From positions 60,001 through 92,000 of the forward strand of contig NZ_LGHJ01000019.1 in NCBI RefSeq assembly GCF_001306055.1: a stretch of DNA of 32,000 bases. Direction: 5' to 3'. Under the pieces are notes generated by a model, which was given only the letters and a program-made list of their open reading frames with translations, made no database searches and had not been told where the DNA came from. The translations under genes and the position numbers were made by a program. How positions within the stretch are numbered: position 1 is the first letter of the stretch; each line of letters begins with the position of its first letter. Below are positions 1 through 32,000 of this stretch, in pieces. Source of the stretch: Bellilinea caldifistulae. Lineage in GTDB: Bacteria > Chloroflexota > Anaerolineae > Anaerolineales > Anaerolineaceae.

Positions 1-2153
1 GTATTCTGGCAGCCACTTCCAGTCAACCCGCCAGTTACGACATGGAAGAGGTACGTGTGCTGAATGTGGCGAGCAGTGGTGTGGCAGTAGCGTTAGAAAG
101 ACAACGCCTTCTCAAAGAAGCCCAGCGCCGCGCCCTTGAACTTCAAGCTGCTGCCGAAATTGCCCGCGATACCACGAGCGTCCTTTCTCAAGATGAATTG
201 CTCAACCGGATCGTCAATCTCCTTCGCGAGCGATTCGGTTTTTACCACACTGCCATCTTTTTGGTCAACGACGAAGGCACCCACGCCATTATTCAGCAAG
301 CCAGCGGAATGGGCGCCCAGGAAGTCATGCGAAGCAATCAAAAGATTGCGGTCGGCTCCCGCTCGATTATTGGCAAAGTAACCGATACTGGCAGTCCGGT
401 GCTGGTCAATAATGTTGCTGAAAGCCCTATCTACCTTCCCAATCCGCACCTGCCCGAAACACGCTCGGAGTTGGGCATTCCCCTGCGTATTGCTGACCGT
501 ATCATCGGCGCCTTGGATATTCAATCCGAACGTCCGAATGCCTTTCAGGAAGACGATCTGGGAGTGTTCCAGATTCTGGCTGATCAGATTGCAGTGGCCA
601 TTGAAAATGCCCGCGCCTACGAGCTGGCTCAAAAAGCCTATCAGGAAATGCGCGAAGTTGACCGCTTGAAGTCTCAATTCCTCGCCAATATGAGCCATGA
701 ATTGCGAACACCCCTCAATTCGATTATTGGCTTTTCGCGGGTCATCCTCAAAGGGATTGATGGCCCGATCAACGACCTCCAGAGACAGGATCTCACCTCG
801 ATCTACAACTCCGGTCAGCACTTGCTCGGCCTGATCAATGATGTCCTTGATCTTTCCAAAATCGAAGCCGGAAAAATGGAGCTGCAATTCGAGGAAGTGA
901 ACATTGCTGATTTGGTCAATTCTGTCATGTCCACGGCTGTGGGGTTGGTAAAAGACAAGCCCATCAAACTCAATCATCAAGTGGAACCTGATTTACCGGT
1001 TGTAATTGCCGATAACACCCGCATCCGTCAGGTTTTGCTCAACTTTATCTCCAATGCGGCAAAATTCACCGATGCCGGCTCCATCACCGTGGAAGCCAGG
1101 AAATCTCTCAGCCCTGATAACAAACCTGAGGTCATGGTCATTGTTACCGACACAGGCCAGGGAATTGACGAGAAAGGACGGGAAAAATTATTCCTGCCGT
1201 TCTCTCAAGTGGATGATTCTCCCACCCGCAAAACTGGTGGAACCGGCCTGGGTCTGTCCATTTCCCGCTCCTTTATTGAACTACATGGCGGTCGGATTGG
1301 CTTGTTATGGAGTGAAGTGGGTAAAGGCAGCGCCTTCTACTTCACCCTGCCGGTTCAGCAGCCAGCCAAACAGACCAGCGAACTTAAATCGGATGAGATT
1401 TTATCCAAAACCGAAAAAGTGATTCTGGCCATTGACGATGACCCGCAAGTCATAAAACTATACGAACGCTTTTTACAAACCAGTGGTTACAAAGTCGTTC
1501 CGCTCACTCAGCCAAAACTTGCCGTTGAAAAAGCCAAATCTCTCAAACCTTTTGCAATCACCCTGGATATTATGATGCCTGAGGTAGATGGTTGGCAGGT
1601 CATTCACGCCTTGAAGAATGATCCCCAAACTAAAGATATTCCGGTCATTATTTGCAGCATTCTGGAAGAGGAAGAAAAAGGATTTAGTCTGGGCGCAGCC
1701 GATTATCTGGTTAAACCTTTCCTTCAGGAAGATCTGGTCAATGCGGTTTACCGCCTGAACCGCCAAAACCGAATTCATCGCATTCTGGTTGTGGATGATT
1801 CGCTGGAAGATCAGCGTCTGATTCAGAAAACACTTGCGGAGCAAAAGAATTTTGAGATCTTCGCCGCATTCGATGGTGAAAAAGCCTTGCAGATGATTCA
1901 CAATATCAAACCAGATGCGGTCATTTTGGATCTCTTCATGCCGGGATTGGATGGTTTTCAGTTATTGGAGAAAATTCGAACCGCTCCCGAATACCGTAAC
2001 ATACCGATCATCATCCTCACCGGCGCCGATCTGACTCCCGAACAGCATCTTCAGCTGGCCAGTTTCAGCCAGAATATGCTTAATAAAAGTTATTTGAGGG
2101 AAAAAGACTTGCTTAATCACATTGAGCAGGCTTTACTTCGTATTCAAGTCTAA
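1..2153 (+). CDS. Hybrid sensor histidine kinase (GAF - HisKA - HATPase_c - two receiver domains); 5' end probably outside the window
   Basis: ORF 42..2153. The frame stays open upstream to base 3, so the true start is likely left of the window. GAF-like N-terminal part, H-box SHELRTPLNSIIGF, ATP-lid motifs DTGQGI and GGTGLGLSI, then two REC modules (ILAIDDDP...DIMMPEVDG and ILVVDDSL...DLFMPGLDG). Confidence 0.9.
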   Translation, partial: ILAATSSQPASYDMEEVRVLNVASSGVAVALERQRLLKEAQRRALELQAAAEIARDTTSVLSQDELLNRIVNLLRERFGFYHTAIFLVNDEGTHAIIQQASGMGAQEVMRSNQKIAVGSRSIIGKVTDTGSPVLVNNVAESPIYLPNPHLPETRSELGIPLRIADRIIGALDIQSERPNAFQEDDLGVFQILADQIAVAIENARAYELAQKAYQEMREVDRLKSQFLANMSHELRTPLNSIIGFSRVILKGIDGPINDLQRQDLTSIYNSGQHLLGLINDVLDLSKIEAGKMELQFEEVNIADLVNSVMSTAVGLVKDKPIKLNHQVEPDLPVVIADNTRIRQVLLNFISNAAKFTDAGSITVEARKSLSPDNKPEVMVIVTDTGQGIDEKGREKLFLPFSQVDDSPTRKTGGTGLGLSISRSFIELHGGRIGLLWSEVGKGSAFYFTLPVQQPAKQTSELKSDEILSKTEKVILAIDDDPQVIKLYERFLQTSGYKVVPLTQPKLAVEKAKSLKPFAITLDIMMPEVDGWQVIHALKNDPQTKDIPVIICSILEEEEKGFSLGAADYLVKPFLQEDLVNAVYRLNRQNRIHRILVVDDSLEDQRLIQKTLAEQKNFEIFAAFDGEKALQMIHNIKPDAVILDLFMPGLDGFQLLEKIRTAPEYRNIPIIILTGADLTPEQHLQLASFSQNMLNKSYLREKDLLNHIEQALLRIQV

Positions 2154-2173
2154 TTCCAATTGAGGTCTTTCCG

Positions 2174-3862
2174 TTGACAAATTTATCGTTCGCCATTGAA
2201 TGTCTGGATTGTGGTCACCAAACCTCCTTTTCACCGCTTCAATCTGGCTGTCCAAACTGTGGAAGTGTCTGGCGAAAGGCAGTTTATGAGTATGAAGCAA
2301 TCGGAAAAGCCCTTCCGAACCTGATTGCCCGCCGCCCTTACAATATCTGGCGTTACCGGGAATTACTACCTGTACGTAACCCTAACCCGGATTTGTGCCT
2401 GAATGAGGGCGGCACTCCCCTGCTGCGGGCATTGAATTTAGGAATGATCCTCAGTCATCCCAACTTGTACCTCAAGGATGAGCGGCAAGGCCCTACCGCC
2501 TCATTTAAAGACCGCCAGGCTGCCGTCACCATCACAGCCCTGAAAGAAGCAGGTATTGCAGAAGCCGTCATTGCCTCCACCGGCAATGTAGCCATCGCTT
2601 ATTCGGCTTATGCAGCCCGTGCCGGGATTAAGTTGTGGGCATTTCTCACAAGCCTTGTGCCTGCCGCAAAAATGCGCGAAGTAGCTTTGTACGGCACACA
2701 AGTCATCAAAGTCACCGGTTCTTATGATCAGGCAAAGGAGGTTGCGGCTGAATTTGCCCGTCAGCGAGGCTTGTACCTGGATGCTGGTGCCAAAAGTATT
2801 ACCAGCGTCGAATCAATGAAAACGATTGCTTTCGAGATTGCCGAGCAATTTACCGCCCAAAGAGGTAATTCGCTTCAATCGTTAGAGGGATTATCCACCC
2901 TCCCTTGGAAAACTCCCGACTGGTACATTCAATCTGTGAGCGGCGGCATGGGACCGCTGGGCGTCTACAAGGGTTTCGAAGAACTGTATCGGATGGGTAT
3001 CATTGAGCGCATTCCCAAAATTGCGGTGATTCAGGTCGAAGGATGCGCTCCAATGGTCCATGCCTGGCGACAGGGGCTGGAGGATGCGACCCCGGTTCGA
3101 TCTCCCCATACCTTGATTGCAACCCTGGCAACCGGTGATCCCGGCCGCACCTACACCCTTTTGCGAAAGCAAATCCTGCAAACCGGCGGGACGTTTGAAA
3201 TGGTCAGTGATCAGGAAGCCTTTCGTGCCATGCACTTTTTGGCGAAGATGGAGGGGCTTTCCATCGAACCTGCCGCTGGTGTAGCCGTTGCCGGATTGAT
3301 CAAACTGGTACGCGCCGGACAAATTGCACCTGACGAAAGCGTGGTGATCAATGTCAGCGGTCACACCATGCCGATTGAACGCAACATCCTCGGCGAAGGG
3401 TGGTCAAAAGATGTGATCCTGCCGTCGGAGCAAATGGAGGAAAGTACCGAGGAAGGATTGCTGGCTGCGCTCAGCAAAGTGGCCATTGATCGTTTCCCGC
3501 GCATTGCCATTGTGGACGACAACCCGGATGTCCGCCGCCTGATTCGAAGAATTTTACAATCTCAGGGAGATTACGAACTCTTTGAAGCCGCCAACGGCGT
3601 GGAAGCGATTGAGCTTATTCGCTTCCGGCGTCCTAATCTGGTCATCCTTGATTTGATGATGCCGGAGATGGACGGCTTTGCAGTGATGGAAGCTCTGAAG
3701 GCCAGTCCGGACACCGCCGAAATACCCATTATCGTAATCACCGCCAAGGAACTGAGTCCCGGTGAAAAAGAACGTTTACGCGGTCACATTCAAACACTGA
3801 TGCAGAAAGGGGATTTTATGAGTGAGGATTTGTTGGATGAGGTACGGGCATTTCTAAAATAA
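2174..3862 (+). CDS. Threonine-synthase-like PLP enzyme (N-terminal Cys4 zinc ribbon) fused to a C-terminal response-regulator receiver domain
   Basis: TTG start 8 nt after GAGG. CLDCGH...CPNCGS ribbon. PLP-lysine motif PTASFKDRQA and glycine-rich SVSGGMGPLG typical of fold-type II ThrC-like enzymes. Last ~125 aa are a complete REC (IAIVDDNPD, LVILDLMMPEMDG, IIVITAK). Confidence 0.85.
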   Translation: MTNLSFAIECLDCGHQTSFSPLQSGCPNCGSVWRKAVYEYEAIGKALPNLIARRPYNIWRYRELLPVRNPNPDLCLNEGGTPLLRALNLGMILSHPNLYLKDERQGPTASFKDRQAAVTITALKEAGIAEAVIASTGNVAIAYSAYAARAGIKLWAFLTSLVPAAKMREVALYGTQVIKVTGSYDQAKEVAAEFARQRGLYLDAGAKSITSVESMKTIAFEIAEQFTAQRGNSLQSLEGLSTLPWKTPDWYIQSVSGGMGPLGVYKGFEELYRMGIIERIPKIAVIQVEGCAPMVHAWRQGLEDATPVRSPHTLIATLATGDPGRTYTLLRKQILQTGGTFEMVSDQEAFRAMHFLAKMEGLSIEPAAGVAVAGLIKLVRAGQIAPDESVVINVSGHTMPIERNILGEGWSKDVILPSEQMEESTEEGLLAALSKVAIDRFPRIAIVDDNPDVRRLIRRILQSQGDYELFEAANGVEAIELIRFRRPNLVILDLMMPEMDGFAVMEALKASPDTAEIPIIVITAKELSPGEKERLRGHIQTLMQKGDFMSEDLLDEVRAFLK

Positions 3863-3891
3863 CCCCTTGCTGTTGAGGGGCGTCCATCATC

Positions 3892-4836
3892 ATGGAAAGA
3901 AAACACCGCTCACAGGGGATTAATGCCGCTTTATCCTCAGCCATTTTGCTGGGCTTACTGCCTGTTTTCGGAAAGCAAGCCTTGCTTGCCGGTTTTTCTC
4001 CCTTGGCGGTAGTTGCTGTGCGTACCACTCTGGCAGTCAGCCTGCTGGCGGTCTTCATGCTGTTTCAGCGGCCGTATCTCTACATTTATCCGGTTGGTTT
4101 GATTGGCTGCTTCCTGGCAGGCTTTATTAACGGAATCGGTTCAATTTTTTATTACGTTGCGCTTGCGCATCTGGAAGCCAGCATCGGTCATTTACTCTAC
4201 TCATTTTATCCGCTCTTTGTTGCCTTCTGGCTTTTGCTTGATCGCCAGACCATTTCCCCATTGACCATGTTTCGCTTGAGTCTCGCCCTGCCTGGGGCTT
4301 ATTTATTGCTGAATAGCGGCTCTGGTTCAATGGATTGGCTTGGCGCGCTTTTCATGCTGATTTCAGCCGCTTTTTATGCTCTGCATCTGATTATCAATCA
4401 ACGGATTCTTTACGAAGCCCCGCCTCCCACCGTTACTTTTTACACTTTGCTTGGCATGGCAATTACCGTCTTGACTGGTTACCTGCTCTTTGACCGTCAA
4501 TTGCCTGCGGGCAATCCTTCCTGGCTGCCCCTGATTGGGATGGGAGCGATCACCTTTCTCGCCCGTCTAACCCTGTTTATGGGTGTCAAAAAATTGGGCG
4601 GTTTACAAACCGCTCTTTTAGGATTGGGAGAACTGATTGTAACGGTTGTGCTTGCTCGATTGTGGCTTGGGGAAACCTTGAACGCTCCTCAATGGCTGGG
4701 AGCATTATTCATCGCAGCCAGCCTGTTTCTGGTTGGTTTCGAAAAACAACCTGCTGAAAAACGGCATCAGACCGGCTGGCTGGCATGGTTAAATCCGCCG
4801 CGTATGCCAACCACCCATCTTCCCTGGCAGAAATAA
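3892..4836 (+). CDS. EamA/DMT-superfamily membrane transporter
   Basis: 314 aa, about 10 hydrophobic helices in two similar halves, typical EamA repeat organisation. Confidence 0.8.
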   Translation: MERKHRSQGINAALSSAILLGLLPVFGKQALLAGFSPLAVVAVRTTLAVSLLAVFMLFQRPYLYIYPVGLIGCFLAGFINGIGSIFYYVALAHLEASIGHLLYSFYPLFVAFWLLLDRQTISPLTMFRLSLALPGAYLLLNSGSGSMDWLGALFMLISAAFYALHLIINQRILYEAPPPTVTFYTLLGMAITVLTGYLLFDRQLPAGNPSWLPLIGMGAITFLARLTLFMGVKKLGGLQTALLGLGELIVTVVLARLWLGETLNAPQWLGALFIAASLFLVGFEKQPAEKRHQTGWLAWLNPPRMPTTHLPWQK

Positions 4837-4838
4837 AC

Positions 4839-5621
4839 TCAACCAATCACTCCGCTTTCGCGTTCTTCGATTTCCAACACATAACCTGAACCGCGAACAC
4901 TGCGAATCCATTGGTCACCCCCCGGTATTACAGCCAGTTTGCGATTCAGGCGCGAAAAAACCGGCCGCAGGATCTTGGCTGCTTCTTCTGCCCCAAGGCG
5001 ATAACCATAGACGATCCGCACGAGTTCTTGATGACGCATAACCAGGGCATGATTTGCCAGCAAAACTCCCATTAACTTTCCTTCATTGGGTGTAAGATGA
5101 ATGTTTTTTTCATTCCATGAGATGACGCGTCGCATCAGGTCAATTTGAACTCCATTGGAAAGACGCAACAGCGTATTCTCTCCCTTCGGAGCGTCATTTG
5201 TCTCGTATCTAACCCGCTGCTCCAGAACTACTCCCCTCAATTGGCCGGATTCATCATCCATCAAAGCCTTACGAATGCTATTCAAAATGACCTCCGGTGA
5301 AACCGGCTTGAGTAAATAATCGGCTACCTTCATTCGTAGTGCATGTACTGCCGTTTCAAAACTGCCGTGTGCCGTCAGAATAATGACTTTCAAACGGGGG
5401 TATTTCATGGCAGTTTCTTCCAGCACTTGAATGCCGGAGATGTCAGGCATTCTCAAATCCAGCAGCATCAAGTCGTAATTGAGCCGCGCCAGCGCTTGTA
5501 GTGCTGCACTGCCATTTTCAACCCCATCAGCATCAAAGCCCTCTAATTGCAAAATCCTTAACAGGGTCACCCGGGCAGCGTCTTCGTCATCCACAATCAA
5601 AATTCTGGGCATGTCCATCAT
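4839..5621 (-). CDS. OmpR/PhoB-type response regulator (REC + winged-helix DNA-binding domain)
   Basis: ILIVDDEDA, LMLLDLRMPDISG, IILTAHG receiver motifs. C-terminal LTPNEGKLMGVLL...IRSVRGSGYVL is the trans_reg_C pattern. Start overlaps the upstream kinase stop (ATGA). Confidence 0.9.
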   Translation of the reverse strand: MMDMPRILIVDDEDAARVTLLRILQLEGFDADGVENGSAALQALARLNYDLMLLDLRMPDISGIQVLEETAMKYPRLKVIILTAHGSFETAVHALRMKVADYLLKPVSPEVILNSIRKALMDDESGQLRGVVLEQRVRYETNDAPKGENTLLRLSNGVQIDLMRRVISWNEKNIHLTPNEGKLMGVLLANHALVMRHQELVRIVYGYRLGAEEAAKILRPVFSRLNRKLAVIPGGDQWIRSVRGSGYVLEIEERESGVIG

Positions 5622-7219
5622 CCTTGCCGTGGCAGGGTTATCTGAAGCCTTGCCCCGTTTTCATGAACGGGCGCTACAAAACGAATATCCCCTTTGTGAA
5701 CATCCACGATCAGATCATAACTTACCGAAAGCCCTAAACCGGTACCCCCCTGTCGGGTCGAGAAAAATGGCTCAAAGACCTTCTCTTGCAAATCAGCCGG
5801 AATGCCAATGCCATTATCTTCCACGCTCAGGATCACCCGATCCGGGTTCTGGTCGTTCAAATCCAGCCAGATTTTACGCGGCGATGGCTGATTTTTCAAG
5901 GCCTCCATTGAGTTAAGCAGCACATTCAGGATGACTTGTTGAATATGATCCTGAATCATCTCCACCTCAACCGGCGAGGAAGGAAAATTTTGAAATAACT
6001 CGATTCCATTTGCATGCAATTGAGGTTTGATCAGTTCCTTGACCAGTTCGATCACCGCTAATAAATCAACCCGTTTCCTTTCAAAATCACTGGTACGATA
6101 AAAAGACAGGGTATTTTGTGCCAGACTGGAGAGTCTCTCAATCTCCAATACGGCAAGGCTGAGGTACTCCTGTCTTTGAGTTTCGGATATATCGCCCCGC
6201 AGGGAAAGATGCAGGCAATTTCTCACAGACTGAAGAGGATTATTCATCTCATGCGCCAGGCTTCCCATTAACCTGCCCAATGCACTCATTTTTTCTGCCA
6301 TCAGAATCGCACGCTGGGATTCTTTGGCTTGCTCAAACATTTTCTCTAAATCCTTGTAAAGCAAAGCATTCTCCATGGCAATGACTACTTGCCGTGAAAA
6401 TATGGCTGCCATTTCAATATCGGCTTCGCTTAACTTTTCCGATTCTCTGGCGCGTAAAAAGTACAGCACAAACTTCGCCTTCTCGCGAAATACCGGCACC
6501 AGCAAGATGTCTAAATCATTTTGGAGCAAATAATTCTTCAAGATGACATCATCCAGTTGATCGGTTTGGATAATTCTCAAACGTTCATCACCCGAAGCGC
6601 TCCACATCCGATCCCAATCTAACCGATGAGGTTCTACAAGCAAACTTAAATCACAGCCATAAACCAGTTTCCACTCCATTGTGGAATACTCGAATTTATA
6701 AACACCCGCTTCAGCAGCCTTTAGCAAATCACCCGAAAGTTCCTGTAAATACTTCTTGAGTGATTCCAGATCCACCCGGCTGTAAATATTTTCCATAATA
6801 TCGAATAAAGGACGTAATACTTTCAGGCGGGCGGCATCCATCTGATAGCGGCGGTTTTCGAGAACATGATTGACTGTCTCGATCAATTCCTTTGAAGATT
6901 CAAACGGTTTAACCAGCAAGCCATCTACACCTTTTCGTAGGGCTTGAATAGAGGTCTCTACACTGCCAAAACCGGTGATGAGGATCACCCCTGCATCCGA
7001 ATGGATTTGCCGAAAACGAGAGGCCAGCTCAAATCCATCCATGATCGGCATGCGAATATCGGTAATCAGTAATTCATAAAGGGACTCTTCCGCCATTCGA
7101 AGCGCATCGCGTGCGGATGTGGATGTATCTACCTCAAAGCCATATCGTTCCAAAATCCGCTGACACAAACGAAGAATTGCAGGATCATCGTCCACGACCA
7201 GAATTTTGGTTTTGTTCAT
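5618..7219 (-). CDS. Sensor histidine kinase with N-terminal receiver domain (REC - sensory/GAF-like - HisKA - HATPase_c)
   Basis: KILVVDDDP...ITDIRMPIMDG receiver, H-box SLAHEMNNPLQSV, DNGIGIP and GGTGLGLSVS ATP-binding boxes. Translationally coupled to the regulator downstream. Confidence 0.9.
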   Translation of the reverse strand: MNKTKILVVDDDPAILRLCQRILERYGFEVDTSTSARDALRMAEESLYELLITDIRMPIMDGFELASRFRQIHSDAGVILITGFGSVETSIQALRKGVDGLLVKPFESSKELIETVNHVLENRRYQMDAARLKVLRPLFDIMENIYSRVDLESLKKYLQELSGDLLKAAEAGVYKFEYSTMEWKLVYGCDLSLLVEPHRLDWDRMWSASGDERLRIIQTDQLDDVILKNYLLQNDLDILLVPVFREKAKFVLYFLRARESEKLSEADIEMAAIFSRQVVIAMENALLYKDLEKMFEQAKESQRAILMAEKMSALGRLMGSLAHEMNNPLQSVRNCLHLSLRGDISETQRQEYLSLAVLEIERLSSLAQNTLSFYRTSDFERKRVDLLAVIELVKELIKPQLHANGIELFQNFPSSPVEVEMIQDHIQQVILNVLLNSMEALKNQPSPRKIWLDLNDQNPDRVILSVEDNGIGIPADLQEKVFEPFFSTRQGGTGLGLSVSYDLIVDVHKGDIRFVAPVHENGARLQITLPRQG

Positions 7220-7364
7220 CGTGATTCCGCCCTCATGTTTTGTCTGGTTGCCTTTTATTATACCGTTTCCCGCACGGGAATGAATTTACAATTTTATCGA
7301 GAAACCCCAAACTGCTGGTAAAATAGCGCATCCGCTTTACTTTGAAACTGGAACGGATGAAATC

Positions 7365-9002
7365 ATGACGATACTCACCACGCTGACCGCTCTCACTCCC
7401 ATTTTGGCAATTTTTCTTTTATTAGTTCTGTTGCGCTTGCCAGCCAGCAAGGCTATGCCGTTGAGCCTGTTAATTACAGCCATTTTGGCACTCCTGGTCT
7501 GGAAAGTGCCGTTATTACAAATCTCTGCTTCGGTTTTAGAAGGGTTAATCATTTCTCTCTCAATATTGTGGATTTTGTTCGGGGCCATCTTGCTCCTCAA
7601 CACATTAACGGTGGCCGGCGCAATGGAACGGATTCGAGCCATGTTTTTCAGTATTTCCCCCGACCGGCGCGTTCAGGCCATCATTGTAGCCTGGTTGTTC
7701 GGGGCTTTCATCGAGGGCGCTGCCGGCTTCGGCACTCCAGCTGCGATTACTGCTCCTTTGATGGTGGCGCTTGGTTTTCCGCCGCTTGCAGCAGTTGTGC
7801 TTGCCCTGACAGCCAACAGCAGTCCGGTAACTTTTGGCGCTTTGGGGACTACTTTTCAAATCGGCATGACGCGCGGATTGCAACAGGGTGGAGAAATGGC
7901 AAGTTTGGTCGCTGAAGCAGCCAGCGGGTTGTCTCTGCCTGAAGTCATTCATGCAGTAGCCGCCCAAGCCGTCCAAATTGACTTGTTCGTGGGTACTTTT
8001 ATTCCCCTGTTGCAGGTGCTCTTGCTCACTCGTTTCTTCGGCAGGAACAAGTCATGGCGAGAAGGTCTGGCGATGTGGAAATTCGCCCTCTTTGCAGGAA
8101 TCAGTTTTCTGTTGCCTGCTTATCTGGTTGCCCTGTTTTTAGGACCGGAATTTCCAACTTTGATCGGCGCGCTGGTTGCTATGCTGATTGTGATACCGGC
8201 TGCCCGCAAAGGATTCCCCATTCCCAAAAACGTCTGGTATTTTGAAGACGTGAAAGAAGAAGAGCAAGCCCTTACACATCCTATGTCCCTCCAACAAGCC
8301 TGGCTACCTTACATTATACTCACCATTTTGCTGGTGCTTACACGTCTGCCTTTTTTACCCTTAAAAACCTTTTTACAAGGCATATCCATCCGCTTTGATA
8401 ATCTTCTCGGTACGGGGATCAGCACTTCGCTGGAGCCTCTTTACCTGCCCGGGACAATTTTTGTCATCGTTGCCCTCTTTTCATTCTGGTTTTTTCACAT
8501 TCAAAGTCAAAATCGCCGGCAGGTCGTTTCGCAATCTCTACAACGGTTAATCGGCAGTGCCATTGCCCTCGGCGGTGCTCTGCCGATGGTGCGAATTTTT
8601 ATTAATTCGGGTATCAATTCGGCCGGCCTGGAAAGTATGCCGATTGAACTGGCCCGTCAGGCTTCGGACCTTGTTGGGTCTTACTGGCCGCTAATTGCTC
8701 CTCTGATTGGCAGCCTTGGGTCGTTTCTGGCCGGAAGTGCCACCTTCAGCAACATGATGTTTTCATTATTTCAAGTCAGTGTAGCCAGCCAGGTCAATCT
8801 TTCTCCGTTTATCATCCTGGCTCTGCAAGCCTTGGGAGCCAATGCCGGAAACATGATTTGTGTTTTGAATGTGGTAGCAGCCGCTTCGGTGGTTGGATTA
8901 AGCGGAAAGGAAGGCAGCATCATTCGTTTCACCCTTCTTCCGATGCTGTATTACATTCTTTGGGCGGGTGTGGTTGGTTTCCTTTTGATTCAATTATTCT
9001 AG
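7365..9002 (+). CDS. lctP: L-lactate permease (LctP) family transporter
   Basis: 545 aa polytopic membrane protein. [19 protein letters not shown] and [15 protein letters not shown] segments match my memory of the LctP/GlcA family signature regions. Confidence 0.8.
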
Positions 9003-9179
9003 CCAAAATTTTCCTCCAAAAGGTTGGGTTTTTAATAGAATTAACGCATAATAATACGTCAGTCCCGATTCTTTTTTCCCGTAGTTTTTGCCAAAGGAGG
9101 TGATTACCGCAGACAAATTTCTGCACCTGTTTGTTGTTGCACCTGTTTCATTTTTCAAAAAAACCAAGGAGGAGTAGTG

Positions 9180-10910
9180 ATGAAAGCCAACAAATTTTTT
9201 TTGGTTTTGGCGGTTTTGATGGTTGCCAGCCTGGTTCTGGCTGCCTGTCAGCCGGCTGCCACGCCGACCCCCCAGCAGCCACCTGCTCAGCAACCAACCA
9301 CCCCGCCAGAACAACCCCCGGCTGAACAGCCAACCACACCCCCGCAGGCAGGTTTTGAACCAATGGTCTACGGGGTAGAGACCTGCGATAATTACAACGG
9401 CATCATCAAGGAAATCGCCGCTCTGGACGAACTTACTGTTCGCTTCACCCTGTGTGTGCCAGACCCAGCCTTTGAATCCAAAGCAGCATTTTCGGCCTTC
9501 GCCATTCAGCCCAAAGAATGGATTGAAGCGGCCATGGCCAATAAGCAAATTCTGGAAAAACCCATCGGCACTGGCCCGTATGTACTGGATTCGTGGAAAC
9601 GCGGTGACAGCATCATCTTCAAACGTTTTGATGATTACTGGGGCGAGAAAGCCAAAACCCAAACCCTGGTTTTCCGCTGGGCATCCGAAGGCGCCGCCCG
9701 CCTGTTGGAACTGCAATCCGGTACGGTTGACGGAATTGACAACCCCAGCCCAGACGACTTCGAGGTCATCCGGAGTGACCCCAACCTGCAATTGATTGAA
9801 CGCGAAGCCCTCAATATCTTCTATCTGGGCATGACCAACACCTTTGAGCCTTTCGATAAACTGGAAGTCCGTCAGGCAATTGCCATGGGGATTGACCGCC
9901 AGCGCATCGTGGATAACTTCTACCCGGCCGGTTCATCGGTTGCCTCACACTTCACCCCCTGCTCCATTCCAAACGGCTGCGTTGGTGAAGACTGGTACGA
10001 ATTTAATCCGGAAAAGGCTCGCGAATTGCTTGCTAAGGCCGGCTTCCCCAATGGCTTCCAGACCAAAATCTACTACCGGGATGTGTTCCGCGGTTACCTG
10101 CCCGAACCCGGTCTGGTTGCAACTGACATTCAGGCTCAGTTGAAACAAAACCTCAACATTGATGCTGAAATTGTTGTGATGGAAAGCGGTGCATTCATTG
10201 ATGAATCAACCAGCGGCCGTTTGAACGGCTTTTATCTGCTGGGTTGGGGCGCTGACTACCCGCACATTACCAACTTCCTCGACTTCCACTTCGGCCGCGC
10301 CAATCCTCAATTTGGGAAGCCATTCCCCGAAATCTATGAACTGCTCGAACAGGGTGCCCGCATTGCGGATCCTGAGGAAGCAACTCCCATCTATGAGCAG
10401 GCCAACAACAAGATCAAAGAACTGGTGCCGATGGTGCCGATTGCTCACGGCGGTTCTGGCGTAGCCTATCGTGCCGACGTGGTTGGCGGACACGCCAGCC
10501 CGCTGGGCAACGAGTACTTCGCCGTTATGGATCCGGGCGGTCGCTCAACCTTCGTCTGGATGCAGAACGCCGAACCCATTTCCCTGTACTGCGGCGATGA
10601 AACCGATGGCGAAAGCCTGCGCGCCTGCGAACAGGTCCTCGAATCGCTGCTCGCCTACGAAGTCGGTGGTACGCAGGTGAAACCGGCATTGGCAACAGAA
10701 TGCACTCCCAATAATGACCTCACGGAGTACACTTGCAAATTGCGCCCGAATGTGAAGTTCCATGACGGTTCAGCTTTCGATGCCAACGATGTGGTCATGT
10801 CATGGGTAGTTGCCTGGGATTACAAACACCCGCTCCACATTGGTAACACTGGTGCTTTCGAGTACTTCAGTTACCTGTGGGGATTGATGAATGCCCCGGC
10901 AGAAGAGTAA
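9180..10910 (+). CDS. ABC transporter substrate-binding lipoprotein, family 5 (peptide/nickel, DppA/OppA-like)
   Basis: AAGGAGG 7 nt before the ATG at 9180 (the track starts 3 nt earlier at a GTG). Lipobox LVLAAC followed by a Pro/Gln/Thr-rich linker. Family-5 SBP length and motifs. First gene of a 5-gene importer operon. Confidence 0.9.
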   Translation: MKANKFFLVLAVLMVASLVLAACQPAATPTPQQPPAQQPTTPPEQPPAEQPTTPPQAGFEPMVYGVETCDNYNGIIKEIAALDELTVRFTLCVPDPAFESKAAFSAFAIQPKEWIEAAMANKQILEKPIGTGPYVLDSWKRGDSIIFKRFDDYWGEKAKTQTLVFRWASEGAARLLELQSGTVDGIDNPSPDDFEVIRSDPNLQLIEREALNIFYLGMTNTFEPFDKLEVRQAIAMGIDRQRIVDNFYPAGSSVASHFTPCSIPNGCVGEDWYEFNPEKARELLAKAGFPNGFQTKIYYRDVFRGYLPEPGLVATDIQAQLKQNLNIDAEIVVMESGAFIDESTSGRLNGFYLLGWGADYPHITNFLDFHFGRANPQFGKPFPEIYELLEQGARIADPEEATPIYEQANNKIKELVPMVPIAHGGSGVAYRADVVGGHASPLGNEYFAVMDPGGRSTFVWMQNAEPISLYCGDETDGESLRACEQVLESLLAYEVGGTQVKPALATECTPNNDLTEYTCKLRPNVKFHDGSAFDANDVVMSWVVAWDYKHPLHIGNTGAFEYFSYLWGLMNAPAEE

Positions 10911-10953
10911 TCTTTGCCTCCTATGGCATAATCATGTGAGATGAGTTAACCCA

Positions 10954-11023
10954 CGCGCGGGGTAGACGGTTCTCCTGAAATGAGCATCGCCTGTCCCGCG
11001 CGAATCTTGTTTTCCACAAGATT
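10954..11023 (+). terminator. Two intercistronic stem-loops after the binding-protein gene (partial terminator / mRNA stabiliser)
   Basis: CGCGCGGG (10954-10961) pairs with CCCGCGCG (10995-11002). AATCTTGT (11003-11010) pairs with ACAAGATT (11016-11023) and is followed by a T-rich tract. Confidence 0.4.
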
Positions 11024-11054
11024 TCTTATTCTCTATCATATGTAAGGGAATCCA

Positions 11055-12134
11055 ATGATCGCTTACACAATTCGCCGCTTGTTACTGGCAATTCCGGTCA
11101 TGTTCGGGATTCTGGTGGTTACTTTTACGCTTTCCCGCATGATCCCAGGCGATCCATGTAAAGCCATGCTGGGAGAAAAAGCCACCGCCGAAGTCTGTGA
11201 TCGTTTTCGTGCCCAATATGGCTTGGATAAGCCGATCCCGGTCCAGTTGGGAATTTACATGGGAAATGTACTCAAAGGTGATTTCGGCATGTCTATCCGC
11301 TTTAGTCGTCCGGTCACCATTATCCTCATCGAGCGGCTGCCAACCACCATTGAATTAGGGCTGACTTCGCTGATGATTGCCGTGCTGGTGGGAATACCGG
11401 CAGGTATCCTCTCTGCTGTTAAACGCAATTCGATCATTGATGTCATCACCATGGTTGGAGCCAACATTGGCGTTTCCATGCCGGTTTACTGGCTGGGATT
11501 GATTCTGGCCTATGTTTTTGCATTGCTGTTAAAGGACACACCTTTCTGGTTACCACCCACCGGCAGATTATCAGCCGGCCTTGTCAGTGTTCCCTTCTAT
11601 CAGGTTTTGGGATGGGAATTTCCAAAAGAATCCTTCCGCTATCATCTGGTTGAGTTTATCAGTAATCTCTACATTCTCAATTCTCTGCTTACCAGAGACT
11701 GGGTGGTATTGAAAGATGCCATCCAGCATTTGATCCTTCCTTCGGTCGCCCTGAGCACCATTCCATTGGCAATCATCGCCCGTATGACTCGTTCCTCCAT
11801 GCTGGAAGTGCTCAAGCAGGATTACATCCGCGCCGCCCGTGCCAAAGGTCTTTTGCGAGGAACGGTGATTTTCAAACATGCTTTTCGCAATGCCCTCTTG
11901 CCAATTGTAACTATCATAGGCATTCAGGTAGGCACGCTGTTTGCCGGGGCGGTTCTGACCGAAACCATCTTTGGCTTGGCAGGGGTCGGTCGGATTCTCT
12001 TTGAAGCCATCACCGCCCGGGATTTTCCCATCATTCAGGCATTTACGGTGGTCATCGCAGCCGGTTATGTCATTGCCAATTTGATCGTGGATTTGTCCTA
12101 CGTGCTGATTGATCCCCGCATTCGTCTCGAATAA
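11055..12134 (+). CDS. ABC transporter permease (DppB/OppB-like)
   Basis: 359 aa, N-terminal MIAYTIRRLLLAIPVMFGI... pattern typical of BPD_transp_1 peptide permeases. Operon context. Confidence 0.9.
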   Translation: MIAYTIRRLLLAIPVMFGILVVTFTLSRMIPGDPCKAMLGEKATAEVCDRFRAQYGLDKPIPVQLGIYMGNVLKGDFGMSIRFSRPVTIILIERLPTTIELGLTSLMIAVLVGIPAGILSAVKRNSIIDVITMVGANIGVSMPVYWLGLILAYVFALLLKDTPFWLPPTGRLSAGLVSVPFYQVLGWEFPKESFRYHLVEFISNLYILNSLLTRDWVVLKDAIQHLILPSVALSTIPLAIIARMTRSSMLEVLKQDYIRAARAKGLLRGTVIFKHAFRNALLPIVTIIGIQVGTLFAGAVLTETIFGLAGVGRILFEAITARDFPIIQAFTVVIAAGYVIANLIVDLSYVLIDPRIRLE

Positions 12135-12154
12135 CTTGATGTTTAGGTAGAAAA

Positions 12155-13093
12155 ATGGTAACCGATTTGAAAGCAAATCAGATTAAACAAAAAGATTACC
12201 GCTCCAATAGTTTATGGCGGCTGACTTTGCGGCGCATCTTCCGTCAGCGTTCGGCCATTTTTGGCATGGCTCTCCTCGGTTTTTTGATTTTTATCGCAAT
12301 TTTTGCCGAAGTCATTGCCCCATATGACCCCATTCAACCCTTGATCGGTATTGAAAACGTCAGTAAACGCGAAGCACCCTGCATTCACCTGTTTGGCTGC
12401 CCCAAAGATCGCCCCCAACACATCATGGGAATTGACGGTAATGTTCGTGATCAATTCAGCCGGGTACTTTACGGTTCGCGATACTCGCTCTATGTGGGCT
12501 TTACTACGGTTTCGTTTGCAATTCTGGTCGGCACGCTCCTGGGAGCCATTTCTGGCTACTTTGGAGGCTGGTGGGATAACATCATCATGCGCTTGATGGA
12601 TGTGTTAATGGCATTTCCTTCCCTGCTGCTGGCGATCACCATTGTTTCAGTACTTGGTCCCGGCTTAGAAAATGCACTCTTAGCCATTGCCATCGTGGCG
12701 ATCCCAGTCTATGCGCGGGTGGTACGCGCCAGTGTGTTATCTGTTAAGGAACAAGCTTATGTTGCAGCCTCGCTTGCGTTAGGTGGAAGCCATTTTCACA
12801 TCCTGCTTCGCCGTATTCTACCCAATGCCATTCCACCACTGATTGTACAGGGTACATTGGGAATCGGCACCGCCATTCTGGATGCAGCGGCTCTTTCCTT
12901 CCTCGGATTGGGCGCTCAGCCCCCTACCCCCGAATGGGGTACCATGCTCGGCACGGAGCGCAATCAGGTGTTTACGGCTCCTCATCTGGTTTTCTTTCCC
13001 GGTGCTGCAATCATGATCACCGTGCTGGCATTCAACCTCTTGGGTGATGGACTTCGGGATGCCATTGACCCACGCTTAACCCACCAAAAATAA
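12155..13093 (+). CDS. ABC transporter permease (DppC/OppC-like)
   Basis: 312 aa. Conserved EAA-like loop region (ASLALGGSHFHILLRRILPN). Operon context. Confidence 0.9.
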   Translation: MVTDLKANQIKQKDYRSNSLWRLTLRRIFRQRSAIFGMALLGFLIFIAIFAEVIAPYDPIQPLIGIENVSKREAPCIHLFGCPKDRPQHIMGIDGNVRDQFSRVLYGSRYSLYVGFTTVSFAILVGTLLGAISGYFGGWWDNIIMRLMDVLMAFPSLLLAITIVSVLGPGLENALLAIAIVAIPVYARVVRASVLSVKEQAYVAASLALGGSHFHILLRRILPNAIPPLIVQGTLGIGTAILDAAALSFLGLGAQPPTPEWGTMLGTERNQVFTAPHLVFFPGAAIMITVLAFNLLGDGLRDAIDPRLTHQK

Positions 13094-13112
13094 CAGGCAG
13101 GAAGAACTGATC

Positions 13113-14138
13113 ATGACTTATCAAAATACACCGCCACTCCTGCAAGTCCAAAATCTGAAAACTTATTATTTCACGGATGACGGGGTTGTAAAAGCCGTTG
13201 ATGGGGTGGACTTTGAAGTCTATCCCGGCGAGGTATTAGGTTTGGTGGGCGAATCTGGCTGCGGAAAGAGTGTCACCTCCCTTTCCATCATGGGTCTGAT
13301 TGAGCCACCCGGTAAAATCATGGATGGAAAAATTATCTTCGATGGTAAAAATCTGCTGGAAATGCCCGAGAAGGAAATGGCACAGGTGCGCGGTAAGAAC
13401 ATCTCCATGATCTTTCAGCAGCCACAAACCAGCCTCAACCCCGTGTTTACCATCGGTGAGCAAATCAGCGAGATTTTGAAAATCCACAGCACGTTAAGCA
13501 AACAAGAGCTTCAACGACGCACGCTGGAATTGTTGCAAATGGTGGGAATTCCCGATGCGCACCGAAAAATCAATGCCTATCCCCATGAAATGTCCGGCGG
13601 GCAGGCTCAGCGGGTGATGATTGCCATGGCGTTAGCGCTAAATCCGCAATTGTTGATTGCTGATGAACCCACCACTGCCCTGGATGTCACCATTCAAGCC
13701 CAAATCCTGGACTTGATGCGGGAACTCCGCAACCGCACCGGTACAGCCGTGATTTTGATCACCCACGACCTGGGGGTGATTGCAGAGATGGCCGACCGCG
13801 TAGCGGTGATGTATGCAGGAAGAATTGTCGAACAAGCCGATGTGAATACCTTATTCAGCACACCCCGTAACCCTTACACACAGGGTTTGATCGAATCTGT
13901 CCCCGTCCTCGGACAGATCAAAGAAGAGCTAGCCACCATTCCCGGAAATGTCCCCAATCTTGTGGATTTACCACCCGGCTGCCGCTTTGCTCCACGTTGC
14001 ACCGCCCGCGAAGCATATGGACTGGAGATCTGCAATCAAATTGAGCCGGATTTACAATCTGTGGAAAAAGCAGACCATTTCGTCCGCTGCTGGTTGTATC
14101 AGGACGGGAATGGCCACAACGCACCGCTCAAACGATAG
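13113..14138 (+). CDS. ABC transporter ATP-binding protein (DppD/OppD-like)
   Basis: Walker A GESGCGKS, signature SGGQAQR, Walker B LLIADEPTTALD, C-terminal oligopeptide-type Cys-containing extension. Confidence 0.9.
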   Translation: MTYQNTPPLLQVQNLKTYYFTDDGVVKAVDGVDFEVYPGEVLGLVGESGCGKSVTSLSIMGLIEPPGKIMDGKIIFDGKNLLEMPEKEMAQVRGKNISMIFQQPQTSLNPVFTIGEQISEILKIHSTLSKQELQRRTLELLQMVGIPDAHRKINAYPHEMSGGQAQRVMIAMALALNPQLLIADEPTTALDVTIQAQILDLMRELRNRTGTAVILITHDLGVIAEMADRVAVMYAGRIVEQADVNTLFSTPRNPYTQGLIESVPVLGQIKEELATIPGNVPNLVDLPPGCRFAPRCTAREAYGLEICNQIEPDLQSVEKADHFVRCWLYQDGNGHNAPLKR

Positions 14139-14156
14139 GGTTAGAAAGGGAAATGG

Positions 14157-15173
14157 ATGAACACACAGGTTAAAAAGTCTCCAGCCTCGTCTGAAGATCT
14201 GGTCGTCGTCAAGAATTTGGTCAAGTATTACCCGGTTTATGGCGGTATCCTGAAGCGCGTGGTGGCACATGTGAAGGCTGTGGATGGAGTCAGTTTCACC
14301 ATTCGCAAGGGTGAAACACTCGGTCTGGTAGGTGAATCGGGTTGCGGAAAGACCACCGTTGGGCATACCATGCTTGGGCTGATCAAGGCTACCAGCGGCC
14401 ATGTCTATTTTGATGGGATTGATCTGCTCAAGTTGAAAGGAAGCGCACTCAAAGAAATGCGCCGAAACATTCAAATTGTCTTTCAGGATCCCTACTCTTC
14501 ACTGGACCCTCGCCTGCCAATCGGTGAATCGATTGTAGAAGGTTTGAAAATCCACAATATTGGCACAGAACAGGAACGTTTCGAGCGGGTTCTTGCGGTT
14601 TTGAAAAAGGTCGGGTTGGAAGACTATCATGCCATGCGTTATCCGCATGAATTTTCTGGCGGTCAGCGGCAGCGCATTGGGATTGCGCGCGCCCTTATCC
14701 TTCAACCCAAATTTATTGTGCTGGATGAACCTGTTTCCGCTCTGGATGTTTCCATTCAGGCACAGGTACTCAATATTTTACGCAATTTACAACGCGAATT
14801 TGGTCTGACCTACTTATTCGTAGCCCATAATCTGGCAGTGGTAGAGCATATTTCTGATCGGGTTGCGGTCATGTATTTGGGAAAAATTGTCGAACTGGCC
14901 GATCGTGAAGCGCTTTTCCGCTTACCCACTCATCCGTATACCCAGGCCTTGATGTCGGCAATTCCCATCCCAGACCCGCGTGTTCGCCGCAAACGGATGA
15001 TCCTTCCCGGCGATGTTCCCAGCCCGTTGAACCCTCCCAGAGGCTGCCGCTTTCACCCCCGCTGTCCCTTTGCGCGTCCGAATTGTTCCCAGGAAGAACC
15101 GCCCCTACGAGAAATCCAGCCCGATCACTTTGTGGCCTGTCATTATGCGGAGGAGTTCATTCAGCCCGCCTGA
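14157..15173 (+). CDS. ABC transporter ATP-binding protein (DppF/OppF-like)
   Basis: Walker [10 protein letters not shown], signature SGGQRQR, Walker [14 protein letters not shown]-terminal [12 protein letters not shown] motif. Confidence 0.9.
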
Positions 15174-15248
15174 ATTGGATTGGTCAACCGACGTCTAACC
15201 CCCAATCATCCCCCCGTGGACACCCCGTGAAAGGCAATGTTGTAAAAA

Positions 15249-15660
15249 GGGGGGCTGATGGGGGTCGAACCCATCTCATCCCCTTCCGGGGACTACCACC
15301 TGAAAAATGATTTCTTAAAAAAAAGGGGTGGCTGATGGGGGTCGAACCCATCTCATCCCCTTCCGGGGACTACCACCTGAAAAATGATTTCTTAAAAAAA
15401 GGGGTGGCTGATGGGGGCCAACCCATCTCATCCCCTTCCGGGGACTACCACCTGAAAAATGATTTCTTAAAAAAGGGGTGGCTGATGGGGGCCAACCCAT
15501 CTCATCCCCTTCCGGGGACTACCACCTGAAAAATGATTTCTTAAAAAAGGGGTGGCTGATGGGGGCCAACCCATCTCATCCCCTTCCGGGGACTACCACC
15601 TGAAAAATGATTTCTTAAAAAAAGGGGTGGCTGATGGGGGTCGAACCCACAACCACCTGA
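15249..15660 (-). repeat. Tandem array of tRNA 3'-fragment units (five full 74-76 bp units plus a partial terminal copy)
   Basis: Units start at 15249, 15325, 15401, 15475, 15549 and 15624. On the minus strand each reads ...CAGGTGG TAG TCCCC-GGAA-GGGGA TGAG ATGGG-TTCGACC-CCCAT CAGCCAC C CC, that is variable arm + T arm + acceptor 3' strand, followed by an A/T-rich ~25 nt tail. Units 3-5 carry a variant (GGCCAACCC) that damages the T loop. No matching acceptor 5' strand (GTGGCTG) is present anywhere in the array. Confidence 0.9.
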
Positions 15661-15667
15661 TATACGA

Positions 15668-16519
15668 TCAATCTAATCCTACGAGTCGCGGTATTGGCAA
15701 ATATGGTTTTATGTCATCTATCGTCAGTCCGCGGGTGTAACGTTCTACCATTTCGATTGATGACCAGCGTCCTGCTATTTGTACGATCCGTGATGGTGCG
15801 CCGTTGCGTGTTGTCATAATAGCAAACGTGCGCCTCAAATCGTGGGGAGATAATTTAGACAATCCAGCATTTTTGGCCCAGCCTCGAACAATGACTTTTA
15901 GCCCATCCCTGGTAAGTTTGTTGCCTGGTGTGTTGCCACCAACAGAACAGAAGACATAACGAAATGATTTAGATACGATCCGTTTGCGTTCAGCAAGCCA
16001 GGCGATAAGAACCTGTCTCGTATAGTCCGAAAATGTTGCATTACCCCACTTGCCGCCCTTAATGATCACGGATAGATGGCAGGCATCAAGGTCGAGATAT
16101 TTAATTTCTAGATTGCAAACTTCTGAACAGCGCAGGCCTGTATCCAGCAGTACGCAGAATATCGCCAAATCTCGTTTTCCCTTCGGCGTGGCTGTGTTGA
16201 ATGATTCAAGTATTTTGACAACACTGTCATCGCCCAAAAAACGTTGCGGTGCTGTATCCCTGCGCTTGATTTTCAAATTCAATGCAGGATGACTATCACC
16301 ACATCGCCAGCGCAAATAAGACCGTATGGCACAGTACGCAACCCAGCGATGGTTATCTCCCCAATCGTTGTGTTTGTATAGCCAGTATCGTAGTTGCTCT
16401 GGCGTTAGTCTCAACAAATCGCCAATTTCGCGTTCGGCAAGACCAAGTAGTCGCCTATACGACTCAATAGTACATTGAGAATATGCCTTGGAGTTTAGAA
16501 AATCGGTAATGTCTGACAT
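15668..16519 (-). CDS. int: Tyrosine recombinase / phage-type integrase
   Basis: Catalytic pattern present: R in TGLRCSE, KGGKWG, HDLRRTF, GRWSS, ERY. Preferred start is the ATG at 16519, 7 nt after GGAGG (the track extends to a TTG at 16549). The stop lies 8 nt from the last tRNA-fragment copy. Confidence 0.9.
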   Translation of the reverse strand: MSDITDFLNSKAYSQCTIESYRRLLGLAEREIGDLLRLTPEQLRYWLYKHNDWGDNHRWVAYCAIRSYLRWRCGDSHPALNLKIKRRDTAPQRFLGDDSVVKILESFNTATPKGKRDLAIFCVLLDTGLRCSEVCNLEIKYLDLDACHLSVIIKGGKWGNATFSDYTRQVLIAWLAERKRIVSKSFRYVFCSVGGNTPGNKLTRDGLKVIVRGWAKNAGLSKLSPHDLRRTFAIMTTRNGAPSRIVQIAGRWSSIEMVERYTRGLTIDDIKPYLPIPRLVGLD

Positions 16520-16578
16520 GGCGCAACCTCCGAGGTGCGCATTGTGCAAGTTACATACCGAAAAACAACCGATATTGT

Positions 16579-16636
16579 TACAAATCCGATAATTAGCGGT
16601 TACAAATCCTATAACTATTATAGAAGCAACAAATCC
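16579..16636 (+). promoter_or_regulatory. Three direct repeats of (T/A)ACAAATCC in the int / structural-operon divergent region
   Basis: TACAAATCC at 16579-16587 and 16601-16609, AACAAATCC at 16628-16636. A fourth TACAAATCC sits at 17979-17987, upstream of the 52-aa gene. Confidence 0.4.
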
Positions 16637-16647
16637 ATAATCAAATT

Positions 16648-16785
16648 ATGACAACTCTGTTTTATATGCCTATATCACGCGAGTTTGTCATCCTGATCGT
16701 GGGAGTTTTGTTTTATTGCATATCGGCTGTGATCATTACATTTGGCATATCACAACTGATTGATCACCTTGTCGGGAAAGAATAA
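16648..16785 (+). CDS. Small hydrophobic protein, 45 aa (below the ORF-track cutoff)
   Basis: MTTLFYMPISREFVILIVGVLFYCISAVIITFGISQLIDHLVGKE. One TM helix. Its TAA overlaps the ATG of the next ORF (TAATG coupling). No clear SD. Confidence 0.4.
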   Translation: MTTLFYMPISREFVILIVGVLFYCISAVIITFGISQLIDHLVGKE

Positions 16786-16976
16786 TGGACCCAACCCCAA
16801 CCCCGCTGCCAACTCCCATGTGGATGACGGATATTCAATTGGCTGATACCGTCCAATTTCACATGGAACGATCAATTACCTATGGGCAGATGGCGGTTAT
16901 ATCCGCCATTATGCTTTTGCTCGTTATTGTCATCATCGTGGCGCTGTTGATTGTGGTCAAGGAGTGGTTGCAATGA
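16785..16976 (+). CDS. Small membrane protein, 63 aa (Pro/Thr-rich N-terminus, C-terminal TM helix)
   Basis: ORF track. C-terminal MAVISAIMLLLVIVIIVALLIVV helix. ATGA overlap with the next gene. Confidence 0.6.
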   Translation: MDPTPTPLPTPMWMTDIQLADTVQFHMERSITYGQMAVISAIMLLLVIVIIVALLIVVKEWLQ

Positions 16977-17650
16977 GGAAATTTTCAATAACAACTCTAT
17001 TGTTGTTGCTATTGGTTACTCCCAACAACGTTGTTCATGCCGCTGTACCAACAGGATACATTGAAACCATTAGTGATTGTACTGGCGTTATTACTGGGTT
17101 TGCATGGGACCCGGATTATTCAATTGGTGGTGTAGTTGTTTATGCCATGCTAAATGAAACAACAACGCCTTCTACATTAACGGCAATTGCTTATACAGTG
17201 TCCAGGTCGTCAGACAAATATTTTGAGCTAACGATTCCTTCTAAATATCGCAACGGCACAACTATATATATTCGGGTTCAGGATGTCAACAGTAAAAACA
17301 CACCGACTGGTATATACACTACGATAGGAACGCTTTACATGAATTGCGTTACAAATACGCCAACTAAAACTAGAACCCCAACAGCAACGCCAACTAAAAC
17401 CGCAACTATTACACCTACGGCGACATTCACTAATACGGCAACTCTTACAGTTACACCAACGGAAACCAGTACGGCAACTCCAACGATCACTCTAACACCA
17501 ACACCAAAAGCCACCATTCCAATACCAACATTCACGCCCGTGTTTGAGATTGCTATTGCCACAGATACGACCTTTGTAGTTTACGGCATTGTGGGATCGG
17601 GAGACGTGGCAGCCGCCAGTTTTTTTTGCTCGCGGCACTCGTACTATTGA
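16973..17650 (+). CDS. Exported protein with a ~100-aa globular domain and a long Thr/Pro-rich linker (225 aa)
   Basis: AAGGAG 9 nt before the ATG at 16973. Signal peptide MRKFSITTLLLLLLVTPNNVVHA. TP-rich segment encoded at 17351-17539. Short hydrophobic C-terminus. Confidence 0.75.
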   Translation: MRKFSITTLLLLLLVTPNNVVHAAVPTGYIETISDCTGVITGFAWDPDYSIGGVVVYAMLNETTTPSTLTAIAYTVSRSSDKYFELTIPSKYRNGTTIYIRVQDVNSKNTPTGIYTTIGTLYMNCVTNTPTKTRTPTATPTKTATITPTATFTNTATLTVTPTETSTATPTITLTPTPKATIPIPTFTPVFEIAIATDTTFVVYGIVGSGDVAAASFFCSRHSYY

Positions 17651-17678
17651 TATTCGGCATAGGTGGAGTAACTAAAAA

Positions 17679-17816
17679 ATGGCTGCACTAGAACCATTGA
17701 CAATGGACATTCTTCAAAATGCGTTTTACGGATTTTGCCTGGTATTGACGGCGATCACCGTTAGCCACCTACTGGTTCGTCAATTGAAATGGTTTTTCTG
17801 GATAGATGATGAATGA
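17679..17816 (+). CDS. Small hydrophobic protein, 45 aa (below the ORF-track cutoff)
   Basis: GGTGGAG 10 nt upstream of the ATG. MAALEPLTMDILQNAFYGFCLVLTAITVSHLLVRQLKWFFWIDDE. One TM helix. Confidence 0.5.
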   Translation: MAALEPLTMDILQNAFYGFCLVLTAITVSHLLVRQLKWFFWIDDE

Positions 17817-17961
17817 AGAGTTTGCCTATTTCCAGATAGCGATGGCGTATGTATTCGGGCCAATCATTCAATGGATGATTGCGCTATTCCTCGCCATGGG
17901 ATTCATGGCCGCGTCATTCGTTATCTGGTTAGGATTACTACGAAAGATGTCCAAGTTATGA
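17806..17961 (+). CDS. Small hydrophobic protein, 51 aa (below the ORF-track cutoff)
   Basis: MMNEEFAYFQIAMAYVFGPIIQWMIALFLAMGFMAASFVIWLGLLRKMSKL. Acidic N-terminus, hydrophobic core, basic C-terminus. Overlaps the previous ORF by 11 nt. Confidence 0.45.
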   Translation: MMNEEFAYFQIAMAYVFGPIIQWMIALFLAMGFMAASFVIWLGLLRKMSKL

Positions 17962-18043
17962 AAGGGGGTGATCCACTCTACAAATCCAAACGTTTAAGCC
18001 TTTTGTATTCAGACCAAACTAAACAGAAAGGAGGTGAGTCCCC

Positions 18044-18202
18044 ATGCTGTCGTTCAGCCTTGACTTTTCGGGCGTGTTCTCGAACGCATCCCAGATCGTC
18101 AACGGTCTGTTTCCCGTGTACCTGGTCCCTCTGGGTATCACCCTGGGCATCGGTATTCTGGGCGTGATCGTGAAGGCTTTTTCCTCGATTATTCGCGGTT
18201 AA
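18044..18202 (+). CDS. Small hydrophobic protein, 52 aa, with a near-perfect ribosome-binding site (below the ORF-track cutoff)
   Basis: AAAGGAGGTGA ends 5 nt before the ATG. MLSFSLDFSGVFSNASQIVNGLFPVYLVPLGITLGIGILGVIVKAFSSIIRG. One TM helix and a basic tail. Followed by a 13-bp perfect hairpin. Confidence 0.65.
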   Translation: MLSFSLDFSGVFSNASQIVNGLFPVYLVPLGITLGIGILGVIVKAFSSIIRG

Positions 18203-18237
18203 GCCGAATCTGTCTGCGTTCAAAACACACCACCCCA

Positions 18238-18276
18238 CCTCATGGGGGCTGCCTCAGGTGGGTAGCCCCCATGAGG
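18238..18276 (+). promoter_or_regulatory. Perfect 13-bp stem / 13-nt loop hairpin between the 52-aa gene and the 954-aa gene
   Basis: CCTCATGGGGGCT (18238-18250) pairs with AGCCCCCATGAGG (18264-18276). No T-tract follows. The SD of the next gene (AGGAGG, 18283-18288) starts 6 nt after the stem. CCACCT (18235-18240) can alternatively pair with AGGTGG in the loop (18256-18261). Confidence 0.6.
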
Positions 18277-18293
18277 CCATTCAGGAGGTTTGT

Positions 18294-21158
18294 ATGAAAA
18301 GGTTACTTGTACTTGCTGGTTTTATAGCGATGTTTCTAGCCCTAATGCTAATTGCATCAGCGGCCAATGATGTTTACGCTCAAACACCAACGCCAACCAC
18401 AACACCAACAGACCCAAACGCAACGCCTCATTACTACTTGATTGAACAAGATTTTGACCTGACATTTACACAAAATACAAACGATTATCCACTTCCAAAA
18501 GCAATGACGTGCGGTCTAGATGAAATGCGCGCCGCATCATTTACCGCTCTTTATCACTCAAATTCAGTTAGTGACCCCGCTGGTGGGAATATTATTTTCA
18601 GTATAAATAAATCAGGTACTGGATATACTGATTGGCCAGTTGTTTATGAATGGTATACTCCAAGCAATACTAACAATGTGACTATCCAGGTAAATGCGTG
18701 TGGCGGTAGGGGAGATGGAACGAATTTAACTTATTGCGAACAACTCAGGCAATTAAAGGGTAGTATTGAAGCATGGAATATAGTCACTAAGAATCTCAAT
18801 AATGAGGGAATTTCCAGAATACAAAGTGTATTTGCATGGAAGCAGAATGCAGGATGGTATGTAAAATTATTGAATGTTTCGCTATTATGTTACGGTACAA
18901 ATGAGCCATTGCCTAAAACGGAATTGAATTGTTGGGATTATTTTGAGATTGGCCAGCAAGTAGCCACTGATACCGTAAAGCCGTATAACGATGAGACATT
19001 ACCGCCTATCCTTTGGGAAGGTGAAAATGGCAAGGCAATGCCTGGCATAGAAGGTGGTAAATGGTATGCCGTAGAGGTAACAGACCCTTATTGGATGGAT
19101 GGAACAGGTGAAACGCAATGGTATCCGTCATACAAGGCCGAAATGTCGCCGTTCTGGTCGCTTGCAGGGGCGGTTGAATGGTACGAATTATCCCAATACC
19201 CTAATGGTTGTTGGCAGCCGTTAGGCGATTATGGCAAAGGTCGCTTATTTTTCTATGCCGATGAGCAGATCTCGGATTATCTGCATGGTATCAGGGCCTA
19301 CAACGAATATGGCGATTATTTTGATAACCTCGGCCTCATGCACTACAAGGTTAATGAGGCAGTATACAATCCACCACCAGCGGCCTGCGAGGCTAATTTT
19401 GATATTGGGGAGTTTGTGAATACAATACGTGTCCCTGCATGGTATTCAGATGGATTACCTGTATTTGCCTATTCATCGCCAATTCCAAACACCACCTACG
19501 TGATTGATATATCCTCCGAGCCATGGTTTGACGAAGAAGGTAAACCTCAACACGGTGTGGATATATCCATTGATGGCGGTCAAACATGGGTGAACATTCG
19601 TGATATGAACGGCGAATGTGAGGCAGAGAAAGGGGTTGGCGGTTATAAGTACTATTTCAAATACGTTGCAGGGCGCAATTATCGAATACGGGCATCCGAT
19701 GGCAATGACCCGCTGGAATATCTTGGAAATAAGGGCTATGTAAAGTTTTCTGTTTACACAGCCACATCTTACAAGGCCGATGGTGCATGTTCTCAATCAT
19801 TCACACTCGGCAATGTGTTGAAAACCGGCAGTATACCGGCCAATCTCAGCGGGGGAGATCGCATCCAATACAACCTCACCCCTAACAACTGGTATGCCAT
19901 TGAGATTGTGCCTCCGCCGTGGTCAAATGCCGGTGTAGAGAGCAAAGAAGCGGATATATCCGGCGGTGATTCCGGCTGGCAAACCTTTTATCCGTTGGCC
20001 GACTTTCCGGGTGTCGCTTGTGCAGAAGAAAATGACGGCTATAAAAGGATTTATTTCCGCGCTCAATATTCTCAATACTTGCTTCGCGCCCATGAGGATG
20101 TTTTGCAATACGAGGATAATTCGGGGAGCGTAAACTATAAATTGTATGGGGTTGAGGTGTCAGCCTCAAATCCGCCGCCGGGTTCTTGCGAATCGGCGTA
20201 TAACACAAATCGCATTGTGGTCAGTTTGCCAATTTTGTATGCCAATCTCGAAAATGGCATTGAATTGAAATTAGCACCTGGTAAATACATGCTTGAAACC
20301 ATGGAAGGCCCTTGGCTGAACGAGGCCACGCCATCTTATGATGTTGAAATTACCAGCGGCGGCCTATTGGGTACGTATGTGCCAATAAACAGCCAGGGGG
20401 TATCTGACCCATTAGAGTGTGTTGTGCCGTTATCAGATGGATTACATTACCGTGCTTATTTTTCGGTTGAGGCAGGAAAATATTACAGGGTTAGGGTACA
20501 TGACCCGGAGGGTACTTTTGCCACGAATACTGGTCAGATGGTGATAGCCATATATCGTGTATCTGACATTAACGAACCACCCCCCGATCCAGCGGATTAC
20601 ACCGTGAACGGGTGTAATTCGATATGCTTGCGTCCAGATTCAATTCTCGATGTGCCAGAATGGATTGAATACAATCGGTGTGCGTTCAGCAAATGGATTA
20701 GTTTTTGCCCATATCATGCTGAATCGCTTATGTCTGTCCTTGTTGAATTTAATAACCGTGAGCCGTTTGGTACACTTCTGCAATTCACCTCATTACCTCA
20801 GAAAATTCAGGAGGAATTTAACCAGTACAGATGGGCAGACGCTCAGGGTGGCGATGGGGCAGAAGTTTTAGGTGGTGGTGTGCAACCTTGGGAAATACTG
20901 GCACAATTGCCAAGCAGCAGCCCATTCAACAATGGCCGAATAGATATTGTGAAGCCAATGACGCCATTTTCAACATTCTGCCAAAGCGAAATGACCAAAG
21001 CCGTTGGGGCTAAATTATCTGCGCCAATGTGTTTTGCTCTAAATGTCCTGAATGGACTGGGAGTAAATAAATGGATAAATACTATTTTCAACCTGGTTCT
21101 GGCTGGCGTCTTTTTTATGTATATCTACAACGCATGGATAAAGCAATTTGGAAACTAA
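18294..21158 (+). CDS. Large exported, C-terminally membrane-anchored protein (954 aa) built from four tandem ~135-150 aa repeats
   Basis: AGGAGG 5 nt before the ATG at 18294 (the track begins at 18258). Signal peptide MKRLLVLAGFIAMFLALMLIASAANDVYA, then a TP-rich stretch. Four internal repeats encoded at 18930-20615. C-terminal TM INTIFNLVLAGVFFMYIYNAW. Confidence 0.85.
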   Translation: MKRLLVLAGFIAMFLALMLIASAANDVYAQTPTPTTTPTDPNATPHYYLIEQDFDLTFTQNTNDYPLPKAMTCGLDEMRAASFTALYHSNSVSDPAGGNIIFSINKSGTGYTDWPVVYEWYTPSNTNNVTIQVNACGGRGDGTNLTYCEQLRQLKGSIEAWNIVTKNLNNEGISRIQSVFAWKQNAGWYVKLLNVSLLCYGTNEPLPKTELNCWDYFEIGQQVATDTVKPYNDETLPPILWEGENGKAMPGIEGGKWYAVEVTDPYWMDGTGETQWYPSYKAEMSPFWSLAGAVEWYELSQYPNGCWQPLGDYGKGRLFFYADEQISDYLHGIRAYNEYGDYFDNLGLMHYKVNEAVYNPPPAACEANFDIGEFVNTIRVPAWYSDGLPVFAYSSPIPNTTYVIDISSEPWFDEEGKPQHGVDISIDGGQTWVNIRDMNGECEAEKGVGGYKYYFKYVAGRNYRIRASDGNDPLEYLGNKGYVKFSVYTATSYKADGACSQSFTLGNVLKTGSIPANLSGGDRIQYNLTPNNWYAIEIVPPPWSNAGVESKEADISGGDSGWQTFYPLADFPGVACAEENDGYKRIYFRAQYSQYLLRAHEDVLQYEDNSGSVNYKLYGVEVSASNPPPGSCESAYNTNRIVVSLPILYANLENGIELKLAPGKYMLETMEGPWLNEATPSYDVEITSGGLLGTYVPINSQGVSDPLECVVPLSDGLHYRAYFSVEAGKYYRVRVHDPEGTFATNTGQMVIAIYRVSDINEPPPDPADYTVNGCNSICLRPDSILDVPEWIEYNRCAFSKWISFCPYHAESLMSVLVEFNNREPFGTLLQFTSLPQKIQEEFNQYRWADAQGGDGAEVLGGGVQPWEILAQLPSSSPFNNGRIDIVKPMTPFSTFCQSEMTKAVGAKLSAPMCFALNVLNGLGVNKWINTIFNLVLAGVFFMYIYNAWIKQFGN

Positions 21159-22384
21159 TTGCATTGCTTATCCTGCTATCAATGCCGGTGCATAGGGTAG
21201 TAGCGGATGGTATTCCCTATGCTCGGCACACTGTTACAGTGCCTCTATTTATCGAGGACATTGTAACTAGTGTTCTGCTTGCCAATCCGGTTGATGGGGC
21301 AGAGTATTACGCTGTTACGGATATAACCACCCACGGCTCTGTGTATGTGGTATCGGTTGCAGCCATAAAGGGGTGCGATCCTCAAAACTGGAATCTGGAT
21401 TGTGCCATCAAGTTATTTACGATAGCCACAGATGGCACATTCAGCGGATTAGAAGGTTCACCAGAATATGCAAGCCTTACCAGTGCATTTATGAATGATT
21501 ATGAGCAATATAAGCCTGGCACGCTCAATGATGGCACGGTAGGGGGAGACGATGGCGATTACTCTAATTCAACCTTGCCGGTTTTACCATTCAAGCCTGG
21601 AACAAAGGTTGTGATTGGCTCTCGTGGGATACATGACGCAGGATTTTCTTTAACCGGATGGAAAGCGATTGACCTGGTGAGCGGTACGGACATTGGCTCA
21701 GGAGCTGCGCCCAATGAGGTTTATGCCAGTGCCGATAGCGAAATCACTTACGTTTGCCGTGATGATCACAGCGTGGCCGTGCGTGCTGGCAATTTTCTTT
21801 ATGCCCATTTACAGGACAACGCCAACCTCACGGTTGGTTATAACCTGAGCCGTGGCGTCAAATTTGCCTCGATGGTGGTTGGCAGTTTTACGGACACTTG
21901 CGGATGGGCTAACCAGCAACCTAATCATTATCATTTGCATTTTGGCGTTCCAGGTGTTACATCAGTACAATTCGCCGGTTGGACACTACGACCTTTTGAG
22001 GGTGGTTTTGTAAATGGTAATACTTGGGTGAGAGCCGGTGATTATCTCTACAACCCCGGTTTGACTGGTGGTGATAATTCAGCCGGTGACCCAGCGGAGC
22101 AAATCAAACAGGGTAACTCATTTTGGGATGGCATAGTATCAGCCATGATCAATGTGATCAGGGATGGAATACTGGAACGCTTCCCTGAACGGTCAGAAAC
22201 AAATTATCAGGATGTTTATATCAACGCTAGTAGCGTTGTTTTACGTGTGTTTTTCATCATGCTATCAACTTCATTCGATTTATCGTTTTTTGCATTTTTT
22301 ATGATAGCAATGTTTATCCTAGAACCAGCACGAGTAATTTACAAACTCTATATGAGCATAAAGAAAGCCATCCCGTTTGTGTGA
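21071..22384 (+). CDS. Membrane-anchored M23/LytM-like peptidase domain protein
   Basis: KAIDLVSG...VYASADSEITYV and NHYHLHFG (HxH motif) resemble the M23 fold. The first HxxxD metal motif is not obvious. Signal/anchor KLIALLILLSMPVHRVVADG and two C-terminal TM helices. Alternative start at 21134. Overlaps the end of the upstream gene. Confidence 0.75.
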   Translation: MDKYYFQPGSGWRLFYVYLQRMDKAIWKLIALLILLSMPVHRVVADGIPYARHTVTVPLFIEDIVTSVLLANPVDGAEYYAVTDITTHGSVYVVSVAAIKGCDPQNWNLDCAIKLFTIATDGTFSGLEGSPEYASLTSAFMNDYEQYKPGTLNDGTVGGDDGDYSNSTLPVLPFKPGTKVVIGSRGIHDAGFSLTGWKAIDLVSGTDIGSGAAPNEVYASADSEITYVCRDDHSVAVRAGNFLYAHLQDNANLTVGYNLSRGVKFASMVVGSFTDTCGWANQQPNHYHLHFGVPGVTSVQFAGWTLRPFEGGFVNGNTWVRAGDYLYNPGLTGGDNSAGDPAEQIKQGNSFWDGIVSAMINVIRDGILERFPERSETNYQDVYINASSVVLRVFFIMLSTSFDLSFFAFFMIAMFILEPARVIYKLYMSIKKAIPFV

Positions 22385-22391
22385 GGTGATT

Positions 22392-22976
22392 ATGTTTAGA
22401 CGCACTCATTTTGTAATGGCAGAACCAGGCATAAATCCCATGGAAATACCGGAAGATCGCAAGAGAAAACCGGTTAATCCACTATTGTTATTGTTTGGCG
22501 GTATGATTGCATTATCGTTGCTTTGCGGAGGTGTTATATTTGCCGTAACTGGCAATAAGCGCGCATCTGCCGCCGATAGTCAGACACCTACAATGACCAC
22601 AACCGCAACCCACACACCTACTCCAACAGCAACGCTAACCAGATATGCAAGCATAACCGCAACCTACCAACGGATTACGGCCACGGCCACGCAAACCAGT
22701 ACTCCAATGGCTACACAAACCCCTTGGGTACAGGAAGTAACCCGCATTGTGGCGGTAGATCGCCCCATTTATGTAGATCGTCCCGTTTACAGTACGGTTG
22801 TAGTGCCTATGCCAATTGTTGTTACAGTCATCCACACTCAGATTGTGGTGGTAACCGCAACACCAACATTCACGCCAACACCAACCGAAACGCCTACTCC
22901 AACGTTAGAAACAACCATAGCACCAACCGAAACACCAACTCTAACGCTGGAAATGACACAAACACCTGAAAATTAG
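22392..22976 (+). CDS. Single-pass membrane protein with two Thr/Pro-rich regions (194 aa)
   Basis: GAGGTGA immediately upstream of the ATG at 22392. TM LLLLFGGMIALSLLCGGVIFAV. TP-rich tracts flank a VDRPIYVDRPVY / valine-rich core. Confidence 0.7.
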   Translation: MFRRTHFVMAEPGINPMEIPEDRKRKPVNPLLLLFGGMIALSLLCGGVIFAVTGNKRASAADSQTPTMTTTATHTPTPTATLTRYASITATYQRITATATQTSTPMATQTPWVQEVTRIVAVDRPIYVDRPVYSTVVVPMPIVVTVIHTQIVVVTATPTFTPTPTETPTPTLETTIAPTETPTLTLEMTQTPEN

Positions 22977-22977
22977 T

Positions 22978-23088
22978 GTCGTACAATATAGTCGTACAAT
23001 ACATATTGTGCGACACTATGGCCGCAAAAACCCCCCGAAATTAGGGGATTCGGGGGGTTTTTAATCGCTTAAACTGCGTCGCACAATG
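22978..23088. repeat. Four copies of GTCG(T/C)ACAAT flanking the convergent-operon terminator
   Basis: GTCGTACAATA at 22978-22988 and 22991-23001. Inverted copy TATTGTGCGAC at 23004-23014, which forms a palindrome with copy 2. GTCGCACAAT at 23078-23087. Confidence 0.5.
23026..23062. terminator. Bidirectional rho-independent terminator between the convergent operons
   Basis: AAAAA CCCCCCGAA (23031-23039), loop ATTAGGGGA, TTCGGGGGG (23049-23057), TTTTT. A-tract and T-tract on either side. Confidence 0.8.
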
Positions 23089-23101
23089 TTTTTATCTGGA
23101 T

Positions 23102-23698
23102 TTATTTACGGGGTTTAAGCGGGACCCACAGGACGGCCTCAAACTCTTTTCCGTCCCATTCTGCGCCGCCCGGCCCTAGCAAATCCACCTGACAAATCCC
23201 CTGCTCAAAGTCGCAAACAACCATATCCCCTCTATCGAAACAAACAAATGAACCGATAGAGGGGATTTCTACCCATGTGCCGATTGGCCATTCTGGCGGG
23301 CAGGCTGCCCCAAATCCCCATACAGATTCCCACGGGATACCTGAGAAAGTCTCAGACATGCACCAGTTAAACTCGTCTGACCAAAGCCAGCAATTTATAT
23401 CCCCTTTTTGGGGATTGTAATGGGTTAGTTTTATGCGCTGATTGAACGGGGTACAGTCGTAACAGCCTATTTGACCCTGCCAGCCAAACGATTTATCACC
23501 TGCCCCCACAACAGCGGTTGGTATGGTGTACCACCTGTCTGATGGCGTTTGGGTGGCGGTTGCCTCCAACGTTGGAGTGGCCAATTGGCGCACTCTTGGA
23601 GTGGGCAGATCCGCCTGATACGCATATACGCTAGTGGCGCAGCCAGTAAGCAGGATGGTTATAAGCAGGCTAATTGTGATTGTTATCCTCATCCTCAT
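23102..23698 (-). CDS. Lipoprotein with a C-terminal 3D / MltA-like (double-psi beta-barrel) cell-wall hydrolase domain
   Basis: Lipobox in MRMRITITISLLITILLTGC. AACPPEWPIGTWVEIPSIGSFVCFDRGDMV...QVDLL matches the 3D-domain pattern. The start lies inside the end of the FtsK-like gene (the track extends to 23770). Confidence 0.75.
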   Translation of the reverse strand: MRMRITITISLLITILLTGCATSVYAYQADLPTPRVRQLATPTLEATATQTPSDRWYTIPTAVVGAGDKSFGWQGQIGCYDCTPFNQRIKLTHYNPQKGDINCWLWSDEFNWCMSETFSGIPWESVWGFGAACPPEWPIGTWVEIPSIGSFVCFDRGDMVVCDFEQGICQVDLLGPGGAEWDGKEFEAVLWVPLKPRK

Positions 23699-25517
23699 CC
23701 TCGTTGATGGCCACCAGGCGGCGCGCTCGTGTACCAGCAGATGGCTCGACTTTGTATAGGCTCGATCCAATAACGAATGTCTGTTCTTCCCACTCTTGTA
23801 GCCACGACATTAATTCTGACCTTGTTAGTCCACGTGGGCCGAATTGCTCATAAAGTTTTTTGATTGCAAGATAGCCGTTATCGTTTTCCAAAGCCCATTG
23901 CTGGATTTCAAGGGGTGTAACATCATGCCCTTGATTGATCTCCGTATACTGCCCGGAGATCGCTCCCTGAACGACATCATGGATTATTTTTTCGTTGATA
24001 TAAGGCGTTTGGATAGGTATTTCTTCAACCCATTGTAGTATGCACCTACCAGGGGGGTTCAGGCCCTTAGCGTGACCGTTGTCAATGATTGCTTTACTGG
24101 CTTCGATGGTGGGGGTTGAGAAGGCGAGTTTAGCAGGTAATACCGCTTTGACACGGGTTGAAACAACTTCGCTTTTCGGCATCTGGGTGCAAAGCACAAC
24201 GTGAATGCCAACAGCACGGAAACGCTGAGCAATGTTAGTAAGTATTTCTTCACTTTCCCTCCCAATTTTAGGGTCTAGTTTTACATCTCCCCACTCGTCA
24301 ATAAACAAGACCAGGTGGGGCATGTGATTTTTACGGTGGTGCTGGTTATAGCGTGCAATGTCCTTATAACCAGCATTTTTCATAATGCTAATTCTGCGCT
24401 CCCCTTCATCCAGCAACCATTTCAGCATTTCAGGCACTTGATTACGGTAATATGCAATACCGCCCTCAACCACGTTAGGCACACTGAGCAGGTGAGGTAT
24501 TCCCTCATAAAAACTAAATTCAAGCCCACCTTTCAAGTCAACAAGTAATAATTTCAATCTTTCCGGGCTATTTCTGCGTATCAGTGTGCAAAGTATGACG
24601 TTCAGTATATTTGATTTACCACTCCCGATTGTTCCCCCAATCAACATCGAATACATCGTACCCAACGAACGATAAACGGGCTTACTGTTGACAGTAACGC
24701 CAAGGGGTATTGAAAGACCATCGGCACTTGCGGGAAAGGCATTGAACATATCCTGATAGCGCACATGGTCAGGAATACCAAATACACCTGTTGCACGCTC
24801 AACGATAAACCATGCCCCGGTTTTTTCTGAGTACTCCCCGCTCACCCTGCGCCCACAGGCAATGGATAAATCCGTCAATACCAGTTCGTCAAACAAATCA
24901 CGTATTGCCACCCCACGGGGGAGGTGCATAATGTCAACACGAAAGTAGTGAGCATCCGGCTGCATAACAACATAATCAAACCGGACGGATTGTTTTCCTG
25001 AAAACATAAAATCACGCTCAGATTTTTTATATCGGTAACACTTTTCCAGCCGGTCAAGCGTGTTGATAATCCGGGCTTTATACAGTTCTGCTTCTTCCCG
25101 GAGTGTATTTTCTAGCAGTTCCCTGCGCTTGACTTCTTCGAGGTATTGTATTTCCTCAGGCGTGAGTTTCTTTTCACGTTTAAGCAGTTTCGGTATATCC
25201 CATAAGATCAGCCTGCGCCACGGGTTCTTAGGCGGATGAGCAAAGATTGTTTTTTGATAGGGGTTCTTTGCCTCATCAGGTTCGCCTGCTTTTTCTGATT
25301 CCGGATTGATTACGATTGTTTCAGATGGTTCAGTAGTTACTGTAACATTTGTATCCGGTGTAATCTCGCCGGATTGTGAAAGCAATTTACCGTTTGTTTT
25401 CGGCGTTACACGGTATACGCGATCTTTGATTGGTTTATCTGGTTCAATTCGCCGTATGATCTTACCAAGACTGTTCATAAAGATATATCCCCAATGTCTT
25501 AAGCGGATTGTCCTCAA
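23670..25517 (-). CDS. FtsK/SpoIIIE-family DNA translocase (TraB/TraSA-like), no TM domain, C-terminal wHTH-like region
   Basis: Walker A GGTIGSGKSN, Walker B LVLFIDEWGD, VLCTQMPKSEV...LAFSTPTIEASKAIIDNGHAKGL core. Alternative ATG start at 25478. Confidence 0.9.
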   Translation of the reverse strand: MRTIRLRHWGYIFMNSLGKIIRRIEPDKPIKDRVYRVTPKTNGKLLSQSGEITPDTNVTVTTEPSETIVINPESEKAGEPDEAKNPYQKTIFAHPPKNPWRRLILWDIPKLLKREKKLTPEEIQYLEEVKRRELLENTLREEAELYKARIINTLDRLEKCYRYKKSERDFMFSGKQSVRFDYVVMQPDAHYFRVDIMHLPRGVAIRDLFDELVLTDLSIACGRRVSGEYSEKTGAWFIVERATGVFGIPDHVRYQDMFNAFPASADGLSIPLGVTVNSKPVYRSLGTMYSMLIGGTIGSGKSNILNVILCTLIRRNSPERLKLLLVDLKGGLEFSFYEGIPHLLSVPNVVEGGIAYYRNQVPEMLKWLLDEGERRISIMKNAGYKDIARYNQHHRKNHMPHLVLFIDEWGDVKLDPKIGRESEEILTNIAQRFRAVGIHVVLCTQMPKSEVVSTRVKAVLPAKLAFSTPTIEASKAIIDNGHAKGLNPPGRCILQWVEEIPIQTPYINEKIIHDVVQGAISGQYTEINQGHDVTPLEIQQWALENDNGYLAIKKLYEQFGPRGLTRSELMSWLQEWEEQTFVIGSSLYKVEPSAGTRARRLVAINEDEDEDNNHN

Positions 25518-26916
25518 CCGTGATTAACTCGCTGGACAAAGATTTAATCTTGTCCGCAAGGTCATGTTCACACTGCGTAGATAGCGGGCCCAAGGCATAA
25601 ATAAACCATACACGTTTGGCGGCCGGTATTGTCTGTTGAAATCCAAGAGCCTGCCTTGTTTTATTGGACAGCGCGCCGGGATCATTGCCGCAGTTTGGCA
25701 TTACGTAAATCTGCAATTCCGGCATTGCCCATTTAAGAGTGACGGCTGGACCGTCATTGGTAGCAAGTACGACATCGCCAGGCTCATAACCCTGATTAAG
25801 GATTGACTGTATCCGGTCCACATATTCCGCTTTCATCACTGGTGGCATGATATAAACCGCCGCCAGGCCGATAACCAATATCGGCGTAATCAGTATTGAC
25901 GAAAACATAAATTTCAACTTGCTTTTGGTGATCACGCCAGAAAGCAGGATATAAACAACCGGGGCAATTGGCAGAAAAGCACGATGGAGTAATACTGGTT
26001 GCCAGAGCAGGCTTACACAAACCGCAAGCACAAATGGCGCAAGGATGATTGCAAGCAACTCTAATTGTTTTTCAAACAATCCCTCGACTATTGACCAAGT
26101 AAATAAGCCATACGCAAGCATGATAAATAATGCTTGCAACGGTTCAGGGGTTGCGTGAGATAAAAACAGCATTTGCACAACGTATAAAACCGCACCGGGA
26201 GTTACCGGCATGATCCAGTAGTTACCGTGTATCTCCCGCATCTGAGAAAACAAAACCGGCAACCAGATAACGGCATACAAAAATACGGGAATAACAAACG
26301 ATAACAACAAATCCTTTGGTCTAGCCCGATCTTCCGGCTGCCATTTCTCGAAACCATAATATCTATCGGTAGATACGATAAGCGGATGGGGTAACTCACG
26401 CTTAGCAGCAATCAAAAATAACACAAACGCATAAAACAATCCGTAATTGTGAGTAAATAGCAATGCGGTTACGCCAATGGCAACCGGTAAAAACTTGCGC
26501 CGATTGACAAAATAGAGTGTCAAAAGAAACTCAAAACTGAGCAGGCTATACATGCGTGCTTCCTGAGCAAACCACAACTGAGCGGGCATAAGAGCCGTCA
26601 ATGCGGTGGCCAGCAGGCGCGCTTGTTTGGATTTGAGATAATCAGCGGATAAGAACCAGACAATTACAACACATCCCACAGAAAATACCGCTGATATAGC
26701 CCGTATCTGCCACGCACCAACACCAATAACTCTTGTTACCAGCCACACAAGCAGGTAATAGAGTGGGGGATGAGTATCCCCCGCGATTGCATCTAGCAGG
26801 GCTGGCAAGTCGAGGCGCATAAGCAGGCCGGTAAATGCCTCGTCATACCAGTACGGCGCGGCATCGAGGCGGTAAAAGCGAATGATTGTGGCTATCAGGA
26901 AAAGTAAATAAATCAT
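25462..26916 (-). CDS. GT-C fold membrane glycosyltransferase (PMT_2 / ArnT / GT39-GT83-like)
   Basis: 484 aa, about 11 TM helices. First-loop acidic motif YWYDEAF...GDTHPPLYY typical of the family. C-terminal soluble domain. ATGA coupling with the upstream gene. Confidence 0.8.
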   Translation of the reverse strand: MIYLLFLIATIIRFYRLDAAPYWYDEAFTGLLMRLDLPALLDAIAGDTHPPLYYLLVWLVTRVIGVGAWQIRAISAVFSVGCVVIVWFLSADYLKSKQARLLATALTALMPAQLWFAQEARMYSLLSFEFLLTLYFVNRRKFLPVAIGVTALLFTHNYGLFYAFVLFLIAAKRELPHPLIVSTDRYYGFEKWQPEDRARPKDLLLSFVIPVFLYAVIWLPVLFSQMREIHGNYWIMPVTPGAVLYVVQMLFLSHATPEPLQALFIMLAYGLFTWSIVEGLFEKQLELLAIILAPFVLAVCVSLLWQPVLLHRAFLPIAPVVYILLSGVITKSKLKFMFSSILITPILVIGLAAVYIMPPVMKAEYVDRIQSILNQGYEPGDVVLATNDGPAVTLKWAMPELQIYVMPNCGNDPGALSNKTRQALGFQQTIPAAKRVWFIYALGPLSTQCEHDLADKIKSLSSELITVEDNPLKTLGIYLYEQSW

Positions 26917-27332
26917 AGAACTGGTTTTCTAAACCTTTTGGTAATGAGATAAACAATCCTGTACCACCACGAGGATGATTGACGGAGTTTGTAATCTGCT
27001 TTTACGGCCTGCGTTTCGGGATCGTCCTCAACCGCCTCGTCAATCTCTCTGCGGATTTCCGCTTTTTCGGTTGGGGTGAGGCGATCTGTCCATGCTTGCG
27101 CCGCACGATTCGCCAAACCACCGCTTTTTCTACGCCTGCGCCCACTCCCAAGGCCAAGGCGGTTTGCCAGGTTGAAATAATCCGTCATCTGCGGCTCTTT
27201 TTTGCGCTTTCTGCGCACCCGGCCAACGCCTGGTGCAAGGCGCACAAGGCCACGCTGGCGGTGGCGTCTATCACTAACCTCAAAGACATTACCCAAAATA
27301 CCAAGACCCGTTGACCGTTTGCGCCGTCCCAT
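26913..27332 (-). CDS. Arginine/lysine-rich protein (139 aa), possible nucleic-acid-binding protein
   Basis: SD GAGGGGG upstream. RRKR, RRHRQR, RVRRKRKK and GRRRRK clusters. Acidic middle. Coupled to neighbours on both sides. Confidence 0.6.
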   Translation of the reverse strand: MGRRKRSTGLGILGNVFEVSDRRHRQRGLVRLAPGVGRVRRKRKKEPQMTDYFNLANRLGLGSGRRRRKSGGLANRAAQAWTDRLTPTEKAEIRREIDEAVEDDPETQAVKADYKLRQSSSWWYRIVYLITKRFRKPVL

Positions 27333-27334
27333 AA

Positions 27335-27550
27335 TTACCCCCTCACGGAATAGATTAACGTCAACAGCAACAACACCAATATAGAGCCTGGCACAAGAGC
27401 GCGCAGGAAAGCACGGAAACGAGATTTGATAAAACCTCTATCTGCGATAATCCATGCAACGACAAGAGAGAGCGTGATCATAAACAGCACTAGCAACGTG
27501 TGATCACGCATTGCATACTGGTTGATCAAGGTCTCAAATCGTGGCGTCAT
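27335..27550 (-). CDS. Two-TM membrane protein (71 aa)
   Basis: Preferred start is MTPRFETL at 27550, after GAGG. The track's 98-aa version starts further upstream and overlaps a better small ORF. Confidence 0.55.
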   Translation of the reverse strand: MTPRFETLINQYAMRDHTLLVLFMITLSLVVAWIIADRGFIKSRFRAFLRALVPGSILVLLLLTLIYSVRG

Positions 27551-27551
27551 A

Positions 27552-27680
27552 TTAACCTCTGTCATTTTCTCTTCGTTCTTCAAGTTCGGCAATTTTTTCT
27601 TCCAATTCAGTAACTTTTCGCATTGCCGCAATTAACTCTTTTTCGAGTTGCTTTATTTGCTCATCAATTTCATCCATCAT
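27552..27680 (-). CDS. Possible 42-aa coiled-coil protein (below the ORF-track cutoff)
   Basis: MMDEIDEQIKQLEKELIAAMRKVTELEEKIAELEERRENDRG. Heptad-like. Its stop is 1 nt from the next start. Weak SD. Confidence 0.3.
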   Translation of the reverse strand: MMDEIDEQIKQLEKELIAAMRKVTELEEKIAELEERRENDRG

Positions 27681-27757
27681 TTTCGTTTTTTCATGTCCTT
27701 TCTAAAACTTTGCCGGTTACGCTATCCGGCTTGCCGTCACCTCACGTATTCCGCAGG

Positions 27758-27777
27758 GTTGAGTTTAGTTGAGTTTA
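27758..27777. repeat. Perfect tandem 10-mer GTTGAGTTTA x2 upstream of the minus-strand operon
   Basis: 27758-27767 and 27768-27777 are identical. They lie between the tRNA-like gene and the first ORF of the operon. A 6-2-6 palindrome ACGCCA-TT-TGGCGT lies at 27808-27821. Confidence 0.5.
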
Positions 27778-27827
27778 TCGGCAACGCCTAACCCGTTATG
27801 ACAACTAACGCCATTTGGCGTATATGA

Positions 27828-27934
27828 TGGCGGGCTGGGATTTGAACCCAGTGTGCTGGTCTGGTCTGCGGTCCCACCAGCAGGAAGCCCGCAGTTAGCA
27901 ACTCTCCCGCGTGTTCCCACCACGCCGCCCGCCA
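27828..27934 (-). tRNA. Atypical 107-nt tRNA-like gene (anticodon-loop GCU, bulged anticodon stem, 29-nt variable arm)
   Basis: Every nucleotide fits a cloverleaf. Acceptor TGGCGGG/CCCGCCA. D arm GCGTG-GTGGGAA-CACGC. Anticodon arm GGGAGAG / CT[GCGGG]CTTCC closing the loop TTGCTAA. Variable arm TGCTGGT-15 nt-ACCAGCA. T arm CTGGG-TTCAAAT-CCCAG. No CCA is encoded. Confidence 0.55.
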
Positions 27935-27956
27935 GTGTTTACGTTTAGTTAAGGTT

Positions 27957-28472
27957 CTAATTTCTCTCTTCTGGCTTTATCCAGCCTATACCACAAAGAT
28001 TAAAAAAGTCGTTTTCTTCTGGGGTATGAAGCGTCTCCCCGTTCTCGACATGATGAATCGCTCCATCTCTCACAACATAAGCAGACGGTAGAAAACCGCC
28101 GTACCGCTTCGGAGTAACTAGTTTTTTTGAAAACTCTGCACCCCCAGTGCGGAGCGCAAAGATTACGCCCCATTCGGCAGGTGGTAAAACGATGAACAAG
28201 TCCAAATTAATCCCTTCTGGTAATATATACTGCTTGTAACGTTCTCCGTTCTTAATCGCTGGGGCTGGTAAAGAGAGATTAAAATAACCGTTTGGGTTTC
28301 CGAAAAGGTCTCTGACCATCAATGGTATTGCCACAATCTCTATATCCCCTACTTCTGACTTTCTCCGCCTGATACTCCCAGCAATCTCAATGCGTTTGCA
28401 GAACGGTGCAAGCATTTCTAAGTACTTACTGGCAGTCCTCTCGGCTAATTCGAGCGGGATTTTTGTTTTCAT
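27957..28472 (-). CDS. Minimal family-X (Pol beta-like) nucleotidyltransferase, palm + thumb only (171 aa)
   Basis: GSIRRRKSEVGDIEIVAI matches the PolX GS-x-RRG-x5-D-x-D-hh palm motif, with Glu at the second acidic position. INLDLFIV supplies the third acidic residue. FALRTGGAEFSKKL resembles the PolX thumb (TGS..FN..LR). Confidence 0.75.
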   Translation of the reverse strand: MKTKIPLELAERTASKYLEMLAPFCKRIEIAGSIRRRKSEVGDIEIVAIPLMVRDLFGNPNGYFNLSLPAPAIKNGERYKQYILPEGINLDLFIVLPPAEWGVIFALRTGGAEFSKKLVTPKRYGGFLPSAYVVRDGAIHHVENGETLHTPEENDFFNLCGIGWIKPEERN

Positions 28473-28498
28473 GCTACTAGCCTCTTTGCGTTCTGTAT

Positions 28499-28804
28499 TC
28501 AGCGTTCCGCGGTTTTGGCAGAACGGTTACGCATTTGCCAGCGGATTTTAGCCTGTATCGCCGGGGTGGGCGCACGCCGCGGCTTGCGTGCCATGCGCTG
28601 CATTGGTTTTAGTTTCGGATATATGACTAACTCGCGATTAGCACGCTGGACGCTGATCAATCCACACGCAGACAATCGCTTGATTTGCTCATGTGCATTA
28701 CTGTAATCCACGTTGAGATCAGTACACAATCTCCGCAGTGAGCGCACCCCACCAGTCGAGTAGATACGTGATAACAAGAGATACTGTACAGTCGTTAACC
28801 GCAT
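28499..28804 (-). CDS. Small winged-helix (MarR/ArsR-like) DNA-binding protein with a basic tail; candidate element repressor
   Basis: GGAGGTGAT directly upstream of the ATG at 28804 (the track starts at a GTG at 28816). LRRLCTDLNVDYSNAHEQIKRLSACGLISV is an HTH-like segment. Divergent from the early operon. Confidence 0.7.
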   Translation of the reverse strand: MRLTTVQYLLLSRIYSTGGVRSLRRLCTDLNVDYSNAHEQIKRLSACGLISVQRANRELVIYPKLKPMQRMARKPRRAPTPAIQAKIRWQMRNRSAKTAER

Positions 28805-28874
28805 AATCACCTCCACGATATTTATTATTTTAGAACATTATTTCTCGTTATCATAGGGCTTACCAATAATTATT

Positions 28875-28956
28875 TAGAACAATTTTAGAACATTACATTA
28901 GAGTTTACAACAGATTGCTATATAGTATTGACAAATAGTACCGTATGCGGTACAAT
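28875..28956 (+). promoter_or_regulatory. Early promoter P1 with operator-like repeats (copy A of the duplicated cassette)
   Basis: TTGACA (28928-28933), 17 nt spacer, TACAAT (28951-28956). The palindrome GTACCG-TATG-CGGTAC fills the spacer. TAGAACA boxes at 28831, 28875 and 28886. 28875-28934 is identical to 29974-30033. Confidence 0.7.
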
Positions 28957-28984
28957 ATAATCAAGATCACGATAGGAGACACAA

Positions 28985-29281
28985 ATGAATGCAACAATAA
29001 AAAATCACAAAGTACAAATTAATGGCAACCTGATCACCGGAGACACATATCCGGTGAAAAGCTGGATCAAAGAATACCTGAACGGAAAATGGGATGCTGA
29101 CCGCCGCGGATGGGTGGTTGATCCAAAGCAACTTGAGCGGTTCTTAAACAAGCCATACGGTGTCATGCCCGATAACACCATCGCCGCAACACCCGCCAAC
29201 ATCAACACGCACACGCGTAACGATTACGATCTTTGCCCAAAATGCCATACCTATTGCTACGGTGATTGCACCGCCCGATAA
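28985..29281 (+). CDS. Hypothetical protein (98 aa) with a C-terminal Cys cluster (CPKCHTYCYGDC)
   Basis: AGGAG 6 nt upstream. First gene after P1. Confidence 0.7.
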   Translation: MNATIKNHKVQINGNLITGDTYPVKSWIKEYLNGKWDADRRGWVVDPKQLERFLNKPYGVMPDNTIAATPANINTHTRNDYDLCPKCHTYCYGDCTAR

Positions 29282-29293
29282 GGAGATGAGAAA

Positions 29294-29878
29294 ATGAACC
29301 CAAACGAGTTGCCAAAATTGGAATTAGCAGGCGCTGTTCTGCGGCGCCGGTATATTGTCCGTGACAATAAGGGGCGATACGGAATCGCCACTTATGATCC
29401 CTCCAAAGAAGACGTCCTATTTGCTCACCCGTTAGACGTTCCAGCAATCATCAGAGATGTTATCATCGCGGAAAATATGTATGGGAGTTTATTAACTGAC
29501 ACTCCATTCAATCGCAAAGACGGCCGTTATCGTGGCGTCTGGTACGACTACACTGGTTATAGTCAGATTGCCGATGATGACGTACGGACATTAGAAATTG
29601 TGGATGATCTTGGATGGATAGTGTCAGACCAGGCGATGATGAAATTTGCGCATCCAACGGCAAATGCTTCACCAGAAGACGCAATCATCAATATCAAGCA
29701 GGCAATGATTTATTGCCGCGAAATCGGCATCAATATAACCGAGCGAGGAATACGCAAATTATGTAAAACTGGTGGTATTGAGGCTCAAAAAATCGGGCGG
29801 GACTGGGCAATGACTTACAGAGCAATCAACTCTTACCTTGACAAACGCTCAAAACGTGTTAGAAAATCAAAAAACTAA
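29294..29878 (+). CDS. Hypothetical protein (194 aa) with a C-terminal excisionase/MerR-like HTH
   Basis: AAGGAG upstream. ITERGIRKLCKTGGIEAQKIGRDWAMTY resembles HTH_17-type DNA-binding motifs. Confidence 0.7.
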   Translation: MNPNELPKLELAGAVLRRRYIVRDNKGRYGIATYDPSKEDVLFAHPLDVPAIIRDVIIAENMYGSLLTDTPFNRKDGRYRGVWYDYTGYSQIADDDVRTLEIVDDLGWIVSDQAMMKFAHPTANASPEDAIINIKQAMIYCREIGINITERGIRKLCKTGGIEAQKIGRDWAMTYRAINSYLDKRSKRVRKSKN

Positions 29879-29888
29879 AAACTTGAAC

Positions 29889-29920
29889 AAAAAATCCCCG
29901 CCAGTGAGGCGGGGATTTTT
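29889..29920 (+). terminator. Rho-independent terminator (copy A of the duplicated 67-bp cassette 29889-29955)
   Basis: AAAAA ATCCCCGCC (29894-29902), loop AGTGA, GGCGGGGAT (29908-29916), TTTTT. Confidence 0.8.
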
Positions 29921-29973
29921 GACATATTCTTCAAACCGCTGATATTCCACCAATTTTTTAATGCATCTTCAAA

Positions 29974-30055
29974 TAGAACAATTTTAGAACATTACATTAG
30001 AGTTTACAACAGATTGCTATATAGTATTGACAATTGCTATATAGTATGCTATACT
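29974..30055 (+). promoter_or_regulatory. Early promoter P2 with operator-like repeats (copy B of the duplicated cassette)
   Basis: TTGACA (30027-30032), 17 nt spacer, TATACT (30050-30055). ATTGCTATATAGTAT is repeated at 30013-30027 and 30033-30047 and contains the palindrome CTATATAG. TAGAACA boxes at 29974 and 29985. Confidence 0.7.
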
Positions 30056-30084
30056 ATAAGCAAGATAACGAAAGGAGCGATGAG

Positions 30085-30279
30085 ATGAACGCCGAAGAAT
30101 TGAAAGAATACCTCGATAACGAAATAACAGATGCTGACATTGAGGCATGGCACAACGGAGAACTTACCCAGCACATGAGCGAACTTCTTGATTACGTCTA
30201 TCTGCATATCCCAGATGCAGAAGTGCAAATCTGGGGATCCCGCGTCGGGAGCGAGCCTCTACATATCATTGTAAAATAA
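30085..30279 (+). CDS. Small acidic hypothetical protein (64 aa)
   Basis: AAAGGAG 7 nt before the ATG at 30085. The track's longer version would begin inside the promoter. Confidence 0.65.
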   Translation: MNAEELKEYLDNEITDADIEAWHNGELTQHMSELLDYVYLHIPDAEVQIWGSRVGSEPLHIIVK

Positions 30280-30332
30280 TCAATTATCCCTCGCCGGGTA
30301 GGCGGTCAGACCCGGCAGAAAAGGAGACTGAA

Positions 30333-30662
30333 ATGACTGAAAGAATTTATTCTGACACCCGCCCTTATGACGGCGGGCGAGCCGATGAGTATGGCCGCCT
30401 GATTGAACTCGGCAAAGAACATTATGACCGCGTAGAACATCACTTTACCCACATTCGCGCCGGTGAGGTTTTGGAAGTTGTTACTAGCCGTAGTTACTGG
30501 GGCCCGGACGGATATGAGGCTCCAGGCCGGGTTTGGCGGGTAACTTGGGACGGCGAAGGCGAAGCCAAGATTGAGTATGTCCGCGAAGCCGAGTACAGCG
30601 ATTACCCACGCGGACATTCTGTTCACCGCGCGCGTGGCCATAAATGCGAGATTTGCCAGTAG
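30333..30662 (+). CDS. Hypothetical protein (109 aa), C-terminal HKCEIC
   Basis: AAAAGGAG upstream of the ATG. Confidence 0.7.
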   Translation: MTERIYSDTRPYDGGRADEYGRLIELGKEHYDRVEHHFTHIRAGEVLEVVTSRSYWGPDGYEAPGRVWRVTWDGEGEAKIEYVREAEYSDYPRGHSVHRARGHKCEICQ

Positions 30663-30713
30663 TTTTTCAAAAAACCTTGCCGGTGGGTGGTCAAACCGGC
30701 ACAGGAGGATGAA

Positions 30714-31127
30714 ATGATAGCGTTTTACGATTCTCGATTAGATTGTTTGTTGACTGGGAGGTTAAAAATAGACCAGTCGCCAATTATGGAAGAGTTAACA
30801 CAAGTAGACATTGAAACCCAAGAAGTCAAGAAAGTAACTCTCATTTCTGGCCTTATGTCAATGGGCGAGTTAGAAAGTGCAAAGGAAATTCTTGTGCAAG
30901 CCGGTTTTTATCTCGCCGACATTATTGATGCGAACGACCCTGCTTGGTATCAATATATTTACATCCGACCAGAACGCATACAATACGCCGAAAGTGCAAA
31001 TGAAATAGAGCAAGTCGAAAATGATACCGTTGTTGTCTTACCGGACGGTTACATTATCGCGATAACGGATAAGCGTGGAAATAAGATAACCCACCGAATG
31101 CGAAATAATGTGCTAATAGAACTATGA
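30714..31127 (+). CDS. Hypothetical protein (137 aa)
   Basis: CAGGAGG 5 nt before the ATG at 30714 (the track starts at 30687). Confidence 0.7.
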   Translation: MIAFYDSRLDCLLTGRLKIDQSPIMEELTQVDIETQEVKKVTLISGLMSMGELESAKEILVQAGFYLADIIDANDPAWYQYIYIRPERIQYAESANEIEQVENDTVVVLPDGYIIAITDKRGNKITHRMRNNVLIEL

Positions 31128-31447
31128 AAACGCCTAACCTGTCCGTTCATCTCAATAACCTGAGTGCCGTGCGCGAAACCGCACGGCGTTTGGGGTTTAC
31201 ATTGTCCCGCGGCCATCGCGCCGGTGACGGCAGTATCCAGCAAATGCTGGAAGCCATTGCTGCTGGCGAGGTGCTTGTCCTCTGCCACGTCTACGACTGG
31301 CCGGAGGACATGCGCCGCGATGCCGCCTACCTGCGCGGCCTGGCCGCCCGCATTGAGCGAGATGACAACGCTCTTGCGGCAGCGGAAACGCTGCGCGGGC
31401 TAGCCGCTGCGATGGAAGCGGCGGCAGACCTGAAAAGTTTTGAATAA
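31124..31447 (+). CDS. Hypothetical Ala/Arg-rich helical protein (107 aa)
   Basis: ATGA overlap with the upstream gene. Locally GC-rich, so several shadow ORFs overlap it. Confidence 0.65.
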   Translation: MKTPNLSVHLNNLSAVRETARRLGFTLSRGHRAGDGSIQQMLEAIAAGEVLVLCHVYDWPEDMRRDAAYLRGLAARIERDDNALAAAETLRGLAAAMEAAADLKSFE

Positions 31448-31477
31448 AAAATCCCCGCCTCACCGGCGGGGATTTTT
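31446..31477. terminator. Bidirectional rho-independent terminator (copy B of the duplicated 67-bp cassette 31446-31512)
   Basis: AAAAA ATCCCCGCC (31451-31459), loop TCACC, GGCGGGGAT (31465-31473), TTTTT. Sits between convergent genes. Confidence 0.8.
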
Positions 31478-31517
31478 GACATATTCTTCAAACCGCTGAT
31501 ATTCCGCCAATTCATCG

Positions 31518-31859
31518 TCACTTCTGTAATTGCGCTTTGCATGATTTTTCAATCTCGTCTAATTCGTGACGTATATCAGCAGGTGTATAAGATGATTTTC
31601 CTTCCCGCGCATAATGCAACGCCGATATGTAATCACCACCCCAAATAGCCAATGTAGCGGCAGATCGGTAGATCACACTCCGGGTTGGTTCATTGTCGGC
31701 ATTTGGCAATAATCTTTTGGCTGCCATGACTTCATAAGACATTGCACATAGAGCATAAAATTTTGCCATTTCGAGGTCACCATTTTTTCTAGCAATGTAT
31801 GCTTTATCGGCTAGTTCCAATGCAGAATTGTGTAAGTTTATCGTTATATTGTCTGCCAT
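31518..31859 (-). CDS. Hypothetical helical (TPR-like) protein (113 aa)
   Basis: AAAGGAGA 4 nt before the ATG at 31859 (the track begins at 31883). Confidence 0.65.
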   Translation of the reverse strand: MADNITINLHNSALELADKAYIARKNGDLEMAKFYALCAMSYEVMAAKRLLPNADNEPTRSVIYRSAATLAIWGGDYISALHYAREGKSSYTPADIRHELDEIEKSCKAQLQK

Positions 31860-31870
31860 TTTGTCTCCTT

Positions 31871-32000
31871 TCATTTTGCCCATTGTGCGTCACATTCACA
31901 TGGATATTGACCACAATAAGGGCATATCTTGAATTTGTTTATTTTCGGCTTTGGCGGTTTCAGGTTACGCAACCGGTGTAACAACGTTCCAGGCTTCGAT
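31871..32000 (-). CDS. 3' end of an ORF entering from the right edge, ending ...KICPYCGQYPCECDAQWAK (zinc-ribbon-like)
   Basis: Open frame from 31999 down to the TGA at 31871-31873. Not in the track because no Met lies inside the window. Its stop overlaps the SD region of the next gene. Confidence 0.35.
   Translation of the reverse strand, partial: SKPGTLLHRLRNLKPPKPKINKFKICPYCGQYPCECDAQWAK

What the first reader, a model, noticed from the sequence alone, without database searches (positions are those of the whole stretch)
15624..32000. Capsid-less integrated element: tyrosine integrase, FtsK/TraB-like translocase, wall hydrolases and a block of exported/membrane proteins
**Seen.**
- A tRNA-fragment att site lies next to a tyrosine integrase.
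- Then come at least 16 kb with no terminase, portal, capsid, tail, T4SS (VirB4/VirD4) or relaxase signature that I can recognise.
- The only motor is a soluble FtsK/SpoIIIE ATPase with a C-terminal wHTH-like region.
- It sits in an operon with a 3D-domain lipoprotein, a GT-C glycosyltransferase and small membrane proteins.
- That operon converges on another encoding several tiny hydrophobic proteins, Thr/Pro-rich exported proteins, a 954-aa anchored surface protein and an M23-like peptidase.

**Established knowledge.** tRNA integration plus a single FtsK-like Tra protein plus small hydrophobic Spd-like proteins plus a repressor is the signature of actinomycete integrative and conjugative elements (AICEs). 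These move double-stranded DNA between hyphal cells.

**Inference.** This could be an AICE-type dsDNA transfer system in a non-actinomycete, possibly filamentous, host. Alternatively, several features resemble pleomorphic, envelope-only viruses:
- the spike-like protein with a signal peptide and a C-terminal anchor;
- the strongly translated 52-aa membrane protein;
- the Arg-rich protein;
- the P-loop ATPase.

Either reading would be outside well-described territory.
Basis: partly seen in the sequence, partly recalled or inferred. Interest (0 to 1): 0.75.

Follow-up and report, generated by a model that had tools for sequence, protein, structure and literature searches.

The report
Capsid-less integrative plasmid with FtsK motor
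A 20.6-kb mobile element sits in the tRNA-His gene of the filamentous anaerobe Bellilinea caldifistulae; it has no capsid and no classical conjugation machinery, only an FtsK-type DNA pump and a conserved set of membrane and wall proteins, and it belongs to an undescribed family that probably moves double-stranded DNA between cells in an unusual way.

Summary
The window comes from Bellilinea caldifistulae GOMI-1 (Anaerolineae, Chloroflexota).

**The element**
- It is 20,639 bp, bounded by exact 39-bp direct repeats at window 15623-15661 and at an intact tRNA-His 4.3 kb beyond the window.
- A related genome has the empty site.
- No ORF matches a capsid, terminase, portal, tail, relaxase, VirB4 or VirD4 protein.

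**Gene content**
- Recombination: tyrosine integrase and Xis.
- Replication and partition: a lambda-O-like Rep with iterons inside its own gene, and ParA with a small RHH-like protein and centromere-like repeats.
- Transfer candidates: a soluble FtsK-type ATPase and a conserved envelope module.
- Envelope module: a 52-aa glycine-zipper membrane protein, a 954-aa anchored protein with four lectin-like jelly-roll domains, an M23A peptidase, a lipoprotein, a GT-C glycosyltransferase and an Arg-rich protein.
- The 52-aa protein is 73-94% identical where its neighbours are about 25%.

**Relatives**
- More than 179 relatives occur in metagenomes, many on contigs of about 20 kb.
- One is a 20,414-bp circle, recovered in permuted form from two samples.
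- Others sit next to different tRNA genes.

**Verdict**
- It is not an AICE by membership: the Rep type, the TraB model and the host clade all fail.
- It most likely works like one, by FtsK-driven, capsid-free transfer of dsDNA between cells (about 0.5).
- An enveloped-virus or vesicle route is not excluded (about 0.2).
- I found no published description of this family.

The parts
15244..15649 (.). Host-side 74-bp tandem array (5.4 copies) of units resembling the 3' half of tRNA-His. It abuts attL and is not part of the element.
   Evidence: TRF. The same kind of array follows tRNA-His at the empty site of a related MAG (L022).
15623..15661 (.). attL: exact 39-bp direct repeat. This is the displaced original 3' end of tRNA-His.
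   Evidence: The identical copy lies at L001 15139-15177, inside or abutting tRNA-His (L001 15140-15213).
15668..16519 (-). Tyrosine integrase (283 aa from the ATG; the ORF extends to 16549).
   Evidence: PF00589 1.1e-30; phrog_1 3.7e-28.
16577..16617 (.). Two 19-nt direct repeats (GTTACAAATCCnATAAnTA) between int and the envelope operon. Operator-like.
   Evidence: the repeat finder family D7.
16648..17961 (+). Start of the envelope operon: small TM proteins g45a, g63, g45b and g51, plus the exported Thr/Pro-rich g228 (16964-17650).
   Evidence: ORFs; hydrophobic segments and T+P content. g51 is conserved in relatives.
18044..18202 (+). g52: a 52-aa membrane protein with a glycine-zipper TM segment (LGITLGIGILG) and a strong Shine-Dalgarno sequence. 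It is the most conserved protein of the family.
   Evidence: 73-94% identity where g954 is 23-28%. Synonymous sites are saturated. All 64 clusters are unannotated. Shine-Dalgarno sequence seen.
18238..18276 (+). 16-bp-stem hairpin between g52 and g954. Possibly an attenuator that sets the g52:g954 ratio.
   Evidence: Inverted repeat I2.
18294..21158 (+). g954: an exported, C-terminally anchored protein. It has a TP-rich N-terminus, four lectin/C1q-like jelly-roll domains, and a Cys-rich helical membrane-proximal domain.
   Evidence: AF2 model. Foldseek. Family of 269 representative clusters. Conserved Cys pattern.
21071..22384 (+). g437: a membrane-anchored M23A (LasA / beta-lytic protease-like) peptidase with two C-terminal TM helices. 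The likely start is at 21134.
   Evidence: Foldseek matches 3it5, 8af1 and 6ik4 with probability 0.99-1.0 and target-normalised TM-score 0.50-0.55. H188, D201, H246, H288 and H290 are invariant.
22377..22976 (+). g199: a membrane-anchored Thr/Pro-rich protein (33% T+P).
23026..23062 (.). Bidirectional terminator between the two convergent operons.
   Evidence: Perfect 14-bp inverted repeat flanked by A/T runs (I5).
23102..23692 (-). g222: a lipoprotein (lipobox LLTGC) with a TP-rich linker and a conserved Cys-rich C-terminal domain. A 3D/DPBB fold is suspected but not shown.
   Evidence: Alignment. No Pfam, NCBIfam or PDB HMM hit.
23670..25517 (-). Soluble FtsK/SpoIIIE-type ATPase (602-615 aa). 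It has a family-specific N-terminal domain, the motor domain, and a C-terminal wHTH-like region.
   Evidence: PF01580 4.9e-29. PDB FtsK 2ius 2.3e-31. NCBIfam: FtsK 110 bits, TraB 32 bits. Conservation. More than 179 homologues.
25462..26916 (-). GT-C glycosyltransferase (PMT_2/ArnT-like, at least 8 TM segments).
   Evidence: PF13231 3.1e-07, above the cut-off. TM segments. Conserved in relatives, and duplicated in some.
26913..27332 (-). g139: an Arg/Lys-rich (25%) protein with a C-terminal amphipathic segment. Part of the conserved core.
27335..27680 (-). g98 (2 TM segments, conserved) and the 42-aa coiled-coil ORF g42.
27957..28472 (-). Mini family-X polymerase / nucleotidyltransferase (171 aa, palm and thumb only). 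Accessory gene.
   Evidence: PF14791 1.5e-05. Matches Thermus PolX 3b0x residues 177-312.
28499..28816 (-). MarR-like wHTH regulator, a candidate repressor. Repeats and promoter-like sites lie in the divergent region 28817-28984.
   Evidence: (D19).
28985..29878 (+). g98b (Cys-rich C-terminus) and g194 (C-terminal HTH_17, excisionase-like).
29886..31517 (+). Accessory cassette g81-g109-g146-g107, bracketed by two copies of a ~75-bp block of terminator plus promoter-like sequence.
   Evidence: (I9, I10). No family hits.
31518..31883 (-). g121, unknown function.
31871..32000 (-). 3' end of the Rep gene (302 aa, lambda-O-like). The rest of the gene lies beyond the window, with its internal iterons, centromere-like repeats, the RHH-like g120, ParA, Xis, g85 and attR/tRNA-His (L001 10748-15213).
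   Evidence: phrog_9773 2.4e-14. Iterons and 34-nt repeats. ParA PF13614 7e-42 and Xis HTH_17 4e-11. tRNA-His.

Best explanation
**What is shown**
- This is a complete 20.6-kb integrative, self-replicating, plasmid-like element of Bellilinea caldifistulae, inserted at the 3' end of tRNA-His.
- It belongs to a large undescribed family of ~20-kb elements of Anaerolineae-type hosts.
- Family members alternate between a tRNA-integrated state and a circular episome.

**What is inferred**
- The conserved FtsK-plus-envelope gene set is a capsid-free, T4SS-free apparatus that moves the double-stranded episome from cell to cell. Transfer could be between neighbouring cells of a filament or between touching filaments. 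It would work like actinomycete TraB/Spd conjugation but would have been assembled independently.

**Proposed steps**
1. Xis and Int excise the circle, and Rep with its iterons replicates it.
2. The soluble FtsK-type hexamer binds the episome through its C-terminal wHTH region.
3. The motor docks on a membrane channel supplied in trans by the small membrane proteins. These are the hyper-conserved glycine-zipper g52, with g51 and g98. They would stand in for the 4-TM domain that chromosomal FtsK carries in cis.
4. The M23A peptidase and the lipoprotein open the peptidoglycan locally.
5. The lectin-like, membrane-anchored g954 holds the partner cell. g954 and other Thr/Pro-rich proteins are probably O-glycosylated by the element's GT-C enzyme.
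6. In the recipient the circle is kept by Rep and ParA or integrates at a tRNA.
For: **Boundaries and mobility**
- Exact 39-bp attL/attR repeats with an intact tRNA-His give an element of 20,639 bp. Its GC is 0.459 against 0.50 for the host.
- The empty site (HisRS, tRNA-His, array, OppF) is seen in a related MAG with 83% nucleotide identity in the flanks.
- A relative sits next to tRNA-Val in a 161-kb contig.
- int, a tRNA-3'-end mimic, and xis are contiguous in three metagenome contigs, which is the attP configuration.
- The same 20,444-bp contig was recovered from two samples, broken at different points. The length arithmetic implies a 30-nt (k-1) terminal overlap, which gives a 20,414-bp circle.
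- Contig lengths of relatives cluster at 18-28 kb.

**Plasmid functions**
- O-like Rep with about 9 iterons inside its own gene.
- ParA, a small RHH-like protein, and centromere-like repeat arrays at the same position in three elements.

**Motor**
- FtsK_SpoIIIE domain; the best PDB match is FtsK.
- Walker A/B motifs and the RAxGIH..TQ motif are conserved.
- tblastn alignments to actinobacterial FtsK reach residue 602.
- There is no TM segment.

**No alternative machinery**
- No Pfam or PHROG hit to capsid, terminase, portal, tail, relaxase, VirB4 or VirD4 in any ORF of the element.
- The only P-loops are those of FtsK and ParA.

**Envelope module**
- g437 has an M23A fold with an invariant catalytic set.
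- g954 has four lectin/C1q-like jelly rolls, a signal peptide and a TM anchor.
- GT-C glycosyltransferase sits alongside Thr/Pro-rich exported proteins.
- The core set g51, g52, g954, g437, g222, FtsK, GT-C, g139 and g98 is syntenic across relatives.

**Host and precedent**
- The host is a filamentous bacterium. Anaerolineaceae are predicted to be monoderm.
- A single FtsK-type protein suffices for dsDNA conjugation in AICEs and Streptomyces plasmids (PMC2440964, PMC3218068).
- An FtsK/HerA-type ATPase drives DNA donation from ICETh1 in Thermus (PMC5365140).
Against: - No transfer has been observed. Every mechanistic step after excision and replication is inferred.
- The ATPase is not a TraB relative: 32 bits against a cut-off of 800.
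- No clt-like 8-mer array was found near it.
- The conserved Arg-rich g139 has no obvious role in conjugation. The very strong conservation and apparently high expression of g52 would fit a virion component at least as well.
- ParA plus Rep plus Int would already explain persistence without any horizontal transfer.
- Circular forms were shown for relatives, not for this copy.
- The g954 model is only moderately confident (pLDDT 67.6). Its N-terminal 190 residues and C-terminal domain are poorly modelled.
Confidence: 0.5

Rival explanations
1. A capsid-less enveloped virus (plasmavirus- or pleolipovirus-like), or a vesicle-transmitted plasmid (pR1SE-like). Proposed roles:
- g52 is the major envelope protein.
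- g954 is the glycosylated receptor-binding spike.
- g139 condenses the DNA and ties it to the membrane.
- FtsK loads the circle into the bud.
- The M23A peptidase and the lipoprotein cut the wall at exit and entry.
For: - g52 is tiny, carries a strong Shine-Dalgarno sequence and is followed by a hairpin. It is 73-94% identical where the other proteins are 25-55%.
- g954 has a signal peptide and a C-terminal anchor, and it evolves fast, like a receptor-binding protein.
- The Arg/Lys-rich g139 belongs to the conserved core.
- Circular genome-length contigs occur in metagenomes.
- Acholeplasma virus L2 is a precedent: an enveloped bacterial virus with a ~12-kb circular dsDNA genome, related proviruses integrated in tRNA genes, and no regular capsid (PMC12662186).
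Against: - No homology to any plasmavirus, pleolipovirus or other virion protein.
- g954 matches lectins and CBM-like domains, not fusion proteins.
- No relative was found in IMG/VR by two pattern scans.
- The known enveloped dsDNA bacterial virus infects wall-less hosts. A walled monoderm host makes entry by fusion hard (inference).
- A ParA partition system and an iteron Rep point to a stable plasmid lifestyle.
Confidence: 0.2
2. An integrative plasmid that is not self-transmissible. The FtsK-type motor and the envelope proteins would serve vertical maintenance in a multicellular filament, for example by clearing or pumping plasmid copies across closing septa. Alternatively they remodel or glycosylate the host surface (lysogenic-conversion-like), and horizontal spread depends on other means.
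For: - Rep, ParA and Int/Xis are enough for persistence.
- The motor resembles chromosomal FtsK more than TraB.
- GT-C enzymes encoded by temperate elements often modify host surfaces (established knowledge).
- Some relatives seem to lack FtsK within the sequence seen (L006, L015).
Against: - The whole module is conserved in synteny across very divergent elements that sit at different tRNA genes, in many samples. That distribution implies frequent horizontal movement.
- An adhesin-like protein and two wall-directed proteins (only the M23A peptidase has a supported hydrolase fold) are not needed for segregation.
- The host already has its own FtsK (expected, not checked).
Confidence: 0.2
3. A membrane-containing icosahedral virus of the PRD1/PM2 type (Varidnaviria). 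Its jelly-roll capsid protein would have escaped sequence searches, and the FtsK-superfamily ATPase would be the packaging enzyme.
For: - These viruses combine an FtsK/HerA-superfamily ATPase, small membrane proteins, wall hydrolases and integrases (PMC4981718, PMC5894146).
- Jelly-roll domains are present in g954.
Against: - The ATPase is a full-length FtsK-type translocase with a wHTH region. It matches PF01580 strongly and is not a short A32-like ATPase.
- The jelly rolls sit in an exported, membrane-anchored protein.
- No PHROG or Pfam capsid hit in any ORF of this element.
- The complete 20.4-kb circular relative has no precomputed Pfam capsid hit and carries the same gene set.
- Most remaining unassigned proteins are small or clearly regulatory.
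Confidence: 0.05
4. An ordinary tailed prophage or a T4SS-type ICE whose hallmark genes lie outside the window.
For: The element was cut by the window end at 32,000.
Against: - The remaining 4.3 kb up to attR encodes only Rep, an RHH-like protein, ParA, small ORFs, Xis and a small membrane protein.
- Host HisRS follows directly.
- The left flank is host DNA, and the empty site shows the exact extent of the insertion.
Confidence: 0.02

Closest known systems
[quoted passage not shown]
   Same: - Size of 9-24 kb.
- Integration at the 3' end of a tRNA gene by a tyrosine integrase with Xis.
- Autonomous replication after excision.
- A single FtsK/SpoIIIE-domain protein as the only motor.
- No relaxase and no T4SS.
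- Several small hydrophobic proteins.
- A multicellular, filamentous monoderm host.
   Different: - The host phylum is Chloroflexota. AICEs were found only in Actinomycetales (PMC3218068).
- Rep is a lambda-O-like iteron initiator, not RepSA, RepAM or Prim-Pol.
- The ATPase is not a TraB family member (32 bits against a cut-off of 800) and has its own N-terminal domain.
- There is a ParA partition cassette.
- There is a large conserved envelope module with no AICE counterpart. It comprises the 52-aa glycine-zipper protein, the 954-aa lectin-like anchored protein, the M23A peptidase, the GT-C glycosyltransferase and the Arg-rich protein.
ICETh1 / TdtA 'transjugation' of Thermus thermophilus (PMC5365140, PMC7767461)
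   Same: An integrative element outside Actinobacteria that donates DNA with an FtsK/HerA-type ATPase and without a T4SS.
   Different: - In Thermus the recipient takes up the DNA with its competence machinery.
- No comparable envelope module, Rep or Par is known to me for ICETh1.
- Homology of the two ATPases was not tested here.
Plasmaviridae (Acholeplasma virus L2), Pleolipoviridae, and vesicle-forming plasmids such as pR1SE
   Same: - Circular dsDNA of 8-20 kb.
- Integration into tRNA genes.
- No capsid genes.
- Small membrane proteins plus one large protein with a signal peptide and a C-terminal anchor.
- A basic protein that could condense DNA.
   Different: - No detectable sequence or fold homology to their proteins.
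- Those hosts lack a peptidoglycan wall (Mollicutes) or are archaea.
- They have no FtsK-type translocase detectable here, and no ParA/iteron plasmid module of this kind.
Chromosomal FtsK/SpoIIIE
   Same: The motor domain is the best sequence and PDB match (2ius, 2.3e-31; about 27-33% identity). A C-terminal wHTH-like region follows the motor.
   Different: - No N-terminal 4-TM domain and no long linker.
- It is encoded on a mobile element in an operon with membrane and wall proteins.
- It forms its own family of 550-700-aa proteins, found on ~20-kb elements in every context examined here.

Membership tests
AICE (criteria of Ghinet et al. 2011, PMC3218068; te Poele et al. 2008, PMC2440964) | Tyrosine or serine integrase, with site-specific integration, typically in a tRNA gene | tested here: met
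   PF00589 1.1e-30. 39-bp attL/attR at tRNA-His. Empty site in a relative.
AICE | A Tra protein containing an FtsK/SpoIIIE domain | tested here: met
   PF01580 4.9e-29. It is the only motor in the element.
AICE | Tra belongs to the plasmid TraB family | tested here: not met
   NCBIfam plasmid_TraB NF041214 scores 31.9 bits against a cut-off of 800. The FtsK model scores 110 bits.
AICE | Rep of the RepSA, RepAM or Prim-Pol type | tested here: not met
   The 302-aa Rep has no Pfam hit. Its best match is PHROG 'replication initiation O-like' at 2.4e-14, and it has iterons inside the gene.
AICE | Host in Actinomycetales | tested here: not met
   The host is Bellilinea caldifistulae, Anaerolineae.
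AICE | A clt locus: 8-bp repeats recognised by the Tra wHTH | tested here: inconclusive
   No shared over-represented 8-mer beyond coding repeats and iterons. The GGGGACACC repeat array sits next to the par genes and more likely serves as a centromere.
AICE | Spd spreading proteins, and demonstrated conjugative transfer of dsDNA | not testable with these tools
   Small hydrophobic proteins are present, but Spd proteins have no usable models. Transfer needs experiments.
Tailed prophage (Caudoviricetes) | Terminase, portal, HK97-fold capsid and tail genes | tested here: not met
   No such Pfam or PHROG hit in any ORF of the complete element. No DNA match to phages.
T4SS-type ICE or conjugative plasmid | Relaxase, VirB4-type ATPase and VirD4-type coupling protein | tested here: not met
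   No Pfam hits. The only P-loop proteins are FtsK and ParA.
Varidnaviria (PRD1/PM2-like) | Jelly-roll major capsid protein plus a short A32-like packaging ATPase | tested here: not met
   No capsid hit. The ATPase is a 615-aa FtsK-type protein. Not every small ORF was folded, so a cryptic capsid protein is not formally excluded.
Plasmaviridae / Pleolipoviridae | Homologues of their membrane, spike and NTPase proteins; enveloped virions | tested here: inconclusive
   No sequence or fold match. These families are poorly represented in the libraries, and virion formation cannot be tested in silico.
Inoviridae | Zot-type morphogenesis ATPase, rolling-circle Rep and ssDNA-binding protein | tested here: not met
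   None detected. g52 resembles a Pf3-type coat protein only in layout, which I recall from memory.
M23 peptidases, subfamily M23A (for g437) | LasA / beta-lytic protease fold with a His, Asp, His ... HxH metal and catalytic set | tested here: met
   Foldseek matches 3it5, 8af1 and 6ik4 with probability 0.99-1.0. H188, D201, H246, H288 and H290 are invariant in 19 sequences. The spacings of 13 and 58 residues match LasA His23/Asp36/His81 (residue numbers from PMC12579053).
3D / DPBB domain (for g222) | Match to the domain model | tested here: not met
   No hit with Pfam at E<=10, NCBIfam, or a PDB profile search. The only resemblance is at motif level.

The most novel reading that the evidence does not exclude
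These ~20-kb elements may be genomes of a new kind of capsid-less, membrane-enveloped virus, or of an infectious plasmid vesicle, in walled filamentous Chloroflexota.
- The virion would be built from a hyper-conserved 52-aa membrane protein, a glycosylated lectin-like spike and an Arg-rich nucleoprotein.
- It would be loaded by an FtsK-type DNA pump and would carry its own wall hydrolases.
- This would be the first enveloped dsDNA virus of a bacterium with a cell wall.
Probability: 0.2. Interest if true: 0.9.

Novelty: new variant of a known kind. Interest (0 to 1): 0.72.

Why it matters
- Conjugation of double-stranded DNA by a single FtsK-like motor is regarded as a peculiarity of mycelial actinomycetes. 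A second, independently built system in filamentous Chloroflexota would show that this route evolves wherever cells live in chains. It would also open Anaerolineae to genetics through a natural integrative shuttle element with known att, ori and par parts. Anaerolineae are abundant in digesters and sediments and are hard to manipulate.
- If the element is instead packaged in membrane, it would be a new virus type.
- Either way the family supplies a set of conserved proteins with no annotation. The most striking is a 52-aa membrane protein under extreme purifying selection, whose function is directly testable.
- The family is invisible to current virus and ICE detectors, because it has no hallmark genes. 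Elements of this type are therefore probably under-counted in mobilome surveys.

Tried and rejected
**Searches that found nothing**
- tRNA and Rfam scans of the window found nothing. The att copies are fragments.
- Megablast of the element against phages gave no match.
- IMG/VR scans with the FtsK protein and with the g954 alignment gave no relatives.
- PDB sequence and profile searches for g954, g437 and g222 gave no meaningful hits. The M23 assignment was obtained only from the fold.
- Pfam at E<=10 on g222, g52, g139, the FtsK N-terminal domain and the g954 C-terminal domain gave nothing usable.
- Five paper searches found no description of the family.

**Technical failures**
- The first look-up of the 121-aa ORF failed because its start differs from the gene call.
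- The g954 alignment of 24 sequences was too divergent for a locus search. A 99-sequence alignment failed.
- The genome-contig scan returned a single MAG, so the host range stays poorly defined. NCBI-sourced homologues carried no organism names.

**Ideas tested and dropped**
- My recollection that Acholeplasma virus L2 has an FtsK-like gene was not borne out. The ICTV profile says only the integrase has homologues, and L2 was not among the tblastn hits.
- MT835656, an unverified 22.9-kb 'Bacteriophage sp.' record, has an FtsK-like hit. I dropped it as a lead because long ORFs overlap in all six frames, which I took to indicate high-GC DNA. Its ORFs were not compared with this element.
- The 8-mer search for a clt- or KOPS-like signal was inconclusive.
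- PADLOC found only generic FtsK-domain similarity to SspH, so this is not a defence system.
- Exact terminal overlaps were not seen on the linear loci. Circularity was shown by permuted identical contigs instead.

Full report
**Where the window comes from.** A 107-aa protein of the window is encoded on NCBI contig DF967971.1 (3.70 Mb) of assembly GCA_001050215.2. Exact look-ups name the organism as Bellilinea caldifistulae. The species description cited in PMC5481317 calls it a strictly anaerobic, filamentous bacterium. The same paper lists it as a thermophile from an anaerobic digester and predicts a monoderm envelope for Anaerolineaceae. Locus L001 extends the window by 9.4 kb (window coordinate = L001 coordinate + 21,123; checked). 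Window 1-15,200 carries ordinary host genes: two-component systems, a lactate permease and an Opp-type ABC transporter.

**Checking the observation: boundaries.**
- The att fragment is real. An exact 39-bp sequence at 15623-15661 recurs 20,639 bp to the right, where it forms the 3' end of an intact tRNA-His(GTG). Histidyl-tRNA synthetase, a host gene, follows directly.
- The element has 45.9% GC, against 49.9% and 49.6% in the two flanks.
- A related Anaerolineaceae MAG (L022, flanks about 83% identical) has HisRS, tRNA-His and OppF with no element between them. This is the empty site.

**Checking the observation: absence of hallmark genes.**
- The 4.3 kb beyond the window holds a Rep gene, a small RHH-like gene, parA, five small ORFs, xis and a small membrane-protein gene.
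- Across the whole element, Pfam and PHROGs give no capsid, terminase, portal, tail, relaxase, VirB4 or VirD4 hit.
- A six-frame P-loop scan finds only the FtsK-like gene. ParA carries the deviant Walker A motif.
- The phage collection has no DNA match.

**Anatomy: recombination, replication and partition.**
- Recombination: a tyrosine integrase (15668-16519) lies at the left end. A double-HTH_17 Xis lies at the right end (L001 14432-14827).
- Replication: the 302-aa protein has an N-terminus that matches 'replication initiation O-like' (phrog_9773, 2.4e-14). About nine GACTTTCTCGATAAT iterons lie inside its own gene (L001 11172-11329), as in lambda O.
- Partition: ParA (PF13614, 7e-42) is followed by a 120-aa protein with weak RHH-family similarity. 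Three 34-nt repeats follow (six copies of GGGGACACC).
- Arrays of a different 10-12-bp motif sit at the same position in two relatives. I therefore read them as centromeres rather than a clt.
- Regulation: a MarR-like wHTH gene faces a divergent promoter region with repeats.

**Anatomy: the FtsK operon (minus strand).**
- g42 and g98. g98 has two TM segments.
- g139, with 25% Arg+Lys.
- A GT-C glycosyltransferase (PMT_2, above the Pfam cut-off).
- The FtsK-type ATPase.
- The lipoprotein g222.

**Anatomy: the envelope operon (plus strand).** It converges on the FtsK operon at a perfect bidirectional terminator (23026-23062).
- Four tiny membrane proteins.
- The Thr/Pro-rich exported g228.
- g52, g954, g437 and the Thr/Pro-rich g199.

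**The motor.**
- The 615-aa protein has no hydrophobic segment.
- It matches PF01580 at 4.9e-29 and E. coli / Pseudomonas FtsK structures at about 1e-31.
- tblastn alignments to actinobacterial FtsK genes run from residue 252 to 602, that is, into the region after the motor.
- In an alignment of 31 family members the following are conserved: Walker A (GSGKS), Walker B (IDEW), the RAVGIH..TQ motif and a C-terminal wHTH-like block.
- NCBIfam scores it at 110 bits on FtsK but only 32 bits on plasmid_TraB, whose cut-off is 800. It is at most 35% identical to any plasmid or phage FtsK-like gene listed.
- It is therefore neither a TraB, nor a phage packaging ATPase of a known clade, nor the host's division protein. 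It heads its own family.

**The envelope proteins: g437.**
- It has no Pfam hit.
- Its AlphaFold model (pLDDT 74.8) matches LasA, beta-lytic protease and pseudoalterin with Foldseek probability 0.99-1.0 and a target-normalised TM-score of 0.50-0.55.
- H188, D201, H246, H288 and H290 are invariant in 19 homologues.
- The H-D spacing (13 residues) and the H-H spacing (58 residues) equal those of LasA His23/Asp36/His81. The residue numbers are as listed in PMC12579053. Their roles as metal and catalytic residues are from my memory of the LasA structure paper.
- This is an M23A peptidase held in the membrane by N- and C-terminal helices.

**The envelope proteins: g954.**
- The model has a mean pLDDT of 67.6. 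Residues 210-760 score 80-90.
- It shows four tandem beta-sandwich jelly rolls, followed by a lower-confidence helical, Cys-rich domain and a TM helix.
- The best PDB matches are a single-chain trimer of the adiponectin/C1q head and LecA/PllA-type lectins (probability 1.0 for one domain).
- The viral library returns only generic CBM, PA14 and FN3 phage proteins. No fusion protein or pleolipovirus spike appears.
- I read g954 as a carbohydrate-binding adhesin.
- Its N-terminus after the signal peptide is TPTPT-rich in all close homologues. Together with g228 and g199 (31-33% Thr+Pro), this suggests substrates for the element's PMT-like GT-C enzyme. This is an inference by analogy with actinobacterial protein O-mannosylation.

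**The envelope proteins: g222.** It has a conserved lipobox and a Cys-rich domain. The 3D-domain assignment failed every HMM test.

**A family, and its most conserved member.**
- The ATPase has at least 179 close homologues (40-96% identity, nearly all 550-700 aa) in metagenome assemblies. The longest contigs that carry them cluster strikingly at 18-28 kb.
- g954 has 269 representative clusters in the 1.84-billion-protein library. Its C-terminal ~190 residues are the most conserved part.
- Fetched relatives (L002/L020, L003, L009, L010, L015, L018, L026/L027) share most of a syntenic set. It comprises int, small TM genes, g52, g954, g437, (g199), g222, FtsK, GT-C, g139, g98, MarR, Rep, the RHH-like gene, ParA and Xis. 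Individual contigs lack some of these genes.
- The 52-aa g52 is 73-94% identical in elements whose g954 is 23-28% and whose FtsK is about 42% identical.
- Between the window and L015, 50 of 53 codons encode the same residue, although 31 of them differ at the nucleotide level (75% nucleotide identity).
- The constraint therefore acts on the protein, not on a DNA or RNA signal.
- g52 has a glycine-zipper TM segment (LGITLGIGILG), an AAGGAGGTGA Shine-Dalgarno sequence and a 16-bp hairpin downstream. It is duplicated in tandem in L018.
- None of its 64 clusters carries any annotation.

**Evidence for an episomal, circular state.**
- In L002, L015 and L010 the integrase gene, a ~50-bp mimic of a tRNA 3' end, a small membrane-protein gene and xis are contiguous. 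This is the attP arrangement expected from joining the two ends of the integrated form.
- The contigs behind L002 (SRR28814848) and L020 (SRR28815404) are both 20,444 bp long and are 100% identical wherever the fetched parts overlap. One is broken in g222 and the other in FtsK. Stitching them gives 20,414 bp, which is 30 nt (k-1 for k=31) shorter than the contig, as expected for a circular de Bruijn contig.
- L026 shows a relative integrated next to tRNA-Val in a 161-kb contig. The same element appears as a separate 18.75-kb contig in another sample.
- The ends of L003 reconstitute the 3' half of a tRNA-Cys-like sequence.
- The family therefore alternates between tRNA-integrated and circular forms and uses several tRNA targets.
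- Circularisation of the Bellilinea copy itself was not shown.

**How it most likely works.**
- Excision, replication and partition follow directly from the parts list.
- For spread, the only motor is a dsDNA translocase that lacks its own membrane domain. It is co-conserved with very small membrane proteins, at least one wall hydrolase (the M23A peptidase), an adhesin-like surface protein and a glycosyltransferase. The host grows as chains of cells.
- The simplest reading is contact-dependent pumping of the double-stranded circle through a channel built by the small proteins, with g52 as my candidate. This is mechanistically parallel to TraB/Spd transfer and spreading in Streptomyces (PMC2440964, PMC3218068). 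More loosely, it parallels TdtA-driven DNA donation in Thermus (PMC5365140).
- I give this reading about 0.5.
- The main rival, at about 0.2, is a membrane-wrapped infectious particle. It accounts neatly for g52, g139 and g954. It lacks any homology support, and it would have to explain passage through a cell wall.
- A non-transmissible integrative plasmid that uses the module for segregation or for surface conversion gets about 0.2.
- A cryptic PRD1-like virus gets about 0.05, and an ordinary prophage or ICE about 0.02.

**Comparison with what is known, and novelty.**
- By the published AICE criteria the element meets the integrase and FtsK-domain criteria. It fails the Rep type, TraB membership and host clade. 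clt is inconclusive, and Spd proteins and transfer are untestable here.
- It works like an AICE but is not one.
- Five literature searches found no description of this family or of FtsK-type conjugation in Chloroflexota.
- I rate it a new variant of a known kind, with a real chance (about 0.2) of being something categorically new.

**Limits.**
- Function is inferred from sequence and predicted folds only.
- The g954 model is moderate, and several small ORFs remain unassigned.
- The host range rests on one isolate, two MAGs (one providing only the empty site) and unnamed metagenome contigs.
- Sample metadata were not available, so virome enrichment could not be checked.

Noticed in passing
window 15244-15649; L022 9383-9780: - A tandem array of 74-bp units lies directly downstream of the tRNA-His position. 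Each unit is a tRNA-His 3' half with an extra 21-nt hairpin in the variable region and a T-run.
- A similar array, with 68-bp units and different spacer and hairpin sequence, follows tRNA-His at the empty site of a related MAG.
- The arrays are homogenised within each genome.
- Three other assemblies break at this point.
- Origin and function are unknown. They could be decoy or secondary att sites, terminators, or scars of serial integrations.
   Followed up: partly
window 27957-28472 (-): A 171-aa family-X polymerase-like protein consisting of palm and thumb only. It matches Thermus PolX residues 177-312, and from memory it is similar in size to the minimal Pol X of African swine fever virus. 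It is an accessory gene of the element, with a 46%-identical homologue in L012.
   Followed up: partly
window 29886-29960 and 31443-31517: Two copies of a ~75-bp block bracket a 1.5-kb cassette of four unassigned genes (g81, g109, g146, g107). Each block holds a perfect terminator hairpin with a different loop, followed by TTGACA-16-GATATT. The cassette may have been inserted or be exchangeable.
   Followed up: partly
L018 2166-2553: One relative carries two tandem copies of the 52-aa g52 gene (77% and 68% identical to the window's copy).
   Followed up: no
L003 12293-13141; L020 15130-16005; L015 14153-15046; L006 17124-17978: Several relatives carry a second tyrosine recombinase. It is XerC/D-like, with Phage_int_SAM_1 plus Phage_integrase domains where Pfam data are on record. 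In L003 and L020 it sits between the g222/FtsK operon and the envelope operon. The Bellilinea element has only a terminator there. It might resolve multimers of the episome.
   Followed up: no
L006 (Anaerolineales MAG, contig CAYZTL010000013.1) and L015: Some relatives have int, g51, g52, g954 and g437 but show no FtsK gene within the sequence seen. In L006 the g437 homologue is 922 aa. These may be decayed copies, larger elements, or variants that use another motor.
   Followed up: no
P0047: One FtsK-family homologue (47% identity, on a 19.8-kb contig) is deposited under a 'Candidatus Bathyarchaeota archaeon' MAG. This is probably a binning artefact of a free episome rather than an archaeal host.
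   Followed up: no
window 2174-3862 (+): A host gene fuses a PLP-dependent (PALP) enzyme domain to a C-terminal response-regulator receiver domain, in a cluster of two-component genes. It is unrelated to the element.
   Followed up: no
L021 = MT835656.1 (phage collection): An unverified, unannotated 22.9-kb 'Bacteriophage sp.' record from human faeces gives the widest phage-collection match to the FtsK-like protein (residues 281-602). Long ORFs overlap in all six frames, which suggests high-GC DNA. Its ORFs were not compared with this element.
   Followed up: partly

Follow-up and report, generated by a model that had tools for sequence, protein, structure and literature searches.

The elbow and minihelix of tRNA mimics, such as the YrlA/Y-RNA domains and the viral 3' tRNA-like structures, engage tRNA-processing enzymes, and the viral tRNA-like structures include pseudoknots. 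Allo-tRNAs and irregular tRNAs, which are tRNA-Sec- or Ser-like and have long variable arms, occur on phages and mobile elements or close to toxin-antitoxin loci; many of them showed no activity when assayed in translation, and five-stem junctions or extra loops are present in some (PMC5389517). One 'E-loop' tRNA combines U73 with a GCU anticodon (PMC5389517). The extra loop of irregular tRNAs sits between the acceptor and D stems, in some tRNA-Pyl the anticodon stem contains unpaired bases or small loops, and the G73 discriminator is an identity element for bacterial SerRS (PMC7609411). Phage tRNAs counteract tRNA-targeting defences, and mycobacteriophages specifically employ a GCU serine tRNA as a decoder that escapes the targeting (PMC10264068); two further reports describe additional anti-defence tRNAs, including a T5 tRNA against PARIS and the evasion of a retron (PMC11464382, PMC11555353).

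In a 32,000-nucleotide window from Bellilinea caldifistulae (the whole stretch of DNA analysed here), a tRNA-Ser(GCU)-like RNA of 107 nt was located on the minus strand at 27828..27934 (CM R1 match, 134 bits). RNA position i corresponds to window position 27935 - i, which places U1 at 27934 and A107 at 27828, and coordinates and sequence check out exactly. Comparative analysis shows that the segment is a real RNA gene, maintained by selection, whose origin is a class II serine tRNA of anticodon GCU. Two co-evolving insertions, a 5-nt bulge and an enlarged 15-nt variable loop, appear to pair with each other and to tether the variable arm beside the anticodon stem.

All features of the fold lie on the minus strand. 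The acceptor helix is formed by UGGCGGG (27928..27934) and CCCGCCA (27828..27834), after which the next letters are UCAU, with no CCA. The D arm (27909..27925) has a 5-bp stem, GCGUG/CACGC, and the loop GUGGGAA, which contains GG. The anticodon arm (27883..27908) consists of a 5-bp distal stem, a 5-nt bulge, a 2-bp proximal stem and a 7-nt loop, UUGCUAA (27895..27901), with U33, A37 and the anticodon GCU at 27897-27899; this loop is invariant in all copies. The bulge GCGGG (27888..27892) sits in the anticodon stem, on the 3' strand, and is the first strand of the proposed pseudoknot, and its GCGG would pair with CCGC at 27868-27871. The variable arm (27854..27882) has a 7-bp stem, UGCUGGU/ACCAGCA, and a 15-nt loop, in which the segment CCGCAG (27866..27871, with CCGC as its core) complements CUGCGG at 27889-27894 and makes up the second strand. 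The T arm, CUGGG-UUCAAAU-CCCAG, occupies 27835..27851. The MFE of the window RNA as a lone sequence was a four-arm cloverleaf of -52.1 kcal/mol with z = -2.29, a value that is modest alone; it is comparative sequence evidence, not the single-sequence MFE, that we take to settle the reality of the fold.

The covariation set comprised four distinct sequences (the window copy, L001, L164 and L162), which represent only three independent sequence types. Across these four sequences the drawn structure, including the pairing of bulge and variable loop, was paired in all 141 of 141 alignment cells (100%), and slid controls were 33-43% paired with no compensatory changes. Eight pairs were changed on both sides: two in the acceptor, one each in the anticodon stem, the pseudoknot and the variable stem, and three in the T stem. 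RNAalifold, run independently, returned the same four arms. The first-pass annotation had drawn this minus-strand fold for 27828-27934, with a GCU loop, a bulged 7-bp anticodon stem and an oversized variable arm, and had proposed a comparison of homologs. The fold was reproduced, homologs in two unrelated viral contigs (L001 type, L162) back every helix, with compensatory changes in the anticodon stem, the variable arm and the bulge-loop pair among them, and the three features named are supported.

The acceptor helix has 7 bp in the window copy, L001 and L164; L162 has a 9-bp helix of other sequence, which is fully paired. The acceptor/T branch is accordingly 7 + 5 in the first three, where it covaries, and 9 + 5 in L162, where it is perhaps trimmed and perhaps not. 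The D loop is invariant among the copies, the D stem shows a single G-U change (C11 to U in L001), and a 1-nt deletion in the D arm of L162 shortens the stem to 3-4 bp. The anticodon stem is 5 + 2 bp with the 5-nt 3' bulge in every copy; its pair A30-U49 is replaced by G-C in L162, and its wobble pair G29-U50 is invariant, which fixes the functional strand. In the variable arm, one G-C pair of the stem is changed to C-G in L162, and the loop does not vary in its 3' half, AGACCAG. The T stem is CUGGG/CCCAG, UCAGG/CCUGA or CCAGG/CCUGG according to type, and the T loop varies solely at position 57, which is A or G (UUCAAAU or UUCGAAU). Because only three sequence types exist, the invariance of the loops is weak evidence.

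The pairing between bulge and variable loop had been put forward from the window sequence, and it is intact in all four sequences with one compensatory change. In L162, G43 is changed to C in the bulge and C67 to G in the variable loop, and this copy carries CCGGAG opposite CUCCGG. The pseudoknot thus has as its basis one compensatory event and 4-6 nt of complementarity among three sequence types. A rival inner helix of the MFE structure, UUGC/GCGG, was rejected because L162 breaks it with a C.C mismatch, and the model of a 2-bp stem, a 7-nt loop and the pseudoknot is unbroken in L162.

Standard tools gave no call for this RNA at their thresholds, including the checks suggested in the first-pass annotation (ARAGORN, and Rfam with its tRNA, tRNA-Sec and tmRNA models). 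ARAGORN found 0 genes by default, and its searches with introns, for tmRNA and at relaxed thresholds likewise gave no usable call, the RNA being reported only at a setting that produced about 68 calls across the window. Rfam gave 0 matches at gathering thresholds; the best permissive match in the tRNA clan was tRNA-Sec (14.6 bits, E = 8.3), and a weak mascRNA-like match covered the T arm and acceptor. When the RNA was edited in silico, default ARAGORN called tRNA-Ser(gct) only after the bulge and the variable-loop enlargement had both been deleted, and the segments whose removal restores the call are the same two that pair together. The top CM R1 match outside the family was a true tRNA-Ser. 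Of the earlier suggestion of a serine-type or recoding tRNA, the first half stands in that the edited ARAGORN call and CM R1 place the RNA closest to class II serine tRNA; as to the second, the indirect evidence on a translating or recoding role versus a mimic role tilts against ordinary decoding.

Several other assignments were tried and rejected. The RNA is not an 8/4 allo-tRNA, because the outer pair of the T stem covaries from C-G to U-A and fixes the T stem at 5 bp, and C8 faces A100 in L001. These observations leave the alternative drawing, with an 8-bp acceptor and a 4-bp T stem, unsupported, and the related suggestion of an allo-tRNA also fails at the D arm, which has no long stem with a tetraloop. 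A tRNA-Sec was rejected on score (14.6 bits for RF01852 against a threshold of 47 bits), on its anticodon (GCU, not UCA) and on its branch (7/5, not 13 bp), and a tmRNA because ARAGORN reported none and Rfam gave no tmRNA match at the target. The absence of an encoded CCA, listed earlier as an oddity, is normal here, since the canonical tRNAs of related Anaerolineae elements do not encode CCA either.

The RNA shares with bacterial class II tRNA-Ser(GCU) the cloverleaf, the long paired variable arm with its 7-bp stem, the serine anticodon GCU in a loop of 7 nt that has U33 and A37, the elbow made of the D-loop GG and the UUCRAAU T loop, and, in the window copy, L001 and L164, the 7/5 acceptor/T branch. 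It differs from this class in its anticodon stem, which is not an uninterrupted 5-bp helix but has 7 bp with a 5-nt bulge paired to the 15-nt variable loop, in its 5-bp D stem, which lacks a position-26 spacer and lies directly against the anticodon stem, in the C at position 8, in its total length of 107 nt and in being undetected by ARAGORN and Rfam. It also has no G73: the acceptor helix is followed by U in the window copy, by C in L001 and by U in L162, and a register shift of one would make this base A. Like allo- and irregular tRNAs, it is Ser-like, has a long variable arm and is carried on mobile elements. Unlike allo-tRNAs, it is without their defining 8/4 or 9/3 branch, and its D arm has a 5-bp stem and a 7-nt loop instead of the tRNA-Sec-like long stem and tetraloop (PMC5389517). 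The extra loop of irregular tRNAs, at the acceptor/D junction, differs from the pseudoknot between bulge and variable loop.

The anticodon and D stems are lengthened as in tRNA-Sec and tRNA-Pyl, but the anticodon is GCU rather than UCA or CUA, the branch is 7/5 rather than 8/5 or 9/4, and a bulge paired to the variable loop occurs in neither. The anti-defence phage tRNAs are similar in being tRNA-type genes on phages or mobile elements for which codon usage provides no rationale; they have the canonical cloverleaf, and their anticodon loops carry point changes, whereas the RNA described here has a canonical loop with an altered stem and variable arm. With tRNA mimics, among them mascRNA, to which the T arm and acceptor show the weak match, it has in common the elbow and the acceptor/T minihelix, but it possesses full anticodon and variable arms and is a stand-alone gene on DNA elements.

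The RNA was found as free-standing cargo, flanked by genes of its own strand within replication or early modules, on at least three mobile elements that are unrelated to one another, which confirms the earlier view that it is element-borne. Its carriers are an integrated element of B. caldifistulae (record DF967971.1) for the window copy and two phage-like contigs; L001 is a bona fide phage whose replication module contains the RNA, and L162 is similar. Only about 100-117 nt are common to the window, L001 and L162, at the DNA and protein level alike, and homology of the window to L001, L164, L169 and L162 is confined to the RNA segment +/- 5 nt. Upstream in the window lies a 171-aa minimal Pol X-like nucleotidyltransferase (27957..28472, minus strand), whose stop is 22 nt before the RNA, and the spacing to ORFs in L001 and L162 is 10-25 nt. 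This neighbour has Pfam DNA_pol_B_thumb, PDB matches to Pol X and Pol lambda and > 1,500 homologs, and elsewhere an SSB gene comes next to these homologs and the RNA is absent. The RNA was in none of 160 Pol X-like loci from genomes and viral contigs (searched with blastn, nhmmer and CM) or the closest homologs, and Pol X is therefore not a partner. Ordinary tRNA genes lie beside the same Pol X gene in related elements. The downstream neighbour is a 42-aa ORF (27552..27680, minus strand; L178 gene calls), the first of a module that comprises 42-, 71- and 139-aa ORFs, PMT_2 and FtsK. Linkage to the downstream 139-aa/FtsK genes was rejected, as L188 and L190 have no RNA and L191 has a mere remnant, and linkage to the gene upstream of the L162 copy was rejected as well.

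The family was searched by pattern scans only. Scans of viral contigs and metagenomes returned only copies of the L001, L162 and window types, and no match, near or distant, was obtained among annotated GenBank phages, PLSDB plasmids and E. coli genomes. Four further candidates (L163 and L165-L167) appeared unrelated on inspection and had no CM R1 match, and L170 was a chance match. The RNA is deleted or remodelled in the close relatives L191, L196 and L195 and absent from others. L191 contains a truncated remnant, and L195 and L196, of the L162 group, retain the closing helix and the U-run around a replaced interior. In relatives with the same slot, the anticodon and variable arms are lost or replaced. 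The rapid loss in relatives indicates that the RNA is dispensable.

We consider it about 50% probable that this tRNA-Ser-derived RNA is matured like a tRNA and works by resembling one, be it as a decoy or as a hardened tRNA. It would be co-transcribed with its neighbours, excised by RNase P and 3' processing, and supplied with CCA as for other tRNAs of the host group, and once released it would function in trans through its likeness to a tRNA rather than by ordinary decoding. Its most probable role would be that of a decoy or sponge, or of a clamp-protected stand-in, for a factor of the host or of a rival element whose targets are anticodon arms of the tRNA-Ser(GCU) type or class II tRNAs; tRNA-directed nucleases and toxins are candidates for this factor. 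Precedents are the phage tRNAs that counteract tRNA-targeting defences and the translationally inactive irregular tRNAs associated with mobile elements or toxin-antitoxin systems. The clamp may stiffen and partly bury the anticodon stem with the loop still presented. Some observations run counter to a mimic: the 12-bp acceptor/T branch of the window copy and L001, the U33/A37 loop and the intact elbow also suit a translating tRNA, the 9-bp helix of L162 could be a leader-trailer pairing trimmed to 7 bp, and PADLOC recognised no tRNA-directed toxin or defence gene in the three contexts. A broader proposal, which we regard as rather doubtful, is that the RNA represents an undescribed natural architecture, a pseudoknot-clamped serine-tRNA frame exchanged among unrelated Chloroflexota elements against tRNA-directed immunity or toxins, in which it would be either a decoy or an AGY decoder that is cleavage-proof and has a clamp that opens on the ribosome.

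It is somewhat unlikely, though plausible, that the RNA is instead a working serine tRNA supplied by the element for AGY codons, with the clamp tolerated by the ribosome or opening during decoding and conferring resistance to a nuclease of the anticodon arm or greater stability at the high temperature at which the host grows. The 30S subunit leaves tight space around the anticodon stem in established ribosome structures, and a 7-bp stem whose 5-nt bulge pairs with the variable loop would probably add bulk at that place. The clamped, bulged 7-bp anticodon stem, the missing G73, the 9-bp acceptor helix of one homolog (L162) and the sister loci that have lost the anticodon arm also speak against ordinary decoding. 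AGY codons show no enrichment in the carriers (17-20 vs 21 per 1000), and codon supplementation is not supported by this usage. What a working tRNA would explain is the canonical 7-nt loop with the GCU anticodon, the intact D/T elbow, the 7/5 branch in two types, the long variable arm, the feature on which SerRS chiefly relies, the default ARAGORN call of tRNA-Ser after two deletions, and the ordinary tRNAs that hold the same slot in related elements. The mycobacteriophage tRNA-Ser(gct) is a nuclease-insensitive serine decoder (PMC10264068), and PMC7590224 reports that hairpin tags are tolerated by engineered tRNAs.

An element acting in cis on the transcript, such as a tRNA-shaped RNase P/RNase Z site, a stabiliser or a terminator that would divide the upstream message from the downstream one, with the freed RNA itself devoid of function, is improbable. 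It would be consistent with the RNA being always tightly wedged between same-strand ORFs, with the U-run after the closing helix of the L162 group, both of which persist in L195 and L196 despite the new interior, and with the weak mascRNA-like match. However, processing needs just the acceptor/T minihelix and elbow, so the compensated anticodon stem, variable stem and pseudoknot and the invariant anticodon loop would be unexplained, and the window copy and L001 have no U-run. A tRNA pseudogene or att relic, left as a decaying host tRNA-Ser by imprecise excision or as the tRNA-like core of an attachment site, is very improbable. All stem substitutions are compensated across the three unrelated carriers, with no broken pairs, which contradicts for the window copy the decaying tRNA considered in the first-pass annotation. 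Rejection by tRNA finders, the tyrosine integrase of the element with tRNA-fragment repeats at the element end, the truncated remnant in L191 and mosaic boundaries that coincide with the RNA ends point towards such a relic, but neither the window nor L001 contains a second or partial copy, the RNA is far from any integrase and internal to a bona fide phage replication module, and the integrase-adjacent repeats are unlike it in the T arm and acceptor. Logan assemblies use k = 31, and a recurrent contig end at RNA position 41, tried as an anticodon-loop junction, was explained by 31-mer branching with co-occurring C11/U11 variants. Scarcely credible is a role at the DNA level, with the fold as a single-strand initiation or origin structure of the replication module. 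In all three carriers the RNA lies in replication modules (Pol X, accompanied by SSB in relatives, and genes resembling DnaD or DnaC), but the tRNA loop signatures (UUCRAAU, D-loop GG, U33 and A37) are kept, the invariant G-U pair and the G-U pair created by the C to U change would be A.C mismatches on the opposite strand, and the orientation matches that of the flanking genes every time.

The breadth of importance of this RNA is likely to be limited by its rarity, with three sequence types, and by its rapid loss in relatives. B. caldifistulae is a cultured thermophile, and laboratory tests are feasible because one of the carriers belongs to a named species with a sequenced genome. If expressed, the RNA, which is invisible to standard annotation, would widen the known range of natural tRNA-derived architectures with a class II tRNA that has a pseudoknot between the anticodon stem and the variable loop. 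It bears on how far tRNA frames can be remodelled and yet engage tRNA enzymes, which is relevant to the engineering of orthogonal and tagged tRNAs, and on the reason that tRNA genes occur on phages and mobile elements where codon usage fails to explain them.

The 107-nt RNA at window positions 27828-27934 (minus strand; RNA position i = 27935 - i), whose sequence matched the description in the first-pass annotation exactly, has homologs on other elements. A pattern scan recovered a copy on the IMG/VR contig L001, and a loop-anchored degenerate pattern retrieved a more divergent copy from L162, a 62-kb viral contig. Additional metagenome copies were of the L001 type (L164 and L169) or of the window type (L168). 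We tested the full proposed fold on the four distinct sequences (window, L001, L164 and L162), with the pairing between the 5-nt bulge of the anticodon stem and the variable loop treated as a pseudoknot. Standard pairs were observed in 141/141 alignment cells, and both sides had changed in eight pairs: two in the acceptor, one in the anticodon stem (A-U to G-C), one in the pseudoknot, one in the variable stem and three in the T stem. The D stem showed a single change, giving a G-U pair. In the control, in which the 3' partners were slid by 1-3 columns, pairing was 33-43%, with zero compensatory changes. Outside the helices the copies differ at only a handful of positions: the bulge ends in G or A, one base of the variable loop is G or U, one linker base varies, and T-loop position 57 is A or G, both purines, as in tRNAs. 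RNAalifold, run independently, predicted the same four arms. The cloverleaf was therefore borne out by homolog pairing and its helices by covariation; the feature is real and the first-pass observation is confirmed, its interpretation being partly right.

The suggested pairing between the bulge and the variable loop was supported by one compensated event (G43-C67 to C-G) plus 4-6 nt of complementarity. A rival inner helix, UUGC/GCGG, was predicted by RNAalifold and MFE folds and was rejected, being broken to C.C in L162. Since the L162 substitution that breaks this helix is compensated by the pseudoknot partner, we prefer, from the substitution pattern, a predicted fold with a 2-bp proximal stem, a canonical 7-nt anticodon loop and the pseudoknot. 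The alternative drawing of an 8-bp acceptor with a 4-bp T stem is not supported: the outermost pair of the T stem covaries (C-G to U-A), and in L001 position 8 lies opposite an A. The closing helix of L162 is 9 bp long (UGCCAGCGG/CCGCUGGCA), whereas it is 7 bp in the other copies, which reflects either a true length difference or a leader-trailer pairing lost on maturation.

Standard models did not call the RNA at their thresholds: ARAGORN found no tRNA and no tmRNA across the whole window, and Rfam at gathering thresholds gave no match to the RNA. When Rfam was run permissively on the 801 nt around the RNA, the matches were all below threshold: tRNA-Sec reached 14.6 bits (threshold 47) and mascRNA, over the T arm and acceptor, 16.9 bits. 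With relaxed thresholds ARAGORN called a "tRNA-Ser(gct) with a 12-nt intron", to which we give no weight because the same setting yields ~68 calls in the window. The single-sequence MFE structure was the four-arm cloverleaf (-52.1 kcal/mol, z = -2.29), which is suggestive only.

In-silico edits run through ARAGORN at default settings revealed the ancestry of the RNA. No call was made for the unedited RNA, nor after removal of the bulge, removal of the bulge and two stem pairs, or shortening of the variable loop; tRNA-Ser(gct) was called when bulge removal and variable-loop shortening were combined. Because both edits are needed, the RNA is a class II tRNA-Ser(GCU) frame with two insertions, and it is these insertions that pair with one another. 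The top non-family match of R1, a covariance model of the RNA family, was a genuine tRNA-Ser (21.8 bits), so that the serine-type reading of the frame was supported by both approaches. The fold of the RNA is conserved, derives from tRNA-Ser and includes a clamp that joins the anticodon stem to the variable loop. The G29-U50 pair is invariant, and both this pair and the C11 to U change give A.C mismatches if read on the opposite strand, which identifies the strand shared with the flanking genes as the functional one.

The carriers are unrelated. In the window (source record Bellilinea caldifistulae DF967971.1), chromosome-type genes occupy positions 1-15173, and an integrated element extends from ~15.2 kb onwards. 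It carries a tyrosine integrase ORF (15668-16549, minus strand). The element encodes an FtsK/SpoIIIE translocase, a PMT_2-like membrane protein, a winged-helix regulator and a minimal Pol X-like nucleotidyltransferase, the remaining ORFs being mostly orphans. L001 is a genuine phage: it encodes terminase and portal, replication functions of the DnaD and DnaC types and a Gp3-like RDF, and its RNA is located between same-strand ORFs in the replication module. The setting in L162 is similar to that in L001, with DUF932, a PD-(D/E)XK nuclease and a Lin1244-like gene. At the DNA or protein level, only ~100-117 nt (the RNA +/- 5 nt) are common to the three carriers. The RNA, proposed to be element-borne, is indeed a free-standing cargo of unrelated mobile elements.

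In the window the RNA begins 22 nt past the stop codon of the Pol X-like gene (27957-28472, minus strand), on the same strand, and no promoter-like or terminator-like sites were found adjoining it. The 171-aa product contains palm and thumb only, with the motif GSIRRR..GDIEIV, in which D-I-E replaces the usual D-x-D. This large family (>1,500 homologs, about 170-177 aa long) occurs widely among viral contigs across many phyla; no copy of the RNA was found at the 160 Pol X loci scanned, and in the closest homologs an SSB gene starts 3 nt after Pol X. A second, paralogous element in the same genome (DF967971.1, 3.20 Mb) carries integrase, HTH regulator, Pol X (74% identical), SSB, then ParA and an RHH protein, and no RNA copy. 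In related Anaerolineae elements, ordinary tRNA genes lie beside the same Pol X gene (L003 2913-2985, L006 2901-2973 and L002 655-726), with tRNA-Met 15-27 nt upstream of it and tRNA genes for Lys, Arg and Cys also present. CCA is not encoded by any of these canonical genes, indicating that the RNA occupies a tRNA-cargo slot where a missing CCA, earlier listed as an oddity, is normal.

Four short-read metagenome contigs from different runs (L182, L184, L185 and L187) stop exactly at RNA position 41, and L183 ends at position 21. From position 12 onwards there is no difference between the window type (C11) and the L001 type (U11), so that with the k of 31 used for Logan assemblies the final 31-mer containing position 11 ends at 41. 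An integration junction was thus rejected in favour of a de Bruijn branching artefact between the two variants. This branching implies that C11 and U11 variants co-occur in those samples and that element and phage share communities. In these contigs Pol X and the RNA also occur as a module on at least two more backbones; the genes upstream are either ParA plus others or a DNA methylase.

Comparisons among relatives showed different statuses of the RNA locus. The RNA is absent from L188 and L190, which share the downstream module, and in a related FtsK-type element the syntenic junction holds a ~54-nt remnant (L191 1913-1966). This remnant retains the strands of the acceptor and the D and T arms, with the anticodon and variable arms deleted, and has one extra A and one T-stem mismatch; the CCCGCCATCAT 3' junction is common to it and the window. 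Among relatives of the L162 phage, L192-194 have no RNA at the slot, L195 carries a 73-nt branched hairpin (1816-1888; 11-bp closing stem), and L196 carries a 163-nt structure (2500-2662) that is identical in L197 and L198, with only its first part in L199. The latter matches the L162 RNA over its first 20 nt and last 9 nt, and its ~130-nt interior is unrelated and lacks a T-loop and anticodon loop. In both structures the closing helix is long, identical or similar to that of the L162 RNA, and followed by a U-run; neither gave a match to Rfam, ARAGORN or R1. The L162 slot may be a fast-evolving structured-RNA locus. These absent, remnant and replaced states indicate that the RNA is quickly gained, lost and remodelled; where present, the intact RNA is under structural selection. 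A mosaic boundary lies directly downstream of the RNA (window 27702-27805 and 27806-28160 compared with L168): identity to L168 is 100% over the RNA and the 3' part of Pol X and 89.6% across 8.8 kb downstream, and L168 lacks 104 nt found in the window.

Further features were observed in the element. A tandem array of five full copies and one partial copy (15243-15650, period about 74-77 nt) abuts the integrase stop codon. Its minus-strand unit reads GGUGGUAG-UCCCCGGAAGGGGA-UGAG-AUGGGUUCGACCCCCAU-CAGCCACC-CC and then a U-run. The unit folds into a small tRNA-like three-way structure with acceptor stem, hairpin and T arm (z = -2.7), and its 3' part resembles the 3' end of a tRNA-His or tmRNA. 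The array gave a weak permuted-tmRNA match (19.2 bits), and no intact tRNA was called near it; it could represent stacked att remnants or a small-RNA array. A hairpin-containing motif, ACGGCAAGCCGGAUAGCGUAACCGGCA (27711-27737, minus strand), just upstream of the 42-aa ORF, is conserved with L191 despite diverged surroundings, is absent from L168, and may be a regulatory or leader element. Two direct-repeat pairs (28875-28978/29974-30077, 104 nt, 85% identity; 29883-29955/31440-31512, 73 nt, 90% identity) bracket small ORF clusters on the regulatory side, and in the second pair lies a strong terminator-like hairpin, AAAAATCCCCGCC....GGCGGGGATTTTT, with its loop in opposite orientation in the two copies. 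Degenerate 12-nt periodic repeats (ACNCCNACNNNNAC...) at 17350-17500, 18378-18415 and 22584-22945, inside ORFs 16964-17650, 18258-21158 and 22377-22976, would encode Thr/Pro-rich linkers, which suggests that these ORFs may specify secreted or surface proteins of the element.

We class the RNA as a non-canonical tRNA or tRNA-like RNA on mobile elements. Among oddities already described, it comes closest to the allo-tRNAs and irregular tRNAs reported by Mukai et al. (PMC5389517) and to those tRNA-Pyl species whose anticodon stem is interrupted (PMC7609411). The RNA has neither the 8/4 or 9/3 branch that defines allo-tRNAs nor a Sec-like D arm, and it failed when tested as a tRNA-Sec, a tmRNA and an att site. 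A search of open-access text found no account of a tRNA in which an anticodon-stem bulge pairs with the variable loop.

The RNA is probably co-transcribed with neighbouring genes, and would then be freed by RNase P and 3' processing before CCA addition, the elbow and acceptor/T minihelix read by these enzymes being intact. We rank a non-decoding tRNA look-alike (probability about 0.5) above a working decoder of AGY codons, which appears rather unlikely. The anticodon-stem/variable-arm region is closely packed on the 30S subunit, and here the anticodon stem has two pairs more than a canonical one, with the variable arm tethered beside it. No carrier shows enrichment of AGY codons (17-20 compared with 21 per 1000 in host genes), G73 is lacking, one homolog has a 14-bp acceptor/T stack, and the anticodon arm has been shed at sister loci. 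A decoder would nevertheless fit the canonical anticodon loop, the 12-bp branch in two sequence types and the precedent of phage tRNAs that evade anticodon nucleases, tRNA-Ser(gct) having a specific role of this kind in mycobacteriophages (PMC10264068); two further reports describe other phage tRNAs as neutralising PARIS or retron effectors (PMC11464382, PMC11555353). PADLOC recognised no toxin or defence partner near the RNA copies in three contexts. The importance of the RNA, whose non-decoding role we favour, is probably limited by its rarity and its dispensability in relatives. It is noteworthy as an unusual architecture that is kept by compensatory change, was missed by annotation and is testable in a sequenced, named species.
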